Source: a virus
DNA length: 64,000 nt
Reading direction: 5' to 3' (one strand)
IMG/VR virus record: IMGVR_UViG_3300027791_000009
Span: 1 to 64,000 of that record
The translations under genes were made by a program, and so were the position numbers. The notes beneath the pieces are model-generated. The model was not told the DNA's origin. It made no database searches and worked only from the letters and a program-made list of their open reading frames with translations. Shown here one piece after another: positions 1-64,000 of the stretch; position 1 is the stretch's first letter, and each line of letters starts with the position of its first letter.

Positions 1-1
1 A

Positions 2-430
2 CTACCACCTGCATTACAAAAAGCAATTCTTGCTAAACAAGGTAAGAAAGAAACTGCTGACAAAGATGAAATGCATGACATGAAAAAAGATGATAAGAAA
101 GAAATTAAAGAAGAAGACGCTTACGAGAATGATAGATATATTATCAAAAATGGTAAAGCAACTTTAGACAATTCAAATACACCTGATAAAAAAAATCATG
201 TATATGCTGATGGTCATAAAGACGCTGAAAAGAAAGCAAAAGAAAAAGGTATTAAAGAAGACCACGGTCCAAAGCATAAAGATGATAATGCTAAGAGTGT
301 TTTACCTAAATCACAAGACCCTAAAGACCCTATGAACATCAAAACTAAAGAACCTGAAAAGAAAACTACTATGAATGCTAGTAAATCAGACAAAATTGAT
401 GTTAATCCTAAGATAGATTACGCAAATTAA
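2..430 (+). CDS. 3' part of a charged (K/E/D-rich) putative head-associated/internal protein; open to the window edge
   Basis: Frame is open from base 2 (LPPALQKAILAKQGKK...) into the tracked ORF at 71; contains IKE-E/IKE-D motifs. Confidence 0.7.
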   Translation, partial: LPPALQKAILAKQGKKETADKDEMHDMKKDDKKEIKEEDAYENDRYIIKNGKATLDNSNTPDKKNHVYADGHKDAEKKAKEKGIKEDHGPKHKDDNAKSVLPKSQDPKDPMNIKTKEPEKKTTMNASKSDKIDVNPKIDYAN

Positions 431-454
431 TTCATCTTTTTGCTCATTTTATGC

Positions 455-483
455 TTGACAAGGCCATAATAATGTGTTATTAT
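455..483 (+). promoter_or_regulatory. sigma70-type early promoter
   Basis: TTGACA-N17-TATTAT. Confidence 0.75.
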
Positions 484-513
484 AAAGCATAATGAAAAAA
501 GGATATACACACT

Positions 514-1110
514 ATGAAATTTAAAGAACTCCGAGCTGATGTAATACATCAAGTCAAAAAACTATCACTTACAAACGAAGCGTTTAGACAAGACAACAAG
601 AAGTTGCCTCGTATCTATTGTGATATGGATGGAGTCCTATGTAATTTTGAACAGGCTGCACAAAAAGCAGTTAAAATGCCTCTATCACAATGGGCACAAG
701 AACCTAAAAAAGTATTTAAAACAATAAGAGATAAGTGGCAACCGATAATGCAGACTAAAAATTTCTGGTCTACATTACCTTGGAATCCAGGTGGTCAACA
801 ACTATGGTCTTTCATTAGTAAACATGACCCACACATCTTATCTGCTTATGTCGAACAGACATCGGATCCTAGTTGTATTCCTGGCAAATCAAAATGGGCT
901 AGAACCAAATTAGGTATGTCCGGCAGTAAAGTAAATTTAGTAAAAAGAAGAGAAAAGCAGAATTTTGCTAAAGTTGGTGGTATGCCAACAATTCTAATTG
1001 ACGACTATATCAAAAACATTAATCAGTTTAGAGCAAGAGGTGGTATAGGTATTCATCACACTAGTGCCGCTAAAACGATTTCTGAATTGAGAAAACTAGG
1101 TTTTAAATAG
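514..1110 (+). CDS. HAD-family 5'(3')-deoxyribonucleotidase-like phosphatase
   Basis: Motif I DMDGVL and motif IV ILIDD; RBS AAGGA. Confidence 0.85.
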   Translation: MKFKELRADVIHQVKKLSLTNEAFRQDNKKLPRIYCDMDGVLCNFEQAAQKAVKMPLSQWAQEPKKVFKTIRDKWQPIMQTKNFWSTLPWNPGGQQLWSFISKHDPHILSAYVEQTSDPSCIPGKSKWARTKLGMSGSKVNLVKRREKQNFAKVGGMPTILIDDYIKNINQFRARGGIGIHHTSAAKTISELRKLGFK

Positions 1111-1117
1111 TCAATCT

Positions 1118-1125
1118 TATAAATA
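1118..1125 (+). promoter_or_regulatory. T4-type late promoter
   Basis: TATAAATA upstream of a structural gene. Confidence 0.8.
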
Positions 1126-1172
1126 TAAACGATTAATCATTAAGTTAACTTAAATTAATAAGGAGAGATACT

Positions 1173-1751
1173 ATGAGTTTATGGGGAGCAAGTTCCAGTG
1201 ATGAAAGTAAACCTAAAAATCTTACTACAACTGAAAAAGCAGAAGTTTTTGCTAATCAAAAAGGTTGGGTTGTAAGAGCAGGGTCTACAAGAACTGGTAA
1301 CGGAAACACAGCCGCTACTCCAGAAGTACTAGTCGCATTAGGTGGTCTATCAACAGCATTAGCTGCTGCTACGATTTCATCTACTGAATTTGATATATCA
1401 TCATTTGATGTATCAGCAGGTGGTACTTTATCGGTAACGGTAAACTATAACGAACAAATCACGGTTGCAGGTTCGCCTACAATCGCAGTAACCAATTCAC
1501 AAGCAGGCGGTGGTTCAGCTGCGTCATTAACATTGACGAAATCAGCTTCTACTGCTAACACGGTAACATTTACACTAGTTGTAGGTGCTGCTGGTTCAAC
1601 TATATCAGCAGATGATATACTATCTATCGGGGCTCAAAATGTCTTGTTAGCGGGTGGTACTATTACTGATACGGTTGCTACAACTGCTGCTGCTGTCGCA
1701 GTATCAGCTGCTGCTGGTGCCGGTGCAGGAACAATTACTGCTGTTGCGTAA
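1173..1751 (+). CDS. virion structural protein (Ala/Thr-rich, Ig-like C-terminus)
   Basis: MSLWG N-terminus as seen in marine T4-like structural proteins; late promoter, strong RBS, terminator. Confidence 0.7.
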   Translation: MSLWGASSSDESKPKNLTTTEKAEVFANQKGWVVRAGSTRTGNGNTAATPEVLVALGGLSTALAAATISSTEFDISSFDVSAGGTLSVTVNYNEQITVAGSPTIAVTNSQAGGGSAASLTLTKSASTANTVTFTLVVGAAGSTISADDILSIGAQNVLLAGGTITDTVATTAAAVAVSAAAGAGAGTITAVA

Positions 1752-1781
1752 TAGATAATAACAATAAAATTAAGAATATTA

Positions 1782-1807
1782 GGGGATCCGTTGTGGTCCC
1801 CTTTTTT
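1782..1807 (+). terminator. intrinsic terminator
   Basis: GGGGATC-cgttgt-GGTCCCC stem followed by T-tract. Confidence 0.85.
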
Positions 1808-1812
1808 ATTTG

Positions 1813-1820
1813 TATAAATA
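1813..1820 (+). promoter_or_regulatory. T4-type late promoter
   Basis: TATAAATA. Confidence 0.8.
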
Positions 1821-1888
1821 GTATTAATGGTGCGTATATGATGTACGCAGTAGTTTACCACAACTAGTGGAATTATAGGAGAACTAAA

Positions 1889-2338
1889 ATGGCAGACAAA
1901 AAGATTACAGCCTTAGACAATCTAGGCACATCATTGGCGGTAGAGGATTTATTCCATATTGTTGATGACCCCTCAAATACACCAATTAATAAAAAGGTAA
2001 CAGCGAAAGATGTTTTTAATAACATTCCAACTTTTATCGGATTGACATCAACTAGTGAAGCATTGACTTCTACTAGCACAGCGATTAATACAACATCAGC
2101 AATTTCAGAAGTAGACCAATCTGGTGGTGCAACAGCACTTTCAATGGCAGATGGTACTAACGGAATGATTAAAACAATTATTGCAGTAGGTACTGGTGGT
2201 AACTCCATCACTATCACACCATCTAATTTAAGAGGATATTCAACTATCGTTCTTAATGCAGAAGGCGGAACGGTAACTTGTTTATTTAAAAATTCTAAAT
2301 GGAATGTAATTGCTAATCAAGGCGCTACAATCGCATAA
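1889..2338 (+). CDS. putative virion fibre/decoration protein
   Basis: MADKKITAL N-terminus and beta-rich C-terminus; late promoter. Confidence 0.65.
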   Translation: MADKKITALDNLGTSLAVEDLFHIVDDPSNTPINKKVTAKDVFNNIPTFIGLTSTSEALTSTSTAINTTSAISEVDQSGGATALSMADGTNGMIKTIIAVGTGGNSITITPSNLRGYSTIVLNAEGGTVTCLFKNSKWNVIANQGATIA

Positions 2339-2364
2339 TATAATTAATTTGAGGAGATAAAATT

Positions 2365-2607
2365 ATGGCTATATCACTTGGTTTAGTTGAGAAAGAATAC
2401 AATCAACTATTTAAAGAAAGAGAAACACTAACTGAAAGTGTTAACAAATTAGAAGGTGAACTCGCAAGTACAAAGTCTCGTTTAAATGCTTTGCACGGTG
2501 CAGTACAAGTACTAGAAAAGTTAATGCGAAAAGCAGATAGTGATTTGACATTAAGAGAAGCACAGAAAGAATTAAACCCTGTTGTAGAGGAAAAACAAAA
2601 TGGATAA
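2365..2607 (+). CDS. small coiled-coil protein
   Basis: ORF with RBS GAGGAG; heptad pattern. Confidence 0.75.
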   Translation: MAISLGLVEKEYNQLFKERETLTESVNKLEGELASTKSRLNALHGAVQVLEKLMRKADSDLTLREAQKELNPVVEEKQNG

Positions 2608-2749
2608 AATTACAGAAAAGTCTAATACTTTACAGGAGATTTTAACGGTTAACCCTAATGAAGTTAATACTGAAAATGACCTTAATGAATTTGAAGAAGA
2701 TTTAGTACCTGGTACTAAAAAAGATAATAAAAAAGAAAAAGAGGAATAA
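2600..2749 (+). CDS. small acidic protein (49 aa, not in ORF track)
   Basis: MDKITEKSNTLQEIL...EKEE; fills the gap with overlapping start/stop, RBS GAGG. Confidence 0.6.
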   Translation: MDKITEKSNTLQEILTVNPNEVNTENDLNEFEEDLVPGTKKDNKKEKEE

Positions 2750-3172
2750 ATGAAAACTTTTAGAGAACACTTAAAAGAAGACAAGGTGGTAGGAACAGCT
2801 ACTTCAAACGCAGTAGAAGATAGTAATATCAGTACAGCGAATTTGAAAGACCCTAATGTACTTAAAAGAGTTAATGCCTTTGTTGGTTCGGTTGCAGATA
2901 TGGAATATATCAAACCACAACAAGCAGTTGATTCGTTAAGAGAAAAGTTAATGAGAATTGGTTTAGATATTTCACCTATGAAATTAGATGGTGACGCCGG
3001 TACGGTAACTGGTGAAGTAAAACAATTCGGCGGTACTTACGGTAAAACAACTGAAACTAAGCCTGAAGATGTAGTAGTAGATAATGGACCTGGTATTGAT
3101 AACTTAAAATTAGAAGTTAAGTACGAAACATTGTCTAACGGTTCATCAAAGGTTTACGCTAAACTGAAATAG
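2750..3172 (+). CDS. hypothetical protein with capsid-targeting-like N-terminus
   Basis: MKTFREHLKE resembles the T4 internal-protein CTS MKTYQEFIAE. Confidence 0.7.
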   Translation: MKTFREHLKEDKVVGTATSNAVEDSNISTANLKDPNVLKRVNAFVGSVADMEYIKPQQAVDSLREKLMRIGLDISPMKLDGDAGTVTGEVKQFGGTYGKTTETKPEDVVVDNGPGIDNLKLEVKYETLSNGSSKVYAKLK

Positions 3173-3182
3173 GCGTAAATTA

Positions 3183-3545
3183 ATGTTCAAACAGATAACC
3201 GACAAGAACTGGTTATTGTATGCACAAAAGCATTATGATAATCCGACATTTGAAACTGAAAAAGAATTTTGGGATGATATAAAGAGATTTAAATATCTCA
3301 AAAGATTGTTTCGTAAATATGAAACTACGAGCCTATTAAAGATTAGGTTGGTAACAAATCATATTATCGTACTACAAAATGTTTTCGGTACGAATGCCTG
3401 TATTACTTTATTGTTATATAAAAATGACACGAAGTATTGGCCTATCTTAAAGTCTGTTTTTAAATACCTAAACTATTTGTATCCGTCAGAGTTAGACGAA
3501 CTAACCGAAGACGAATATGTTAGACGGGAGTTAGAGAAACTATAA
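3183..3545 (+). CDS. conserved T4-like hypothetical protein
   Basis: YDNP...EF.DDIKRFKYLKRL...NHIIVL.NVFG pattern typical of marine T4-like phages. Confidence 0.75.
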   Translation: MFKQITDKNWLLYAQKHYDNPTFETEKEFWDDIKRFKYLKRLFRKYETTSLLKIRLVTNHIIVLQNVFGTNACITLLLYKNDTKYWPILKSVFKYLNYLYPSELDELTEDEYVRRELEKL

Positions 3546-4138
3546 TGGCAAGCAGAGCAATAGATTTATTAATAGCATATAGAGTAATTAAATTATTGGT
3601 TACTCCATTTAAGAACCAAGCTGCGTTTAAGACAGGTATCATAGACGCTGACGGTAAAGTACTTAAACCATATAGACTATTAAAAACAGGTGCAGAGAAA
3701 TCATCTTACACCATGCTACATAGATTTGTATTCAACTTAAAAAGAATACTAGGTAAAGTAGGATTAGGTGGTAAGATAGGTTCGTTTGCTGTTGCTTTAG
3801 GTTTATTACTTAAAGAAGACAAAGAGTTTGCTGAAGACCAAGGTAAGAACATAGAGAGTACACTTGTTAAGATATTAAAAGAGAAGAACGAATTAGTTTA
3901 TTCTATGTCTCTTAATGAAGAGTATTTTACAGATTCAACTTTAAAGGTTGGAAGTTATCAATTAAAAGAAGAACTATTTACTGGCGAAGAATTTTTACCT
4001 AAAGGTACAGATGTCTTTACTATAGAAGAACTTAAACCAGATTCAACGGTGTTAGGTTTAGATATATATAAGATGAAGTACGGTAAAGATATGCAAGAAA
4101 TATATGTTCCTGGAGACTATTTAGATGAGCGAAAATAA
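3545..4138 (+). CDS. conserved T4-like hypothetical protein
   Basis: YR.IKLLVTPF...A.K.GIID..GK...HR.VFNLKR pattern; coupled stop/start. Confidence 0.75.
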   Translation: MASRAIDLLIAYRVIKLLVTPFKNQAAFKTGIIDADGKVLKPYRLLKTGAEKSSYTMLHRFVFNLKRILGKVGLGGKIGSFAVALGLLLKEDKEFAEDQGKNIESTLVKILKEKNELVYSMSLNEEYFTDSTLKVGSYQLKEELFTGEEFLPKGTDVFTIEELKPDSTVLGLDIYKMKYGKDMQEIYVPGDYLDERK

Positions 4139-4721
4139 AAAACTAAAAGAATTTAAAGATGTATGGGAAGCTTGTTGGGACTCACACAAACAAGTCGGAA
4201 CTAAAATGAAAGGTGGCAAAGAAGTACCTAATTGCGTACCTAAAAATGAAGACGCACCTGTTAATTCAGTTGCGAGTGGCGGAGTTTCTATGCCACCTGA
4301 CGCTATGATGAAGAAAAAGAAGAAAGATATTCTAACTAAACTTGGTAGAAATATCAAAGAGAATAAAGATAACAATAACGCTGTAATGAATAGTGTACTA
4401 GACCAACTAGATAGACTAGATGTTATTGTAGACGAATTAACATACGGTAAAAACGAACCAGAGTTTGTCGTAGACGAATCAAAAAAATCAATTTTAGAAA
4501 AAGCAAGATTAACTGATAGTGCATTTGGTAGTATCGGTTCTGGTGGTGCCATGGGTGGTATGCACCCGGTAGCAGCTTTAGGAGATACTCCTCCAAAAGG
4601 ATATGGAAGTAGAAAGATTGGATTAGCGGCCAATAAGGATCCTAGACATGGTATCAAACAAGACAAGAAAACAAAAAACTTGAAAATAGTTAAACGAGAG
4701 GACAACAATGAAGAAGAGTAA
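4125..4721 (+). CDS. hypothetical head-associated protein
   Basis: EACWD...GTKMKGGKEVPNCVP and EDAPVN motifs seen in myovirus head-associated proteins. Confidence 0.7.
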   Translation: MSENKKLKEFKDVWEACWDSHKQVGTKMKGGKEVPNCVPKNEDAPVNSVASGGVSMPPDAMMKKKKKDILTKLGRNIKENKDNNNAVMNSVLDQLDRLDVIVDELTYGKNEPEFVVDESKKSILEKARLTDSAFGSIGSGGAMGGMHPVAALGDTPPKGYGSRKIGLAANKDPRHGIKQDKKTKNLKIVKREDNNEEE

Positions 4722-5217
4722 TTGGAACGGATTATTAGACGCAATATTTTTACCACCAAGAAACTGGGTATTAAATAAAGCGCTAAAGTTTAAGTCAGAT
4801 GATTTAGATGATAGAGAAGTATCAATGTTATTAGATTGCAAAGTAGATGTTTATGACAACGGAAGAAATACAGCAACGATAACGGTACCAGCAAAATACA
4901 TAACAGACCTTGCAAGTGTACCAAGAATATGTTGGGCATTTATTGCTCCATTTGATGTTGCAAGAGCAGCTGTAATACATGACATCATGTACGAAAAGAT
5001 TAATAGTGCATTTAAAGAAGGTATCATATCTACGAAGAAAGACCGAGAACTATATAGAAGTATAGCAGATAAGGTATTCAGACAAGGTATGGAAAATTCA
5101 GAACCTTCAGTTCCTAAGTGGAAAATAAAATCTGCTTACTATAGTGTGAGAATGTTTGGCCGTTGGGCAATCAACTCAAGCGCTCCACGAGGTGCGAAAC
5201 CACAGGCGAAGAAATAG
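4708..5217 (+). CDS. DUF1353-family protein
   Basis: TDLASVPR...AAVIHD...AD..F...M...Y.SVR.FG signature. Confidence 0.8.
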   Translation: MKKSNWNGLLDAIFLPPRNWVLNKALKFKSDDLDDREVSMLLDCKVDVYDNGRNTATITVPAKYITDLASVPRICWAFIAPFDVARAAVIHDIMYEKINSAFKEGIISTKKDRELYRSIADKVFRQGMENSEPSVPKWKIKSAYYSVRMFGRWAINSSAPRGAKPQAKK

Positions 5218-5218
5218 T

Positions 5219-5488
5219 ATGTGGTTCTTTTTAATCAAATCTGCTATGGGTGCCATAGTAGGACAAGCTACTAACTCATGGTTTAAGAAAACTAAGATGG
5301 GTATATGGTTTTACCAGAAAGTAGATAAGTGTTATAGTTGGGCAGCCAAGAGATACGACTTAGATGTTCTTTCTAAAGAAGAGAAACTAATACAAAAGTT
5401 TCCTATGTTAGTAAAGAAGATTAACAAACTAGAAGATGAAATAGCGAAAGTGAAAGTAGAACAAGTAAAATTAAGGAGTAAGAGATAA
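5219..5488 (+). CDS. hypothetical protein
   Basis: ATG 5219 directly after the upstream stop; hydrophobic N-terminus, coiled-coil C-terminus. Confidence 0.7.
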   Translation: MWFFLIKSAMGAIVGQATNSWFKKTKMGIWFYQKVDKCYSWAAKRYDLDVLSKEEKLIQKFPMLVKKINKLEDEIAKVKVEQVKLRSKR

Positions 5489-5595
5489 TGTTTTTAACAA
5501 TAGGACTTATAATTGGTTTTGTTTTAGGTTGGTATGTAAACGAGAAGTTTGAAGACCTAGTAGAACTAATACAAAAATTAAAATTCTGGAGATAG
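5488..5595 (+). CDS. small single-TM protein (35 aa, not in track)
   Basis: MFLTIGLIIGFVLGWYVNEK...; RBS AAGGAG, TAATG coupling. Confidence 0.65.
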   Translation: MFLTIGLIIGFVLGWYVNEKFEDLVELIQKLKFWR

Positions 5596-5599
5596 TAAT

Positions 5600-6073
5600 A
5601 TGATATTCGGTGGTGCAAAAATGATTATGGCAGGTATATTGATTGCAGGACTAGCCGGTGGTGCAGCTTATGTTTATAAGTTGAAAGCAGACAATGCTAT
5701 TTTACAAGCAAACCAAATCAAGTTAGAAGAAGCAGTTAGTAGCCAAAAGGCTGTAATAGAGCAACAAAAAGAAGACTTTGGTAAAATACTAGAAGCGAAC
5801 AAACAAATGAATGTTCTGGTGAGCGCCCTAAAGAAAGACTTAACCGACCTTGATAAAAGGTTTAATAAGAAACAACGAGACATTGGTAAACTTGCTGTAG
5901 AGAAAACAAAAGTAATAGAGAGAATAGTTAACAAAGGTAGTGTAAATGCTACTAGATGTATTTCAATCGCTATGGGTTCTCCACTTACAGAAAAAGAAAT
6001 TAAAGCAACTAAAAAGAGTGAAATTAATTCTGAATGTCCAACAATAGCGAATCCAAATTATGTACAATATTAA
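5600..6073 (+). CDS. i-spanin (Rz-like)
   Basis: N-terminal TM, long coiled coil, two C-terminal Cys; overlaps a lipoprotein gene. Confidence 0.7.
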   Translation: MIFGGAKMIMAGILIAGLAGGAAYVYKLKADNAILQANQIKLEEAVSSQKAVIEQQKEDFGKILEANKQMNVLVSALKKDLTDLDKRFNKKQRDIGKLAVEKTKVIERIVNKGSVNATRCISIAMGSPLTEKEIKATKKSEINSECPTIANPNYVQY

Positions 6074-6431
6074 AAATATATTTTTAGTTTTAATACTTGC
6101 AATCGCAATTAGTGGTTGTTCTTCTATTAAGAAGTTAGACATCTTTAAAACAGAAGTAGAAAGAACAAAACTAAATTTAGAGAAACCAACACCACCTGAA
6201 CTAGAACAGATTAAGTGGATTATTATTACTTCTGAAAATGCACAAGAAGTATTTAAGAAGTTAGAAGAAGCAGGTATAGACCCTGTGCTGTTTGGTTTAA
6301 CAGACGCAGACTATCAACTCATTGCAAAGAACTTTGCTCAGATTAGAAACCATATGGTAAAGACTAATAGATTGCTAGATGAGTATAAAAAATACTACGA
6401 ACCAGAAACAGAAAATGACACGAAAAACTAA
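6060..6431 (+). CDS. o-spanin (Rz1-like lipoprotein)
   Basis: Signal peptide with lipobox ISGC, Pro-rich stretch KPTPPEL. Confidence 0.7.
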   Translation: MYNIKNIFLVLILAIAISGCSSIKKLDIFKTEVERTKLNLEKPTPPELEQIKWIIITSENAQEVFKKLEEAGIDPVLFGLTDADYQLIAKNFAQIRNHMVKTNRLLDEYKKYYEPETENDTKN

Positions 6432-6600
6432 TACAATGTTAATAGGTCTTTTAGGTTCAATCCTATTAGGGTTAGCAACCTGGACACTAGTCACATTAAT
6501 AGAATTACAATTACTAGTGACTATGATACAACAAGACCTGATAAGCATTGATAAACAATTCGGCCGAGTTTACAATTTCATAGACTCTGTTAGAAAATAA
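6415..6600 (+). CDS. small membrane protein
   Basis: N-terminal TM plus short coiled coil. Confidence 0.6.
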   Translation: MTRKTNTMLIGLLGSILLGLATWTLVTLIELQLLVTMIQQDLISIDKQFGRVYNFIDSVRK

Positions 6601-6672
6601 CTAAATAGTAATATGATTTGATGTTTTACCTTATGACTACAGCCCCACACTATAGCATAAGGAACGAGAACA

Positions 6673-7152
6673 TTGATAGACCCAATCTCAGCAATAGCAA
6701 TTGCAACAACAGCATACAAAGCAGTCACAAGAGCAGTCGCATTAGGTTCGGAAGCTGAACACACCTTCAAACAAATGGGTAAGTGGTATACTGCTGTAGC
6801 AGATATACGAAAAGCAGCTGAACATAACAAGAACCCACCTATATTTAAGAAACTCTTTTCAGCAGGTAGCGTAGAAGAAGAGTCCTTACAATTACTCATA
6901 CACGAAAAGAAGATACAGGAACAAGAGAGAGACTTACGGTCTCTTCTAAACTTCCGTTTTGGTCCCAATACTTGGTCTGAACTTACAGAAATGAGAAGAG
7001 AGATTAGGGCCCAAAGAGAAAAAGAAGTCTATAGACAAAGAGAACTACAAAGAGCTATATTAGATGGTATTGCCATACTAATGCTTGTACTTCTAGTAGG
7101 TGCCTGTGTATGGGGTATGATATTACTTGCAATTAGTCAAGGAAAACTCTAG
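6673..7152 (+). CDS. hypothetical protein with C-terminal TM helix (TTG start)
   Basis: MIDPISAIA start, helical body, C-terminal hydrophobic segment. Confidence 0.75.
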   Translation: MIDPISAIAIATTAYKAVTRAVALGSEAEHTFKQMGKWYTAVADIRKAAEHNKNPPIFKKLFSAGSVEEESLQLLIHEKKIQEQERDLRSLLNFRFGPNTWSELTEMRREIRAQREKEVYRQRELQRAILDGIAILMLVLLVGACVWGMILLAISQGKL

Positions 7153-7220
7153 TCAATTAAATGACACCCTAATGTGTCAAATTTTTCCTACGAAAACAAC
7201 CATTTAGAGTGTGCCTTCTC

Positions 7221-7228
7221 TATAAATA
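7221..7228 (+). promoter_or_regulatory. T4-type late promoter
   Basis: TATAAATA. Confidence 0.8.
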
Positions 7229-7258
7229 ATAGTATAGATTAACTCAAGGACACACACA

Positions 7259-8047
7259 ATGGATAGATTACTTAGTTTATTTATAGTATGTTTTGTTATG
7301 TTAGGAATCACTACAATTCCTGCTTGGTCTGATACAACATCATCTGGAGCGACTACCAATTCCCTTACTAATACTACTGGAAGTAATACTACAATTACGG
7401 GTGGATATTCACAGGAAGACACAACTACTTACCAATCTGGTTCGTCTAGTAATACAACGAGCAGTACTAACGCAACCACAAACAACAACTCAAACATAAG
7501 AGACCAACAGAATACTGCCTCAGCGCCCTCTATGAGTGCTATGTCGCAAGATGTATGCGTTATGGGTGTATCTGGAGGTCTACAATATCCAGGTATCGGT
7601 ATATCAATGGGTGCTCATATAAGAGACGAAAATTGTGAACGAATTAAATTAAGCAAAGTCTTAAATGACCTAGGTATGAAGGTCGCTGCTGTTTCTATAT
7701 TATGTCAGGATCCTAGAGTATTTGAAGCAATGATACACTCGGGAACACCTTGTCCATATCAAGGTAAGATTGGTGCAGAAGCAAAAGCACAATGGAACAA
7801 ATACGACAAGTTAAGACCAGACTATGACTTATATGTTCATAAACTAAAAATCATAGAGAAGAAAGAAAAAGAATTAACAAAGACTAGTGAAGAAGACAAG
7901 TCTTTAAATTACCAATTGACTGAACAAACTGCTATCGCTGATGAAATAAGAAAAGAAAATAAGAAGTTAGACGCATACGCAGATAAACTTGAAAAGAAAG
8001 TTGAGAAGCTTGAAATGAAAGTTGATAAGAATAACAAATCAAAATAA
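7259..8047 (+). CDS. secreted protein: signal peptide, S/T/N-rich linker, 4-Cys domain, coiled-coil tail
   Basis: Signal peptide ending AWS; C-VMGVSGGLQYPGIGISMGAHIRDEN-C. Confidence 0.8.
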   Translation: MDRLLSLFIVCFVMLGITTIPAWSDTTSSGATTNSLTNTTGSNTTITGGYSQEDTTTYQSGSSSNTTSSTNATTNNNSNIRDQQNTASAPSMSAMSQDVCVMGVSGGLQYPGIGISMGAHIRDENCERIKLSKVLNDLGMKVAAVSILCQDPRVFEAMIHSGTPCPYQGKIGAEAKAQWNKYDKLRPDYDLYVHKLKIIEKKEKELTKTSEEDKSLNYQLTEQTAIADEIRKENKKLDAYADKLEKKVEKLEMKVDKNNKSK

Positions 8048-8056
8048 GGACACACT

Positions 8057-8170
8057 ATGGAACTATTAATATGGTTAACAATTTATTTAGGAGTACTCGG
8101 ATATGCGTGGTTTAAACTTGATAAACTTGCTGACGACCTTAATCCTTATAATTTCCGTAAACGAGATTAA
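8057..8170 (+). CDS. small single-TM protein (37 aa, not in track)
   Basis: MELLIWLTIYLGVLGYAWFK...; RBS AAGGA. Confidence 0.55.
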   Translation: MELLIWLTIYLGVLGYAWFKLDKLADDLNPYNFRKRD

Positions 8171-9872
8171 GGCAGAAGAAGCAACAACAGGTAATCTATT
8201 ACCCAACGCAGGTGATGGACAATCTAGTTTTCAGAATACACAAGACTCTCACACACCTGATAAGGTAGGTAGTGGTTCAGGTTTTACCATTGATAGTGGT
8301 ATACAAGCATTTCAAAACGAACTAGAAGCAAAAGGAACTGGTAATGTTACCGCTAATGGTTCACTAGTCGGTATAACTACAGAAAAAGAAAACGGTGGTC
8401 AGTTTAATATAACTGCTGATAGTTTAGATGGTGGTGTATCACTTAATTCACTTACCGAAGTACAGAATTGCGAATGGTTAGGTTCTACTAGTCGTTGTGG
8501 TTCAGCAACTGCTGGGGCAGATAGTTATAAAACAATATTAAAAATACTAGACGACAACAACAATGTCCTTGCGACTACCTCTATAACTAGAAATAATGAC
8601 GCCGGTTACGGGGTTAACTCATATACATATAGCGATACAATTGCTCACAACGGAACAGGTGCAAGAAAGTGGGATTGGCAATGGCAAGGTATAGATGGTA
8701 ACAATACTAGTGCAACTGCTTCAGTAGGACCTAACTTATTAGGTGCAAGTCTAACTGCTACTCTAGCAGATATAAATTTTCAACAACTAACAGAAGAACA
8801 ATCAACTAACATATCATCAGCGAATACGCAGATAGAAGAATCACAAACAGCATTGACAGAAGTATTTAAAGATGTACAACAATTTAAACCTGAAGTTAAT
8901 ATAGAAATTGCACCTAGAATAGAAAGACAAGAAGTTAAGATAGAAGAATTTAAAGCACCTGCTATAGAAATGAAGAAACTAGAAACTATGGTAATTGAAC
9001 AATTTAAACAGATAATCGTAAAGGAAAATTTAGTACAAGAATTTAATACTGCTCTCGTTGAAGAGAATATAACAGAAGAACAATTTTTTGAAGAAGTAGG
9101 TAATATGATGAAGGAAGAACTCAATGTTGTTCCGGAACCTAAAGTAAAAGAACCTAAAATGGAGGAAAATAATGTTGTAGCAAAGAAGTCTAATTTAGAA
9201 GAAGAGACTATCAAAGAGGAACCTAAAGTAAAAGGTGAACCTAAAGTAGAAAACGAACCTAAAAAAGAGGAATCAAATGCAAGTAATTCAACTGAACCAA
9301 AACCCGAAACTACTAAAGAAAATGAGACAAGTAGTGAGAATGAACCTGAGGAGAGTGAAAACACAGAAGAGAAGTCAAATGAATCTTCTATGGATGAAGA
9401 TACGGAAACAGAAGGAGAGGAGACGAAGAAGACTAATGAAGAAAAATTGGATGCAGATGAGACTGGAACAACAAAGGAAACAGATGTTGATAGCGGAGAT
9501 GAGAAATCTATTGCAAGCAGCATAAGTGCTAAAGTAGAAAAGATTATTAAGAAATTAGAGAATACATTGATGACGGTAGACCAGAAAGTAAAAGCAGTAC
9601 AATTTATAACACTAAGGGCAATGAGCGATGAAGCTCCTGATATGTCTTCATATAAAAATCAGTCCTTTTACTCTTCTACACAACTTCCTGATGGCAATGT
9701 AGATTTCTTTAATCAACTAAATATAGAGCAAACACAAATATATACAGGTGTTACCTTAGCAAAATATACTGATAACGATCCGTTGACTAGTCAGCGTGTA
9801 GAGTTAGACAGAATTAAGACTGAGGAAACCAGATTACAGATTGAATTAAAACAATTAAGGGAACAACTATGA
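8103..9872 (+). CDS. secreted protein: beta-rich N-domain, acidic linker, C-terminal coiled coil
   Basis: Signal peptide ending IKA; E/K-rich low-complexity middle. Confidence 0.8.
   Translation: MRGLNLINLLTTLILIISVNEIKAEEATTGNLLPNAGDGQSSFQNTQDSHTPDKVGSGSGFTIDSGIQAFQNELEAKGTGNVTANGSLVGITTEKENGGQFNITADSLDGGVSLNSLTEVQNCEWLGSTSRCGSATAGADSYKTILKILDDNNNVLATTSITRNNDAGYGVNSYTYSDTIAHNGTGARKWDWQWQGIDGNNTSATASVGPNLLGASLTATLADINFQQLTEEQSTNISSANTQIEESQTALTEVFKDVQQFKPEVNIEIAPRIERQEVKIEEFKAPAIEMKKLETMVIEQFKQIIVKENLVQEFNTALVEENITEEQFFEEVGNMMKEELNVVPEPKVKEPKMEENNVVAKKSNLEEETIKEEPKVKGEPKVENEPKKEESNASNSTEPKPETTKENETSSENEPEESENTEEKSNESSMDEDTETEGEETKKTNEEKLDADETGTTKETDVDSGDEKSIASSISAKVEKIIKKLENTLMTVDQKVKAVQFITLRAMSDEAPDMSSYKNQSFYSSTQLPDGNVDFFNQLNIEQTQIYTGVTLAKYTDNDPLTSQRVELDRIKTEETRLQIELKQLREQL
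9135..9264 (+). repeat. coding repeats GAACCTAAA(GTAAAAG) encoding EPK(VK)
   Basis: GAACCTAAAGTAAAAG at 9135 and 9219; partial copies at 9150, 9237, 9255. Confidence 0.7.
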
Positions 9873-10201
9873 TAAAACAATTAAAAGATAACTTGGCAAG
9901 TGTGGCAGCTTTAATCGCAGCCGTAGTTGCTATTGGTGGTGGATTCGTTAAATACGGAGAGTTGACTACTAAAATGAACGCAATGGAAGAAAGAAAAGGT
10001 GTTAACATTGCACCTCTACAAGAAACTATTAAATCATTACAAATTAAAATTACGGAATTAGAAGGTAAAATACCTGCTGATATTTCTGGTAGTGTACAAA
10101 AGAACAAGACAGCAATTAAAATAAACGAAAAAGAAGTCGAAGTCTTAAAACTACAGATACAAGAACTTAAATTAAAAGCAAAAAATCCGCTAGCGGGTTA
10201 A
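9869..10201 (+). CDS. N-terminal TM plus coiled-coil protein
   Basis: LASVAALIAAVVAIGGGF TM; C-terminal NPLAG. Confidence 0.75.
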   Translation: MIKQLKDNLASVAALIAAVVAIGGGFVKYGELTTKMNAMEERKGVNIAPLQETIKSLQIKITELEGKIPADISGSVQKNKTAIKINEKEVEVLKLQIQELKLKAKNPLAG

Positions 10202-10224
10202 TTGACTTTGGGAGAATAATCGCT

Positions 10225-10710
10225 ATGTCTACAACAACAGGTCACGGTAACGGTGAAACTAGGGCAACTCTAGCTTCACTATCAAAAGAAGTGTACGATA
10301 ACCGTACAAGTATAGAGGTGTTGAAGTCCGAACTTCAGCAAAGTAATCAAGTGCATAAAAGACTAGACACAGCGATTGACAAGTTAACTGGTATCAGTAG
10401 TGGTATTAAGCAGATGTTAGCCGTACACGAAGAGAAATTAAATCAAGCAGAAAAACTAGATGAAATTATCTTTTCAAAGTTAAAAGACAGACAAGAAGAT
10501 ACTGAAAGTAGATATAGACAATTAAAAGATAATATAGATATGACTGAAAAGCGTATTATGAATGAAATACGAAGTATTAAGAACTCTCTAGGAGAAAAGG
10601 TAAATATGCTAGAGAAGTGGAAGTACTTAATTATTGGTGGTTCTATAGTAATCGGTTTTATTTTAGCAAGAAACTTCCCATTAGTCGTGGAGTTAATGAA
10701 AGTCACATAG
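10225..10710 (+). CDS. coiled-coil protein with C-terminal TM (holin/XhlA-like candidate)
   Basis: LAVHEEKL motif; LEKWKYLIIGGSIVIGFIL tail. Confidence 0.65.
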   Translation: MSTTTGHGNGETRATLASLSKEVYDNRTSIEVLKSELQQSNQVHKRLDTAIDKLTGISSGIKQMLAVHEEKLNQAEKLDEIIFSKLKDRQEDTESRYRQLKDNIDMTEKRIMNEIRSIKNSLGEKVNMLEKWKYLIIGGSIVIGFILARNFPLVVELMKVT

Positions 10711-10714
10711 GTGC

Positions 10715-10743
10715 TTGACAAATAGCGTAAGATATAGTATAGT
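10715..10743 (+). promoter_or_regulatory. sigma70-type promoter
   Basis: TTGACA-N17-TATAGT. Confidence 0.75.
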
Positions 10744-10777
10744 GTGTACTATATCAATTAAAGATAAGAAGTGCTAA

Positions 10778-11788
10778 ATGTCAAGTTATACAGATTTAAA
10801 ATTTATACAAGAAATATCGACCCGGCTAGCTCATTTTAAGAAAAAAGGTGACTATCTATTTAACTTTAGATGTCCTCATTGTGGTGATAGTCAAAAGTCG
10901 AAACTAAAGTCCAGAGGTTATTTCTACCGTAAGAAAAACGATATGTTTTTCAAATGCCACAATTGTGGTATGGGTCAGAACCTCGCAAACTTTCTAAAAC
11001 AGATAGACCCAAAAATCTATGAAAATTATCTATTAGAAAGATACAAGTCGGACGCACCTGCAACACCAAAACCAGAGTTTAAGTTTGATTTTAAACCGAA
11101 GATAAAGTTAGAGAACGACTATATATCTCTACTCACTTCAATATCAGATTTAGAAGACGAGCATCCAGTACGAAAGTATGTGGATAATAGAATGATACCT
11201 GAAAAGTATTTTGATAAACTTTTCTTATGTCATAAGTTTTATGAGTGGGCACACAAAATCTCACCTCGTAAATACAATACAAGTAAGTACGACCATCCAA
11301 GACTAGTGATACCGTTCTATGATACAGACGGTAAAGTATTCGCCTATCAAGGTAGAGCCTTTGGTAATGAGACACCAAAGTATGTAACCATTAAGTTAGA
11401 CGAAGACAAAGACAAGATATACGGATTAGAAAGAGTAAACTTTGCACAACACATTTATGTTGTAGAAGGTCCTATTGATAGTTTGTTTATCGACAATTGT
11501 ATCGCAGCTGGTGGCGCTGATTTGACACTAGATAGTAAATATAATCCTGAACAGGTGACATATATATTTGATAACGAACCGAGAAATAAAGAAATAGTAA
11601 AGCGAATGGAGAAGATAATTGAATTAGGTTACAACATTTTTATTTGGCCAGAAGATATACAACTCAAAGATGTTAATGACTTAATTAAGACAGGTGTATC
11701 TAAAGTACAACTACAAGAGATTATAAGTATCAACACATATTCAAAATTATCAGCACAACAAGTTTTAACAAATTATAGAAAAGCATAG
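10778..11788 (+). CDS. 61: DNA primase (T4 gp61)
   Basis: Zn ribbon CPHCGDS...CHNC; TOPRIM VEGPIDS, DNEPRN, KDVND. Confidence 0.95.
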   Translation: MSSYTDLKFIQEISTRLAHFKKKGDYLFNFRCPHCGDSQKSKLKSRGYFYRKKNDMFFKCHNCGMGQNLANFLKQIDPKIYENYLLERYKSDAPATPKPEFKFDFKPKIKLENDYISLLTSISDLEDEHPVRKYVDNRMIPEKYFDKLFLCHKFYEWAHKISPRKYNTSKYDHPRLVIPFYDTDGKVFAYQGRAFGNETPKYVTIKLDEDKDKIYGLERVNFAQHIYVVEGPIDSLFIDNCIAAGGADLTLDSKYNPEQVTYIFDNEPRNKEIVKRMEKIIELGYNIFIWPEDIQLKDVNDLIKTGVSKVQLQEIISINTYSKLSAQQVLTNYRKA

Positions 11789-11803
11789 GAGTAGGAGAGA
11801 TAG

Positions 11804-14170
11804 ATGACTGAAAAAGATATTAATGTTATAAAAAGAAATGGCCGTGGACAAGAGCCATTGAATATTGACAAGATACACGATATGGTAGAATACGCTTGTG
11901 AAGATATAAAAGGTGTATCATCAAGTCAAGTTGAAATGAATAGTGGGTTACAATTTTATGATAATATTCCTACAGACCAAATACAACAGATTTTAATTAG
12001 GTCAGCTTCAGACTTAATATCATTAGAGAATCCAAACTATCAATATGTTGCAAGTAGACTTCTTCTTTATAGTCTAAGAAAAAGTATTAATGGTAAACTA
12101 TGGGACCATCCTCATCTATTTGCTCACACAAAGAAGTGTGTAGATTTAGGTGTCTATGACGCAGACATTTTAAATCAATATGATGAAGGCGACTTTGATA
12201 GAATGAATACTATGATTGACCACGATAGAGACTATAGCTTTACCTATGCAGGTTTAAGACAAGTTATGGACAAGTATCTTGTACAAGACAGAAGTAGTGG
12301 TGCAATCTATGAGACACCACAATTTATGTATATGATGATTGCGGCTACAATCTTTGCAAAGTATCCTAGTAATAAAAGAATGTCATATATCAAAAAGTAT
12401 TATAATGCTATCTCACAATTTAAGATAAACATTCCTACGCCTGTTATGGCGGGTGTTAGAACCCCTATGAAACAATATGCTTCATGTGTACTAGTAGATG
12501 TCGCAGATAGTCTTCCTAGTATCTTTAGCAGTGACACAGCGATTGGTTACTACACAGCACAGAGAGCAGGTATTGGTATCAACATGGGTCGTATTAGAGG
12601 TATCAATAGTAGAATTAGAGGTGGTGAAGTTGCACATACAGGTGTTGTTCCTTTCTTAAAGAAGTTTGAAGCAACCGTAAAATCTTGTACACAAAATGGT
12701 GTAAGAGGTGGTTGTGCTACGGTACACTTTCCTATCTGGCATAAAGAGATAGAAGATATTATTGTTTTAAAGAACAACAAAGGTAGTGAAGATAACAGAG
12801 TTAGAAAATTAGATTACTCAATTCAATTATCAAAACTATTTTACGAGAGATTTATTAATAACGAAGACATGACATTATTCTCTCCACATGAAACACCAGG
12901 TCTTTATGACGCTTTCGGTACACCAGAGTTTGATGAGTTGTACAAGAAGTTTGAGAAAGACACAAAGATTTATAGAAAGAAAGTAAGTACACAAAAGATG
13001 TTTATGGACTTACTAAAAGAAAGAGCAGAAACTGGTCGTATATACATTATGAATATTGACCATGCTAATTCTCACTCTTCTTTTAAAGACAAAGTTAATA
13101 TGTCTAACCTATGCCAAGAAATTACACTACCTACAGACCCTATCGAACATATAGATGGTGATGGTGAGATTGCGTTATGTATTTTAAGTGCAATCAATGT
13201 TGGACTATTAAAGAATTTAGATGAGTTAGAAAGTTTATGTGACTTATCAGTAAGAGCATTAGAAGAGATTATAGACCATCAGAAGTATCCAGTAAGAGCT
13301 GCTGAAATCTCTACAAAGGCACGAAGAAGTTTAGGTATTGGTTATATCGGACTTGCACATTATCTAGCGAAGAAAGGTTTTAATTATGACCAAAAGATGG
13401 CGTGGAAAGAAGTTGATAAACTAACCGAGGCATTCCAATACTACCTATTAAAGTCAAGTAATGAAATCGCAAAAGAAAAAACGAAGTGTGATTACTTTGA
13501 CAAAACAAAATATTCAGATGGTATCTTACCTATTGACACTTATAAGAAAGAAGTTGATGAGATTGTAAATCGTAAACTCAGCTTTGATTGGGAAGCGTTA
13601 AGAAAAGATATTATGCAATATGGGTTGAGACATAGCACTCTCTCTGCTCAAATGCCTTCTGAATCCTCTAGTGTGGTATCTAATGCTACAAACGGTATTG
13701 AACCACCTAGAGATTATCTATCTGTTAAGAAGAGTAAGAAAGGTACATTGAAACAAGTTGTACCAGACTATGTAAGATTAAAGAACAATTACACTCTCTT
13801 ATGGGATATGAAGAGTAATGAAGGTTATATAAATATCGTTGCAGTAATGCAAAAGTATTTTGACCAAGGTATATCAGGCAACTGGTCATACAATCCAGAA
13901 AATTATGAAGACAATCAAGTACCGTTATCAGTAATGGCACGAGACTTGTTGACTACATATAAACTAGGATGGAAGACATCTTACTATCAAAACACATATG
14001 ACGGTAAGAAAGAAGATGAACCTATGCACCCTATGACTTATGATGAACAAATCGTAGGTAGTGTTAATCTTCAACCAGACCAAAAGAAGAACATACTAGC
14101 AGACACGCAAACAGAAGTTTCACTTCCTGTCGCAGAAGATGACGGTGAATGTGAGGCTTGTAATATTTAA
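11804..14170 (+). CDS. nrdA: ribonucleotide reductase class Ia alpha subunit
   Basis: ATP cone (VIKRNG), PTPVMAG, SCVL, SNLCQEI, KTSYY, C-terminal CEAC. Confidence 0.97.
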   Translation: MTEKDINVIKRNGRGQEPLNIDKIHDMVEYACEDIKGVSSSQVEMNSGLQFYDNIPTDQIQQILIRSASDLISLENPNYQYVASRLLLYSLRKSINGKLWDHPHLFAHTKKCVDLGVYDADILNQYDEGDFDRMNTMIDHDRDYSFTYAGLRQVMDKYLVQDRSSGAIYETPQFMYMMIAATIFAKYPSNKRMSYIKKYYNAISQFKINIPTPVMAGVRTPMKQYASCVLVDVADSLPSIFSSDTAIGYYTAQRAGIGINMGRIRGINSRIRGGEVAHTGVVPFLKKFEATVKSCTQNGVRGGCATVHFPIWHKEIEDIIVLKNNKGSEDNRVRKLDYSIQLSKLFYERFINNEDMTLFSPHETPGLYDAFGTPEFDELYKKFEKDTKIYRKKVSTQKMFMDLLKERAETGRIYIMNIDHANSHSSFKDKVNMSNLCQEITLPTDPIEHIDGDGEIALCILSAINVGLLKNLDELESLCDLSVRALEEIIDHQKYPVRAAEISTKARRSLGIGYIGLAHYLAKKGFNYDQKMAWKEVDKLTEAFQYYLLKSSNEIAKEKTKCDYFDKTKYSDGILPIDTYKKEVDEIVNRKLSFDWEALRKDIMQYGLRHSTLSAQMPSESSSVVSNATNGIEPPRDYLSVKKSKKGTLKQVVPDYVRLKNNYTLLWDMKSNEGYINIVAVMQKYFDQGISGNWSYNPENYEDNQVPLSVMARDLLTTYKLGWKTSYYQNTYDGKKEDEPMHPMTYDEQIVGSVNLQPDQKKNILADTQTEVSLPVAEDDGECEACNI

Positions 14171-14191
14171 ATAGAATAAGAGGAACTAAAA

Positions 14192-15295
14192 TTGAGCAAT
14201 ACGGTATTCAATAAAGGAAAAGCAATAGACTACACTAAACAACCTATGTTTTTTGGTGAGGAACTACAGGTACAAAGATACGATAATATGAAGTATCCTA
14301 TCTTTGATAAGTTAACACAACAACAATTAGGTTTCTTCTGGAGACCAGAAGAAGTATCTTTACAGAAAGACAGGTCTGATTGGTCAGCATTAAGACCAGA
14401 GCAGAAGTTTATCTTTACATCTAATCTAAAATATCAAACTATGTTAGATAGTGTACAAGGTAGAGGTCCGTGTCTTGCATTTTTACCTTTCGTTTCTTTA
14501 CCAGAACTAGAAGGTTGTATCGTAACCTGGGACTTTATGGAGACAATACATAGTAGAAGTTATACATACATTATTAAGAACTTGTATCCAGACCCAGCAG
14601 AAATATTTGATACTATTATAACAGATGAGAAGATTGAAAATAGAAGTAAGTCAGTAACCAAAGCGTATGATGAATTCATACAAACAGGTATGAGACATCA
14701 ATTAGGTAACAAAGTTGATGAATATGACTTAAAAGAAAAACTATGGAGAACACTTGTAACCGTAAACATATTAGAAGGTTTAAGATTTTATGTTTCATTT
14801 GCTTGTAGTTTTGCATTTGGCGAATTGAAACTTATGGAAGGTAGTGCAAAGATTATCTCTTTTATTGCAAGAGACGAATCACAACACCTTGCTGTTTCAC
14901 AAAGAATTATTAATAACTATCGTGGTCCTGAAAACGATAAAGTTATGAATAAGGTTATGAAGAACAATGAAAAGTATGTTGAACAGATGTACAAAGACGC
15001 AGTAGAAGAAGAGAAGCGTTGGGCAACATATCTATTCTCAAAAGGTTCAATGGTTGGACTTTCTGAAAAACTATTACACAATTATGTGGAATGGACAGCA
15101 AACAAAAGAATGAAAGCAATTGGTATCAAACCAATCTATGAACAAGGTAATGCTAATCCTTTACCATGGACTGAACATTGGTTTAACAGCAGAAGTTTAC
15201 AAAATGCACCACAAGAGACAGAGATTGAATCTTATGTAATCGGTGGTCTTAAACAAGATGTTGAGAAAGACCAATTTAAGAAGTTTAAATTATAA
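14192..15295 (+). CDS. nrdB: ribonucleotide reductase class Ia beta subunit
   Basis: FWRPEEV, ETIHSRSY, LEGLRFY, RDESQH, APQETEIESY. Confidence 0.97.
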   Translation: MSNTVFNKGKAIDYTKQPMFFGEELQVQRYDNMKYPIFDKLTQQQLGFFWRPEEVSLQKDRSDWSALRPEQKFIFTSNLKYQTMLDSVQGRGPCLAFLPFVSLPELEGCIVTWDFMETIHSRSYTYIIKNLYPDPAEIFDTIITDEKIENRSKSVTKAYDEFIQTGMRHQLGNKVDEYDLKEKLWRTLVTVNILEGLRFYVSFACSFAFGELKLMEGSAKIISFIARDESQHLAVSQRIINNYRGPENDKVMNKVMKNNEKYVEQMYKDAVEEEKRWATYLFSKGSMVGLSEKLLHNYVEWTANKRMKAIGIKPIYEQGNANPLPWTEHWFNSRSLQNAPQETEIESYVIGGLKQDVEKDQFKKFKL

Positions 15296-15465
15296 TGGAA
15301 AAAGCAAAATACGAGTGTGAACATTGCGAAGAAGAATTTACAATATCGTGGCCTAAAGACGATATTGAACCTATAAGTTGTCCATTTTGTGGCGGCTCAA
15401 TTAACGATCCAGAAGAAGATGTTTTAACAGAGGATACTTCAGATGACGAAGATAATTGGAATTGA
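15295..15465 (+). CDS. small zinc-ribbon protein (56 aa, not in track)
   Basis: MEKAKYECEHC...CPFCG, acidic tail; TAATG coupling to nrdB. Confidence 0.75.
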   Translation: MEKAKYECEHCEEEFTISWPKDDIEPISCPFCGGSINDPEEDVLTEDTSDDEDNWN

Positions 15466-16021
15466 TTACTCACTAACTTGCCCTGCCGTATGTGTCGTAG
15501 ATGGTGCACCAGTACAAGAAGACCCATTACAGAATTGTAAGTTTTACTACTTAACAACCGTTAAGAAATACGAAGGTGTATTTTTAGATGGTAAGATAGT
15601 CGGACATCTTATGCCTGAATGGAAACACGCACAAGAACGACACGATAAAATTAGTGAATGGGTGTTTAATACTTGTGTTGGTCACACAATTAATCCTCTT
15701 GTGTTTATAGAAGATTACTCTTTTGGTAGTAAAGGAAGAGTATTCAACCTAGCAGAGAATTGCGGTCTATTGAAACATAAGTTGTATAAGAAAAATATTG
15801 AGTTTCGTACCGTAGTACCTAGCGTAGTAAAGAAACTTGCCACAGGTAAAGGTAATGCAGACAAAGAGAAAATGTACGATAAGTTTTACGAGGAAACAGG
15901 TGTAAATCTTATGGAACATTTAGACCAACAAACTCTCAAAAATCCTGTTACCGACATAGTAGATAGTTATTATATAGTAAGGGGTGGCTATGACCAGTAT
16001 ATGGACGAAAATCAGAAATAA
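15443..16021 (+). CDS. RuvC-like (RNase H fold) resolvase/nuclease
   Basis: IIGIDYS, FIEDY, KK.ATGKGNADK, DIVDSY. Confidence 0.8.
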   Translation: MTKIIGIDYSLTCPAVCVVDGAPVQEDPLQNCKFYYLTTVKKYEGVFLDGKIVGHLMPEWKHAQERHDKISEWVFNTCVGHTINPLVFIEDYSFGSKGRVFNLAENCGLLKHKLYKKNIEFRTVVPSVVKKLATGKGNADKEKMYDKFYEETGVNLMEHLDQQTLKNPVTDIVDSYYIVRGGYDQYMDENQK

Positions 16022-16235
16022 AGAACGATGGATAGGACTTGCAATCGCAGTTTCTTCCGTATTCATCTTATCAGAAGCAAATGTAGATACACAATGGATG
16101 GGCTGGGCCTTGTCAATTGTAGCGTGTATAATGTGGATATATTGGGGATATAAAGATAAAGATTACCCTAGAGCCTTGATGGAATTGATGTATTTACTAC
16201 TATCAATGAGAGCAATGTACAACTGGCTTGTCTAA
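15990..16235 (+). CDS. small 3-TM membrane protein (PnuC/SemiSWEET half-like)
   Basis: Three hydrophobic helices, Trp-rich. Confidence 0.65.
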   Translation: MTSIWTKIRNKERWIGLAIAVSSVFILSEANVDTQWMGWALSIVACIMWIYWGYKDKDYPRALMELMYLLLSMRAMYNWLV

Positions 16236-16284
16236 AAGTCAGTAAAATCAACAAAAAAAACTTCAAAAATAACCAAAATAACGC

Positions 16285-16313
16285 TTGACATAGCTATTTT
16301 AGTATGGTATAAT
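16285..16313 (+). promoter_or_regulatory. sigma70-type promoter
   Basis: TTGACA-N17-TATAAT, consensus. Confidence 0.85.
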
Positions 16314-16319
16314 GTATAT

Positions 16320-16562
16320 ATGATGAAAAATTTAAAAATACAAAACATACTTAAATGGTTAGGAACCTTCATTTTGATACTTGGAACAGGTATTAACTCA
16401 CTTGGAATATACCCATTAGGCCCTCTAGTGATGGTGCTAGGAGGGTTAATCTGGTGTATCGTAGGTATCATGTGGAAAGAATACTCCATTATAATCACAA
16501 ATTTGACACTTTCTATCGTTTCAATCGTTGGAATATGTTATAAATTAGGGTATTTATTTTAA
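16320..16562 (+). CDS. small 3-TM membrane protein
   Basis: KW...IYPL...G.IW.IVGIMW motif shared with 33233-33553. Confidence 0.7.
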   Translation: MMKNLKIQNILKWLGTFILILGTGINSLGIYPLGPLVMVLGGLIWCIVGIMWKEYSIIITNLTLSIVSIVGICYKLGYLF

Positions 16563-16581
16563 TAATATGCTCGTTTTTTGC

Positions 16582-16610
16582 TTGACAATGATTGCGAAAT
16601 GATGTATTAT
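16582..16610 (+). promoter_or_regulatory. sigma70-type promoter with extended upstream box
   Basis: GCTCGTTTTTTGC-TTGACA-N17-TATTAT. Confidence 0.8.
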
Positions 16611-16659
16611 ACTAGTATGAATAAGACAAAAGAACAATATAACAAAGGAGACACACACT

Positions 16660-16848
16660 ATGAGTAAAGTAATGAACTACTATTGGGACGAAGCTGAAAA
16701 AGCAGTTGATAAGATTATTGAGAAATTGAAAGATGGTCAGATTGACTATGATACTTGCAAGTCTCAAATCTTAAAGACAGACAATATTAACCTGTGTTCA
16801 ATTGATGAATACAATGTTGATGATGTAATAACATCGGAGAGTGCTTAA
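16660..16848 (+). CDS. early hypothetical protein
   Basis: RBS AAGGAG, first gene after the promoter. Confidence 0.7.
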   Translation: MSKVMNYYWDEAEKAVDKIIEKLKDGQIDYDTCKSQILKTDNINLCSIDEYNVDDVITSESA

Positions 16849-17201
16849 TGACAGAATTATCAAATAAAGCATTGTCTGATATTGACAAATATAATAAGTT
16901 GAGAGACGAGGAGTTAATCGCACAAAACAACAATAAAAAGGACAACATAATGAAACACACAACAAAATTTAAAATCACTAATACTAAAAATGTACAAGTA
17001 GAAATACTTCCGTCATATACTCCGAAGTATACAGAAAAACATACTATCAAGTCACATAATAAAAATAGATATTTTGTTGGCGGTACAAAACCAACTACTA
17101 GAATATCTAATGTTTATCATAACGCATATGCAAATTACAAAACCAACGATATTGTAAATCACATTACAAAATACAAAAAAATTGAAAAGGAGGCTGCATA
17201 A
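16848..17201 (+). CDS. early hypothetical protein
   Basis: Coupled ORF; possible internal start at MKHTT with RBS AAGGA. Confidence 0.6.
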   Translation: MTELSNKALSDIDKYNKLRDEELIAQNNNKKDNIMKHTTKFKITNTKNVQVEILPSYTPKYTEKHTIKSHNKNRYFVGGTKPTTRISNVYHNAYANYKTNDIVNHITKYKKIEKEAA

Positions 17202-17202
17202 T

Positions 17203-17328
17203 ATGAAAAAAAGAAATAAGTTTGAGAGAAAACTAGACGAATACAATCACACTATGGAATTTATTAGAACTATAGTGCCACTTGCAATTTTAGTTTTACA
17301 AGTAGTAATCTTAGTGAGATTGACTTAA
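17203..17328 (+). CDS. small protein with C-terminal TM (41 aa, not in track)
   Basis: MKKRNKFERKLDEYNHTMEFIRTIVPLAILVLQVVILVRLT; RBS AAGGAGG. Confidence 0.7.
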   Translation: MKKRNKFERKLDEYNHTMEFIRTIVPLAILVLQVVILVRLT

Positions 17329-17411
17329 TGACTAGCTTAAATTTTTATTGCTTAGTCATGGTTTTATTTTTAATAATAACATCAACAATAACAATATAAC
17401 AAGGGGAATAA

Positions 17412-17834
17412 ATGACAAAAGGTTCTAGTTTAAATTTAGTTTACGGTATTGAATACTATGATGAAGACGATATGGAGTACTTCTATATCTTTAACACTAT
17501 CTTTAGAAATGTTCCTTTAAGTCAGTTGAATAGACTAAACAATAAAGAATTTAAGAAAAGAATTAAAACCTATTGCGACAAGCACTATATAGAAAGTGCT
17601 GTAAATGCTACAGGTAGTACGATAGTTGAAATGATACACGGCGACAAGTATTATGAAACTTACGAAGATGTATTTGGTGATGTTTCCGAGTTTGATAACT
17701 CTCTATTTAACGATTACGGTCAATTATGGAATGGTAGACAATTTTTCAAATATGATTTTGCACCAGAGTTGACAAAACAATATGAACATAAACACTTAAA
17801 CAAAAAATATGGAGGATACAAATATGATAATTAA
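17412..17834 (+). CDS. early hypothetical protein
   Basis: ORF with RBS AAGGGG. Confidence 0.7.
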   Translation: MTKGSSLNLVYGIEYYDEDDMEYFYIFNTIFRNVPLSQLNRLNNKEFKKRIKTYCDKHYIESAVNATGSTIVEMIHGDKYYETYEDVFGDVSEFDNSLFNDYGQLWNGRQFFKYDFAPELTKQYEHKHLNKKYGGYKYDN

Positions 17835-18075
17835 TGTAGGAGATACAATTTTAGGTAACCACGGAAGAACTGGTGAGATAATCAATATAGGTATTGCAAC
17901 TGAAAAATCAGATGTTGCAGCTGAACTTGATTCCTCAATAAATGCACAAACATATGACACCGAGTTAAACTATACAGGTGCCATTAGTTATACTGGTGAG
18001 ACAGGAACACATTGGTGTTATTTCCATCAGATTGAAGAAAACCTAACTAAGAAGCTCGAAACAACAGGAGATTAA
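17809..18075 (+). CDS. early hypothetical protein (SH3-like; likely start at 17824)
   Basis: INVGDTI...GRTGEI; RBS GGAGG. Confidence 0.65.
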   Translation: MEDTNMIINVGDTILGNHGRTGEIINIGIATEKSDVAAELDSSINAQTYDTELNYTGAISYTGETGTHWCYFHQIEENLTKKLETTGD

Positions 18076-18076
18076 A

Positions 18077-18292
18077 ATGATTGATGTAATGACGGTCATT
18101 GAAGAACTAAAAGAAATTAAAGACCAACTTCAAAGTGGCAATGTACCAATGGCCATTAAGAAGGTAGACGAAGGTATTGCATATAGAGAAAAAGAAGTCG
18201 CAGACTTTGAAAGAGAATATGCACCGAAAGAAACTGAAATCAAAATGCCATTAGGAGATTTAGCAAATGATCCTTTTGACGATATTAGATAA
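18077..18292 (+). CDS. early hypothetical protein
   Basis: RBS AGGAG. Confidence 0.7.
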   Translation: MIDVMTVIEELKEIKDQLQSGNVPMAIKKVDEGIAYREKEVADFEREYAPKETEIKMPLGDLANDPFDDIR

Positions 18293-18301
18293 GGAGACCA
18301 T

Positions 18302-18469
18302 ATGCAAAATTTTATTATTGGAATAAAAATGTTAATGAGTAATATTAAAAAGTATGTTACCACTTCTGAACCAAATGCTCAGATGGAACTAGACTTTGAA
18401 GTTAAAAAGAATCAGACAATCCATTATTTGTCAGGTAAAAGAAAGAAGACTAAAAATGCAAAAAAGTAG
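18302..18469 (+). CDS. small hypothetical protein (55 aa, not in track)
   Basis: MQNFIIGIKMLMSNIKK...; RBS AAGGAG. Confidence 0.6.
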   Translation: MQNFIIGIKMLMSNIKKYVTTSEPNAQMELDFEVKKNQTIHYLSGKRKKTKNAKK

Positions 18470-18578
18470 TAAAATCCCTATGAGCAATCATACATGGGAC
18501 TATCCCAAACCCTCTACAGCGCCCTCTAGGCCCCTCGTTTTTCCTAAATTTAGTGTAAAATATGGGTTTATTGGCAGC

Positions 18579-18607
18579 TTGACAAGCGTTCAGGTTTGTG
18601 ATACTAT
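18579..18607 (+). promoter_or_regulatory. sigma70-type promoter
   Basis: TTGACA-N17-TACTAT. Confidence 0.7.
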
Positions 18608-18640
18608 TATAACAATTAATCAATCTGGGAGGACTATATA

Positions 18641-18955
18641 ATGTTTACATACACAAAAGAAATGATGTTTAGTGAATTTAAGACGGCGACACAAAAAGAC
18701 CAAAAAGGTAAGAAAGAAGGATACGGCAATCGTATTGCTTTCTTAAAAGAAATGAAGTCATTGAAGAAAGCGCATCCTTCTTCTATGAGAAATATCAGTA
18801 TCAAGCAAAATCAATTTGATAATCTGATACTTGCATACTCGGCACCTAAACCGAGAGACCACTTTTATATGAAAGTGTTTGGAAGAACTTATGCAGACCA
18901 AAAAGCGTTTGAAGCAAAATCATATGGCAAAGACAAAAGCGACTTACTTAACTAA
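18641..18955 (+). CDS. early basic hypothetical protein
   Basis: RBS GGAGG. Confidence 0.7.
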   Translation: MFTYTKEMMFSEFKTATQKDQKGKKEGYGNRIAFLKEMKSLKKAHPSSMRNISIKQNQFDNLILAYSAPKPRDHFYMKVFGRTYADQKAFEAKSYGKDKSDLLN

Positions 18956-19247
18956 AGATATGCGAAACAAGATAGCGATGAAAAATCATATGAAATGGTT
19001 GAAGTCTATCGGAGTTAAGTTAGATAGTAATGGTAAAGTGATAAACGAGTTTAAAGGTTTTCCTTTTCCAGACTATTCAGTAAGACATTCAATACCTTGT
19101 AGTAATATTATTACAGCAGGTGCTACGAAGAGAAAAGTATTGAAACCACAACTACCTGCTGGTAAAACAATCAGTATTGCATACAACAAAGGTAACTACC
19201 AAGTTGTTGACATTGCTGATATTAAAACAATGGGAAGGAAAGTATGA
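18924..19247 (+). CDS. basic hypothetical protein
   Basis: AYNKGNYQ...DIKTMGRK C-terminal motif common in marine phages. Confidence 0.7.
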   Translation: MAKTKATYLTKDMRNKIAMKNHMKWLKSIGVKLDSNGKVINEFKGFPFPDYSVRHSIPCSNIITAGATKRKVLKPQLPAGKTISIAYNKGNYQVVDIADIKTMGRKV

Positions 19248-19489
19248 ATAAAATACTTATATTATGTGTAATCGTATTCGGCATATCAAGTGCCAATGCG
19301 AATGAGACAAAGACTATAACACCACAAGAGTTTGGTAATGCAGTAATTGAAGTACCAGGCAAAGTAGTCAGTTTTCTATCTAACGAAGTTGAAGAGATAA
19401 AAGAGTATCAATCAGCAAGTTGGGCTAGTGCGAAACAACAAACTGCTAACAATTGGGCAAAGCTTAAGACTTTGTTTGGAGTTAAATAG
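19244..19489 (+). CDS. small secreted protein
   Basis: Signal peptide ending ANA. Confidence 0.7.
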   Translation: MNKILILCVIVFGISSANANETKTITPQEFGNAVIEVPGKVVSFLSNEVEEIKEYQSASWASAKQQTANNWAKLKTLFGVK

Positions 19490-19493
19490 TACC

Positions 19494-19700
19494 ATGGACT
19501 TTCATCTTACATCAGCTAATGATGGCACTTTCTTAATCAGACCACTAACAGCAAGAGCTGTGGTCTGGTGGAAAGAGAATGATATGAGAAAAAAATATGT
19601 GGTAGATAACACGGCATTGGATAATTGTGTTATCTTAAAAGAAAATCAAAAGGAGGTATGTGATGAAATTAGGAAAAACGATTTCGATTTTAATAATTAG
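19494..19700 (+). CDS. hypothetical protein
   Basis: ORF fills the operon gap. Confidence 0.6.
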   Translation: MDFHLTSANDGTFLIRPLTARAVVWWKENDMRKKYVVDNTALDNCVILKENQKEVCDEIRKNDFDFNN

Positions 19701-20181
19701 TTTGTCGCTCGGTGCTTGTAGTACAAAACACCAAGATGTTAACAATACTAAAGGATTCAAATTTAACAGAAGTCATGTAGGTGCAGTACTCGGTGGTACT
19801 ACAGGTGCTATGACTTGTGTAGAACTAATATCACAAGACCCATACATTGCGGCTGCGTGTGCTGTAGTAGGTGCATTTGCCGGTGCTGAATTACTATATG
19901 ATAGTGATTACGATTTACACAATGCAGTATTTGTAGACCATTTAAACAATGGTCCTGGTAGTGCAAGTTATAGTAATTGGTTAAACAATAAGACAGGTAG
20001 TAATGGCACAATAAAAGTAAACAGAAGTTATGCACAAGGTCCTATTATCTGTAAAGAGTACGAAAGTAATTTTAATATTAAGAACTCTTGGCCTGTTGTT
20101 GGTATCTCAAACAATGATATTGATACAAGGTTTGGAACCGTATGTCAAATGCCAGACGGTAGATGGGTGGAGAAACAATAA
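19660..20181 (+). CDS. glycine-zipper lipoprotein (Rickettsia 17-kDa surface antigen-like)
   Basis: Lipobox LGAC; GAVLGGTTGA zipper; W.N..TG..G, CKEY...GTVC..PDGRW. Confidence 0.8.
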   Translation: MMKLGKTISILIISLSLGACSTKHQDVNNTKGFKFNRSHVGAVLGGTTGAMTCVELISQDPYIAAACAVVGAFAGAELLYDSDYDLHNAVFVDHLNNGPGSASYSNWLNNKTGSNGTIKVNRSYAQGPIICKEYESNFNIKNSWPVVGISNNDIDTRFGTVCQMPDGRWVEKQ

Positions 20182-20747
20182 TGCAACTTGACCCTATGAA
20201 GAAATATCTAACATGGACATTTGTTCTTATTTTGTTCTTAATTGTATCTGGTATTGCATATGCAGATATCTTACCTAAACCTATTACTTACAAAGAAGAG
20301 AGCCAAGTAAATAAGGCACCTGTGGACAAAGTATATATATCTGATACACATACAAAGGTAGAACAAAAGTTAAAAGAATGGAAAGAAAACGAAGACAATG
20401 GTGTTCTTTCTACAAAAGTTTTAGATAGATTTGAAAGAGACGGTCAATGGTGTTTCATTAAGATTGTTATTAGAGAATTAGATGATAAGACTATCATCAA
20501 AGAAGAGATTATGGAATGTGCTGATACTGAACACGGTAGAACAGACAAAGAACGAATTAAAGAATTGGAGAAAATGATAGAATTAGAGAAAGCAAAGAAA
20601 CCTGGTTACTGGGAACTCTTTGCAGCTTTCTATTATAAAGATATGAGTGCTCCAGAATATTGTAGATTGTATTCTCAATCTTCACACGCCTTCAAATCCT
20701 TCGGAAGAGCGTGTCTAACAAACGAAGGTAATTGGGAGAGAAAATAA
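20181..20747 (+). CDS. secreted protein with surface-antigen-like C-terminus
   Basis: Signal peptide ending AYA; YCRLY...GRACL...GNW. Confidence 0.7.
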   Translation: MQLDPMKKYLTWTFVLILFLIVSGIAYADILPKPITYKEESQVNKAPVDKVYISDTHTKVEQKLKEWKENEDNGVLSTKVLDRFERDGQWCFIKIVIRELDDKTIIKEEIMECADTEHGRTDKERIKELEKMIELEKAKKPGYWELFAAFYYKDMSAPEYCRLYSQSSHAFKSFGRACLTNEGNWERK

Positions 20748-20902
20748 TGATTAAAAATCTAATCATATTGGGTCTCCTTTTTATGTTAATAACAGGTATG
20801 ACCACAACGGATGTTGTTGCATATGTTGAGAATAACCAGCTTATTGACAAGTTGAGTGAAATGTTATATAATGTAGTTAGGAGTGTGAAAAATGATGTAT
20901 AA
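20747..20902 (+). CDS. small membrane/secreted protein (51 aa, not in track)
   Basis: MIKNLIILGLLFMLITG...; TAATG coupling. Confidence 0.6.
   Translation: MIKNLIILGLLFMLITGMTTTDVVAYVENNQLIDKLSEMLYNVVRSVKNDV
20844..20872 (+). promoter_or_regulatory. sigma70-type promoter
   Basis: TTGACA-N17-TATAAT. Confidence 0.75.
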
Positions 20903-21545
20903 AAACATAATGAAGATAGGACTTTTAGGCGTTCTAGTAATTGGCCTAAATGCTTGTTCGTCAAAAACTTATAAGATTAAGCAAGAGACGGAGAAGTTAG
21001 TAGATGAAGTACCGACATGGTATATGGCGGACTTTGATAATGCTAAACATTGCGACATATCTATGTGGGCAAACAATGGCGTTGTTAAAACAAAAGATGA
21101 TGAGAAGACTTGTATCTTCGGAGTTGGTACTAGTGTATCACCATCATTAGAACTTGCGATTGAGAAAGCTAAGTTAATTGCGAAAGCAGAAATGGCTGAT
21201 ATTGTTGCAGGAGAAATGAACAAGAAGGCAAAAATGTTTGTAACCGAAGTAGGTAAAACTAATGTTAAGACCGTGGTTACAGAAGTAGAAACAGCGATGG
21301 TAAATATCATTGCAAATACACCAGTGAGAGGATATGAAATCTTTGCACAAGAGGTAACTAGAACAAAATCAGGTTACTACAGAGCATGGATAGGTTTAAG
21401 ACTGCCACTTGGTGAGTTTAATAAGATGTATGAGTACACGATTGGTGAAGTTGTTGACGCTTACAAACTTAAACTAAAGTCTGCTGAAGCCTTCAAAAGT
21501 GTCGAAGACACGGCAAAGGAAAAGAAGAATGACACAGCAGAGTAA
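20892..21545 (+). CDS. LPP20-like lipoprotein
   Basis: Lipobox LNAC; VPTWY; GVGTSVS..LELAIEKAKLIAKAEMA. Confidence 0.75.
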   Translation: MMYKNIMKIGLLGVLVIGLNACSSKTYKIKQETEKLVDEVPTWYMADFDNAKHCDISMWANNGVVKTKDDEKTCIFGVGTSVSPSLELAIEKAKLIAKAEMADIVAGEMNKKAKMFVTEVGKTNVKTVVTEVETAMVNIIANTPVRGYEIFAQEVTRTKSGYYRAWIGLRLPLGEFNKMYEYTIGEVVDAYKLKLKSAEAFKSVEDTAKEKKNDTAE

Positions 21546-21807
21546 TATAGTTGTCTATACAAAAGACAATTGTCCATTTTGTGTTAAAGCTAAGTCCTTA
21601 ATAAAAGGACTTGGTTTGAAATATGAAGAAAAGAACTTGAAAGAGTTTGAAAGTCCTGAGGCGATGATTAAAGACATAGGTAAAAATGTTAGGTCAATGC
21701 CTCAAATTAAAATAAATGACGAGTTAGTAGGTGGTTATAATCAGTTGATAGAACATTATAACAAACTAGGACTTGTTGACTTCAAAGGGAATAAAATAAG
21801 TGAGTGA
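21529..21807 (+). CDS. glutaredoxin (NrdC/NrdH-like)
   Basis: YTKDNCPFC, SMPQI, VGGY. Confidence 0.9.
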   Translation: MTQQSNIVVYTKDNCPFCVKAKSLIKGLGLKYEEKNLKEFESPEAMIKDIGKNVRSMPQIKINDELVGGYNQLIEHYNKLGLVDFKGNKISE

Positions 21808-22384
21808 TGATATCAATATTAAAAATGACTATGATAATATAATTTTATTTCCAGAGAATAAGATTGCAAAACCACAAGTTGAGGTGGACCCAAAAGCACA
21901 AGCGAAAATGCGAGACTATCAAGCTGCAAAGTTTGTAGAAACAGCAACAGATGAAATCGGATTAGATTTGATTAGACGCTTCGTGCAAATGGGATTAGAT
22001 ACTAAACAAGATGTCTTTACAAAAGACCTTGCAATGTCTATGGACTCGGTAAGAGGTCTCTTGTACAGACAATTCAACATAGCACACCCTATTCAAAAGG
22101 TAGTAGACCATGCTGTTAAGTTGAAGATGAATAAGAAAGGCGTGGTTACTGCTCGTATTGAGTATGCAAATATGTCAGATGAGATAGACACGACTACTAG
22201 ACCCTTAAACAAAGATGTATCAGATGAACTTAACGATAGGAACAATGGTATGTTTACCTTTACAGAGAATTTTGACTTTAATCCTGAATACCCAGGACAA
22301 GACGGACCCGATATGTATCCAGATGAAGATGACCACTTACATGGTGACTTCCCAGAACCGGATCCTGAAGGACCAGTAAAATAA
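21800..22384 (+). CDS. hypothetical protein
   Basis: NIILFP N-terminal motif; acidic tail. Confidence 0.7.
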   Translation: MSDDINIKNDYDNIILFPENKIAKPQVEVDPKAQAKMRDYQAAKFVETATDEIGLDLIRRFVQMGLDTKQDVFTKDLAMSMDSVRGLLYRQFNIAHPIQKVVDHAVKLKMNKKGVVTARIEYANMSDEIDTTTRPLNKDVSDELNDRNNGMFTFTENFDFNPEYPGQDGPDMYPDEDDHLHGDFPEPDPEGPVK

Positions 22385-22407
22385 ATTGAAAAAAATGAAT
22401 TTAGTGC

Positions 22408-22436
22408 TTGACAAGCTATATAAGATAGTGTATAAT
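22408..22436 (+). promoter_or_regulatory. sigma70-type promoter
   Basis: TTGACA-N17-TATAAT. Confidence 0.85.
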
Positions 22437-22542
22437 GAGTACTTAATAAGAATTTGTCTATGGAAAACCATTATAATGCGATTGACCATAGCAAGTTGTC
22501 AGATAAGACATAAAAATCAAACTGAAAAGGAGGTTAGACATA

Positions 22543-22845
22543 ATGTTTAACATTTTTAAATTATCTAAAGGAGATAAAACTATGGCTAGAACAAAGCTAA
22601 CTAAGACCGAGAAGATTCGTAATCTTTTCAACAAAGGTTCAGATGTGACTTGGAAAACTCTAAGAACAAAATTTGACCTTAAATCACCAGCTGCAATGGT
22701 TGGTAAATTGAGAAACGAAGGATTGATGATTTATGAAAATAGGTCTACAAAAGGCGTTTCATATAGAGTTGGTACTCCATCTAAAGCAGTAATCGCTGCT
22801 GGTATCACAGCTGTATTCGGCAAACAAGTCGCTTACACATCATAA
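22543..22845 (+). CDS. small winged-helix DNA-binding protein (alternative start 22582)
   Basis: Basic; helix-turn-helix then LRNEG.IY...SYRVGTP wing; two in-frame starts, each with an RBS. Confidence 0.7.
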   Translation: MFNIFKLSKGDKTMARTKLTKTEKIRNLFNKGSDVTWKTLRTKFDLKSPAAMVGKLRNEGLMIYENRSTKGVSYRVGTPSKAVIAAGITAVFGKQVAYTS

Positions 22846-22889
22846 TGAACTCGATAGTAAGATTACCTAGCGGTACGCTTACATAGAGC

Positions 22890-22935
22890 TGTGTGAGGCG
22901 AGGAAAGCGAGAGTGGAACTCGCCTCCACATTTTT
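22890..22935 (+). terminator. intrinsic terminator / structured RNA
   Basis: GAGGCGAG/CTCGCCTC stem extended by TGTG/CACA, then TTTTT. Confidence 0.75.
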
Positions 22936-22951
22936 AACTAAAAAGGAATAT

Positions 22952-23152
22952 ATGACAGACGATAATTCAGTTGACAAATCTTTTGAGAACGAGGTAACAC
23001 CGAGTCCTATGGTACAAATATCTGTAAAAGATTATGATAAACTAAAAGAAAGAAACAATTATATAACAAACAAAAGTTTAATTGAATACATTGACAAGAT
23101 AGAATTTTTTGTAAAAGAATTGAGAAAACATATAGTAAGGACGGATATTTAA
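22952..23152 (+). CDS. hypothetical protein
   Basis: ATG after RBS AAGGA. Confidence 0.7.
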   Translation: MTDDNSVDKSFENEVTPSPMVQISVKDYDKLKERNNYITNKSLIEYIDKIEFFVKELRKHIVRTDI

Positions 23153-23153
23153 T

Positions 23154-23423
23154 ATGGGTAAGATGAGAATATTTAAGTTTTGGAATGAAAAAGGTGACGA
23201 GAAAGAGAAAGAAGCAATGAGTTTGAAGAAGGCAGTTATGTCGGTTCAAAGCAACTTCAAAGACCAATTTATTGGTGTTGAATACATTAGTAAGAAAGGT
23301 AAAGCAATCGTTGATTCCGTAAAGATACCTATAGGTAGAAAAATAAGACAAGCGTTAATAGTAGAAAAGAAGAGAGCAGCTGCAAAGGCAAAATTTGACG
23401 CCGATAGAAAAAAGAGTGCATAA
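23154..23423 (+). CDS. basic hypothetical protein
   Basis: Operonic ORF. Confidence 0.7.
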   Translation: MGKMRIFKFWNEKGDEKEKEAMSLKKAVMSVQSNFKDQFIGVEYISKKGKAIVDSVKIPIGRKIRQALIVEKKRAAAKAKFDADRKKSA

Positions 23424-24286
23424 TGATTATAGTTGATTTACACCAAGTGCTTATTAGTAATCTAATGGCACAAATGAGTAGAGTATCATTTCAGAAAGGT
23501 ACCGAACCAGGTATCGCTAACATAGAAATGGTTAGATATATGGTATGTAATTCAATCAAAGGATACATTAGAAAGTTTGGTAACGAATACGGAAAAGATT
23601 TAGTACTTGCCTGTGATAGTGGCAATCCTTGGAGACGAGACTTCTTTCCTCAATACAAAGCAAGTCGTAGAACAAGTAGAGAAGATAGTAAAAACGATTG
23701 GAATGCTCTATTCAGTCTCATACATGATATTAAAGAAGAATTAAAAGATAACTTTCCGTACAAAGTAATTGCTATTGACAATGCAGAAGCAGATGATATC
23801 ATCGGTGTCATTGTTAAAATGCAGACAGAAGACAAGTACCTGATTGTATCAGGCGATAAAGACTTCAAACAATTACAGAAGTATAGTAATGTAAGTCAAT
23901 ATAGTCCAATACAGAAACACATGGTAGTTGAAGATAATCCTACTAGATACTTACACGAACAGATTATCAAAGGCGATAGGTCAGACGGGATACCGAATAT
24001 CCTATCAGCAGATGATGTCTTTATTACAAAGACAAAACAAAGTCCTATTACGAAAAAGAAACTAGAAGAGTGGTCGCAGATTGACGATATACCACTAGGT
24101 TCTGAAACAAAGAAGTACTACAATAGGAACAAGAAACTGATAGACCTAGACCAGACGCCTAACGCTATGGTAGAATCTATTATAAATAGTTTGAACAACT
24201 ATGAAGTACCAAGTAGGTCCAAACTACTACCATACTTTATAGATAATAAACTGAAATCGTTGATTGAACATATTAATGATTTTTAA
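23423..24286 (+). CDS. rnh: RNase H / 5'-3' exonuclease (T4 rnh)
   Basis: WRRDFFPQYKASR, EADDII, SGDKDF.QL, GDRSDGIPN. Confidence 0.93.
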   Translation: MIIVDLHQVLISNLMAQMSRVSFQKGTEPGIANIEMVRYMVCNSIKGYIRKFGNEYGKDLVLACDSGNPWRRDFFPQYKASRRTSREDSKNDWNALFSLIHDIKEELKDNFPYKVIAIDNAEADDIIGVIVKMQTEDKYLIVSGDKDFKQLQKYSNVSQYSPIQKHMVVEDNPTRYLHEQIIKGDRSDGIPNILSADDVFITKTKQSPITKKKLEEWSQIDDIPLGSETKKYYNRNKKLIDLDQTPNAMVESIINSLNNYEVPSRSKLLPYFIDNKLKSLIEHINDF

Positions 24287-24312
24287 TATTGCAATATTAA
24301 GAGGAAAATGAA

Positions 24313-24813
24313 ATGGCAAATGAAAATATGAACAAGGCACAGAAGGCGGCAGCAATGTCATCTTCAAGCATGGCACTCACTTACCACGAAATCTTCACTA
24401 AAGTTAACAACGCTAAAGACAAGGCAAAGAAGACAGAAATCCTGCGACAGCACGATAGTGTCTCTCTAAGACAAGTATTAAAAGGTGCTTTCGACCCGAA
24501 AATACAATGGGACTTACCAAAAGGTAACCCACCGTATCTTCCAAATGAAGCTCCTGTAGGTACTGAACACACATTCCTTGAGTCCGAAGCGAAGAGACTT
24601 TGGCATTTCGTACAAGGTGCAGACCAAAATCTATCCAAAGTAAAAAAAGAAACTTTGTATATTCAAATTTTAGAAGGTTTACATGAAACAGAAGCAGAGT
24701 TGCTTGTTGCTGTAAAAGAGAAGAAGTTAAATAATATGTACAAAGGACTTACAGCTAATCTTGTAAAAGAGGCTTTTGGGTGGAATGATGATTTTGTTAA
24801 GCTAGAAGCATAA
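24313..24813 (+). CDS. conserved marine T4-like hypothetical protein
   Basis: FDP.I.W.LP.G.PPY...QILEGLH..EAELL pattern. Confidence 0.75.
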   Translation: MANENMNKAQKAAAMSSSSMALTYHEIFTKVNNAKDKAKKTEILRQHDSVSLRQVLKGAFDPKIQWDLPKGNPPYLPNEAPVGTEHTFLESEAKRLWHFVQGADQNLSKVKKETLYIQILEGLHETEAELLVAVKEKKLNNMYKGLTANLVKEAFGWNDDFVKLEA

Positions 24814-24886
24814 CAATACAACGGTTTTAGGGTATTTTCCATACTAAAAATACCCACTATTCCCCTAAAATAAGCTCATTTTTTGC

Positions 24887-24915
24887 TTGACAAGGTACCT
24901 AGTAAGTGATATAAT
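24887..24915 (+). promoter_or_regulatory. sigma70-type promoter with extended upstream box
   Basis: GCTCATTTTTTGC-TTGACA-N17-TATAAT. Confidence 0.85.
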
Positions 24916-24946
24916 AAATATATTAAATGATGAAGAAAGGTATATA

Positions 24947-25270
24947 ATGATAAGCTTGATAAAAAACATAATATATGTACTTGTGTTTTTGTATATGGCA
25001 GGTGTAGCATTACACTTAACTATGCAGAAAGCAAAAGCAGATGAATATGTTGTGGCGACTAGCGCCCACATAATCAAAGAAACGGTTAACGGTAACATTG
25101 ACCATAAGGCTGTGATGAAGTCTGAACTTGAAAGACTAGCACATTCAATGGCAATCGAAATGACTTTTGTATTAGAGAAGCATTTACCAAATATATTAGA
25201 GAGTATTGCTTCTGATATTAGAGTTAACGGTATAGACAAAGTATACAAAGAAAGTCAAACAGAGGAGTAG
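24947..25270 (+). CDS. secreted/membrane hypothetical protein
   Basis: Hydrophobic N-terminus ending AKA. Confidence 0.7.
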   Translation: MISLIKNIIYVLVFLYMAGVALHLTMQKAKADEYVVATSAHIIKETVNGNIDHKAVMKSELERLAHSMAIEMTFVLEKHLPNILESIASDIRVNGIDKVYKESQTEE

Positions 25271-25271
25271 A

Positions 25272-25472
25272 ATGGAAAACTTGATATATGCAATGGCTGA
25301 CATGGTTTCTCTTATGAAGACTATGGCGCCTATGGAACTATGGATAATTATACTTGGTGGTGTAATATCTTTTTTGATAATGGAGTATACTGATAGAAAG
25401 AGACTACGACACGAAAACAATCAGACGAAGTATGGGAGAACAAACACCAGTGCCGAAAGAACTAAAACCTAA
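25272..25472 (+). CDS. small single-TM protein
   Basis: RBS GAGGAG; TM LWIIILGGVISFLIM. Confidence 0.65.
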   Translation: MENLIYAMADMVSLMKTMAPMELWIIILGGVISFLIMEYTDRKRLRHENNQTKYGRTNTSAERTKT

Positions 25473-25875
25473 ATCAGTTAGGTATGCAACTTTAAAGAAG
25501 AAAGTAAAAGCCGAATATGAGCATACTAGACAATACAAGACTACCTATAAAGACATTAAGAAAGTCTTTCAATGGATTAATGAGGCAGTCTTTGACGGCA
25601 AACTTGCACCGTTTAATGAGATAACGATACGAGATTTGAGACCAATAAAATGTTTTGGTCAGGTTACACAATGGGAGTGGAAAAGAAAAGGTACACAATC
25701 GTTTCATTTAGAAATGGCAGACAAGTACAGGAATAAAAAAGAATTCATTAGTACATTGGCCCACGAAATGGTCCACTTGTATCAAATGAGAAATGCAGGA
25801 GATAGTGGTAATCATAATGCTCTCTTCTATTCATTTAGGAAACCAATGGGTAGAGCCGGCATAGATATGATTTAA
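25432..25875 (+). CDS. SprT-like zinc metalloprotease
   Basis: IN..VFDG.L, TLAHEMVHLYQ, H...F. Confidence 0.85.
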   Translation: MGEQTPVPKELKPKSVRYATLKKKVKAEYEHTRQYKTTYKDIKKVFQWINEAVFDGKLAPFNEITIRDLRPIKCFGQVTQWEWKRKGTQSFHLEMADKYRNKKEFISTLAHEMVHLYQMRNAGDSGNHNALFYSFRKPMGRAGIDMI

Positions 25876-25889
25876 ACTGATATAATATT

Positions 25890-26579
25890 ATGGTGAAAAA
25901 AGTGAAAATAGACTACAAAGAAAAAATAAGAACATTTAAATTATGGACTAAACGAGTATTAGGTGTATCAATGTTATTTTTAATAACATATGTCGTTGGT
26001 ACATTTAATCCTAACACATATTCTACAAATCAATTATCGAAAGATTACGAAACAAAATACCTAGAAAGACTACAAGAGTTAGAATTAAGAGAACCAGAAT
26101 TTACATACAACAATGACATACAATTTATTAGGGCAACTCATAAATGTATTGACTTCTTAAACTTCTCACAACCAGATGTGTTTAGAGTACCATACGAAAT
26201 GATAACAGCACAGGCTGCTCTGGAGAGTGGTTGGGGTACAAGTAGATTTGCACAAGAAGGTAATAATCTATTCGGTATCAGAATATTTAACAAAGACTAT
26301 CCACATATGTTACCAAGAGGTATGCCAAAGTGGAAAGGTTGGGGTGTAAGAATATTTGCCTCGAAGTGTGAAAGTGTAAAAGAATTTGTTAGGTTGATGA
26401 ATGAACATTCAGCCTATGAGAAATTCCGTAAGTTGAGATTAAAACAACTTGCAGAAGACGGCCAAATGGATCCAATAGAATTAGTTAAGACATTGGATAA
26501 ATTTAGCACAACAACTGATTATGCAGACCGTGTAATTAGTATTATTAAAAAAGTGAGAAAATCAGAGGAGAGTAAATAA
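25890..26579 (+). CDS. GH73 glucosaminidase (Bax-like peptidoglycan hydrolase) with N-terminal TM
   Basis: AQAALESGWGTSRFAQEGNNLFGI motif. Confidence 0.88.
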   Translation: MVKKVKIDYKEKIRTFKLWTKRVLGVSMLFLITYVVGTFNPNTYSTNQLSKDYETKYLERLQELELREPEFTYNNDIQFIRATHKCIDFLNFSQPDVFRVPYEMITAQAALESGWGTSRFAQEGNNLFGIRIFNKDYPHMLPRGMPKWKGWGVRIFASKCESVKEFVRLMNEHSAYEKFRKLRLKQLAEDGQMDPIELVKTLDKFSTTTDYADRVISIIKKVRKSEESK

Positions 26580-26896
26580 TGAGTAGACCAAACAACTGGG
26601 AAGACGAAAGCTACAATAATATCAAAGAAGACAACAGACCCTATATGGATCCGTATCTGAAAAATATGATTGAAAAAGCATTTAATACATTTAATAACTT
26701 GAAGAAAGGTCAAACGGAAGTTTACTTTACAGGTTTCTGGGCAGCCGATGTAATGCGTTGTTATCCAGGTAGACAATCAAATAAGATATTTGCAAAAATG
26801 CAGATAGCCTTGAATAGAAGTGACTTACAATTCTTTCAAAAGAAATTAGTTGGTAAATATTCAGATGGATTTGAATACATAGTACGAAAGGTTTAG
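26579..26896 (+). CDS. hypothetical protein
   Basis: Coupled ORF. Confidence 0.7.
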   Translation: MSRPNNWEDESYNNIKEDNRPYMDPYLKNMIEKAFNTFNNLKKGQTEVYFTGFWAADVMRCYPGRQSNKIFAKMQIALNRSDLQFFQKKLVGKYSDGFEYIVRKV

Positions 26897-26897
26897 T

Positions 26898-27965
26898 ATG
26901 GGTATTTTAGCATTTTTATCAGCAATCAGTATATCAAGTGTAGCAGCTTTGTATAGTATATTAGGTCTTGCCGCCATCTTTAGTGGTGCAAAGATACCTA
27001 TTATGATTATGGGTGGTGTGTTGGAGGTAGGTAAACTTGTTACCGCCTCTTGGTTATATCAAAACTGGAAGAACAAAGAATTACCAAAAACAATTAAATA
27101 CTACTTGACAACCTCCGTAGTTGTGTTAGTATTTGTTACCTCTATGGGTATATTTGGTTATCTATCAAAGGCACACCTAGACCAGGTTGTTCCTACTTCA
27201 TCTAATACAGCGAAAGTTGAGTTGATTGATAAACGAATACTACAAGAAGAACGAATAATAGAACGAGCAGAAAATACTTTATTGCAGTTAGATAAGTCTA
27301 TTGAGGTATTTCTAAAGAACGACTTTGCGACAAGAGGTTTAAGAGAACGAAAAAAACAAGAAGAAGAGAGAAACGAACTTAAACTTACAATAGATAAGTC
27401 AATGGATAACATAGACAACTATATGTTAGACAAGAATACATATGAATTAGAACAATCAAAGATAGAAGCAGAAGTAGGTCCTCTAAAATATATTGCTGAA
27501 CTGATATATGGAGACAATGCAAAAGACCACTTTGATGAAGCCGTAAGGTGGGTAATCATTGTATTGATATTTGTATTTGACCCTCTTGCAGTATTACTAT
27601 TGATTGCAGCCAACATATCTCTAGCACAATGGTCTTCAGGTAGAAAGAAGAAAAAAGAATTAACAATGAGACAACTTGATTTGCAGATTGCGAAAGAGAA
27701 CACGAAGCATAAAGAGAGTAAGAAACAGATTGACAACTACAAAGACTTCTTTACGAAGTTAGCAGGTAAACAATTATCAAATGAAGACTATGAGAAGTTT
27801 TTTACCATACTAGGTCATAAAGAGTTAAGAGAAATGGGTCTGGATCCTGATGAGATTCGTATTAAAATGGACCAAGTATTAGACTGGAATGCTACCGAAG
27901 TAAGAGAAACACCTTCAAAAAACGACAAAACATTAGTGAAATCAATGCTTGACAAAGACAACTAG
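26898..27965 (+). CDS. multi-TM coiled-coil membrane protein
   Basis: LEVGKLV, TSMGIFGYLSKAH, EVGPLKYIAE, IFVFDPLAV. Confidence 0.8.
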   Translation: MGILAFLSAISISSVAALYSILGLAAIFSGAKIPIMIMGGVLEVGKLVTASWLYQNWKNKELPKTIKYYLTTSVVVLVFVTSMGIFGYLSKAHLDQVVPTSSNTAKVELIDKRILQEERIIERAENTLLQLDKSIEVFLKNDFATRGLRERKKQEEERNELKLTIDKSMDNIDNYMLDKNTYELEQSKIEAEVGPLKYIAELIYGDNAKDHFDEAVRWVIIVLIFVFDPLAVLLLIAANISLAQWSSGRKKKKELTMRQLDLQIAKENTKHKESKKQIDNYKDFFTKLAGKQLSNEDYEKFFTILGHKELREMGLDPDEIRIKMDQVLDWNATEVRETPSKNDKTLVKSMLDKDN

Positions 27966-27977
27966 GAGTGATATAAT
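27949..27977 (+). promoter_or_regulatory. sigma70-type promoter
   Basis: TTGACA-N17-TATAAT. Confidence 0.8.
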
Positions 27978-27983
27978 ATGACT

Positions 27984-28124
27984 ATGATTTACACAAAAGA
28001 GAGACAAGACGAACTTGTAGCAAACGCAGCTAGAATGATGAACAATGCGACCAACAAATGGTCAACTATGTACTGGACTGGTGTATGGAAACAACTATGT
28101 ATTAAATTCGGAAAGGTTAATTAG
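27984..28124 (+). CDS. small hypothetical protein (not in track)
   Basis: MIYTKERQDELVANAARMM...YWTGVWKQL; its stop overlaps the next GTG. Confidence 0.65.
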   Translation: MIYTKERQDELVANAARMMNNATNKWSTMYWTGVWKQLCIKFGKVN

Positions 28125-28714
28125 TGAATATATTTGTATTAGATAAAGACCCTGTAATCGCAGCCAAGATGAGTTGTGATAAACATATTGTAAAGATGAT
28201 ACTAGAGAGCGCTCAAATGCTATGTACAGCAAAAAGAGTTGCAGACGGTGAATTGTATATGGCAAAAACAAAGAACGGTAGAGATATCAAAAGATGGCGA
28301 CTACCTAACTCTAACGAAGAAGCAGTTATATACAAGGCAGGTTGGCTAGGTCACCCTAGTACTAAGTGGGTAATGGAATCTGCTTACAATTATACTTGGT
28401 TGTTCAAACATTTTAAAGCATTGAACGAAGAATTTATGGAAAGATTTCCTAAGAACAAACCATTAGGTCATAAGTCTTTTCAGTTGCTAGGTGATATTCT
28501 AAAAGACCCACCTGTAAATGCAACACTAAATAAAATTATGACACTACCAACACCTGCTATGCCAGAAGAATGTAAAGTCTTCAATGAAGGTGTTATTGAT
28601 GTAGTTGCGAGTTATCGTAAATACTATATTATGAAAAAGGTAGGTTTTGCTAGATGGTCACATCCTGGTAAAACACCTGAATGGTTTACAGAAGGAGTTG
28701 CTAATGTCGGTTGA
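28124..28714 (+). CDS. pyrimidine-dimer DNA glycosylase / endonuclease V-like protein
   Basis: MNIFVLDKDP..AA...CDKHIVKMILESAQML, HPST.W, AMP, YRKYY. Confidence 0.8.
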   Translation: MNIFVLDKDPVIAAKMSCDKHIVKMILESAQMLCTAKRVADGELYMAKTKNGRDIKRWRLPNSNEEAVIYKAGWLGHPSTKWVMESAYNYTWLFKHFKALNEEFMERFPKNKPLGHKSFQLLGDILKDPPVNATLNKIMTLPTPAMPEECKVFNEGVIDVVASYRKYYIMKKVGFARWSHPGKTPEWFTEGVANVG

Positions 28715-28883
28715 GTTTGGCGTACTCTTACTTGTAATCGGTATGTTTTGCACAATAATAGGTTTTCTTATAGCCTTTAAAATTGCAACATATAAAACAA
28801 AAAAAGTTGAAGGTGAAGAAAATGCTTTGACTAATTACCATAGAGATAATATCTATAAATATTATCCTAAGAACAATAAATAG
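28704..28883 (+). CDS. small single-TM protein
   Basis: ATG after RBS AAGGAG; hydrophobic N-terminus. Confidence 0.6.
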   Translation: MSVEFGVLLLVIGMFCTIIGFLIAFKIATYKTKKVEGEENALTNYHRDNIYKYYPKNNK

Positions 28884-28897
28884 AAAGAGGAATAATT

Positions 28898-29284
28898 ATG
28901 ATGATAGAAACATTAGTAGGAAAGACAATTGTACATTTAAATAATATGCAGTTGAGCCATTGGCAAACAAAGAGTTATAGTGAACACGAAGGACTAGGTG
29001 AATACTATACAAAATTAAATACCTTAAATGATAGACTTGTAGAAACATATCAAGGTAATGCAAATCTAAGAGTACACATTGAAAGCGGTCAACACACATT
29101 ACAAAATTATCAATCGTGTGACCATACGGTATCTGAAATCGTACAATACGGACAAGATTTAGCGAAAGCGTCTTATGACTTATCGCAAAAGAATAATTTA
29201 CACCAGTATGAAGATTTACTTTCCATACTTGAAGATATGGCAGAAGCTGTATCACAAGTGCAATATCACTTGTCGTTGAAGTAG
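28898..29284 (+). CDS. ferritin/Dps-like four-helix protein
   Basis: HWQT.SY.EH..LG.YY...D.LVE.YQG; C-terminal Y.LSLK. Confidence 0.75.
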   Translation: MMIETLVGKTIVHLNNMQLSHWQTKSYSEHEGLGEYYTKLNTLNDRLVETYQGNANLRVHIESGQHTLQNYQSCDHTVSEIVQYGQDLAKASYDLSQKNNLHQYEDLLSILEDMAEAVSQVQYHLSLK

Positions 29285-29291
29285 AAAGAAA

Positions 29292-29603
29292 ATGCCATTA
29301 TACTCATTTAAAAATAAGAAAACGGGCAAAGAGTTTGAAGATTTAATGACTATTGCAGAAAAAGAGGTGTACCTGAAGAAGAATAAACATATTCAACAGA
29401 TGGTCACTTCTATAAATATCATTAGTGCAACAGGATATAGTAGCAGAATTAAAAACGACAATGGTTGGAAAGAACTTCAATCAAAGATTGCAGAAAAGAA
29501 TCCTGGCACTCACTTCTCAGCTCAACATGGAAAAGCGTCAACGAAAGATATTAAGACAAGGCAAGTATTAAGAAAACACGGAATATTACCAAGAGAAAGA
29601 TGA
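29292..29603 (+). CDS. FmdB-like small protein (Cys-less)
   Basis: MPLYSFKNKKTGKEFE N-terminus. Confidence 0.65.
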   Translation: MPLYSFKNKKTGKEFEDLMTIAEKEVYLKKNKHIQQMVTSINIISATGYSSRIKNDNGWKELQSKIAEKNPGTHFSAQHGKASTKDIKTRQVLRKHGILPRER

Positions 29604-29830
29604 AATATTTACTACTACTATTGCTGTTCACTCTCACTACCGGTTGTGGTGCAAACCTATCAGGTCTGTTTACACTAGGTGGTATGGGTAGTGCAGTTGC
29701 AAGTAAGAATAGTCTTAGTATAGCGTATAGTACCTTTGACTTAGGTGTTATGGCAACAACAGACAAGAATATTAGAGAACACGCTTTAATAAAACTTGAA
29801 GAACATAAGAAGGAGGACCTAGATGAGTAA
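29600..29830 (+). CDS. small lipoprotein
   Basis: Signal peptide with TTGC lipobox. Confidence 0.65.
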   Translation: MKYLLLLLLFTLTTGCGANLSGLFTLGGMGSAVASKNSLSIAYSTFDLGVMATTDKNIREHALIKLEEHKKEDLDE

Positions 29831-30218
29831 AGACATACCAGATTATATGCGAGGGTTTGATTTAAATGATGAGAGTTGGGGAGTAGGACCTGCTGTTGCA
29901 GAAGTACCTAAATCTGAACCCGGCATTGACCCAAAACAATTAGATAGTCAATCTGCTGAACTATCTGAAATCAAAAATGATGTATCATCTATCAAGTCAG
30001 CGATGAATGAAATTATGCAGATAGTTGCTGAGAAAGATACTATAACAAAAGAACTAACGGATGAAGATGTTGCGAAGAGATTTAAAGATTTAGAAAAAAT
30101 CGTTTTACCTTTTCTATACAATTTATCTAAAACAGAGGAACCTTATATTCATTGGCCAAACAGAGGACCAATTATTAAGGCACAGATTGAGAAAATACTC
30201 AAGCTAACAAGAGGATAA
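29823..30218 (+). CDS. conserved hypothetical protein
   Basis: LP.L.NL.K....YI.WPNR motif. Confidence 0.75.
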   Translation: MSKDIPDYMRGFDLNDESWGVGPAVAEVPKSEPGIDPKQLDSQSAELSEIKNDVSSIKSAMNEIMQIVAEKDTITKELTDEDVAKRFKDLEKIVLPFLYNLSKTEEPYIHWPNRGPIIKAQIEKILKLTRG

Positions 30219-30225
30219 AACAAAA

Positions 30226-30696
30226 ATGAAATTAAGTAAAAATTTTAGTCTAAAGGAACTAACTGCTTCGCAGACAGCGGAACGGAAAGGTATTAATAAT
30301 AATCCTAATGACGACCAAATTACTTCTATGCAAAAGTTGTGTGAAAACATCTTACAACCAGTAAGAGACCATTACGCTACACCGGTAACGGTATCAAGCG
30401 GATTCCGAAGTGAGGAATTATGTGTATCTATTGGAAGTAGTGTTAACTCTCAACACGCAAAAGGTCAAGCGGCCGACTTTGAAATCTTTGGGGTACCCAA
30501 TGCTGAACTAGCAAAATGGATATCTGAAAATTTAGATTTTGACCAATTGATACTAGAATTCCATAAGACAGATGAACCTAACAGCGGTTGGATTCATTGC
30601 TCATACAAGTCTACTACAGACAATAGAAAACAGACTTTAAGAGCATTTAGAAATGAAAGTGGTAAGACACAATACGAAGAATACAAACCAGCATGA
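30226..30696 (+). CDS. peptidase M15A (Zn D-Ala-D-Ala peptidase; endolysin candidate)
   Basis: LSKNFSL.E, SSGFR, SQHAKGQAAD, WIHCSY. Confidence 0.9.
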   Translation: MKLSKNFSLKELTASQTAERKGINNNPNDDQITSMQKLCENILQPVRDHYATPVTVSSGFRSEELCVSIGSSVNSQHAKGQAADFEIFGVPNAELAKWISENLDFDQLILEFHKTDEPNSGWIHCSYKSTTDNRKQTLRAFRNESGKTQYEEYKPA

Positions 30697-30760
30697 GCTC
30701 TCGGTGAGTTTTCTAAAGACGATATAAACGATATGTACACAAAGAAAGGTGCATAGGTGC

Positions 30761-30789
30761 TTGACAAGTGTTCATTATGATGTTATAAT
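30761..30789 (+). promoter_or_regulatory. sigma70-type promoter
   Basis: TTGACA-N17-TATAAT. Confidence 0.85.
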
Positions 30790-30821
30790 GAGTGATAATT
30801 AAATAAGATAAGGATTAAATA

Positions 30822-31520
30822 ATGGCTAAAGAATTTAAATTTGCTGAATTGAACAAGGACTTACTGCCTAATACGAAAGGTCGTAGACAAGATGGTATTC
30901 GTTTTTACGAAGTTGAAGGACAAAACTATCCTTCTGTAACCTCTATTTTAGGTATCAGAAAAACTGATGGTCTAAAGAAGTGGCGTGAAAGTATCGGCGA
31001 AGATGTCGCTAACTTTGAAATGCGAAGAGCCGCAAACCGTGGTAAAGCAACTCACAATCTAGTAGAGAACTATATCAAAGGTGAAACGCCTAGTGAAAGA
31101 GGTGTACTACCTCTTGGTCTATTCCGACTAATGAAACCATACCTAGAAAATCTAGGTGACATACACTTGATTGAAGCAATCATGTATTCAAAAGAGTTAA
31201 CACTTGCTGGACAAGTAGATTGTATCGCTCAATATAGAGATAAACTTTCTGTAATTGACTTTAAAACTGCTAACAAAGCAAAGATTGAAGAGTGGATTGA
31301 TAATTACTTTTTACAGACAACTGCCTATGCAGTAATGTATGAGGAGACATTCGGTACACCGATAGAACAAATCGTAGTGTTAATTGCAGGTGAAGACGGT
31401 TCTATGCAAGAGTGGATTAAGAAACCAGAAGATTACAAACCACAATTGATGGAATCAATCAAAGAATTTTATAAATATTACGAAAACAAAAAGTTAGAAA
31501 CAGCGAATAAAACTACATAA
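30822..31520 (+). CDS. PD-(D/E)xK exonuclease
   Basis: YPSVTSIL, RG...H, AGQVDC, IDFKT, Q..AY. Confidence 0.88.
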   Translation: MAKEFKFAELNKDLLPNTKGRRQDGIRFYEVEGQNYPSVTSILGIRKTDGLKKWRESIGEDVANFEMRRAANRGKATHNLVENYIKGETPSERGVLPLGLFRLMKPYLENLGDIHLIEAIMYSKELTLAGQVDCIAQYRDKLSVIDFKTANKAKIEEWIDNYFLQTTAYAVMYEETFGTPIEQIVVLIAGEDGSMQEWIKKPEDYKPQLMESIKEFYKYYENKKLETANKTT

Positions 31521-31546
31521 TTGTTTCTACAAACAAAAGGTAAACA

Positions 31547-31876
31547 ATGTTAAAGAAACTATTAATCATTGTAATGTTTGTGATGACAAGTAATTATGTT
31601 AGTGCCAACAACGATATATTCTATCAGAACCAAGCACCTATAATGTGTACTACTCCTGTTCAAATGGACCAATTTTTGAACGATAATGGAATGAAACCAT
31701 ATAGTCTTGGATTTGGAAGAAACGGTGGCACTATAGATGGCGATATTGTTTTTGCTTTATCGCATTGGAAGAATGAAGACGGTACTATGATAGCTGTTAT
31801 AGAGACACCAGCAAACGGAGAAAAGTGCATGGTGTACATGATATTTAATTATAACGAAGTCATACAAAAGAATTAA
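31547..31876 (+). CDS. secreted hypothetical protein
   Basis: Signal peptide; two Cys. Confidence 0.7.
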   Translation: MLKKLLIIVMFVMTSNYVSANNDIFYQNQAPIMCTTPVQMDQFLNDNGMKPYSLGFGRNGGTIDGDIVFALSHWKNEDGTMIAVIETPANGEKCMVYMIFNYNEVIQKN

Positions 31877-31879
31877 TTG

Positions 31880-32100
31880 TAGATGGTGGTGTAAGAACCG
31901 TGCTGGACATGGGGGCAGTACCCATCACCTCCACCAAAATATATGGGGGTGAACTAGGATCGACAGACGCAGATGACCCATTGGAGATTAATAGTTGGCG
32001 AACTTAAACGCATTTTAAATGGCGAAGCAAATTTTGCCCTTGCTGCCTAGTTAATAGGTAACGGAGTTTGAGAGGTACTTGGCAACAGAAACTTCTCGTT
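31880..32100 (+). ncRNA. ssrA: two-piece (circularly permuted) tmRNA, alphaproteobacterial type; tag (A)GEANFALAA
   Basis: T-arm ATGGG-GGCAGTA-CCCAT, then CACCTCC-A-CCA ending 31936; 8-nt spacer; 5' stem GGGGGTG at 31945 with G3-U pair; GGATCGAC; tag frame 32021-32050. Outer ends approximate. Confidence 0.93.
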
Positions 32101-32117
32101 TTCAAAAGGAGAGAGAA

Positions 32118-32390
32118 ATGAAAACAATATTTCTAGTAGTTGCAATACTACTAAACACAGAAGGAGATAGAACTCCTAGATATCACCCTGCTTATCAGTT
32201 TGATACTCTACCAGAATGTATGGACTTTGTTCAAGGAAATAATAATGGTTTAGTTATGGGTCTAATGATGAAGTTAAGAGAAGAAAACGACAACAGCAGA
32301 ATAATCAATATAGGTTGTGGTGAAATGAGTCCAGAAGACGCAGATAAGATTATGAATGACTATCAGCAGAAACCTGGTGTTAGTGCTTGA
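32118..32390 (+). CDS. hypothetical protein with hydrophobic N-terminus
   Basis: ATG after AAGGAG; the tracked TTG start lies inside the tmRNA. Confidence 0.7.
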   Translation: MKTIFLVVAILLNTEGDRTPRYHPAYQFDTLPECMDFVQGNNNGLVMGLMMKLREENDNSRIINIGCGEMSPEDADKIMNDYQQKPGVSA

Positions 32391-32415
32391 CAAACCCGAT
32401 TAATTATAGTATAGT
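32387..32415 (+). promoter_or_regulatory. sigma70-type promoter
   Basis: TTGACA-N17-TATAGT. Confidence 0.75.
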
Positions 32416-32421
32416 GAGAAC

Positions 32422-32631
32422 ATGAATAGCAAACAATTTAGTTTAGAAATAGAAGCCTTCAAAAAAGAGAAGAGAACATCTTATATGGATGCCATTGTTC
32501 TTTATTGCGAAGAAAGAGAGATTGACACGGCAACGGTTGGTCCATTAATTAACAAAGCGCTAAAAGAGAAGGTAGCGTTAGAGTGTCAGAAGTTAAATCT
32601 GTTACCTAAAACAAGTGAACTACCTATATAA
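32422..32631 (+). CDS. 33: late-promoter transcription coactivator (T4 gp33)
   Basis: FS.EIE...SYMDAI..YCE...LI.K.LKEK..E...LNLL; synteny 33-59-32. Confidence 0.9.
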   Translation: MNSKQFSLEIEAFKKEKRTSYMDAIVLYCEEREIDTATVGPLINKALKEKVALECQKLNLLPKTSELPI

Positions 32632-33236
32632 TGTATGGAGGATTTGATGTATTTAAAATTTGGCTGGGTATTAAACTTCACTTTACTACCAACACATACG
32701 ACTATATCACCTATGGAGGTAAAGTCAATTGCAAACTAGAGACATTTACAAAACGAAATGACAAATACTTCTTTCACAAACTTTCTAAAAAATATAATGC
32801 AGAAGAAGCAGTTGACTTCTTTGTGTCAAACTTTTTACACCAAGATAAAGCTTGGATTGGCAATCTTGCTAAGTCTGATGGGCACGATATATACTTTGAT
32901 TACAAGAAGCGTAAAGATAGTTTTACTTATCAGTTTAGGAGTGAGTGTAGTAGTATTAGGAATAATATGGATACTAAGCGCTTGTCTTTTGATGACCTTT
33001 ATGTGGTTAATCGAGGTCAACATCCAATCTTTTTCAAGCTTCTCTTATCTAAACAAATTAGTTATGAAACTTTTGTGGTCTTTGAAGAGTTATTGGGATT
33101 TACTAGAAAATGGAATAAAGAGATTGAAGAAAAAGTAGTTTGGCCTATCTATGCTAAACGACTAAAGAAGTTTGCACCGTTCTTACGGTACAATAGAACA
33201 GAAACGAAGTTAATAATGAAAGAGATATTTAATTGA
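32631..33236 (+). CDS. 59: helicase loader (T4 gp59)
   Basis: IKLHFT...YDY..YGGK...F.KR.D.YFF.KL. Confidence 0.92.
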   Translation: MYGGFDVFKIWLGIKLHFTTNTYDYITYGGKVNCKLETFTKRNDKYFFHKLSKKYNAEEAVDFFVSNFLHQDKAWIGNLAKSDGHDIYFDYKKRKDSFTYQFRSECSSIRNNMDTKRLSFDDLYVVNRGQHPIFFKLLLSKQISYETFVVFEELLGFTRKWNKEIEEKVVWPIYAKRLKKFAPFLRYNRTETKLIMKEIFN

Positions 33237-33553
33237 GCAGTATGACAGACGAATATAAAAAGAAACTTGACGATAAGATTAAAGAATTAAATAGTACCAG
33301 AGTTTTTAAAAAGATAACACCTAAAGGTGACTTATCATGGTACATTAAATGGTTTTCTAGTGTTGTTATTCTCACTGGAATGGTTCTAACGGCGACTAAT
33401 ATACACCCATTAAACCTCTATTTTCACTTTGTAGGTGTAATAGGTTGGCTAATAGTAGGTATGTTATGGCACGATAGAGCATTGATTATGTTAAATGGAG
33501 TAGCGATTGCTATATTTGCTATGGGCATTATAAATGCTTATACAGGTGCTTGA
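33233..33553 (+). CDS. small 3-TM membrane protein
   Basis: WYIKW...IHPLN...GVIGWLIVGMLWHDRALIMLN. Confidence 0.75.
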   Translation: MSSMTDEYKKKLDDKIKELNSTRVFKKITPKGDLSWYIKWFSSVVILTGMVLTATNIHPLNLYFHFVGVIGWLIVGMLWHDRALIMLNGVAIAIFAMGIINAYTGA

Positions 33554-33578
33554 CAAAAGAATAAAGAAAGTGTATAAT
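33550..33578 (+). promoter_or_regulatory. sigma70-type promoter
   Basis: TTGACA-N17-TATAAT. Confidence 0.85.
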
Positions 33579-33585
33579 GAGTACT

Positions 33586-33735
33586 ATGTTTGATAAAATT
33601 GTTTATGGTATATTAGATATCATTGTGGCAACTGCCGAAACTTTACGAACTTCTTATAAGGAGAAAAGTCTTCCTAAAGAGTGTAAAGACAAGTGGATAA
33701 AAGGTTATAATGAGTTTAAAAAGAAGCATAAATAA
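33586..33735 (+). CDS. small hypothetical protein (49 aa, not in track)
   Basis: MFDKIVYGILDIIV...; immediately after the promoter. Confidence 0.6.
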   Translation: MFDKIVYGILDIIVATAETLRTSYKEKSLPKECKDKWIKGYNEFKKKHK

Positions 33736-33760
33736 TAACATATATTATGATACATACAAA

Positions 33761-33799
33761 AATACGATAATACAACAATATAACAATACGATAATACAA
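33761..33799 (+). repeat. 15-nt direct repeat in the gp32 leader (autogenous operator candidate)
   Basis: AATACGATAATACAA at 33761 and 33785. Confidence 0.75.
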
Positions 33800-33811
33800 G
33801 GAGAATAAACT

Positions 33812-34720
33812 ATGGATTTTGAAAATCTAAAGAATAGTCAATCTAATTTTGACAAGTTGACAAAGCAAATCGAGTCAAACCTCAATCCTGAGGATAATGC
33901 TAAAACAAAAAACAAATACCAAGACGACAGATTGTGGAAACCTGAACTAGATAAAACTGGTAATGGTTACGCTGTGTTAAGATTCTTACCAGCACCTAAA
34001 ACAGAAGAAATGCCGTGGGCAAGAGTATGGTCTCACGCTTTTCAAGGACCTGGCGGATGGTACATTGAAAACTCTCTAACTACATTAGGTCAGAAAGACC
34101 CTGTGTCAGAAGAGAATACTATATTATGGAACACAGGTGTAGATAGTGATAAAGAGATTGCTCGTAAGAGAAAAAGAAAATTATCATACTACTCTAATGT
34201 TTATGTAGTGAGTGATCCCAAGCATCCTGAAAACGAAGGCAAAGTTTTCTTATTTAAATTCGGTAAAAAGATTTTTGATAAGATTACAGAAGCAATGCAG
34301 CCAGCGTTTGAAGATGAAAAAGCAATTAACCCATTTGATTTCTGGACAGGTGCAAACTTTAAACTGAAAATCAGAAAAGTTGATGGTTTCTGGAATTACG
34401 ATAAATCTGAATTTGAGGCTGTTAGTCCAGTCACTACCGATGATGAAGCAATCAAAGGTATCTGGAACAAACAATATCCTCTTAAACCATTCCTAGAAGC
34501 AGCAAATTTTAAATCTTATGATGAACTTAAAGAAAAGTATAATCGTGTGGTTGCTGGTTCAAAGAATACCGAGACTGCTAGTGAAATAGACCTCCCACCT
34601 ATTACTAGTAGTGTAGCTGCGACATCTGTTGCAACTGCTTCGGTTCAAAGTAATGAGGCGTCTAGCGGTGAAGATGATGATACATTGTCTTACTTTTCAA
34701 AACTCGCTGAAGACGAATAA
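33812..34720 (+). CDS. 32: single-stranded DNA-binding protein (T4 gp32)
   Basis: DDRLWKP..DK.GNGYAV.RFLP, GGWYIENSLTT, acidic tail. Confidence 0.97.
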   Translation: MDFENLKNSQSNFDKLTKQIESNLNPEDNAKTKNKYQDDRLWKPELDKTGNGYAVLRFLPAPKTEEMPWARVWSHAFQGPGGWYIENSLTTLGQKDPVSEENTILWNTGVDSDKEIARKRKRKLSYYSNVYVVSDPKHPENEGKVFLFKFGKKIFDKITEAMQPAFEDEKAINPFDFWTGANFKLKIRKVDGFWNYDKSEFEAVSPVTTDDEAIKGIWNKQYPLKPFLEAANFKSYDELKEKYNRVVAGSKNTETASEIDLPPITSSVAATSVATASVQSNEASSGEDDDTLSYFSKLAEDE

Positions 34721-34751
34721 TCTCTCTCTTTCCACATTACTTTAATGGCAT

Positions 34752-34778
34752 AGGGGTCCTTTCTGGACCCCTTTGTTT
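34752..34778 (+). terminator. intrinsic terminator
   Basis: AGGGGTCC-tttct-GGACCCCT then TTGTTT. Confidence 0.85.
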
Positions 34779-34779
34779 A

Positions 34780-34787
34780 TATAAATA
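34780..34787 (+). promoter_or_regulatory. T4-type late promoter
   Basis: TATAAATA. Confidence 0.75.
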
Positions 34788-34851
34788 GAACTAAAACAAA
34801 CCACTACATTATTCTAAATCACATATTGAATTGCAAGGTTAAAGGATACTT

Positions 34852-35166
34852 ATGCAATTAACAGACATTTTCAAAAAGAACATAGTAATGGTACCTGTTG
34901 TGGCCTCAATATTAGTTGGGTCGTTCACTGGTATTAAATATGTAATTAATCTTACAGATACTATAAACGCAAATAAAATAGAACTAACTAATTTACACAG
35001 AGACATAAAAGTTGTAAAGGAATCTAATTTAGATTTAAAAGACAGACTATCCAGAGCAGAAGGTACTTGGGATATGGCTGAAAACCTATACAGAGAACTT
35101 GCAGAAAAAGTTAGAGACCAAGCTTGGGATATCAAAGACCTTAGCAGAGAAGTAAACGGTAACTAA
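34852..35166 (+). CDS. N-terminal TM plus coiled-coil protein
   Basis: IVMVPVVASILVGSFTGI TM; heptads. Confidence 0.75.
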   Translation: MQLTDIFKKNIVMVPVVASILVGSFTGIKYVINLTDTINANKIELTNLHRDIKVVKESNLDLKDRLSRAEGTWDMAENLYRELAEKVRDQAWDIKDLSREVNGN

Positions 35167-35167
35167 C

Positions 35168-35743
35168 ATGGAGATACTTAGGATGGCTCCAAATAGATTT
35201 ACACTTATATTGTTAGGTATGCTTGTACTATTCGCTGTAATGGTTAAACCTGCTCATGCAAGAAACGAATATCTTAACAACAATACACAAGCCTGCCAAT
35301 ATGGTAGCTTTGATGTACAGACTAGTTATGGACAACAAGACACAGAATATAATCACTATTCACCAAATAACAATTACGACAACTATGGTAGAAATAAAGA
35401 AATAAGATTTACTTTCAGAAAGTACCTTGGTGTTAGTAAGGAGATGTGTGATAAACAAAATGCTATATTACTAGAGAATGAAGATTTAAGACAAGAATTA
35501 GAAATGCTTAAAGTTTGCAACAAGTATGCAGACAGACCATTACCACCACAATTCGCAACGGTAGAAAAACATTGCAAAGGTTTAAGAGCAAGACCTGAAA
35601 GAGCAAAATCAGACGAATCTATGTGGGATGAAATGAAGAAAGATTACATTGAGGACAATCCAGATGTTGATTTATTTGACAATAGCAAACCAGGTCTTAA
35701 ACTTCCACCAAAAGATTTCATATTACCTGAGCCTAAACCATAA
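35168..35743 (+). CDS. secreted 4-Cys protein
   Basis: Signal peptide ending AHA; C...beta strands...C...helix...C...C. Confidence 0.75.
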   Translation: MEILRMAPNRFTLILLGMLVLFAVMVKPAHARNEYLNNNTQACQYGSFDVQTSYGQQDTEYNHYSPNNNYDNYGRNKEIRFTFRKYLGVSKEMCDKQNAILLENEDLRQELEMLKVCNKYADRPLPPQFATVEKHCKGLRARPERAKSDESMWDEMKKDYIEDNPDVDLFDNSKPGLKLPPKDFILPEPKP

Positions 35744-35760
35744 TCCCATTGTAAAAATCG

Positions 35761-35768
35761 TATAAATA
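35761..35768 (+). promoter_or_regulatory. T4-type late promoter
   Basis: TATAAATA. Confidence 0.8.
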
Positions 35769-35776
35769 TAGTTGTT

Positions 35777-36334
35777 ATGGCAATATCTATATTAGACCCA
35801 TTAGTACAAAAACAAGGCGACACCAGAAAATCTGGTGCTTGGTATCGTAAGGCTGTCGGCAGCATTGCTGACAAAACACAGGCAAGACAATTAATGAGAG
35901 ACGGCAACCTAATCGGTAGACCTTCTCAAGGACGATTAAATCTATTTTTTTATGACCCGAAATTTAAGAAAACACTACCTTATTACGACACATTCCCTTT
36001 AGTATTACCATTAGAACCAATCAAAGGCGGATTTATGGGAATGAATTTCCATTATTTACCACCTGCAATGAGATTTACCTTACTCGCAAGAATGGATAAG
36101 TTTCTATCTGGTGACATGATAAGACCTAATACGAAGTACCAAGTAGATTATGATAGTGTGAAGAATATACCTATGGTTAAACCAACTCTTCATAAATATC
36201 TTTATAGTAATGTGAGAAGCAATTTTTTGCGTATCAATGCGTCTGAAGCTGCGGTTGCAGTATACTTGCCAGTACAACAATTCAGAAAACAACCAGCGAC
36301 TACCGTTTGGAGTAGAAGCAGAAGAAATAATTAG
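35777..36334 (+). CDS. 2: DNA end protector (T4 gp2)
   Basis: YDPK.K..LPYYD.FPL, G.NFHYLPP..R. Confidence 0.92.
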   Translation: MAISILDPLVQKQGDTRKSGAWYRKAVGSIADKTQARQLMRDGNLIGRPSQGRLNLFFYDPKFKKTLPYYDTFPLVLPLEPIKGGFMGMNFHYLPPAMRFTLLARMDKFLSGDMIRPNTKYQVDYDSVKNIPMVKPTLHKYLYSNVRSNFLRINASEAAVAVYLPVQQFRKQPATTVWSRSRRNN

Positions 36335-36368
36335 AGGACTCTTATGATGAATATGAGTAATAAGGTAA

Positions 36369-36521
36369 ATGGCAAGAAGAAGTTTATGGCGAGTTGCAAT
36401 CGTCAAATTAAGAATGTGGTATTGTGATATTAGAGGACACCACGGACACAAATGGAATTATGAACCAGGCGAATACTATTTAGGAATGCAGAAGAGTAAA
36501 CATTGGAAAGATAAACATTAA
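36369..36521 (+). CDS. small basic protein (50 aa, not in track)
   Basis: MARRSLWRVAIVKLRMWYCDIRGHHGH...; RBS TAAGG. Confidence 0.6.
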   Translation: MARRSLWRVAIVKLRMWYCDIRGHHGHKWNYEPGEYYLGMQKSKHWKDKH

Positions 36522-36530
36522 GGATAACTA

Positions 36531-37490
36531 ATGGCAATATTACGAGGCGGGAAAAGAATAGGAGGTATGGATATCAGAATTGGTATTCCTAGAGATACTT
36601 CTATGAACAATATTAACCGAGACCCAAGGTTCAAACAAAAGGTAGGTGCAAATCCTGAAACTACAATGGGTAGATTTCAATCCTATGTAAATGAATCAGA
36701 AGGTTTTGCTCGTAAGGCTAGATACTATGTTGTCTTTGAACTACCAACAGGTGGTAAGATTGCAGGTGGTATGGACTTTGGTGGTGCAGTACCTGGTGGT
36801 GACGGTATGGTACAAGGTGGTGAGATACGAAGATACGCTAACGAAGCAAACTTGCAACGAAGAGTACAAGCGTTTGTATCATCGGTAAATATGCCTGGTA
36901 GAACAATGAAGACTAAAGCAATAAAACACAATGGTCCACCAAGACACATTGTTTACGACTATGAAATGGCTGATGTATCAATGACATTTTATACAGACAA
37001 ATATTTAAGAGAAAGAATATTCTTTGAATTGTGGCAGAAGACTGCCTTTTCAAATATAACTCACAACTATGCTTACTATGATGAGTATGTAGCACCGATT
37101 AATATTCTTCAACTAGGTGCAGACCCAGGAGCACAAGAACGAGACGGTTCAACTTATGGTGTCAGATTGTGGGAAGCGTATCCTGTTTCAGTAGGTGATG
37201 TAGAGTATGCTTCAGGTTCAAATGAAGTACAAACATTTACCGTTCAGTTTAAATATAGATACTGGTTAAACTTTGCATTAGACCAACAAAACAAGTTTCA
37301 GATTGGTCAGTCGCAGTTTAATAGTGCTGTTGTCAAAGAAGGTGAGAGTGGATTTTTAAGTAAACTACCACCTGAATTGAGAAGAGCAGGCGAAGGTGTG
37401 CTACAAAACTTGAAGAGGTCGTTTCCAATCGGTAAGATTACTGGTGGAAGAGTTATGCCTCCATTCAAATTTGGACCACTAAATATATAA
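36531..37490 (+). CDS. 54: baseplate tail-tube initiator (T4 gp54-like)
   Basis: Tube-fold motifs VNMPGR, MTFY.D, FFE.WQ, EAYP..V; synteny 2-54-26. Confidence 0.8.
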   Translation: MAILRGGKRIGGMDIRIGIPRDTSMNNINRDPRFKQKVGANPETTMGRFQSYVNESEGFARKARYYVVFELPTGGKIAGGMDFGGAVPGGDGMVQGGEIRRYANEANLQRRVQAFVSSVNMPGRTMKTKAIKHNGPPRHIVYDYEMADVSMTFYTDKYLRERIFFELWQKTAFSNITHNYAYYDEYVAPINILQLGADPGAQERDGSTYGVRLWEAYPVSVGDVEYASGSNEVQTFTVQFKYRYWLNFALDQQNKFQIGQSQFNSAVVKEGESGFLSKLPPELRRAGEGVLQNLKRSFPIGKITGGRVMPPFKFGPLNI

Positions 37491-37515
37491 TTAATAATAA
37501 GGAGATGATAACAAT

Positions 37516-38250
37516 ATGGCTTTACCAAAAATTGAAGTCCCAACATATAAGATAACTCTACCTAGTAAAGACCAGGAAGTAGAGTATAGACCTTTTCTGG
37601 TCAAAGAAGAGAAGATATTGATGATGGCAATGGAAGAGCAGAATGACGCTCAAATGAAAGCTGCCGTTAGAGATTTAATTAACTCTTGTACTTTCGGAAA
37701 ATTAGAAGTAACCAAACTACCACTATTTGACATTGAGTATTTGTTTTTAAATATTCGTGCCAAGTCTGTAGGTGAGATTGCGTCTTTCAAAGTTTTCTGT
37801 CCTGAAGATAAGGTTACACTTATACCTGTTGAAGTAGACTTGACAAAAGTTGAGGTACAGGTTGATGACGACCACACAAATAAAATTGTATTAGACGAGA
37901 CAAGAAATCTTGGTATTAGTATGAACTATCCTAACATTGACACTATTCCATTGGGCGTAGATAATTCTATGAATACAGACTCAATCTTTAAAACGATTGT
38001 TGATTGTATAGATTATATCTATGAGGGGGAAGAGGTGCATAAAGCGAAAGATAGTACAAAGGCTGAACTAATAGATTTTTTCAATAATCTTAACACACAA
38101 CAATTTGAGTTAATTAGAAAATTCTTTGACACAATGCCGAAGTTAAGGCATGAGCTCAAGGTCGTAAATCCTAAAACCAAGAAAGAGAGTGTGGTTACAC
38201 TCCAAGGACTATCTGATTTTTTCGTATCTGCCTCTCCCACAACAACCTAG
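37516..38250 (+). CDS. 26: baseplate hub assembly protein (T4 gp26)
   Basis: MALPK..PTY...LPS, YRPFLVKEEK, FDIEYLFL.IRAKSVGE, L.GLSDFF. Confidence 0.92.
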   Translation: MALPKIEVPTYKITLPSKDQEVEYRPFLVKEEKILMMAMEEQNDAQMKAAVRDLINSCTFGKLEVTKLPLFDIEYLFLNIRAKSVGEIASFKVFCPEDKVTLIPVEVDLTKVEVQVDDDHTNKIVLDETRNLGISMNYPNIDTIPLGVDNSMNTDSIFKTIVDCIDYIYEGEEVHKAKDSTKAELIDFFNNLNTQQFELIRKFFDTMPKLRHELKVVNPKTKKESVVTLQGLSDFFVSASPTTT

Positions 38251-38414
38251 AGGCGTACTTTGAGACTAACTTTGCATTAATGCAACACCATAAGTATAGT
38301 CTATCAGAATTGGATTCTCTTATTCCTTGGGAAAAAGAGGTTTATGTATCTTTACTGGTTAAACACCTTAAAGATGAGAAAGAAAAAGCAAGACGGGATA
38401 AAATGAATAAATAA
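38217..38414 (+). CDS. 51: gp51-like hub assembly chaperone segment (probably reached by -1 frameshift; only in-frame internal ATG start option is 38280)
   Basis: TNFALMQHHKYSLSE....IPWE.EVY..LL motif. Confidence 0.85.
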   Translation, partial: FFRICLSHNNLEAYFETNFALMQHHKYSLSELDSLIPWEKEVYVSLLVKHLKDEKEKARRDKMNK

Positions 38415-38443
38415 TAGTATGAAGAACAAAACAGAGGTATCAA

Positions 38444-38764
38444 ATGGCTGAAGAAATAAAAGAAGTTAAGGTTGCAGAACCTAAACAGAAAATACAAGTT
38501 GATTTAGAAGTTGATACTTCAATAAAAGACTTAGGTATCAATCCATATTCAAAGATAATACATATGGCAAGAGCAGTTGACGCTTGGAGAATATTCCCAA
38601 GATTGTTTTTGACCGTATATATTGTTTTACTATACAAATGTGTAATATGGTATATGAATTTACCAACACCTACTATGGAACAAAGTGGGTTAATCAGTAT
38701 CGTTGTTGGTGCTGGTGCAGCTTGGTTTGGTTTATATACTGGTTCAAGTAAAGGTAAAAATTAG
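38444..38764 (+). CDS. 2-TM membrane protein (holin-like candidate)
   Basis: DAWRIFPR followed by two TM helices. Confidence 0.7.
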   Translation: MAEEIKEVKVAEPKQKIQVDLEVDTSIKDLGINPYSKIIHMARAVDAWRIFPRLFLTVYIVLLYKCVIWYMNLPTPTMEQSGLISIVVGAGAAWFGLYTGSSKGKN

Positions 38765-40333
38765 ATGGCCGCAAGTACACTAACACAAGCCTCACAAGAC
38801 GAGATAGTAAGCATATTCAAAGCAATCTCTAGTAAAGTACAAGGTTCAGTTGAAGGACTTGTTAAGACTACTCAGCCCAAACTAAACAAATTAGTTGCAG
38901 ACACAATAGACGCATTTAAAGACAAACCTCAACAAGTTAATAAACAAATGAACTTGTTAGCAAATAGGATGCAAGAGTTAGGTATGTCTGTAGATGACTT
39001 AACACAAGGCATAGAAGATAAAGATTTAACTGCTGATATGAAATCTCTACAAGACGCATTGCGTAATAGAGAACAAAAAATTGTAAAGGCAGACACAGAA
39101 GCAGCTGAATTGCGTAAACAAGGTGTAGCCGCAGAAGTAAAGATGACACAAGCCGGTGCCAAGGTAGTTATACTATCACAAAAAGAATTATCTAAACGAA
39201 CTGAAACATTACAATCAGAGCAAAAGATTTTAATTGAGCGAGAACAAAAGAATTTAAAAGCAACAAAAGAACTTGATAAGTTAACTGGTAAAGAAAAAAC
39301 AGCACAAGCAAATCTTATTAAAGCAGAAACAAAAAAGATAGCAAAAGAACGAGAAAAGATAGAAGAAAAAGAAAAGGCCATTGGCGGTAACCCTAGTAAT
39401 AACTATGGTGGTCAAGGTGGTGATTTGATAGACCCACGAGGTATGTTTGCTGGTATATCAGATACCTTTATGGGTATCAAAGATAGTATCACAGGACCAT
39501 TCGTAGAACTTGGTGAAATAGGAAAGCGTATGGGTAAGTCATTTATGAACTTTGGTAAAGCAATGAAGACACCAATCAAGTCATTAAAACTACTTGGTGC
39601 AAGTCTTATGGTTGCAGTACTACCTATGTTGTTGTGGGCTGTAGGTATATTAGCATTGATTGCTATTATCGCAGTTGCAATATTTAAGTTTCATGCTATC
39701 AAAGACGCAATCATAGACGCATATAACTATCTAGGAGATGTATTTACTAAGTTTGGTGAATATCTAAAAGAGAAGTGGGATGCCTTAGTAGAGTATATAG
39801 GTGGACTAAAAGATTCAATAATGGAGAAGTGGGATTCGTTTACAGGTGCATTTGGTGAAATGGTTGATTATGTAAGTAACCTAGGAAGTAAAATATGGGA
39901 TAGTATATCTGAAGCGTTTAGTAGTGTTGGTGATTTCTTAATGGATGGTTTCAAAACTATAGTTAATGGTGTTATCAAACTGCTTAACAAGGTACCTTTT
40001 GTCGATATACCTCTATTAGGTACAAGTGGTGGTTCAGCAGGTATGGAAACTGGTCCATCAACTAAAGCAGAAATAGAACCAAGCACAGGCGTTTCAGATA
40101 AAATTGCTAGTTTCTTTGATAAACTTACAGGTGGTAATGATAATGAAGAAAATGCTAAAACGCTCATGTCAGAAGGTGATGTTAGCAACTCTAAACAATC
40201 TAACAATGTTGGTGTAAACCAAGACAACAGACAAATCGTAACCACAAACAACCAAGAATCAGTATTTGCTGGTAGAGGCAATCCTAATCCAGACCCACCA
40301 AGTATGTGGGAAAAGATGACAAGTCTATTTTAG
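38765..40333 (+). CDS. tape-measure-like protein (gp29 position)
   Basis: Long coiled coil, central hydrophobic segment, periodic W/F/Y repeats; lies between gp51 and gp4/48. Confidence 0.7.
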   Translation: MAASTLTQASQDEIVSIFKAISSKVQGSVEGLVKTTQPKLNKLVADTIDAFKDKPQQVNKQMNLLANRMQELGMSVDDLTQGIEDKDLTADMKSLQDALRNREQKIVKADTEAAELRKQGVAAEVKMTQAGAKVVILSQKELSKRTETLQSEQKILIEREQKNLKATKELDKLTGKEKTAQANLIKAETKKIAKEREKIEEKEKAIGGNPSNNYGGQGGDLIDPRGMFAGISDTFMGIKDSITGPFVELGEIGKRMGKSFMNFGKAMKTPIKSLKLLGASLMVAVLPMLLWAVGILALIAIIAVAIFKFHAIKDAIIDAYNYLGDVFTKFGEYLKEKWDALVEYIGGLKDSIMEKWDSFTGAFGEMVDYVSNLGSKIWDSISEAFSSVGDFLMDGFKTIVNGVIKLLNKVPFVDIPLLGTSGGSAGMETGPSTKAEIEPSTGVSDKIASFFDKLTGGNDNEENAKTLMSEGDVSNSKQSNNVGVNQDNRQIVTTNNQESVFAGRGNPNPDPPSMWEKMTSLF

Positions 40334-40761
40334 AATTTACCTAAATCGTCTTCTGTAAATATCTTAAACTCAAAACCTTGCATTTCGCAATAACGAACAG
40401 CGGCTGCCCATTTAGCTCTATTTTTGACATATGCTAATGTCTCATTGATATATGCTCTAGTCTTACGAGCTCTAGGTTTAGGTTTCTTTGTGAAGGCCTT
40501 AGGTTTGATTTCAATTATATACTTACCTTTCTTGGTAACTATAAAGAAATCAGGAAAGTAATTATGTATTCTCTTGGTCACAGGATTACGATAAGGAATA
40601 GCAATCTCTTCACTACCCCAATGTGTGATTCCTTCATTACGGTCGCAGTAAACCATAAATCTTCTCTCCCAATTAGAACGATAGATAACTTTTTCGATAT
40701 TACCTAGATATTTGTCTTTGTTTTGAGGTTTGTATCTGCCTTTATAACTTGCTGTAGCCAC
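40330..40761 (-). CDS. 4: head completion nuclease (T4 gp4)
   Basis: YKG.Y.P.N..KY.G, YRS.WER.FM..CD, W.SEE, YFPDF, EIKP. Confidence 0.93.
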   Translation of the reverse strand: MATASYKGRYKPQNKDKYLGNIEKVIYRSNWERRFMVYCDRNEGITHWGSEEIAIPYRNPVTKRIHNYFPDFFIVTKKGKYIIEIKPKAFTKKPKPRARKTRAYINETLAYVKNRAKWAAAVRYCEMQGFEFKIFTEDDLGKF

Positions 40762-40773
40762 TTCATCTTCCTG

Positions 40774-40808
40774 TATAAATATTAGTATAATTCATAAGGA
40801 TATTTATA
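40774..40808. promoter_or_regulatory. overlapping, oppositely oriented late promoters
   Basis: TATAAATA (+) at 40774-40781 and TATTTATA (-) at 40801-40808. Confidence 0.8.
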
Positions 40809-40809
40809 C

Positions 40810-42009
40810 ATGGGATATACGAACAAAATTAGCTCTGTAATCAAAGGCCGTATCAATTCAGGTACAAATGCTGTAAAAGGCTTTGTTGATGGTCTTGCTG
40901 GTGACATTAGCTCACAGATAGATAACTTCAGCAATCAGTTTACTGGTGCTGAAAATACAGAAGCAACCAAAGCAAAAGCACGACAGATACTAAATCAATC
41001 TCCTTTAGAGATAGGTGAAGGTGGTGCAATGCAAGGTAGAGTCCGTTCCAGAATTAGTTTTGGTCAGATATATTATCCAGAAGAAACAGGTATGTTAGAC
41101 GAAGGTCACTATGTCATATTTGACATTATTGAAAACAGAAAAACATCTTATGGTAGTAGTATGAAGAGAAAAGTAGAAGTACCAGCAGATGATGACGCAG
41201 AAGCAACAAGAGTAGCTGCAGCTGGAGGATCAGCACCTGGTGGTGGTTATGCAACTGATTATTATGGTAGTACAACTAGAAAGGCAAGAGAAATGTCTTC
41301 TGGTATTGGCCAAGGTGGTTCACATACACATACAAGAATTAGTGATACGGTGTGTTTATATACACCTGCTGAGGCTGCAAAATTCTCATACAAAGCAAAT
41401 TACGAAAACTTAGCAACTGGTCTTGCCGGTCTTATGGCGTCTAGTATGGAAGCAGGTAAAGATATGTCTTTCAAAGAAGCACTAGTAGACGGTGGTGGTG
41501 CTATGATAGAGAGAGTATTAGGTGAGGCAGTAACCAGTATCGCAAGTGCGTTACCTGGTGTTGGTGATGTTAGAGGTGCAATAGACAAGTCAATGGGTAG
41601 AGCATTAAATCCATTTAACGAACAAGTCTTTAGAAGTGTACCATTTAGAGAGTTTGCTTTTCCATTTACATTTGCACCAAAGAATAAAAAAGAAATGTTA
41701 AATGTAGAAAAAATTATCAAGTTATTTAAATTTCATATGTTACCTGAATTTAGTAATAAAACTAAATCAGCATTTTTGTCTCCATCTGAATTTCAAATAA
41801 CTTATTACTATCGTGGTAAGACAAACGATTATATACCACAGATTTCTCGTTGTGTAATGACAGGTATGGATGTAGACTATGCAACAGAAGGAACATTCCA
41901 TACATTTAGAGAAGACGATAGAGGAGCTGCACCTATTACAACAACAATGACTTGTACATTTGCAGAGACAGAGATTATGACTAAAGAGACAATCGCTAAA
42001 GGGTATTAA
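40810..42009 (+). CDS. 48: baseplate tail-tube cap (T4 gp48)
   Basis: NP..EQ.F....FR.F.F.F.F.PKN..E, P.EF.I.Y, F.ETEI.TK. Confidence 0.88.
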   Translation: MGYTNKISSVIKGRINSGTNAVKGFVDGLAGDISSQIDNFSNQFTGAENTEATKAKARQILNQSPLEIGEGGAMQGRVRSRISFGQIYYPEETGMLDEGHYVIFDIIENRKTSYGSSMKRKVEVPADDDAEATRVAAAGGSAPGGGYATDYYGSTTRKAREMSSGIGQGGSHTHTRISDTVCLYTPAEAAKFSYKANYENLATGLAGLMASSMEAGKDMSFKEALVDGGGAMIERVLGEAVTSIASALPGVGDVRGAIDKSMGRALNPFNEQVFRSVPFREFAFPFTFAPKNKKEMLNVEKIIKLFKFHMLPEFSNKTKSAFLSPSEFQITYYYRGKTNDYIPQISRCVMTGMDVDYATEGTFHTFREDDRGAAPITTTMTCTFAETEIMTKETIAKGY

Positions 42010-42012
42010 TAA

Positions 42013-42522
42013 ATGTATTTTTCAAGTTTTCCACTTATACTATACGATATGAAAGGTGACCAGAAGAGTAAACTGGCAACTAACATAATTAAAAGAGTAA
42101 AGGTACGAGAGAAAGTACTAGACGCAGCTATGCTGTATCAGAAATACTTTGTACAACCTGGTGAAAGACCAGAAGATGTAGCATTTAATCACTTTGGTAA
42201 ATCAGAATATCACTGGATTATATTGTTGACAAATAATATAGTAGACGCATACTATGATTGGCCTATGAACTATAATGAGTTTGAAACCTTTATCAAAGAC
42301 AAGTATGCCAATGGTGAAGCAATACATCATTACGAAAAGAAACAAACAAGTGGAGATACAGAAGTCCACATAGAATGTATGAGTACAGACGCAGGTGCTG
42401 TATCCATATCAAATAGAGAGTACGAACAAAGAATACAAAACGATATAAGCGAAATTAAGTTGTTAGACCAAGGTTATCTATCAACATTTTTAGATGAGTT
42501 TGATAAACTGATAGGTGAATAA
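42013..42522 (+). CDS. 53: baseplate wedge protein (T4 gp53)
   Basis: MYFS.FP, GERPE.VA, HWIILL.N.I.D...DWP. Confidence 0.9.
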   Translation: MYFSSFPLILYDMKGDQKSKLATNIIKRVKVREKVLDAAMLYQKYFVQPGERPEDVAFNHFGKSEYHWIILLTNNIVDAYYDWPMNYNEFETFIKDKYANGEAIHHYEKKQTSGDTEVHIECMSTDAGAVSISNREYEQRIQNDISEIKLLDQGYLSTFLDEFDKLIGE

Positions 42523-43976
42523 TGTACAGCAAATTAAAAACCGATGACTTGAAAAAGGCCGGTGACTATACACTATCTGAAATAGTAGTGCATAGTAGAA
42601 AGTCTTTTGATGGTTCAAGTAAAGCAAAGAAGACGGACATCACAAGTCTAGTCGCAGAGATTAATATTTACGAAGATATTAACGAGAAGAACTTGTCTGG
42701 TCAGTTAGTGATAACAGATAGTACAGGTCTTCCTAATCATATGCCATTAACTGGCCATGAACTACTAACATTTAAACTAGGTACACCAGGTTCAAGTCGT
42801 TATTTCGACTTTGAAAAGCATCCTATGGTCATCTACAAGATAGGTAGTAAGTCACCACATAATCCTAGGTCACAATTCTATGTACTATACTTCTGTAGTA
42901 AAGAACAAATTACAAATCAAACCGTTAAGGTAGAGAGACCATTTGCTGGTGCCATATCTGATATGATATCATCAATTGCATTGTCTGAATTAGGAACAAG
43001 TAAAAGCATATTCCTTGAAGGAACAAAGAATAGTCGTAAGTTAGTTGTACCAAGATTTAGACCATTTAAGGCAATAGATTTCTTATGTTCACAAGCAGAG
43101 TCTGCTACATTTCTTAACACAGGATTTAAATGGTACGAGACAGCACAAGGATTTCATTGTCGTAGTTATGAAAACATGATGGCAGTTGGATTGGATAGCA
43201 CAAGACCAAACAATGGTTACTTTAAACCTACTATGGCAGGTACAACAAGAAACAGAGGTAACCGTGATGTTACCCACGAAATGCAGACGCTACAATCATA
43301 CGAAGTCATAGAACAATTTAATCTTATGAAACTATTAGGTATGGGTGGTGTTGCAAGTAGAGTATTAAAGACAGACTTGTACAATAAAACATTTAGCAAC
43401 TCCGACTTTGATTACTCAAAAGAATATAGTAAACACCATCATACTGAACATGATGGTAGTGGTATGAGACAAAGCGATAAGAAGATATTACCTACTTATC
43501 CATATAGAGATAACTTACCATTAAGTGCATATGCTGATGGAACATTTTTTAATTCAAGTGAAACCACTATGCAATATGATGGATATGAAAGTGTTGCACC
43601 AGAAAACTCAATGCTAAAACGAATAGCACAAGAAGTAGCATTAGAATCATTTAAAGTCCGACTAGAAGTACCTGGTTACACAGGATTATCAGTAGGAGAA
43701 ATGATAGGACTAGAGATACCAAGATATGAAAGTATAAGTGTTGGTGAAAAAGACCAAGATGAAGCATTAAGTGGCAGATATCTAGTTAGTAGAATAACAC
43801 ATAAGGTACTACCTGGTAGAAGTTACCACTCAATGACGATTGAAGCAATGAAAGATAGTGTAAGAACGCCATACTATGATGAAACAATTAAAGTAGAAGA
43901 AGGCAATACTGATAAAGGCAAAGTGTTTGAACAAGAGAAAGTAGATGAAGGTATCTTTGGAATCTTTAAACTATGA
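42522..43976 (+). CDS. baseplate hub protein (gp27-like)
   Basis: INIYEDI....SG, ET..GF, LSGRYLV..I.H; lies between gp53 and gp5. Confidence 0.75.
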   Translation: MYSKLKTDDLKKAGDYTLSEIVVHSRKSFDGSSKAKKTDITSLVAEINIYEDINEKNLSGQLVITDSTGLPNHMPLTGHELLTFKLGTPGSSRYFDFEKHPMVIYKIGSKSPHNPRSQFYVLYFCSKEQITNQTVKVERPFAGAISDMISSIALSELGTSKSIFLEGTKNSRKLVVPRFRPFKAIDFLCSQAESATFLNTGFKWYETAQGFHCRSYENMMAVGLDSTRPNNGYFKPTMAGTTRNRGNRDVTHEMQTLQSYEVIEQFNLMKLLGMGGVASRVLKTDLYNKTFSNSDFDYSKEYSKHHHTEHDGSGMRQSDKKILPTYPYRDNLPLSAYADGTFFNSSETTMQYDGYESVAPENSMLKRIAQEVALESFKVRLEVPGYTGLSVGEMIGLEIPRYESISVGEKDQDEALSGRYLVSRITHKVLPGRSYHSMTIEAMKDSVRTPYYDETIKVEEGNTDKGKVFEQEKVDEGIFGIFKL

Positions 43977-43980
43977 TAAC

Positions 43981-44116
43981 TAGAGAGATACACAGAGAAT
44001 CGCCCCGGAGAACGCCCCTCCAACCCTCTAAAGGGCATACTATAGGCAATCTCAAAGCACTCTCCACTCTATATGCTGACAATCAGACCAGAACCAATGA
44101 GAACAGAATGAGAACA
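43981..44116 (+). repeat. short GAGAR-core repeats in non-coding DNA
   Basis: TAGAGAG 43981, CAGAGAA 43993, CGGAGAAC 44006, AATGAGAACA at 44096 and 44107. Confidence 0.55.
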
Positions 44117-44136
44117 AAACACCAATAAAGAGAGAT

Positions 44137-44388
44137 ATGAAACAATTAAACAACCCTTTACGCAACACATTAGAAACCATACGCAATACCTACGAGGATG
44201 CTTTGTATAAAGTACATCTACACAGGTTTTACAAAGGTACATACGCATTTGACGGTCTCAATCATAAAGTCGGCGTAGTAGAAAGAATGACCATACAAAT
44301 CGCTATCTATACAAAACTAATCAAAGATATGACACTAGCGTGCCAGTTGCGTAGGTTTAGAATAAATAGAAAGAATAATATAATCTAG
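44137..44388 (+). CDS. hypothetical ORF (uncertain)
   Basis: 83-aa ORF with weak RBS in a compositionally atypical region. Confidence 0.35.
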   Translation: MKQLNNPLRNTLETIRNTYEDALYKVHLHRFYKGTYAFDGLNHKVGVVERMTIQIAIYTKLIKDMTLACQLRRFRINRKNNII

Positions 44389-44422
44389 TGTTATCTAAAA
44401 GGTACAAGTATCGGAAGAAATT

Positions 44423-45481
44423 ATGAGCAAGTATATACATTTTACAGGAATAGTCGAAGACCGCCAAGACCCGCATAAGGTTGGCCGTGTGCGTGTGCGT
44501 TGTTTAGGATATCATTCAGAGAGTATTCAGACATTACCGACGGCAGACTTACCGTGGGCACAATGCGCTTTACCTACGACTGCTGGTGGCATAAGTGGCC
44601 TGGGTCAGTCGCCTACCTTTTTAGTTAATGGTACATGGGTGCATGGATTCTTTAGAGATGGAGAGTTGGCGCAACAACCTATAGTGCTAGGTGTACTCCC
44701 AGGAAGACCTACCGAGTACTCTAGTCGATACTATGCAAAGGCAGGCTATGATGGTTCTGGTATCTATCCTAAGTATATTAATGAGACAGATACAAATAGG
44801 CTAGCGTCCAGTATAACACAAAGTCCGTCTCTTGTCAACTTAATTCGTACTGATACAGCAATAACTAATGTGGCGACTGCTGACTTTGATAGTCAAACAG
44901 CAGCTGATGGTTCAGAGATTAAAGGTAGTGATACAGAGGCCTGGTCTCAGCCTGCTATAAGTTATGCAGCTGTGTATCCATATAATAAGGTAAGTGAAAC
45001 GGAAAGTGGACACATACAAGAGTTTGATGATACACCAGCCGCAGAGAGAATACACTTTCGACATAAGATAGGTACATCACTAGAGTGGACAGCAGAAGGT
45101 AATCAGATTAACATAGTCAAGGGTGACTCGTATAAGATGGCCATTGGTTCGAATAAGACTTACATAGAAGGCGATAGTGATATCAGTATAGACGGTCGCC
45201 ATAAGATATACATTAACAAGAGTGCAACACCAAACAACCACTATGATATACAAGTAGGTGCTAATGCAAACCTTAATATACAATGTGATACTGGCGATGT
45301 CAATGTAATCACTAGAGTAGGTAAGGTAAATGTCAACGCAGGTGGTGATTATAACCTGAAAGTAGGCGGCAACTATACTTTAAGTGTAGATGGAAGTCAT
45401 AGTGAAACAATCGCAGGTACTCGTACAGAAACCGTGACAGGTGACAACACGAAGACCGGCAAGACGATTAACCTAAACTAA
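44423..45481 (+). CDS. 5: baseplate central spike (T4 gp5-like; OB fold plus beta helix, no lysozyme domain)
   Basis: G.VEDR.DP...GRVRVR..G.H, LPWA, YPYN.V.ETESGH..EFDDTP. Confidence 0.92.
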   Translation: MSKYIHFTGIVEDRQDPHKVGRVRVRCLGYHSESIQTLPTADLPWAQCALPTTAGGISGLGQSPTFLVNGTWVHGFFRDGELAQQPIVLGVLPGRPTEYSSRYYAKAGYDGSGIYPKYINETDTNRLASSITQSPSLVNLIRTDTAITNVATADFDSQTAADGSEIKGSDTEAWSQPAISYAAVYPYNKVSETESGHIQEFDDTPAAERIHFRHKIGTSLEWTAEGNQINIVKGDSYKMAIGSNKTYIEGDSDISIDGRHKIYINKSATPNNHYDIQVGANANLNIQCDTGDVNVITRVGKVNVNAGGDYNLKVGGNYTLSVDGSHSETIAGTRTETVTGDNTKTGKTINLN

Positions 45482-45569
45482 CCTCAAAATCCTGTAGCTA
45501 ATACCCCTTATTATATCCAGGTCTTGGCTCTTAATCTATAAATGCAATAGACTATACTAAATATATTTT

Positions 45570-45746
45570 ATGAACATTAACCTATATAAGAAACGGCCGA
45601 CTTCAGGAGGACGCTCATTACGAAAACTCTTTAAGTCTATAGGGTGGGTCTTCTTTACATTTCAACTAGGAAAGGGTCTTCTGTGGATTCTAGTACTTTA
45701 TCTAGGCTTTGACTTTGTGAATTTTTTTCGGAGTTTTTTTTCATAG
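45570..45746 (+). CDS. small membrane protein (58 aa, not in track)
   Basis: ...KSIGWVFFTFQLGKGLLWILVLYLGF...; CTAAATA late-like box upstream. Confidence 0.55.
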   Translation: MNINLYKKRPTSGGRSLRKLFKSIGWVFFTFQLGKGLLWILVLYLGFDFVNFFRSFFS

Positions 45747-45891
45747 ATAAGTTCGTATTGTCTTTCATTATATCTATTACACCGTGACCTAGAGTATTGT
45801 CTATTCTATTCACTCTTATTGTTAGGTTCATTATATCATTAGCAATGTCATCTAACTTACTCATTATATCATCTGCTGTATTGTACGCCAT
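45655..45891 (-). CDS. early hypothetical protein
   Basis: RBS AAGGA and a dedicated sigma70 promoter. Confidence 0.65.
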   Translation of the reverse strand: MAYNTADDIMSKLDDIANDIMNLTIRVNRIDNTLGHGVIDIMKDNTNLSMKKNSEKNSQSQSLDKVLESTEDPFLVEM

Positions 45892-45926
45892 AGTTGCATA
45901 TCCTTTTGTTTGGTTGTTATGTGTCT

Positions 45927-45955
45927 ATTGTACTACATTGTCGGACATTTGTCAA
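45927..45955 (-). promoter_or_regulatory. sigma70-type promoter
   Basis: TTGACA-N17-TACAAT on the minus strand. Confidence 0.75.
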
Positions 45956-46037
45956 GCGTTTTCTTTTGACGAAGTAGTATACGCTAGCAGTTGACATTCT
46001 TATACATAAGTGTGTTGAAACTCCAGAGTACCAGCTA

Positions 46038-46095
46038 TAGAGAGCGTGGCGACACATAGAGAAATATAGAGAACATTTAGAGAACACTCGGAGAC
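46038..46095 (+). repeat. helically phased TAGAGAR repeats
   Basis: TAGAGAG 46038; TAGAGAA at 46057, 46067, 46078. Confidence 0.7.
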
Positions 46096-46191
46096 TAATC
46101 AACTAATAGGGAGAGGGCGACTCTTTGTATCGAAGTTATAGGGGCGAATACTCTATGATATCTCTTTGTTTAGTTTTATGTAAGTCTCTTG

Positions 46192-46199
46192 TATAAATA
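46192..46199 (+). promoter_or_regulatory. T4-type late promoter
   Basis: TATAAATA. Confidence 0.8.
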
Positions 46200-46204
46200 T
46201 TACT

Positions 46205-46260
46205 ATTCGTTCAACCAGACAATGGTCGGAAGTAAGGCAATCGCCTGAAGGAACGCACCT
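46205..46260 (+). promoter_or_regulatory. glutamine riboswitch (glnA RNA motif)
   Basis: P1 CGTTC/GAACG, P2 ACCA/TGGT, CGGAAGTA...GAA E-loop, P3 AGGC/GCCT. Confidence 0.9.
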
Positions 46261-46282
46261 AACTTTAATAGAGGAGGGTGTT

Positions 46283-46477
46283 ATGAACAGACATACTTAT
46301 TTACTCTCCACTTATAGCAAGAAGAAAGAAATAGAGCGTAAGGAAAAAGCGCTTTGTGCTTCTCGTAAAGAAGTGGATATAAATGGTAACGGTACTTCTG
46401 GTTACACTATTTCCAATGGTGTGAACAAAGGCAAAGTACTTGGACATAAAATCGTAAAATCAAACAATAAGATTTGA
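46283..46477 (+). CDS. small basic protein under riboswitch control
   Basis: RBS GAGGAGG downstream of the riboswitch. Confidence 0.75.
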   Translation: MNRHTYLLSTYSKKKEIERKEKALCASRKEVDINGNGTSGYTISNGVNKGKVLGHKIVKSNNKI

Positions 46478-46494
46478 TAGCAAAATCTAGTTTT

Positions 46495-46515
46495 GGGGAG
46501 GCGTTAAGTCTCCCC
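46495..46515 (+). terminator. hairpin, possible bidirectional terminator
   Basis: GGGGAGGC-gttaa-GTCTCCCC with T-tract upstream. Confidence 0.6.
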
Positions 46516-46526
46516 TAAATAGTAGT

Positions 46527-46853
46527 ATGAGTAATTTAATTAATTTAACAGACAACGCAAAAGCACATCTTGCTGAATTGACTTCTTCACATAATAAAGA
46601 TTATGTTCGTTTAGAAGTTAAAGGTGGTGGTTGTGCAGGTTTTAAATACGATTGGAAGTTTGAAGACTCTCCAGATGAAGACGATACCGTCTTTGAGGAG
46701 GATAACTTTAAACTACTTGTTGCAAAATCTAACTTACTCTATTTAAGTGGCATGACCATAGAATATCGAAAAGAGATATTTGGGTCATTTTTAGAATTAA
46801 AAAATCCCAACGCAACATCAAGTTGTGGTTGTGGTGAAAGTTTTGGAGTATAA
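46527..46853 (+). CDS. iscA: A-type Fe-S carrier (IscA/HesB family)
   Basis: KGGGCAG.Y, NPNA.SSCGCGESF. Confidence 0.93.
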   Translation: MSNLINLTDNAKAHLAELTSSHNKDYVRLEVKGGGCAGFKYDWKFEDSPDEDDTVFEEDNFKLLVAKSNLLYLSGMTIEYRKEIFGSFLELKNPNATSSCGCGESFGV

Positions 46854-46854
46854 A

Positions 46855-47100
46855 ATGAATGTAGACAGACTGAAAGCAGAAGACGAGCTTTATTATAATC
46901 GTGTTCCTATGAATAAAGATTATCAGTATCAAATGGAATTATTAAAGAAACAACTACAAATGATATTAGATGATGAACGAGGACCTAACGATTTAGATAA
47001 GAAGATAGCAATATTAGAAAAACAAAATCTTGTTTTACAAATTAAAAACAAGTTTCTTTTAGACACATTAAAAGAACACAGCATATTGACACTAGATTAA
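46855..47100 (+). CDS. coiled-coil hypothetical protein
   Basis: ATG after GGAG; heptads. Confidence 0.65.
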   Translation: MNVDRLKAEDELYYNRVPMNKDYQYQMELLKKQLQMILDDERGPNDLDKKIAILEKQNLVLQIKNKFLLDTLKEHSILTLD

Positions 47101-47114
47101 TTCTTTGTTATAAT
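47086..47114 (+). promoter_or_regulatory. sigma70-type promoter
   Basis: TTGACA-N17-TATAAT. Confidence 0.8.
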
Positions 47115-47143
47115 AAGTGTGTTAAAGAAAAGAGAATTAGATA

Positions 47144-47941
47144 ATGACTAAACATAGAGAAAACACCGTACTACCACAAATGGTTCATCCGTCTATTAAT
47201 GGCGAGGTCTTATATCCATTTGGTCCACCAGTCTATCGTTGTGAACTAGACGAGAAGATTGTTGATATGTTGATTGAAGAAGGTCAGCGTACAAGAGACG
47301 ATAAAAAACTAGACCACAGAGACCAACTTGCTGGCAACATGAAACAAGGCACAAGTATTCTTTATCCGTTTAATAACGGTAACAACAAAATCAGAAATCA
47401 AGCAGACCAAGCAATAGTACAAAAAGTATTTGAATTTTTTGAGATACTACAATCTAACTATGGCGAAGGTTGGCCTAACATATCAAATATGATGATGGGA
47501 CAATCTGGTGGTATGGGTGCATTACGATTACAACAATTGTGGATTAACTTCCAACAAGCAGGTGATTATAATCCATTACATGACCATACAGGTCTTTTTA
47601 GTTTTGTTATCTTTGGTGATATAGATGAAGACATCTTTACAGAAGGTGTGCCTGTGACTAACGCTAATAGTGCTGGTCAAATAGTATTTCATTATGGCGA
47701 AAAGATATCTCAATTACAAATGAATAGTTTTGGTCTTAAACCATATAAAGGTTTGATGTTAGTTTTCCCAGCTGCATTAGAACATATGGTTGGTTCATAT
47801 TGGAAAGACTTTGAAAGAATTAGTATAAGTGGTAACTATGTACTAGAACAAAATGTACAAAAACAAAATGTCAATCCTGTTAAATTAGATTTACAAGATG
47901 ATAATATACCAAACATGATAATGAAAGACCCAACAGAGTGA
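47144..47941 (+). CDS. 2OG-Fe(II) oxygenase
   Basis: WINFQ..GDYNPLHDH, FPA.L.H.V, RISISGN. Confidence 0.88.
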   Translation: MTKHRENTVLPQMVHPSINGEVLYPFGPPVYRCELDEKIVDMLIEEGQRTRDDKKLDHRDQLAGNMKQGTSILYPFNNGNNKIRNQADQAIVQKVFEFFEILQSNYGEGWPNISNMMMGQSGGMGALRLQQLWINFQQAGDYNPLHDHTGLFSFVIFGDIDEDIFTEGVPVTNANSAGQIVFHYGEKISQLQMNSFGLKPYKGLMLVFPAALEHMVGSYWKDFERISISGNYVLEQNVQKQNVNPVKLDLQDDNIPNMIMKDPTE

Positions 47942-48017
47942 AAGAAACTTTAAAAACAATTGGTCTTGTGTGTCTTGCATTACTAAACAGGTTATTAAAA
48001 TTTATAGGAAAGTTTTT

Positions 48018-48311
48018 ATGATTACGAAAGAAGAACACGAAGAAACAATTAGAAAAATTAAGTTTCATCTAGCAGATAAAGTAGCACCTAGTGTTGCAGC
48101 TCACAATGGTAAGATTGAGTATATTTCGTTTGATGAAGATGGCACATTAAAGTTATTAATGGCAGGTAGTTGTGCTGGGTGTGCAATGTCTCAACTAACT
48201 CTCAAACAGGGAGTTGAAAGTATGATGAAACATTATTGTCCAGAAGTTTTGAATATAATATCAGAAGATGATACTACAGCTGCTGAACAAGGTTACACAC
48301 CATTTGCATAA
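48018..48311 (+). CDS. NifU/NfuA C-terminal domain Fe-S protein
   Basis: V.P.V..HNG.I, GSCAGC.MS..TLKQGVE. Confidence 0.9.
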   Translation: MITKEEHEETIRKIKFHLADKVAPSVAAHNGKIEYISFDEDGTLKLLMAGSCAGCAMSQLTLKQGVESMMKHYCPEVLNIISEDDTTAAEQGYTPFA

Positions 48312-48312
48312 G

Positions 48313-48591
48313 TTAAGCGGCAAGTTTCATTAAAGAGTAAGGTACGGTCCATTTACCACGACCTTCTTCCATAACAACTGCTTTCTTCGGATTGCATTTA
48401 ACAATCACACCAAAGTGCTTTGCACCTTTAGGACGACCAAACACAACTTTAGTACCAACACTAAATTGGTCTAAAGAAGTTTGATTTGCTTTCGCAATCG
48501 CAGCTTCCAAGATGAATAGATGTTCTTTGTGAGAAGGTTCTCGTATCCATTCAAGTATTAAATTCATATCGTTAAATTTCAAAGTTTTCAT
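48313..48591 (-). CDS. early hypothetical protein with SH3-like C-terminus
   Basis: FSVGTKVVF...G.IVK.NPKKA.V...W.VPYS. Confidence 0.7.
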   Translation of the reverse strand: MKTLKFNDMNLILEWIREPSHKEHLFILEAAIAKANQTSLDQFSVGTKVVFGRPKGAKHFGVIVKCNPKKAVVMEEGRGKWTVPYSLMKLAA

Positions 48592-48611
48592 AATATAGTC
48601 TCCCGTTTGGT

Positions 48612-48971
48612 TTATTTTAAGTATAAAGGACCGGTCCATCTGATTGGGTAATTACCCTCTAGGACATTTCCTCTAGGTTGATTTAAAGCAGGTGCATTAT
48701 AACCGGCAGGTTTCAATACATCACCTTTTTTAAAATGTTTAAAATCTGTTTTACAGATAAAAGCAAAGACAGAATTTTCTCGTACAATTTTAATGTACTT
48801 AGGTCCTTCTTTAACTTTAATTTTAGAATCCCACTCATCAAGCTGTTGTTGAGCCCAAGAAGACATACCGTCTCCTTTTGTTGACCAACCGCTGTAGTCT
48901 TCTTTGGCAGCAGCCATCATATTCTTAATACCGTCTTGTAGTGTTTCGGCAGTTTTAGTAATCATAGTCAT
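48612..48971 (-). CDS. conserved marine-phage early protein
   Basis: G.KYIKI, KGDVLKPA...APALN..RGN. Confidence 0.75.
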   Translation of the reverse strand: MTMITKTAETLQDGIKNMMAAAKEDYSGWSTKGDGMSSWAQQQLDEWDSKIKVKEGPKYIKIVRENSVFAFICKTDFKHFKKGDVLKPAGYNAPALNQPRGNVLEGNYPIRWTGPLYLK

Positions 48972-48972
48972 A

Positions 48973-49149
48973 TTATTGTCCTTCTTTTTGTGTTAATAGA
49001 GTTATTATACCACATATTATCATTGATGTCAAGCAAAATCCGAATAAAATCCAGTTTTCTTGTCCTAAACAAGAACCTCCGCAATCTTCAATTGAACCAA
49101 CTGCCATAATGGCAGAAAGTATAGTTATCATAGCAAAAAATGTACTCAT
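48973..49149 (-). CDS. small 2-TM protein
   Basis: RBS GAGG; two hydrophobic helices around DCGGSC. Confidence 0.65.
   Translation of the reverse strand: MSTFFAMITILSAIMAVGSIEDCGGSCLGQENWILFGFCLTSMIICGIITLLTQKEGQ
49004..49032 (-). promoter_or_regulatory. sigma70-type promoter
   Basis: TTGACA-N17-TATAAT on the minus strand. Confidence 0.75.
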
Positions 49150-49187
49150 AGTGTTTTGTCCTCTCTTTTTTGTTAACTTATACATAC

Positions 49188-49229
49188 ATAATACAACACT
49201 TATCAATCAATGTCAAGCAAAAAACGAGC
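49188..49229 (-). promoter_or_regulatory. sigma70-type promoter with extended upstream box
   Basis: GCTCGTTTTTTGC-TTGACA-N17-TATTAT on the minus strand. Confidence 0.8.
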
Positions 49230-49232
49230 AAA

Positions 49233-49424
49233 ATGCCAAAAAAAACACATTTTTCTTACTTTTTTTTACTTTGTTCGCTTTTTGTTCTTACAAATTGCTC
49301 AATCAAGGTAGAAAAATGTAAATTTACGCCAGATTACAAAAAAATTAGCGAATCAATTGAAAACGGAATACGAAATGACCGAGAAATTGAAGTAAGAGCA
49401 GGTAATTTTGCGTGTCCTTTTTAA
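49233..49424 (+). CDS. small lipoprotein candidate
   Basis: LTNC lipobox-like motif; no clear RBS. Confidence 0.45.
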   Translation: MPKKTHFSYFFLLCSLFVLTNCSIKVEKCKFTPDYKKISESIENGIRNDREIEVRAGNFACPF

Positions 49425-49457
49425 AAATCAACTAAATATACTTAACAAAAGGATTTT

Positions 49458-49607
49458 ATGGCATTACAGAAGCTCGGTACGAGTGGCTATAACAAACCTA
49501 AGGGAAAAAAGTCTTCCCAAGGGGTTAGAAAAAAGATGATTAAGAAATCATCAATGAATAAGAGTAAAAAAAGAAGTTGGAAAGCGTATAACGGTCAGGG
49601 AAAATAG
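49458..49607 (+). CDS. very basic 49-aa peptide (not in track)
   Basis: ...KKSSQG...MNKSKKRSWKAYNGQGK; RBS AAGGA; CTAAATA upstream. Confidence 0.75.
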   Translation: MALQKLGTSGYNKPKGKKSSQGVRKKMIKKSSMNKSKKRSWKAYNGQGK

Positions 49608-49816
49608 TGGAAGGTAAATTTGTTGTCAAAATTAACAATAATCTCCACACCTATACTCAATATGATGAAATTCCTAATGAGATAGGTGCGGTCATATCTT
49701 TTGAGCCTAATTATCCTACTCCACCACATACAGAAGAAGAACATAATTACATAGAAACCTTTAACAACAAATTAAAACAATTAATGGAGAGAGAATGCCT
49801 GCGGTTACGAGGATAG
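49607..49816 (+). CDS. conserved small protein upstream of PAAR
   Basis: IP......ISFEP..P.PPHTEEEH. Confidence 0.7.
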   Translation: MEGKFVVKINNNLHTYTQYDEIPNEIGAVISFEPNYPTPPHTEEEHNYIETFNNKLKQLMERECLRLRG

Positions 49817-50082
49817 GAGACGCTGATGTTGCTCATTGTTCAGGAATGTCAAGAGCAGTCGGTAGTCCAAATGTCAATGCTAACGGTATAGCAGTTAGTA
49901 GACAGGGAGATGTTAATACAACTCACTTACTACCTGGTGTGCCTTGTCCTGCCCATGCTGCCCCTATAGCGAGTGGTAGTAGTACGGTGTTCATTAATGG
50001 TAAAGGTTGTGGTCGTGTTGGTGATGGTATTTCAGGTTGTACGAGTGTAGCCGCAGGAAGTCCAAATGTCTTTGCTGGTTAG
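49795..50082 (+). CDS. PAAR-repeat spike tip (T4 gp5.4-like)
   Basis: MPAVTRIGD, GSPNV, R.GD repeats, His/Cys metal ligands. Confidence 0.92.
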   Translation: MPAVTRIGDADVAHCSGMSRAVGSPNVNANGIAVSRQGDVNTTHLLPGVPCPAHAAPIASGSSTVFINGKGCGRVGDGISGCTSVAAGSPNVFAG

Positions 50083-50084
50083 TG

Positions 50085-50092
50085 TATAAATA
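50085..50092 (+). promoter_or_regulatory. T4-type late promoter
   Basis: TATAAATA. Confidence 0.8.
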
Positions 50093-50111
50093 TTAGTACA
50101 AAGGAAAAACT

Positions 50112-50537
50112 ATGGCATTCTACGATTCAAAAGCAAGTACAAGTAAGAAAAGAGTAAACAGGATTTATTCTGATTTAGACCTTGATTTCACAAGAAATCC
50201 GGTTACAGGAGATGTGGTAAAACTTGTTGATGTAGACGCTGTTAAAAGAAGTGTAAAGAATTTAATACAGACAAATCATTATGAGAGACCTTTTCATCCA
50301 GAAATAGGAAGTGATGTAAGAGCATTGTTGTTTGAACTTATGACACCTTTGACTGCTCTTAATTTAGAAAGAAAAGTTGCTGAGGTTCTACTTAATTTTG
50401 AACCAAGAGCAAGTATAGAAAGTATCATTGCGGCTCCAGACATTGACGCAAATAGATATCATTTACAAATCAGTTTCTATGTTGTTGGTATTCAATCACC
50501 AATCATTGTTGAAACATTTTTACAGAGGTTAAGATAA
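50112..50537 (+). CDS. 25: baseplate wedge protein (T4 gp25)
   Basis: YSDLDLDF..NPVT.D, AVKRSV.NL..T...ERPF.P..GS, FEPR. Confidence 0.93.
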   Translation: MAFYDSKASTSKKRVNRIYSDLDLDFTRNPVTGDVVKLVDVDAVKRSVKNLIQTNHYERPFHPEIGSDVRALLFELMTPLTALNLERKVAEVLLNFEPRASIESIIAAPDIDANRYHLQISFYVVGIQSPIIVETFLQRLR

Positions 50538-50770
50538 TGGCGTGGGTAACGGTACCAGGAAGTAATTCATTATGGCAATATGAAAACACAGCTACGGCTG
50601 CAAATACATATTCCGATTCAGCAGATGGCGCTAATTCAGTAATCGCAAACGGAATTAGAACATATACTAAACCAGGTGGCGGTACGGTAGCAACATATAT
50701 TAGATGTAGAAAAACAGGTCAAACACAAGAGAGTGGTGAGTTATCAAAAACTTACTATGACGCACAATAG
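50537..50770 (+). CDS. small hypothetical structural protein
   Basis: Coupled ORF in the baseplate operon. Confidence 0.7.
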   Translation: MAWVTVPGSNSLWQYENTATAANTYSDSADGANSVIANGIRTYTKPGGGTVATYIRCRKTGQTQESGELSKTYYDAQ

Positions 50771-50780
50771 GAAATAAAAA

Positions 50781-52634
50781 ATGGCAAGTACCAAACTAGA
50801 TATTACTGAACTGGATTTTGACCAGATAAAAACAAATTTAAAAGTATTTTTACAAGCACAACCTGAATTTTCAGACTACAACTTTGAAGGTAGTGGTTTT
50901 GCTGTACTACTAGACTTACTTGCTTACAATACACACTATTTAGGTTTCAATGCTAATATGTTAGCAAACGAAATGTATTTGGATTCTGCTGATGTTAGAG
51001 CAAACATTGTTTCATTAGCAAAGATGTTAGGTTATACTCCTCATTCGGTAAAAGCACCAATGGCTTCAATTGACATTGTAGTTAATGACGCAAGAGGTAC
51101 AACACTAACTATGAGTAAAGGTTCTGTATTTACAACTTCTGTAGACGGAACAACTTATAACTTTATTACTAATACAGATACTACAACTTCACCAGTTGAT
51201 GGTATTTACAAATTTTCTAGTGTACCAGTTTACGAAGGTACACCTGTAACCTTTAGATATACGGTTGACACACTAGACCCAGACCAAAAATATCTAATAC
51301 CTAGTATTGACGCTGATACAACAACATTAAAAATTAAAGTACAAAAAAGTTTAACAAATACAGATTCAGAAACATACACAAGTGTTTCTGGATTGTTAAA
51401 ATTAAATAACAAAAGTAAAATATACTTCTTGTCTGAAACAGATACAGGTAAGTTTGAAGTTAAATTTGGTGATGGTATTATAGGTAAGAAATTAGAAAGT
51501 GGTAACATTATTATTATGGAGTACATTGTTACCAACAAAACAGACTCTAACGGTGCAAACTTATTTAATCCTGCAGGGAGTATCGGTGGCTTCTCTAATA
51601 TAACGGTTACAACCGTATCAGCTGCAGGTGGTGGTTCATCAGCAGAAACAAAAGAGAGTATTCGTTTCAATGCACCTCTACAATATACAGCACAAGACAG
51701 AGCGGTTACTACTTCTGATTACGAAACAAAAGTAATGTCAATTTATCCTAACGCACAATCAGTTAGTGCTTGGGGTGGAGAAGATGATGAGACACCAGTT
51801 TATGGTATTGTAAAAATTGCAATCAAACCTATGAGCGGTTCTTCATTAACAACACAATCTAAATCAGATATCATAAAACAATTAAAAGAATATAATGTTG
51901 CTTCAGTTTCACCTGTTATTGTGGATCCTGAAATCACAAGTATTGTTTTAACTTCAACTGCAAAGTATGACGAAAGAGCAACAACAAAAGACTCTGCAAC
52001 AATTAAAGCAAACATCATTACTTTATTAGGTACTTACAATGTATCTACACTACAAAAATTCGATAGTATGTTTAGACATTCTAAAGTCGTTAAACTAATT
52101 GACGATACAGACAATAGTATACTATCTAACACAACAACACTAAAGATAAGAAAATCATTTACACCTACTTTAAATTCATCTTTGAAGTATAGTGTATTCT
52201 TTAGAAATGCTGTTTACAATCCACATACTAGTCATAACTCAACTGCTGGTGGTGTTGTTTCATCATCTGGTTTTAAAATACAAGGTTCTACTAACGAACA
52301 ACTTTTAGATGATGACGGTAATGGTAACATAAGAAGATATTATCTATCAGGTGCGACTAGAGTTTATACTAACTCAACACAAGGCACGATTGATTACACA
52401 ACTGGTGAGATTACAATTAACTCACTACAGATTACAGAAATTTCAAATATAAGAGGGAGTGCTTCAACGGTGATAGAACTGACCGTGCAACCTGCTTCAA
52501 ATGACATTGTTCCTGTTAGAGACCAAATTTTAGAGTTAGATATTCCTAATTCAACAATTTCGGTTGACAAGGATTCCTTTGTCGGTGGAAGCTCGGATGC
52601 CGGTGTTGGTTATACTACCACTTCAGCATATTAA
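50781..52634 (+). CDS. 6: baseplate wedge protein (T4 gp6)
   Basis: LDFDQIK..L, DYNFEGS, LAYNTHY, FGDG..G, Q.RAVT..DY. Confidence 0.95.
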   Translation: MASTKLDITELDFDQIKTNLKVFLQAQPEFSDYNFEGSGFAVLLDLLAYNTHYLGFNANMLANEMYLDSADVRANIVSLAKMLGYTPHSVKAPMASIDIVVNDARGTTLTMSKGSVFTTSVDGTTYNFITNTDTTTSPVDGIYKFSSVPVYEGTPVTFRYTVDTLDPDQKYLIPSIDADTTTLKIKVQKSLTNTDSETYTSVSGLLKLNNKSKIYFLSETDTGKFEVKFGDGIIGKKLESGNIIIMEYIVTNKTDSNGANLFNPAGSIGGFSNITVTTVSAAGGGSSAETKESIRFNAPLQYTAQDRAVTTSDYETKVMSIYPNAQSVSAWGGEDDETPVYGIVKIAIKPMSGSSLTTQSKSDIIKQLKEYNVASVSPVIVDPEITSIVLTSTAKYDERATTKDSATIKANIITLLGTYNVSTLQKFDSMFRHSKVVKLIDDTDNSILSNTTTLKIRKSFTPTLNSSLKYSVFFRNAVYNPHTSHNSTAGGVVSSSGFKIQGSTNEQLLDDDGNGNIRRYYLSGATRVYTNSTQGTIDYTTGEITINSLQITEISNIRGSASTVIELTVQPASNDIVPVRDQILELDIPNSTISVDKDSFVGGSSDAGVGYTTTSAY

Positions 52635-52638
52635 TTAA

Positions 52639-55203
52639 ATGAAGTTTAATAAAAAGATTACAAACCTTTTACAAGGTCAAGTACCTGATTTTGTAATTGA
52701 AGAGCATCCTAAATTTTTAGAGTTTGTAAAAACTTATTTCCAATTAATGGAAGCCGCTGAGCTTTCTATTTCATCTTCTCAATCAACAGACGGTATATTA
52801 CTTGAAACAGAAACAGGTCAATCTAATACTTTATTATTAGACGCAAGTAGACTTGGTTCAGAAGCAACTCAAATAGACGCAGGTTCTAAAATCTTACAAG
52901 AACAATCATCATTTGGTAAATTCACAAATGGTGAAACTATTAAAGGCGAAACTTCTAATGCGACAGCAGTAATACTTACAGAAGATTTATTAAACGGAAG
53001 ATTATTCATTACAGCAGAAGATAAATTTATAGAAGGTGAAACGGTCACTGGAGTTTCTTCTGGTGCGTCTGGTGTATCTGGAAAGTATAGACCTAATCCA
53101 GTAAAAACAATACAAGACTTATTATCGTTTAGGGATCCTGATAAAGTTATCTCACATTTCTTAGGTCAATTTAGAAATGAAGTACTAACTACAATACCAG
53201 AAAATTTAACAGAAGGTCTAAACAAAAGAGAATTAATTAAAAGAGTAAAATCTTTATATCGTACTAAAGGTACTGCAAAAGGACACGAATTATTTTTTAG
53301 ATTACTATTTGGTATTTCTTCTGAAACATTTTATCCTAAAGAACAAATGCTTAGAGTATCAGATGGTGAGTTTACATCAAATACAATATTAAGATGTATT
53401 AACTCAATCGGTGATACAGGTAAATTACTTGGTAGACAAATTACAGGTATAACTTCAGGTGCAACTGCAATTGTAGAAAACATATCTCGTTTCCAAATAT
53501 CAAGTGAAGTCGTATCAGAATTTTTATTAAACCAAGAAAGTATTGTAGGTACATTCCAAGTTGGTGAAACAATTAGAGGTACTGCAAGTGATACAGATGA
53601 CTTATATATTAAATCAGATGTTACCGGTATACCTGGTAAGTTTACAATTACTAATGATGGTTCACTCTTCACAGATAACGAACAAGTCGATTTAGTAGGT
53701 GGCGGTGGTGGTGCAAACTGCCAAGTCGGTGAAATAGGTGCTGGTGGTATTTCAGAATTTTATATTAATGCAAACGGTTCACAATATCAAATTGGAGACC
53801 AACTAGTTTTCAATAATGCAAATACAAACGGTGCCGGTGCTGTAGCAGAAGTTGCTGTAGTTAACGGTGCAATAGCAGGAGAAGCTTCTAGTGGTTATGA
53901 CCATATCATATTTGAAGACGCAACAAGTAAGAATGACATCAACCCTGGTGATAAAATAGTTTTAGAAAGTGGTCTTGGTGATATTACAGATATTAGATTA
54001 ATTAAAAGTGGTTCTGGTTATACAAGTTTACCTACGGTTACGATTGCAACTGATAATGGTTTATCTGCTGAGATATACGCATATGGAACTGAAATTGGAA
54101 AACTTCTAGGTATTACTACTATCGAGTCTGGTCTTAAACACGATTTAAGTCCATCTCCACCAACGGTTAAATTACCACAAGCAATTCTTATATTAGGTCA
54201 TACAGGTAACTATGTTGCCGGTGAAACAATCACTGGTGGTACATCAAGTAATACTGGTGTAGTTTTATCTTGGGATTCTACTAGAGGTCTATTAAGATTA
54301 AAGAATATTACAGGTGCATTTGTAGGACACGAAGTAATGACAGGTAGTATTTCAGGTGTTACCGGTCTAATGGCAAAAACAGATGTTGCAACTGCAACGG
54401 TCGAAATTGTAGGTACTTCTACAAGTGAAGGTAAATATATTTCAGAAGATGGTCACTTATCAGAAACAACTATGAAAGTACAAGATAGTTTATACTATCA
54501 GGACTTCTCGTATGTAATTAAAGTAGGTCGTACTATTGACACATGGAGAGACGCATTTAAAAAGACAATGCACCCTGCTGGTTTCTACTTTACTGCACAA
54601 GTAAACATTGAAAGTAGACTTAATGCGAAAAATAGAATGCCTGTTATTGGTAGGGTTACTGGTATTGAGGCAAGTCCATTTATTTCTGTATTGAATACAT
54701 TGTTTGGTACAATCTTTGGAAGAAGATTAGGTACTATAGATGATGGTACTTCATTAAGAGCAAGTGGTTCTAACGCATTACAACTAGGTGTCGCAGCTGA
54801 TGTTGTACAAAATGCAAAATCGCCTTTTGCAACAGATACAAGAGATTTAACTTTACATAGAACAAAGATTGCTTTCTCGTTTCAGTTTAAACCATTTTAT
54901 AACTTTAGAACGGTCAATACAAACTTTGGGTCTGTATATGCTGGACCACGATTAAGAAGTTTCAATAAATACTTTCAACAATCTATGTCTGCTTCTGCAA
55001 TGAATTGGGCTAGAGTAGCAGAATTAAAGGCAATAGGTACAAATACTGCAGCTGATGGTACAGACTTGCAATTTGGAGATATAACTACTATTGCAAAGAC
55101 TTATATTACATACCCGGCAGCAATACTTGTTCCTCAAGGTAGATTTAGTAATACACAGAAAAAATTTAGTAGTGCAACGGCGAAGTTTAGCTCAACTACA
55201 TAA
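52639..55203 (+). CDS. 7: baseplate wedge initiator (T4 gp7-like)
   Basis: Q.P.F..E.P.F.EF...Y, LY..KGT, QDS.YYQDFSY.IK, HPAGF. Confidence 0.8.
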   Translation: MKFNKKITNLLQGQVPDFVIEEHPKFLEFVKTYFQLMEAAELSISSSQSTDGILLETETGQSNTLLLDASRLGSEATQIDAGSKILQEQSSFGKFTNGETIKGETSNATAVILTEDLLNGRLFITAEDKFIEGETVTGVSSGASGVSGKYRPNPVKTIQDLLSFRDPDKVISHFLGQFRNEVLTTIPENLTEGLNKRELIKRVKSLYRTKGTAKGHELFFRLLFGISSETFYPKEQMLRVSDGEFTSNTILRCINSIGDTGKLLGRQITGITSGATAIVENISRFQISSEVVSEFLLNQESIVGTFQVGETIRGTASDTDDLYIKSDVTGIPGKFTITNDGSLFTDNEQVDLVGGGGGANCQVGEIGAGGISEFYINANGSQYQIGDQLVFNNANTNGAGAVAEVAVVNGAIAGEASSGYDHIIFEDATSKNDINPGDKIVLESGLGDITDIRLIKSGSGYTSLPTVTIATDNGLSAEIYAYGTEIGKLLGITTIESGLKHDLSPSPPTVKLPQAILILGHTGNYVAGETITGGTSSNTGVVLSWDSTRGLLRLKNITGAFVGHEVMTGSISGVTGLMAKTDVATATVEIVGTSTSEGKYISEDGHLSETTMKVQDSLYYQDFSYVIKVGRTIDTWRDAFKKTMHPAGFYFTAQVNIESRLNAKNRMPVIGRVTGIEASPFISVLNTLFGTIFGRRLGTIDDGTSLRASGSNALQLGVAADVVQNAKSPFATDTRDLTLHRTKIAFSFQFKPFYNFRTVNTNFGSVYAGPRLRSFNKYFQQSMSASAMNWARVAELKAIGTNTAADGTDLQFGDITTIAKTYITYPAAILVPQGRFSNTQKKFSSATAKFSSTT

Positions 55204-55210
55204 GAACGCT

Positions 55211-55218
55211 TATAAATA
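55211..55218 (+). promoter_or_regulatory. T4-type late promoter
   Basis: TATAAATA. Confidence 0.8.
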
Positions 55219-55239
55219 TTAGGATAGGAAGATAAAAAT

Positions 55240-56859
55240 ATGGCAAAACAAAGTATAGGATTAGGTAGTACAGCAAATGACGGTACAGGTGATAACCTGC
55301 GTGTTGGTGGTGATAAAGTTAACGATAACTTTAATGAAATCTACACAGCCTTAGGTGACGGTTCTGCATTACAGATAATAACTACTGGTGCTACATCTAA
55401 CCAAGTACTCCAATGGTCTACATCAAACAATAGATTTGAACCAACTGCTTCTGCGGCTGCTGGTGATATATCTGTAGATACAACTCCTCAACTTGGCGGC
55501 GATTTAGATGTTAATAACAACAATATTGTTTCTACATCAAGTGGTGATATTAATATTATTCCTAATGGTACCGGTAGAATTAAATTCGGTGCTTTAAGAT
55601 TTCCTACAGGTGCTGGTACTGGAACATATGTACTTGCAACTGACGGCGCTGCCGATATGTATTGGAAACAAGTAGGTTCTGTAATTAACTTATCTGCTGA
55701 TGTTGGAACAAATGACGATTACACGGTAGGTGATGTTCTTAACTTTACAGGTGGTACAGGATTAACTTCAACGGTTTTAGACGATACAATTAAATTTGAT
55801 ATTAATTCAGATGTTATAACTTTAGCAGATACACAAACTTTATCAAACAAAACAATAGACAACGCTATACTTACTGGAACAACTTCTGGTAATGTTCAAA
55901 TTAAAGCTTCAACTCTTGGTTCTTATATCGCACAAGGCGGTAACGCTCTTGCAGGATTTGAAAATGCAACAACTTACGCTGGTGCATTTGCTGTTGATAC
56001 ATCAACTTACAAATCTTATTATGCAGCTAACGGAGCTTGGAACGAAATATTAGCTTCGACTTCATCTATAGACACTTTAAGTGATGTTGATACAACTACA
56101 CAAGCGCCTACGAGTGGACAAGCATTAGTATGGAATGTTGGTGCAAGTGCATTTAGACCTGGTTCAATTACGACAAGTGTTGTCACAGATACAGCACCAA
56201 GTCTTGGCGGAAACCTAGATACTTCAGGATTCACAATTCAAGGAACTGGTAAATTAAGTTTAAGTGGTTCTGGTTCAATTGTAAAGGCAGATTTTACTAA
56301 CACTGGTGCATTACCAAATGCTTCAAATAGTGCAGGTGCTTTTGCTGTTGCAACAAGTACACTAAAAGCATACTTTGCTACTGCTTCAGGTTGGATTAAC
56401 TTATTATCAGAAAATGACTCAATTGATTTACTTTCAGATGTAGACACATCAAGTAGTGCTCCTGCATATGGACAAGTATTAGTATGGACAAATGTAGGTG
56501 GTAGTGGTCAATGGAAACCTAATGATTATACTCCGGCAACTAGAGTATCAGCAAAGTTTCAGGTAACTGCAAGTGGTTCAACTGATTATGTATTTAATGG
56601 TGATGGTTTTCCATCAGCACAGAATGACCCAACGCTTTATTTAAAGAAAGCACATACTTATCAATTTGAAGTAAATGCTTCTGGTCACCCATTTGCTATT
56701 AGAACTGCGTCAGGTGGTTCTGCATACAGCTTTGGAGTAACCAACAATGAGTCAGCAGTTGCAACAATAACATTTACGGTGCCAATGAACGCACCTTCTA
56801 CTTTATATTATCAATGTACTGCACATTCCGGTATGGGTGGAGTAATTAATATAGCATAA
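55240..56859 (+). CDS. baseplate/fibre protein (gp9/gp10-like N-terminus, internal repeats, cupredoxin-like C-terminus)
   Basis: MAKQ.I..G..ANDGTGD.LR..G.K.N.NF; LSDVD repeats; YYQCTAHSGMGG. Confidence 0.85.
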   Translation: MAKQSIGLGSTANDGTGDNLRVGGDKVNDNFNEIYTALGDGSALQIITTGATSNQVLQWSTSNNRFEPTASAAAGDISVDTTPQLGGDLDVNNNNIVSTSSGDINIIPNGTGRIKFGALRFPTGAGTGTYVLATDGAADMYWKQVGSVINLSADVGTNDDYTVGDVLNFTGGTGLTSTVLDDTIKFDINSDVITLADTQTLSNKTIDNAILTGTTSGNVQIKASTLGSYIAQGGNALAGFENATTYAGAFAVDTSTYKSYYAANGAWNEILASTSSIDTLSDVDTTTQAPTSGQALVWNVGASAFRPGSITTSVVTDTAPSLGGNLDTSGFTIQGTGKLSLSGSGSIVKADFTNTGALPNASNSAGAFAVATSTLKAYFATASGWINLLSENDSIDLLSDVDTSSSAPAYGQVLVWTNVGGSGQWKPNDYTPATRVSAKFQVTASGSTDYVFNGDGFPSAQNDPTLYLKKAHTYQFEVNASGHPFAIRTASGGSAYSFGVTNNESAVATITFTVPMNAPSTLYYQCTAHSGMGGVINIA

Positions 56860-56869
56860 CAAGAAGATG

Positions 56870-56877
56870 TATAAATA
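56870..56877 (+). promoter_or_regulatory. T4-type late promoter
   Basis: TATAAATA. Confidence 0.8.
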
Positions 56878-56902
56878 TATCAAAGAACATAGGAATTAAA
56901 CA

Positions 56903-58363
56903 ATGCCAGCAATTATAACAAGCAAATTTAGAAGAAATAATGCTCAGCAATTCGAGGAATCGTTTGGTGAAGCAACTCCTAATATCTATTATCTAGGTAT
57001 TGGTAAACCTACTGAATATGGTACTAAAACTAGACCAGACGGTAGAACAGAAAACATTGGAACAGATAGTGCTCCAGTAACCCCAGCAGATTCAGTACAA
57101 GACGAATATGATGTATTTGATGATTTACTTGCTGCTAAGAGGGTAACAAGCTCAGATGTGTCTTTTGCGTGTCCAAGAATTAACTGGACAACAGGTACAA
57201 CTTACGATATGTACAGACATGACTATGGCAACAGAATTACAGGAACTACTACAGCACAAGCTGCTCATAGTGGTGCAACAAATTTATATGACGCAAACTT
57301 CTATGTTCTTAATTCCAACTTTGAAGTTTACAAATGTTTAGATAACGATAACAATACACCATCAACGATAGAACCTACTGGCGCTTCTATTCTTATTTTA
57401 GAAACTTCTGATGGTTACAAGTGGAAATATATGTACACTATGTCTGCTGCTCAACAAGCAAACTTTTTATCAACAGACTTTATGGGTATCTCAACAAATA
57501 GTACAACAACGACTAATGCTAAAGATGGTGCAATAGATATCATTAAAATTAAAACTGCTGGTACAGGTGGTACAGACGGAACATTTACTAGTATTCCTAT
57601 AAGAGGAGATGGTGCAAACGGAACTTGTACGGTTACGATTTCAAGTGGTTCGGTTACTGCTGTTCTTCCAACAGGAACACCGTTAGGATATTCTTTTGCA
57701 AATGTAAGAGTATCAGATATTAATGCTACTTCAGGTGGTTCCTTAACTGGTGCTGAACTAGATTGCATTATTGGTCCAAAAGGTGGTCACGGATTTGACC
57801 CACACGAAGAACTAGGTGGTTTCTTTGTAATTCTTAATACTTCATTTGAAGGTGCTGAAACAGCAAACTCTGGTGACTTTACAACTGCAAACGATTTTAG
57901 AAGAGTTGCATTAATTAGAGACCCAAAATCTGCTGGTGCTGCTGTGAATACAACAACATTAAGAGCAACAAAAGCTATCAGATTAGATTCTGGTGCTGGT
58001 GTATTTCAATCAGATGAAATAATTACACAAACGAGTACAGGTGCTGTAGGTAAAGTAGTACAATTTGATACTGCAAACAATTTATTGTTCTACACACAAA
58101 CAAGATATAATAATGAAGGTGTTGACGCAACTGGAAATGGAACTGCATTTAGTGGAATAAATGTGATTACAGGTTCGACTTCTAGTAGCACAGGAACACC
58201 AACTGGAAATACTGAAACGGTTAACAATGTCTCTCTAGTTTCTGGTTATGCAACTTCTGAACTTGACCAAGACTCTGGCGATATAATGTACATTGAAAAC
58301 AGAGCACCGGTTAATAGAAGTGTTGACCAAACGGAGAATGTTAAGTTAATCATAGAATTTTAA
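56903..58363 (+). CDS. 8: baseplate wedge protein (T4 gp8)
   Basis: MPAIIT, YDMYRHDY, VYKCL.N, DGYKWKYMY, SGDI.YIENR...Q.E..K.IIEF. Confidence 0.92.
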   Translation: MPAIITSKFRRNNAQQFEESFGEATPNIYYLGIGKPTEYGTKTRPDGRTENIGTDSAPVTPADSVQDEYDVFDDLLAAKRVTSSDVSFACPRINWTTGTTYDMYRHDYGNRITGTTTAQAAHSGATNLYDANFYVLNSNFEVYKCLDNDNNTPSTIEPTGASILILETSDGYKWKYMYTMSAAQQANFLSTDFMGISTNSTTTTNAKDGAIDIIKIKTAGTGGTDGTFTSIPIRGDGANGTCTVTISSGSVTAVLPTGTPLGYSFANVRVSDINATSGGSLTGAELDCIIGPKGGHGFDPHEELGGFFVILNTSFEGAETANSGDFTTANDFRRVALIRDPKSAGAAVNTTTLRATKAIRLDSGAGVFQSDEIITQTSTGAVGKVVQFDTANNLLFYTQTRYNNEGVDATGNGTAFSGINVITGSTSSSTGTPTGNTETVNNVSLVSGYATSELDQDSGDIMYIENRAPVNRSVDQTENVKLIIEF

Positions 58364-58375
58364 AGAGGAAAATAA

Positions 58376-61300
58376 ATGCCAAGTCCAACTGACTTTAACC
58401 TCTCGCCGTACTATGACGATTTCTCGGAAGATAAAGCCTTCCATAGAATATTGTTTAGACCAGCATTTGCTGTACAGGCTAGAGAACTAACACAATCGCA
58501 AACGATACTACAGAACCAAATTGAAAAGATGGGTAACCATATCTTTGAGCAAGGTGCTCAAATGATTCCTGGTGAGATTACTTACGATTTACAATACTAT
58601 GCGATTAAGTTAACATCATTTACAGGTACAAGTAATCTAACAGACTTTGTTGGAATAGAAGTAACCGGTCAAACATCTGGTGTTGTTGCGAAAGTAATTA
58701 ATTCAGATGTCGCAACTTCTACTGACCCTGCAACTCTTTATGTAAAATACACTAAAACAGGAACTGGAAATCAAACACCAGACTTTGTTGCTGGCGAAAC
58801 AATTTTAGGTGTACTTAATGGAAGTACAAATATTAGTGGAGTGGTTACAAGTGCTGAAACCGGTTCTGCTGCTTCAGTTGCTTCTGGTACTTACTACATT
58901 AATGGTTATGCTGTTAATGTTTCAAAACAAACAATTGTATTAGACAAGTATACAAACACACCATCTTACAGAGTAGGTCTAACGGTTACTGATAGTATTG
59001 TAACCCCTAACTTAGATGTCTCACTTGTAGACAATGCAGCCGGTTCATCAAACGCAAATGCTCCAGGTGCTCACAGATTTAAAATAGATTTAACTTTATC
59101 TAAACTTACAACGACTTCTGTTGAAGATTCAAGCTTCATAGAGTTATTAAGATTAGAAAAAGGTACTCTCCAGAATAGAGTTAGAACAACTGAATACTCT
59201 ATTTTGGAAGATACACTAGCAAGAAGAACTAGTGACGAAAGTGGCGATTACACAATCAGACCATTTGATTTAGATATTAGAGAACATTTAGATGATACTG
59301 CTGGCAATAGAGGTATCTTTACTGCTGCCGCTGGTGGTGACGCTAACAAACTTGCATTAGGTTTATCTCCTGGTAAAGCATATGTAAAAGGTTATGAAGT
59401 TGATAAAATTGGAACAACTTTTGTTCCTGTAGAAAAACCTAGAAGTTTTGGAAATGAAAATGGTTTCAATACTATCTTTGATGTTGGTAACTTTCTCAAT
59501 GTATCAAATGCTTATAACTCTCCGGACATTAACTTTGTAACCGGTAAGACAGAAGCGTTTAAAGGATTACAACTAAAACTTGCTAGTGAAGCATATACTG
59601 CTGGTAACATACCAACAAATGTTCAAAACAGAGTAAAAGACATCGGTCGTGCTAAATCTAAAGGTTATGAATTTAACGCAACGACAGGTGCTGGCATTTC
59701 AACTGCTTCAAACATATCTCCGTCTTCAAGTAATATATTCAAACATTATCTGTTTGATGTAGAAATGTTTAGTCATATAAAAATTCCAACAAATGTAGTA
59801 TTTACAAATGGTGAAACAATCACTGGTACTACTTCAGGTGCTAACGGTATTAAAGAAAGTGTTTCAACAAATACAACTTCGGCAATCGCTACATCAACAG
59901 CTGCAAATCCAGTAGTTATCACAATGTCTGCTGATTTAGAAGTTTCTGATGGTGACGCAATTACGATAGCAGGTGTCGCAACTCAAACAGAATTAAACGA
60001 CATTGTTTTCTATGTAAGACAAAAAGTTGGTGGTGTTGCAAAAAGAGAATTTGAATTGTATAACGCTGATGATGTTGCCATTGACGGTACAGGACATACA
60101 GGTGCTGGTTCCGGTGGTACTATCACAACATCTTGTGTAGTATTATCAAGTGTACAAGGTCAATTTATACCAGGTGAAACAATCACTGGTGGTACTTCAT
60201 CTAATACTGCTGTAGTAAAAGCAAATGTATTTGGCAATCAAGGTTTCACACATTACGGTTCAAGTGATGTAAAAGAAGTTACCATGGCAGGAAGTCCAGT
60301 ATATACTGCACAAGCTGATTTATCTGCAACATATGGAGAAAATAAAACACTATCTGGTAATATTTCAATTAGTGCTTCAACTTCGGATGTAACCGGTTTC
60401 AACACACAATTTTTAACAGAATTAAAAGTAGGAGATAGTGTTCAGTTTGCAACAACGACTGGTACTATTTTAACTAGAACGGTAATTAACATTGTCAATT
60501 CATCTTCAATCAGACTTGATAGTGCAATTTCAACAACTGCCGTTTCAAACTCATTGATTATAAGAAGAAGAGGAAAATTACAAGACGCAAGTAAAAACAT
60601 TTCGTTGTTCTCTTTACCTTACACAACAATTAAAACATTAAAAACAGCAAACAACTCTGGTATTTCTGATACATCATTTATTGTAAGAAAAACATTTGTA
60701 GGTTCTTTATCTTCAACTGGTGATATTACAATTACTGCAAACACAGGCGAAACTTTTGTTGCACAACAAGAACAAGATTATTCGGTAACTATTATGTCAG
60801 CAGGTGGTTCATCTTCTGCTGGTACAGCTGGTGACAAGATATCTACAACAGGTAATAACCATGAAGGTAATGCTTGTTTCACATTAGGTGGTTCTCCAGT
60901 AGGTCGTTCATTAACTTTAGATTTTGGTGCTAATCACTCTGACCACGAAGTAAAAATTATTGCGACTATATCTAAATCTGCACAAAACGAAAAATCAAAA
61001 AATTTAGTATCAAACTCGACAGCAACTATTACAACTTCAGCAGCTGCAACTGCAAATCATATTTCATTAGGTGTTGCTGACGGATATCAATTAGTATCTG
61101 TTAAAATGGCGGCTGACTTTAGTACAACACCAACTGCAAGTGATACAGACATCACAACAAGATTTACACTTGATAGTGGACAAAGAGATAACTTCTATGA
61201 TATTGCTAGACTAGTAAGAAAAGAAGGTAGCTTGGCACCAAGTGGACAATTATTAATTACATTTAATTATTTCACACACGGTTCTGGTGACTTCTTTAGT

Positions 61301-64000
61301 GTAGATAGTTATTCTGGTATTATTGATTACACAGCAATACCTAGTTATACTTCTGATACTTCAGGAGAAACTTATCAATTAAGAGACACATTAGACTTTA
61401 GACCTAGAGTAGATGACGCAAGTACAATTAACTCTGGTACACAAGATAGAACTTATCCTGCAACAGCTTCAATTGAAGTTGTTAAGTTTAAAACAAATGT
61501 GACCACAGACCACGAATTTTACAAAGGAAGAGTTGATAAACTATTCTTAAATAAAGAAGGTGCCTTTGAAGTACTTAAAGGTGCTGAAGCAAATGTACCA
61601 CAAGAGCCAGGTTCTATTGATAACGCAATGCACCTATACACTCTTTCTTTACCACCGTACACATTGTCACCAGATGATGTATCATACGAGACGGTAGAAA
61701 ATAGAAGATATACAATGAGAGATATTGGTGCTATTGATAAGAAGATTGATAGAATTGAATATTACACTCAATTGTCTCTATTAGAAACTGCGGCTCAATC
61801 TTTACAGATACAAGACGCTGATGGTTTCGATAGATTTAAAAATGGATTTGTTGTAGACAACTTTAACGGTCACGGTATCGGTGAAGTAACCAACGGTTCA
61901 TACAGATGTTCGATTGATTATGCAAAAGGCGAATTAAGACCTTTGTTTAACCAAGACGCTGTAAAACTAGAAGAGATTGACGAAGACGGTACAACATTAG
62001 TTGCTACTGACAGAGCGGCTGCAAACTATCAAAAGTCTGGTGATGTACTAACATTACCATTTACAGAAATAGATTTAATAAATCAACCTTTTGCTTCTAA
62101 AGCAATTAATGTTAACCCATTTGCAATTTTCAGTTGGATGGGAACAATAGATTTAACACCATCAAGTGATGAATGGAGAGAAACACAAAGAACTCCTGAT
62201 TTAGTAGTTAACTCAACTACAGGTGCGTGGGACCAATTACAAAGACAAAGTGGTATTACAGACCAAGATGAAATCTCACTTGGAACGGTATGGAATGAAT
62301 GGCAAACTAACTGGACTGGAAGAGCATTAACATCTTCAACTACAGCTTCAGGTGGAAGATTTATGCGTGGTCGTGCTATTGTACAAAGAACAGAAACTAC
62401 TTCTATCAACCAAGTTAACCAAAGTAGGTCAGGTATTACAACAACTGCCGTACCTCAAACGATAAGAACATCTATGGGAGATAGAGTTGTTAGTGTTGCA
62501 TTTGTACCATTTATCAGAAGCCGTGATGTTGCATTTAAAGCTACAAGATTAAAACCAAATACAAGAGTATTTCCATTCTTTGATAATGTAAATATTGCTA
62601 CTTATTGTACACCAGACGGTGGTTCAGTTGGTGGTAACTTAATTACTGACGGTGCTGGTGCTGTTGAAGGAGTATTCACAATACCGGATCCTAAAGTAAA
62701 TACAAATCCTAGATGGAGAACTGGAGAAAGAACATTTAGATTAACTTCTTCTTCTACTAACTCGCAAGACGCAGCTGCTGTTGCTACTGCGGCTAATGCT
62801 GAATATATTGCAAGAGGATTATTAAATACCGTTAGAGACACAATTGTTTCTACAAGAGAATTTAGAGGTGTACAACAAACGGTTACAGATTCACAAACCA
62901 TTTTACAAACATCTACAAGAGCAGGTACGCAAATTGTTGGTTGGGTTGATCCATTATCTCAAACATTTATGACAGATGAACCTGGTGGAGTATTCATATC
63001 TTCTGTTGATTTATTCTTTTCAACAAAAGACGCAAACATTCCTGTAACCGTTCAAATTAGAAATACGGTTAATGGTTATCCTGGAAGTAAATTATTACCA
63101 TTTGGTGAAGTTTCATTAAATCCAACTGCTGTAAATACAAGTACAGACGGTTCAGTTAAAACAACATTTACATTCCCTGCACCAATATACATACAAGATA
63201 AAGTTGAATATGCAATGACGGTATTGTCTAACTCAAATGATTACAATATGTATGTGGGTAGATTAGGAGAAACAAATATTGGTTCTAATAGAACAATATC
63301 TAAACAACCATATGCTGGTGTTATGTTCAAATCTCAAAACGGTTCAACTTGGACTGCTGAACAAAACGAAGATATGAAATTCACAATGAAAAGATGTGAG
63401 TTTAGTAATGTCGTAGGTACGGTTCACTTAGGAAGTAAAGAACTACCGGCACAAAATATTAAACAAAACGGATTAAGAACTACAAACGGTTCAGGTGTAA
63501 TTAGAGTTTTCTATTCAAATCACAATATGCACGATACTAATTCTGTGGTTACTATATCTGGTGTTCCTTCAGGAACTCTTAACGGTATTGCTTCGACAGA
63601 TATAAACGGAACATATACTTCTATTTCTAATATTACATTAGATAGTTTTGATATTACAACATCAGGAACTGCAAATACTGATGGTGATATCGGAGGCACA
63701 ACAATACTTGTTACCGGTAATAAACAATTTGATGTATTAAATCTAGGTGGTCTACAAACTATGACCGTTCCTGGTACAAACATTGAACCGTTTATTAGAA
63801 CAACATCTAGTAAGTCACTTCACGGTGCTCAAACACCATATTCATTAGTTTCTGAAAGTAATAGACAATCGGTTACATTAGTAGACGATATTTACTTTAC
63901 TGCGCCACAGGCTGTTATGTCTGGACCAAATGAAACAACTAGAATGGCAGGACAAAAATCTTTCTATACTATTATGAAATTATCAACGACAAATAATAAG
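58376..64000 (+). CDS. very large virion structural protein (VrlC/DUF4815-like), truncated by the window end
   Basis: MPSPTDFNLSPYYDDF...LFRP..AVQARELTQ.Q; FKNGFVVDNF; DPLSQTF; absent from the ORF track because no stop is reached in the window. Confidence 0.9.
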   Translation, partial: MPSPTDFNLSPYYDDFSEDKAFHRILFRPAFAVQARELTQSQTILQNQIEKMGNHIFEQGAQMIPGEITYDLQYYAIKLTSFTGTSNLTDFVGIEVTGQTSGVVAKVINSDVATSTDPATLYVKYTKTGTGNQTPDFVAGETILGVLNGSTNISGVVTSAETGSAASVASGTYYINGYAVNVSKQTIVLDKYTNTPSYRVGLTVTDSIVTPNLDVSLVDNAAGSSNANAPGAHRFKIDLTLSKLTTTSVEDSSFIELLRLEKGTLQNRVRTTEYSILEDTLARRTSDESGDYTIRPFDLDIREHLDDTAGNRGIFTAAAGGDANKLALGLSPGKAYVKGYEVDKIGTTFVPVEKPRSFGNENGFNTIFDVGNFLNVSNAYNSPDINFVTGKTEAFKGLQLKLASEAYTAGNIPTNVQNRVKDIGRAKSKGYEFNATTGAGISTASNISPSSSNIFKHYLFDVEMFSHIKIPTNVVFTNGETITGTTSGANGIKESVSTNTTSAIATSTAANPVVITMSADLEVSDGDAITIAGVATQTELNDIVFYVRQKVGGVAKREFELYNADDVAIDGTGHTGAGSGGTITTSCVVLSSVQGQFIPGETITGGTSSNTAVVKANVFGNQGFTHYGSSDVKEVTMAGSPVYTAQADLSATYGENKTLSGNISISASTSDVTGFNTQFLTELKVGDSVQFATTTGTILTRTVINIVNSSSIRLDSAISTTAVSNSLIIRRRGKLQDASKNISLFSLPYTTIKTLKTANNSGISDTSFIVRKTFVGSLSSTGDITITANTGETFVAQQEQDYSVTIMSAGGSSSAGTAGDKISTTGNNHEGNACFTLGGSPVGRSLTLDFGANHSDHEVKIIATISKSAQNEKSKNLVSNSTATITTSAAATANHISLGVADGYQLVSVKMAADFSTTPTASDTDITTRFTLDSGQRDNFYDIARLVRKEGSLAPSGQLLITFNYFTHGSGDFFSVDSYSGIIDYTAIPSYTSDTSGETYQLRDTLDFRPRVDDASTINSGTQDRTYPATASIEVVKFKTNVTTDHEFYKGRVDKLFLNKEGAFEVLKGAEANVPQEPGSIDNAMHLYTLSLPPYTLSPDDVSYETVENRRYTMRDIGAIDKKIDRIEYYTQLSLLETAAQSLQIQDADGFDRFKNGFVVDNFNGHGIGEVTNGSYRCSIDYAKGELRPLFNQDAVKLEEIDEDGTTLVATDRAAANYQKSGDVLTLPFTEIDLINQPFASKAINVNPFAIFSWMGTIDLTPSSDEWRETQRTPDLVVNSTTGAWDQLQRQSGITDQDEISLGTVWNEWQTNWTGRALTSSTTASGGRFMRGRAIVQRTETTSINQVNQSRSGITTTAVPQTIRTSMGDRVVSVAFVPFIRSRDVAFKATRLKPNTRVFPFFDNVNIATYCTPDGGSVGGNLITDGAGAVEGVFTIPDPKVNTNPRWRTGERTFRLTSSSTNSQDAAAVATAANAEYIARGLLNTVRDTIVSTREFRGVQQTVTDSQTILQTSTRAGTQIVGWVDPLSQTFMTDEPGGVFISSVDLFFSTKDANIPVTVQIRNTVNGYPGSKLLPFGEVSLNPTAVNTSTDGSVKTTFTFPAPIYIQDKVEYAMTVLSNSNDYNMYVGRLGETNIGSNRTISKQPYAGVMFKSQNGSTWTAEQNEDMKFTMKRCEFSNVVGTVHLGSKELPAQNIKQNGLRTTNGSGVIRVFYSNHNMHDTNSVVTISGVPSGTLNGIASTDINGTYTSISNITLDSFDITTSGTANTDGDIGGTTILVTGNKQFDVLNLGGLQTMTVPGTNIEPFIRTTSSKSLHGAQTPYSLVSESNRQSVTLVDDIYFTAPQAVMSGPNETTRMAGQKSFYTIMKLSTTNNK

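What the first reader, a model, noticed from the sequence alone, without database searches (positions are those of the whole stretch)
1..64000. GATC and GATGC appear to be purged except in a GGAT context: signature of a GGAT-specific DNA modification
Seen (manual scan): about 18 GATC sites, where roughly 200 would be expected at about one-third GC. Every one I found is GGATC and/or GATCC (e.g. near 865, 1785, 4638, 9777, 15406, 18269, 26469, 31958, 41228, 62948). GATGC/GCATC was seen only as GGATGC/GCATCC (near 9450, 11161, 18772, 32488, 34222, 39778, 42818, 44197, 52596, 52704), and Asp-Ala, Asp-Gln and Asp-Leu codon pairs switch to GAC against the AT bias. Established: m6A in the site blocks MboI/DpnII-type (GATC) and SfaNI-type (GCATC) enzymes. 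Inference: both sites are selected against by host restriction but tolerated where the A lies in GGAT, implying the phage DNA is modified at GGAT (or GGATS) by an enzyme not encoded in this window.
Basis: partly seen in the sequence, partly recalled or inferred. Interest (0 to 1): 0.8.

Follow-up and report, generated by a model that had tools for sequence, protein, structure and literature searches.

The report
Restriction sites spared beside a G
This ocean phage has erased GATC, GATGC and several other enzyme-target words from its DNA except the copies with a G directly in front, which points to a phage-made chemical mark on its DNA that is broader than the GGAT word first proposed.

Summary
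In the window 18 of 18 GATC are GGATC and/or GATCC, and 11 of 11 GATGC/GCATC are GGATGC/GCATCC. Against a codon-shuffle null, unflanked GATC is 0 vs 84 expected and unflanked GATGC/GCATC 0 vs 63. The scan has met this rule before on other SAR11-type myophage DNA.

The rule is not GGAT-specific. In the same window GTWAC survives only as GGTWAC/GTWACC (0 unflanked vs 78 expected; 107 flanked). GAGATG and GTTCTG need a 5' G, and CAGTG a 5' C. GGATCC is fully kept, and one-sided GATC sites are kept at about 14% of expectation.

Cultured Pelagibacter myophages obey the rule: HTVC008M at 83 of 83 GATC and 43 of 43 GANTC, Mosig at 19 of 19 GATC. Podophages of the same host strain have no GATC at all, flanked copies included. 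So the sparing is a trait of the myophage lineage. It is most likely a phage-borne DNA mark whose short context includes the flanking G.

No DNA methyltransferase lies in this 82%-complete record. An 87%-identical relative carries four methyltransferase-like genes in the 36 kb missing here.

The maker and the chemistry are unproven. HTVC008M has no recognisable DNA methyltransferase.

The parts
1..64000 (.). Whole window: purge of restriction-type words with flank-conditional sparing (GATC, GATGC/GCATC, GTWAC, GAGATG, GTTCTG, CAGTG). There are 107 GTWAC sites, all GGTWAC and/or GTWACC.
   Evidence: Codon-shuffle null: HGATCD 0 vs 84.2; HGATGC+GCATCD 0 vs 62.7; HGTWACD 0 vs 78.2; one-sided GTWAC 102 vs 41.5
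864..869 (.). GGATCC (Asp-Pro GAT-CCT)
1784..1789 (.). GGATCC, intergenic by my ORF calls
4637..4642 (.). GGATCC (Asp-Pro)
7708..7713 (.). GGATCC (Asp-Pro)
9776..9781 (.). CGATCC, one-sided (Asp-Pro)
15405..15410 (.). CGATCC, one-sided (Asp-Pro)
18268..18273 (.). TGATCC, one-sided (Asp-Pro)
22360..22365 (.). GGATCC (Asp-Pro)
26468..26473 (.). GGATCC (Met-Asp-Pro)
26647..26652 (.). GGATCC (Met-Asp-Pro)
27842..27847 (.). GGATCC (Asp-Pro)
31957..31962 (.). GGATCG, one-sided, intergenic by my ORF calls
34213..34218 (.). TGATCC, one-sided (Asp-Pro); 4 bases before the GCATCC at 34222
41227..41232 (.). GGATCA, one-sided (Gly-Ser GGA-TCA)
51923..51928 (.). GGATCC (Asp-Pro)
53133..53138 (.). GGATCC (Asp-Pro)
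62686..62691 (.). GGATCC (Asp-Pro)
62947..62952 (.). TGATCC, one-sided (Asp-Pro)
9449..9454 (+). GGATGC (Asp-Ala)
32487..32492 (+). GGATGC (Met-Asp-Ala)
38967..38972 (+).
39778..39783 (+). GGATGC (Trp-Asp-Ala)
44196..44201 (+). GGATGC (Asp-Ala)
52595..52600 (+). GGATGC (Asp-Ala)
11161..11166 (-). GCATCC on + strand = GGATGC on - strand (His-Pro)
18772..18777 (-). GCATCC on + strand, outside my + strand ORF calls
34222..34227 (-). GCATCC on + strand (His-Pro)
42818..42823 (-). GCATCC on + strand (His-Pro)
52704..52709 (-). GCATCC on + strand (His-Pro)

Best explanation
The window is part of an uncultured T4-like myophage related to the Pelagibacter (SAR11) phages Mosig and HTVC008M. Its genome has been purged, by selection against DNA cutting, of a long list of restriction-type words.

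Some purged words begin with G followed by A or T: GATC, GATGC, GTWAC, GAGATG, GTTCTG. Copies of these survive only where another G sits directly 5' on that strand (equivalently, a C directly 3' on the other strand). The most likely reason is that the phage itself marks its DNA after replication, in one or more short contexts that include this flanking G:C pair. A site is then shielded only when its flank completes the context.

For palindromic sites each strand is marked on its own:
- GGATCC is shielded on both strands and is fully kept.
- One-sided GATC sites are shielded on one strand and mostly lost.
- One-sided GTWAC sites are kept.
This suggests that the nucleases behind the purge differ in how well a half-marked site stops them.

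At least two determinants are involved, because GGATC and GGATGC tolerance vary independently among relatives. The enzymes are not in this record. Candidates lie in the about 36 kb that it lacks. In an 87%-identical relative this stretch holds an MT-A70 adenine methyltransferase, a small N6_N4-family protein and two paralogous TSPPY amino-methyltransferases.

Shown: the purge, the flank rule, its spread among relatives, and its absence from podophages of the same host.
Inferred: that a modification is the cause, what it is chemically, and which enzyme makes it.
For: 1. The rule is strong and is not a codon artefact. Window HGATCD 0 vs 84.2, HGATGC+GCATCD 0 vs 62.7, HGTWACD 0 vs 78.2, while flanked forms are at or above expectation. 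G-ending codons are enriched before GAT-CC (17 of 81 Asp-Pro) and before GAT-GC (15 of 127), against 147 of 2321 Asp overall.

2. The tolerance is graded: two-sided above one-sided above none. Whole record: GGATCC 18 vs 9.8, one-sided 15 vs 102, none 0 vs 159. This fits marking of each strand separately.

3. It is a lineage trait, not a property of the selecting agent or of the host.
- Myophages of host HTCC1062: HTVC008M GATC 0 unflanked, 55 one-sided, 28 two-sided, and GANTC 0/33/10 against 198/54/7.3 expected. Mosig GATC 0/0/19.
- Podophages of the same host: HTVC011P 0 GATC (Markov expectation 86). HTVC019P 0 GATC (expectation 100), with GANTC 1 and 6, all unflanked.

4. Each purge is lineage-specific but the sparing always has the same form. 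GTWAC, GTSAC, GANTC and GATC are purged in different subsets of 11 records.

5. The gene content fits.
- Relative G001 is colinear with this record at 86.6% nucleotide identity over 69 kb and obeys the rule (28 of 28 GATC, 18 of 18 GATGC/GCATC).
- In exactly the stretch missing here it carries M1 (PF01555, E 1.6e-19), M2, M3 (MT-A70, E 1e-28; PADLOC Type II MTase 2.8e-62) and M4.

6. Among 58 informative loci around M4, all 34 GATC-purged loci that keep one-sided GGATC (6.2-7.9 per 10 kb) carry a 349-aa DPPY methyltransferase or a divergent MT-A70 directly upstream. The 12 purged loci with the G001-type MT-A70 or no neighbour keep 0.15-0.25 per 10 kb.

7. There is a precedent. Phage Mu Mom marks adenine in a loose 3-base SAS context (about 20% of dA) and so shields subsets of many restriction sites (PMC13219725, passages read). 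Marine Myoviridae-like genomes carry on average 2.2 methyltransferase genes and many unmatched motifs (PMC8919816, passages read).
Against: - No modification has been observed. All evidence is sequence statistics and gene presence.
- HTVC008M, a complete cultured genome that obeys the rule at 83 of 83 GATC, has no match to PF01555, PF02086, PF05063, PF00145 or PF01702, and no homologue of M1-M4 or the 349-aa enzyme. A phage-borne mark there needs an unrecognised enzyme.
- The link between neighbour methyltransferase and tolerance rests on few independent events. The loss of one-sided tolerance maps to one clade of the M4 tree.
- GGATGC density is the same (1.2-1.7 per 10 kb) whatever the neighbour gene, so that gene cannot explain the GATGC half of the finding.
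- The complete genome G016 shows at least five different one-base exemptions (GGATC, GGATGC, GGTCTC, GCTGAG/GCTAAG, CCAGAG) but only three methyltransferase-like genes.
- A blanket mark on GG-W/W-CC fails to rescue CCGG flanked by W in G016 (1 of 76 expected). It also fails to rescue CCATG in G001 and G016 (0 of 96 and 0 of 148).
- M1 lacks the DPPY-type catalytic motif (it reads SLPD).
- The podophage contrast assumes that both phage groups face the same nucleases.
Confidence: 0.6

Rival explanations
1. One reading: one GGAT- or GGATS-specific adenine methylation (m6A) shields both GATC and GATGC.
For: All 33 GATC and all 21 GATGC/GCATC of the record lie in GGAT/ATCC. Adenine methyltransferases (MT-A70, DPPY type) sit in relatives and track GGATC tolerance. 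GGATGD is about twice as dense in loci with those enzymes (6.7 vs 2.9 per 10 kb).
Against: The same flank rule holds for GGTWAC, GGTTCTG and GGAGATG in this window, and none of these contains GGAT. It also holds for GGANTC in HTVC008M. GGATGC tolerance does not depend on the genes that track GGATC tolerance. Records G021 and G022 keep GGATGC (7, with 0 unflanked) but almost no GGATCC (1 in 108 kb).
Confidence: 0.08
2. The nucleases that drive the purge cannot cut G-flanked sites. For example, enzymes that cleave directly 5' of the first G (as MboI does at GATC and MaeIII at GTNAC; recalled) may be blocked by the neighbouring base. No modification is then needed.
For: The flanking base adjoins the scissile bond for GATC- and GTNAC-type cutters (recalled enzyme properties). 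The graded pattern (two-sided, one-sided, none) also fits a homodimer in which each half reads one flank.
Against: Podophages of the same host strain removed every GATC, including the roughly 40% expected to be flanked, and their residual GANTC are unflanked. The same flank rule would have to hold for at least five unrelated sites, including asymmetric ones. The tolerance class differs between close relatives.
Confidence: 0.12
3. A host-encoded mark (a conserved orphan methyltransferase or phosphorothioation at GpsG/CpsC steps) is copied onto phage DNA and shields G-flanked sites when the phage moves to a host with other nucleases.
For: HTVC008M has no recognisable DNA methyltransferase yet obeys the rule. 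The sparing junctions G|G and C|CA resemble known phosphorothioate steps (recalled, not tested).
Against: Podophages replicating in the same host show no sparing. Marine metaepigenomes of Pelagibacterales report GANTC-type motifs only (PMC8919816, passages). PMC9516812 states that RM systems had not been reported in SAR11 (passages).
Confidence: 0.07
4. The spared sites are forced by coding or by conflicts with other avoided words, with no protection at all.
For: 28 of the 33 GATC are Asp-Pro. Many words are avoided at once.
Against: The synonymous alternative is freely used: Asp-Pro after non-G is GAC in 51 of 64 cases. GGACC/GGTCC is at expectation (73 vs 72.7). Asp after G shows no general shift away from GAC. 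The 3 GATC sites that lie outside my + strand ORF calls obey the rule too. The codon-shuffle null already holds protein sequence and codon usage fixed.
Confidence: 0.02

Closest known systems
Restriction-site (short palindrome) avoidance in lytic phage genomes, for example the GATC-free Staphylococcus phage K (recalled, not checked here)
   Same: Restriction-type words fall to zero or near zero against a codon-aware null, on both strands: ACGT 0 vs 214, CGCG 0 vs 28, ACWGT 0 vs 189, TCTAGA 0 vs 36.
   Different: Here the purge depends on one flanking base for several words, and the spared class sits at or above its neutral density. I found no description of this in print. One full-text search for GGATCC + GATC + avoidance + phage + overlapping + methylation returned 0 papers. 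That single search is far from exhaustive.
Phage Mu Mom: a GNAT-fold enzyme that adds a glycine-derived group to N6 of adenine in a loose SAS context (PMC13219725; listing, abstract start and passages read)
   Same: A phage-borne mark with a context of about 3 bases that shields only those copies of many different restriction sites whose flanks complete the context.
   Different: No Mom homologue is found in this record. The context here involves a GG/CC step next to A or T, not SAS. The base marked is unknown. HTVC008M's DruA-like protein resembles Mom only weakly (Z 5.2, rmsd 3.4 over 102 residues, tied with many GNAT proteins, on a model of pLDDT 71).
Orphan methyltransferases of marine Myoviridae-like viruses (PMC8919816; passages read)
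   Same: Several methyltransferase genes per genome (2.2 on average) and motifs absent from REBASE, among them GATCC, GTWAC, GTNAC, SATC and GATGG in marine genomes. The relatives of this phage carry 3-4 methyltransferase-like genes.
   Different: From the main text I could not see which genomes carry GATCC or GTWAC, apart from GATCC in one gammaproteobacterial genome, because the supplements were closed. No link to site avoidance is made in the passages I read.
GANTC depletion in a subset of pelagiphages (PMC9516812; abstract and passages read)
   Same: Site depletion that partitions Pelagibacter phages by clade. I recover it for HTVC011P, HTVC019P and HTVC008M.
   Different: In the passages I read, that paper does not report the flank-conditional form. 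In HTVC008M all 43 remaining GANTC are GGANTC and/or GANTCC.

Membership tests
Restriction-site avoidance | Word counts far below a null that keeps protein sequence and codon usage | tested here: met
   GATC 33 vs 272 in the record; HGATCD 0 vs 159; HGATGC+GCATCD 0 vs 132
Restriction-site avoidance | Depletion on both strands and in all frames (a DNA-level target) | tested here: met
   GATGC 13 vs 84.5 and GCATC 8 vs 62.8 on the + strand. GAT-C avoided in frame; all 9 HGATCD hexamers are at 0.
Restriction-site avoidance | A host nuclease that recognises the word | not testable with these tools
   The host of this record is unknown. No host genome was examined.
Phage orphan methyltransferase protection | A DNA methyltransferase gene in the phage genome | tested here: inconclusive
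   None in the 82%-complete record. Four methyltransferase-like genes lie in the colinear relative G001, inside the stretch missing here. None is found in the complete HTVC008M genome.
Phage orphan methyltransferase protection | The spared word equals the enzyme's target | not testable with these tools
   No specificity can be read from the sequences. There is only the association of the 349-aa DPPY enzyme or a divergent MT-A70 with tolerance of one-sided GGATC (34 of 34 loci against 0 of 12).
Dam-type GATC methylation | A D12-class (PF02086) or T1-type (PF05869) Dam gene, with GATC kept | tested here: not met
   no PF02086 in G000 or in 17 relatives' records; none in HTVC008M or Mosig; no PF05869 in G000, G016, G001, G007 or G010. 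GATC is purged, not kept.
Mom-like short-context hypermodification | A GNAT-fold DNA-modifying enzyme encoded by the phage | tested here: inconclusive
   No PF14236 match in G000, G001 or G016. HTVC008M and Mosig carry DruA-like proteins whose model matches GNAT folds weakly, with Mom as top row at Z 5.2.
7-deazaguanine (DpdA) DNA modification | A TGT/DpdA homologue | tested here: not met
   no PF01702 in G000, G001, G016, HTVC008M or Mosig
C5-cytosine methylation | A PF00145 methyltransferase | tested here: not met
   none in G000, G001, G006, G007, G010, G016, HTVC008M or Mosig

The most novel reading that the evidence does not exclude
SAR11-type myophages place a previously undescribed mark with a context of about 3 bases on the G:C pair of GG-W/W-CC steps. 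It is made by a conserved pair of enzymes in the replication module:
- the TSPPY amino-methyltransferase paralogues M2 and M4 in this phage's clade;
- non-homologous GNAT-fold DruA-like (DUF4338) proteins at the same two genome positions in HTVC008M and Mosig.

This mark half-shields every restriction site that starts at such a step. If true, it would also suggest that DruA of type I Druantia is a DNA-modifying enzyme related in fold to Mom.
Probability: 0.2. Interest if true: 0.85.

Novelty: new variant of a known kind. Interest (0 to 1): 0.62.

Why it matters
- Pelagibacter myophages are cultured representatives of an abundant group of ocean viruses. The papers I read in part call restriction-modification in their SAR11 hosts scarce. 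Yet these genomes carry one of the heaviest site purges one can measure.
- The flank rule is a sequence-only footprint that predicts where the virion DNA is chemically marked.
- HTVC008M and Mosig obey the rule and are in culture, so the prediction can be tested directly on virion DNA.
- The contrast with podophages of the same host shows two strategies against the same pressure: purge everything, or mark the DNA and keep the marked subset.
- The work names candidate enzymes of unknown specificity (M2/M4, MT-A70 variants, DruA-like proteins).

Tried and rejected
- **Nanopore reads.** I looked for systematic miscalls at the sites. No run with the library word NANOPORE was listed for window 25001-35000. 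This says nothing about whether such a run exists.

- **'Lesser of two evils'** (GAC avoided after G because of GGWCC). Rejected: GGWCC is 73 vs 72.7 expected, and Asp after G shows no general shift away from GAC.

- **A blanket W-CC/GG-W cytosine mark as sole cause.** Weakened by CCGG and CCATG being fully purged in G016 and G001 whatever the flank.

- **Phosphorothioate at the scissile GpsG bond.** It fits cutters that cleave 5' of the G but not asymmetric sites cut at a distance. No gene evidence was sought. It stays an idea only.

- **M1 as the GGATCC enzyme.**
  - G020 (with M1) has 5 GGATCC in 40 kb. G021, which lacks M1 at the syntenic place, and G022 together have 1 in 108 kb.
  - In the 54 loci around M2 the local counts were too small to tell.
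  - M1 lacks a DPPY-type motif.

- **M2/M4 against DruA-like proteins.** The profile comparison found no relation (probability 0.2%). Only the genome positions correspond.

- **Profile of M2/M4 against solved structures.** No DNA methyltransferase was found; the best hit was an mRNA cap methyltransferase at E 0.012.

- **Foldseek of the DruA-like model.** No match at E <= 0.001.

- **Other dead ends.**
  - The DruA passages of the YprA preprint said nothing on DruA's activity.
  -, a tape-measure search meant to list other pelagiphages, was useless.

- **Not tested.** PF02384, PF07669, PF13651 and thymidylate-synthase-type hydroxymethylases were not searched in any record. Supplements of PMC8919816 and PMC9516812, which may list which viral genomes carry GATCC, GTWAC or SATC methylation, were closed.

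Full report
**What the window is.** A structural protein at 52639-55203 is 47% identical to one of Pelagibacter phage Mosig. It has weaker matches to HTVC008M and to Methylophilales phage Melnitz. The window is the first 64 kb of a 119,869-bp linear IMG/VR virus record, G000, with CheckV completeness 82%. GC content is 35%, and nearly all long ORFs lie on the + strand.

**Checking the observation.**
- The window holds 18 GATC, and all 18 are GGATC and/or GATCC: 11 GGATCC, 5 HGATCC, 2 GGATCD.
- It holds 6 GATGC, all GGATGC, and 5 GCATC, all GCATCC.
- The whole record gives 33 of 33 GATC and 21 of 21 GATGC/GCATC.

I called genes crudely as the longest non-overlapping ORFs (156 genes, 93% coding) and permuted synonymous codons within each gene. 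Results for the window (100 shuffles):

| Word class | Observed | Expected |
|---|---|---|
| HGATCD | 0 | 84.2 |
| One-sided GATC | 7 | 53.1 |
| GGATCC | 11 | 6.0 |
| HGATGC+GCATCD | 0 | 62.7 |
| GGATGC+GCATCC | 11 | 8.1 |

The record as a whole gives 0 vs 159, 15 vs 102, 18 vs 9.8, 0 vs 132 and 21 vs 15.6 in the same order. Unflanked copies are absent. GGATCC and GGATGC sit at or above neutral density. One-sided GATC sites are kept at about one seventh of expectation.

**Codon evidence (whole record).**
- Asp before CA, CG or CT is never GAT (0 of 136).
- Asp-Ala is GAT in 12 of 15 cases after G and in 0 of 112 after another base.
- Asp-Pro is GAT in 15 of 17 cases after G and in 13 of 64 otherwise.
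- 28 of the 33 GATC are Asp-Pro.
- Codons ending in G precede 6% of all Asp (147 of 2321) but 21% of Asp-Pro (17 of 81). This fits a path in which a harmful HGATCC is cured either by GAT to GAC or by a synonymous change to G upstream, and it would explain the excess of GGATCC.

**The rule is wider than GGAT.** A scan of all 4- to 6-mers for words purged with three flanks but kept with the fourth, followed by explicit counts, gave for the window:

| Site | Without the sparing flank (obs vs exp) | With the sparing flank (obs vs exp) |
|---|---|---|
| GTWAC | 0 vs 78.2 | one-sided 102 vs 41.5; two-sided 5 vs 4.7 |
| GAGATG | 1 vs 17.9 | 5' G: 8 vs 5.9 |
| GTTCTG | 2 vs 20.5 | 5' G: 18 vs 10.7 |
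| CAGTG | 1 vs 39.6 | 5' C: 11 vs 11.5 |

- GANTC is half depleted when unflanked (41 vs 104.6) and not depleted when flanked (34 vs 38.7; 4 vs 2.4).
- GGWCC and CCWGG are at expectation.
- None of GGTWAC, GGTTCTG and GGAGATG contains GGAT.
- The window also lacks ACGT, CGCG, ACWGT, TCTAGA, RCATGY, TCATGA and ATCGAT altogether. It has single copies of ATGCAT, CTTAAG and TTCGAA in the whole record.

**Relatives.** Eighty IMG/VR loci around the structural gene fall into several classes.
- The 32 closest loci (at least 69% identity) have no unflanked GATC, apart from one site in L030, and no unflanked GATGC.
- Among the more distant loci:
  - some keep one-sided GGATC at near-normal density (L072, L073);
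  - some keep almost only GGATCC;
  - a few have none;
  - many do not purge GATC at all yet still lack GATGC except as GGATGC.
- The record behind L073 (G016) is 177,460 bp with terminal repeats and estimated 100% complete. It has 121 GATC, all flanked (15 two-sided, 106 one-sided), and 40 flanked against 10 other GATGC/GCATC.
- Across 11 records, GATC, GTWAC, GTSAC and GANTC are purged in different subsets, but the sparing always takes the same 5'-G/3'-C form.

**Genes.**
- G000 has no match to the D12, N6_N4, C5, T1-Dam, MT-A70, TGT or DruA families.
- G001 (109,563 bp) aligns with G000 at 86.6% identity from G000 50781 to 119800, and again at G000 270-1100. G001 72.0-108.7 kb therefore fills the gap between the two ends of G000.
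- That stretch holds four candidates:
  - M1: 231 aa, PF01555 E 1.6e-19, but with SLPD where DPPY is expected.
  - M2: 394 aa.
  - M3: 196 aa, MT-A70 E 1e-28, DPPW.
  - M4: 411 aa.
- M2 and M4 are paralogues that share motif I and TSPPYF.
- G016 has a 349-aa DPPY enzyme beside the DNA polymerase gene, plus M2 and M4 homologues.

**Association around M4.** Of 76 loci with a full-length M4, 58 are informative about the upstream neighbour.

| Upstream neighbour of M4 | GATC state | Loci | kb | One-sided GGATC per 10 kb |
|---|---|---|---|---|
| 349-aa DPPY enzyme | purged | 21 | 245 | 6.2 |
| Divergent MT-A70 | purged | 13 | 107 | 7.9 |
| G001-type MT-A70 | purged | 8 | 122 | 0.25 |
| None | purged | 4 | 66 | 0.15 |
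| None | not purged | 11 | 132 | 9.3 |

- The remaining locus, L104 (G001-type MT-A70), is not purged.
- On the M4 tree the two enzyme types replace each other 3-4 times without a change of phenotype.
- The loss of one-sided tolerance maps to a single clade, so the independent evidence is thin.
- GGATGC density is 1.2-1.7 per 10 kb in every group. GATGC sparing therefore does not depend on these genes.

**Cultured phages.**
- HTVC008M (147,284 bp) has 83 GATC: 28 two-sided, 55 one-sided and none unflanked, against a Markov expectation of 405. Its 43 GANTC are all flanked, against 198 unflanked expected.
- It has no match to PF01555, PF02086, PF05063, PF00145 or PF01702, and no tblastn homologue of M1-M4 or the 349-aa enzyme.
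- Its two annotated methyltransferase-domain proteins look like small-molecule enzymes.
- Mosig (141,461 bp) has 19 GATC, all GGATCC.
- Three podophages of the same host strain behave otherwise:
  - HTVC011P has 0 GATC (expectation 86) and 1 GANTC, unflanked.
  - HTVC019P has 0 GATC (expectation 100) and 6 GANTC, all unflanked.
  - HTVC010P does not purge GATC (79 unflanked, 52 one-sided) but has no GTSAC at all.
- In HTVC010P 40% of GATC are flanked. The two purged podophages have therefore removed some 35-40 flanked copies each.
- This is the strongest argument here that the sparing is neither a property of the nucleases nor a host-made mark. It is carried by the myophage lineage.

**A lead on the maker in HTVC008M.**
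- At the two genome positions where the G000 clade has M2 (after the SbcC-like gene) and M4 (after the DNA polymerase), HTVC008M has two proteins matching the DruA/DUF4338 family (E 2e-19 and 7e-12). Mosig has one (E 7e-24).
- The family has 3911 relatives at E <= 1e-5 in the protein collection.
- An AlphaFold model of gp106 (19 sequences, pLDDT 70.9, low confidence in part of the conserved core) finds nothing by Foldseek at E <= 0.001.
- The exhaustive aligner returns almost only GNAT-fold proteins. The top row is phage Mu Mom at Z 5.2, rmsd 3.4 over 102 residues, tied with the rows below and under the tool's own caution line of Z 8.
- Mom marks adenine in a loose SAS context and shields Mu DNA from many enzymes (PMC13219725, passages). 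This is a resemblance of fold and of logic, not a membership.

**Verdict.**
- It is wrong in its particulars: the context is not GGAT, there is more than one determinant, and m6A is not shown.
- The scan has reported the same rule on other SAR11-type myophage DNA. New in this follow-up, as far as those summaries show:
  - the GTWAC and other flank rules in this genome;
  - the cultured examples;
  - the podophage contrast;
  - the mapping of the missing methyltransferase region;
  - the neighbour-gene association;
  - the DruA-like lead.

Noticed in passing
window 1-64000 (and the whole record): GTWAC follows the same flank rule even more strongly than GATC. The window has 0 unflanked vs 78 expected and 102 one-sided vs 41.5. 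The record has 1 vs 148 and 206 vs 98.6. GTSAC is only half depleted when unflanked (window 15 vs 27.9).
   Followed up: yes
window 1-64000 (and the whole record): Very broad purge of restriction-type words in the record: ACGT 0 vs 214, CGCG 0 vs 28, ACWGT 0 vs 189, TCTAGA 0 vs 36, TCAAGA/TCTTGA 2 vs 85, RCATGY 0 vs 43, TCATGA 0 vs 19, ATGCAT 1 vs 31, ATCGAT 0 vs 22, TTCGAA 1 vs 26, CTGCAG 7 vs 40. CATG as such is not avoided (ACATGA 28 vs 33).
   Followed up: partly
HTVC008M 86116-87258 and 99535-100659; Mosig about 14388-15653: DruA/DUF4338-like proteins sit at the two genome positions where this phage's clade has the TSPPY methyltransferase paralogues M2 and M4. The predicted fold is GNAT-like, with weak similarity to phage Mu Mom (Z 5.2).
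   Followed up: partly
G001 75393-76088 (L088:15393-16088): The small N6_N4-family protein M1 has SLPD in place of the DPPY-type catalytic motif, so it may not be an ordinary amino-methyltransferase. It is present in G001, G019 and G020 and is absent at the same place in G021.
   Followed up: partly
G016 (177,460-bp complete relative): Other one-base exemptions: GTCTC is kept as GGTCTC (32 vs 17; other flanks 6 vs 107). CTGAG is kept as GCTGAG (23 vs 22; others 3 vs 65). CTAAG is kept as GCTAAG. CAGAG is kept as CCAGAG (28 vs 25; others 10 vs 100). CATG is at 0 vs 560 (both-strand count), TCGA at 4 vs 338 and CCGG at 2 vs 108.
   Followed up: partly
G021 and G022 (records of L110, L112): Close relatives keep flanked GTSAC (0/22/3 and 0/18/3 for unflanked/one-sided/two-sided) and flanked GANTC (0/5/5 and 3/8/5). 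They have almost no GATC of any kind (1 GGATCC in 108 kb) and do not purge GTWAC.
   Followed up: partly
L104 (7.6-kb IMG/VR contig): This is the only locus with the G001-type MT-A70 that holds unflanked GATC (3) as well as ACWGT (8). It may be a mixed or recombinant contig.
   Followed up: no
Mosig record, first 229 bases: A partial MT-A70 match (62% identical to M3 over 77 residues) is cut by the start of the record. No remainder was found at the other end.
   Followed up: partly
HTVC010P whole genome: This podophage keeps GATC (131 sites) and GATGC (83) but has no GTSAC, GGCC, CCGG or CGCG at all.
   Followed up: no
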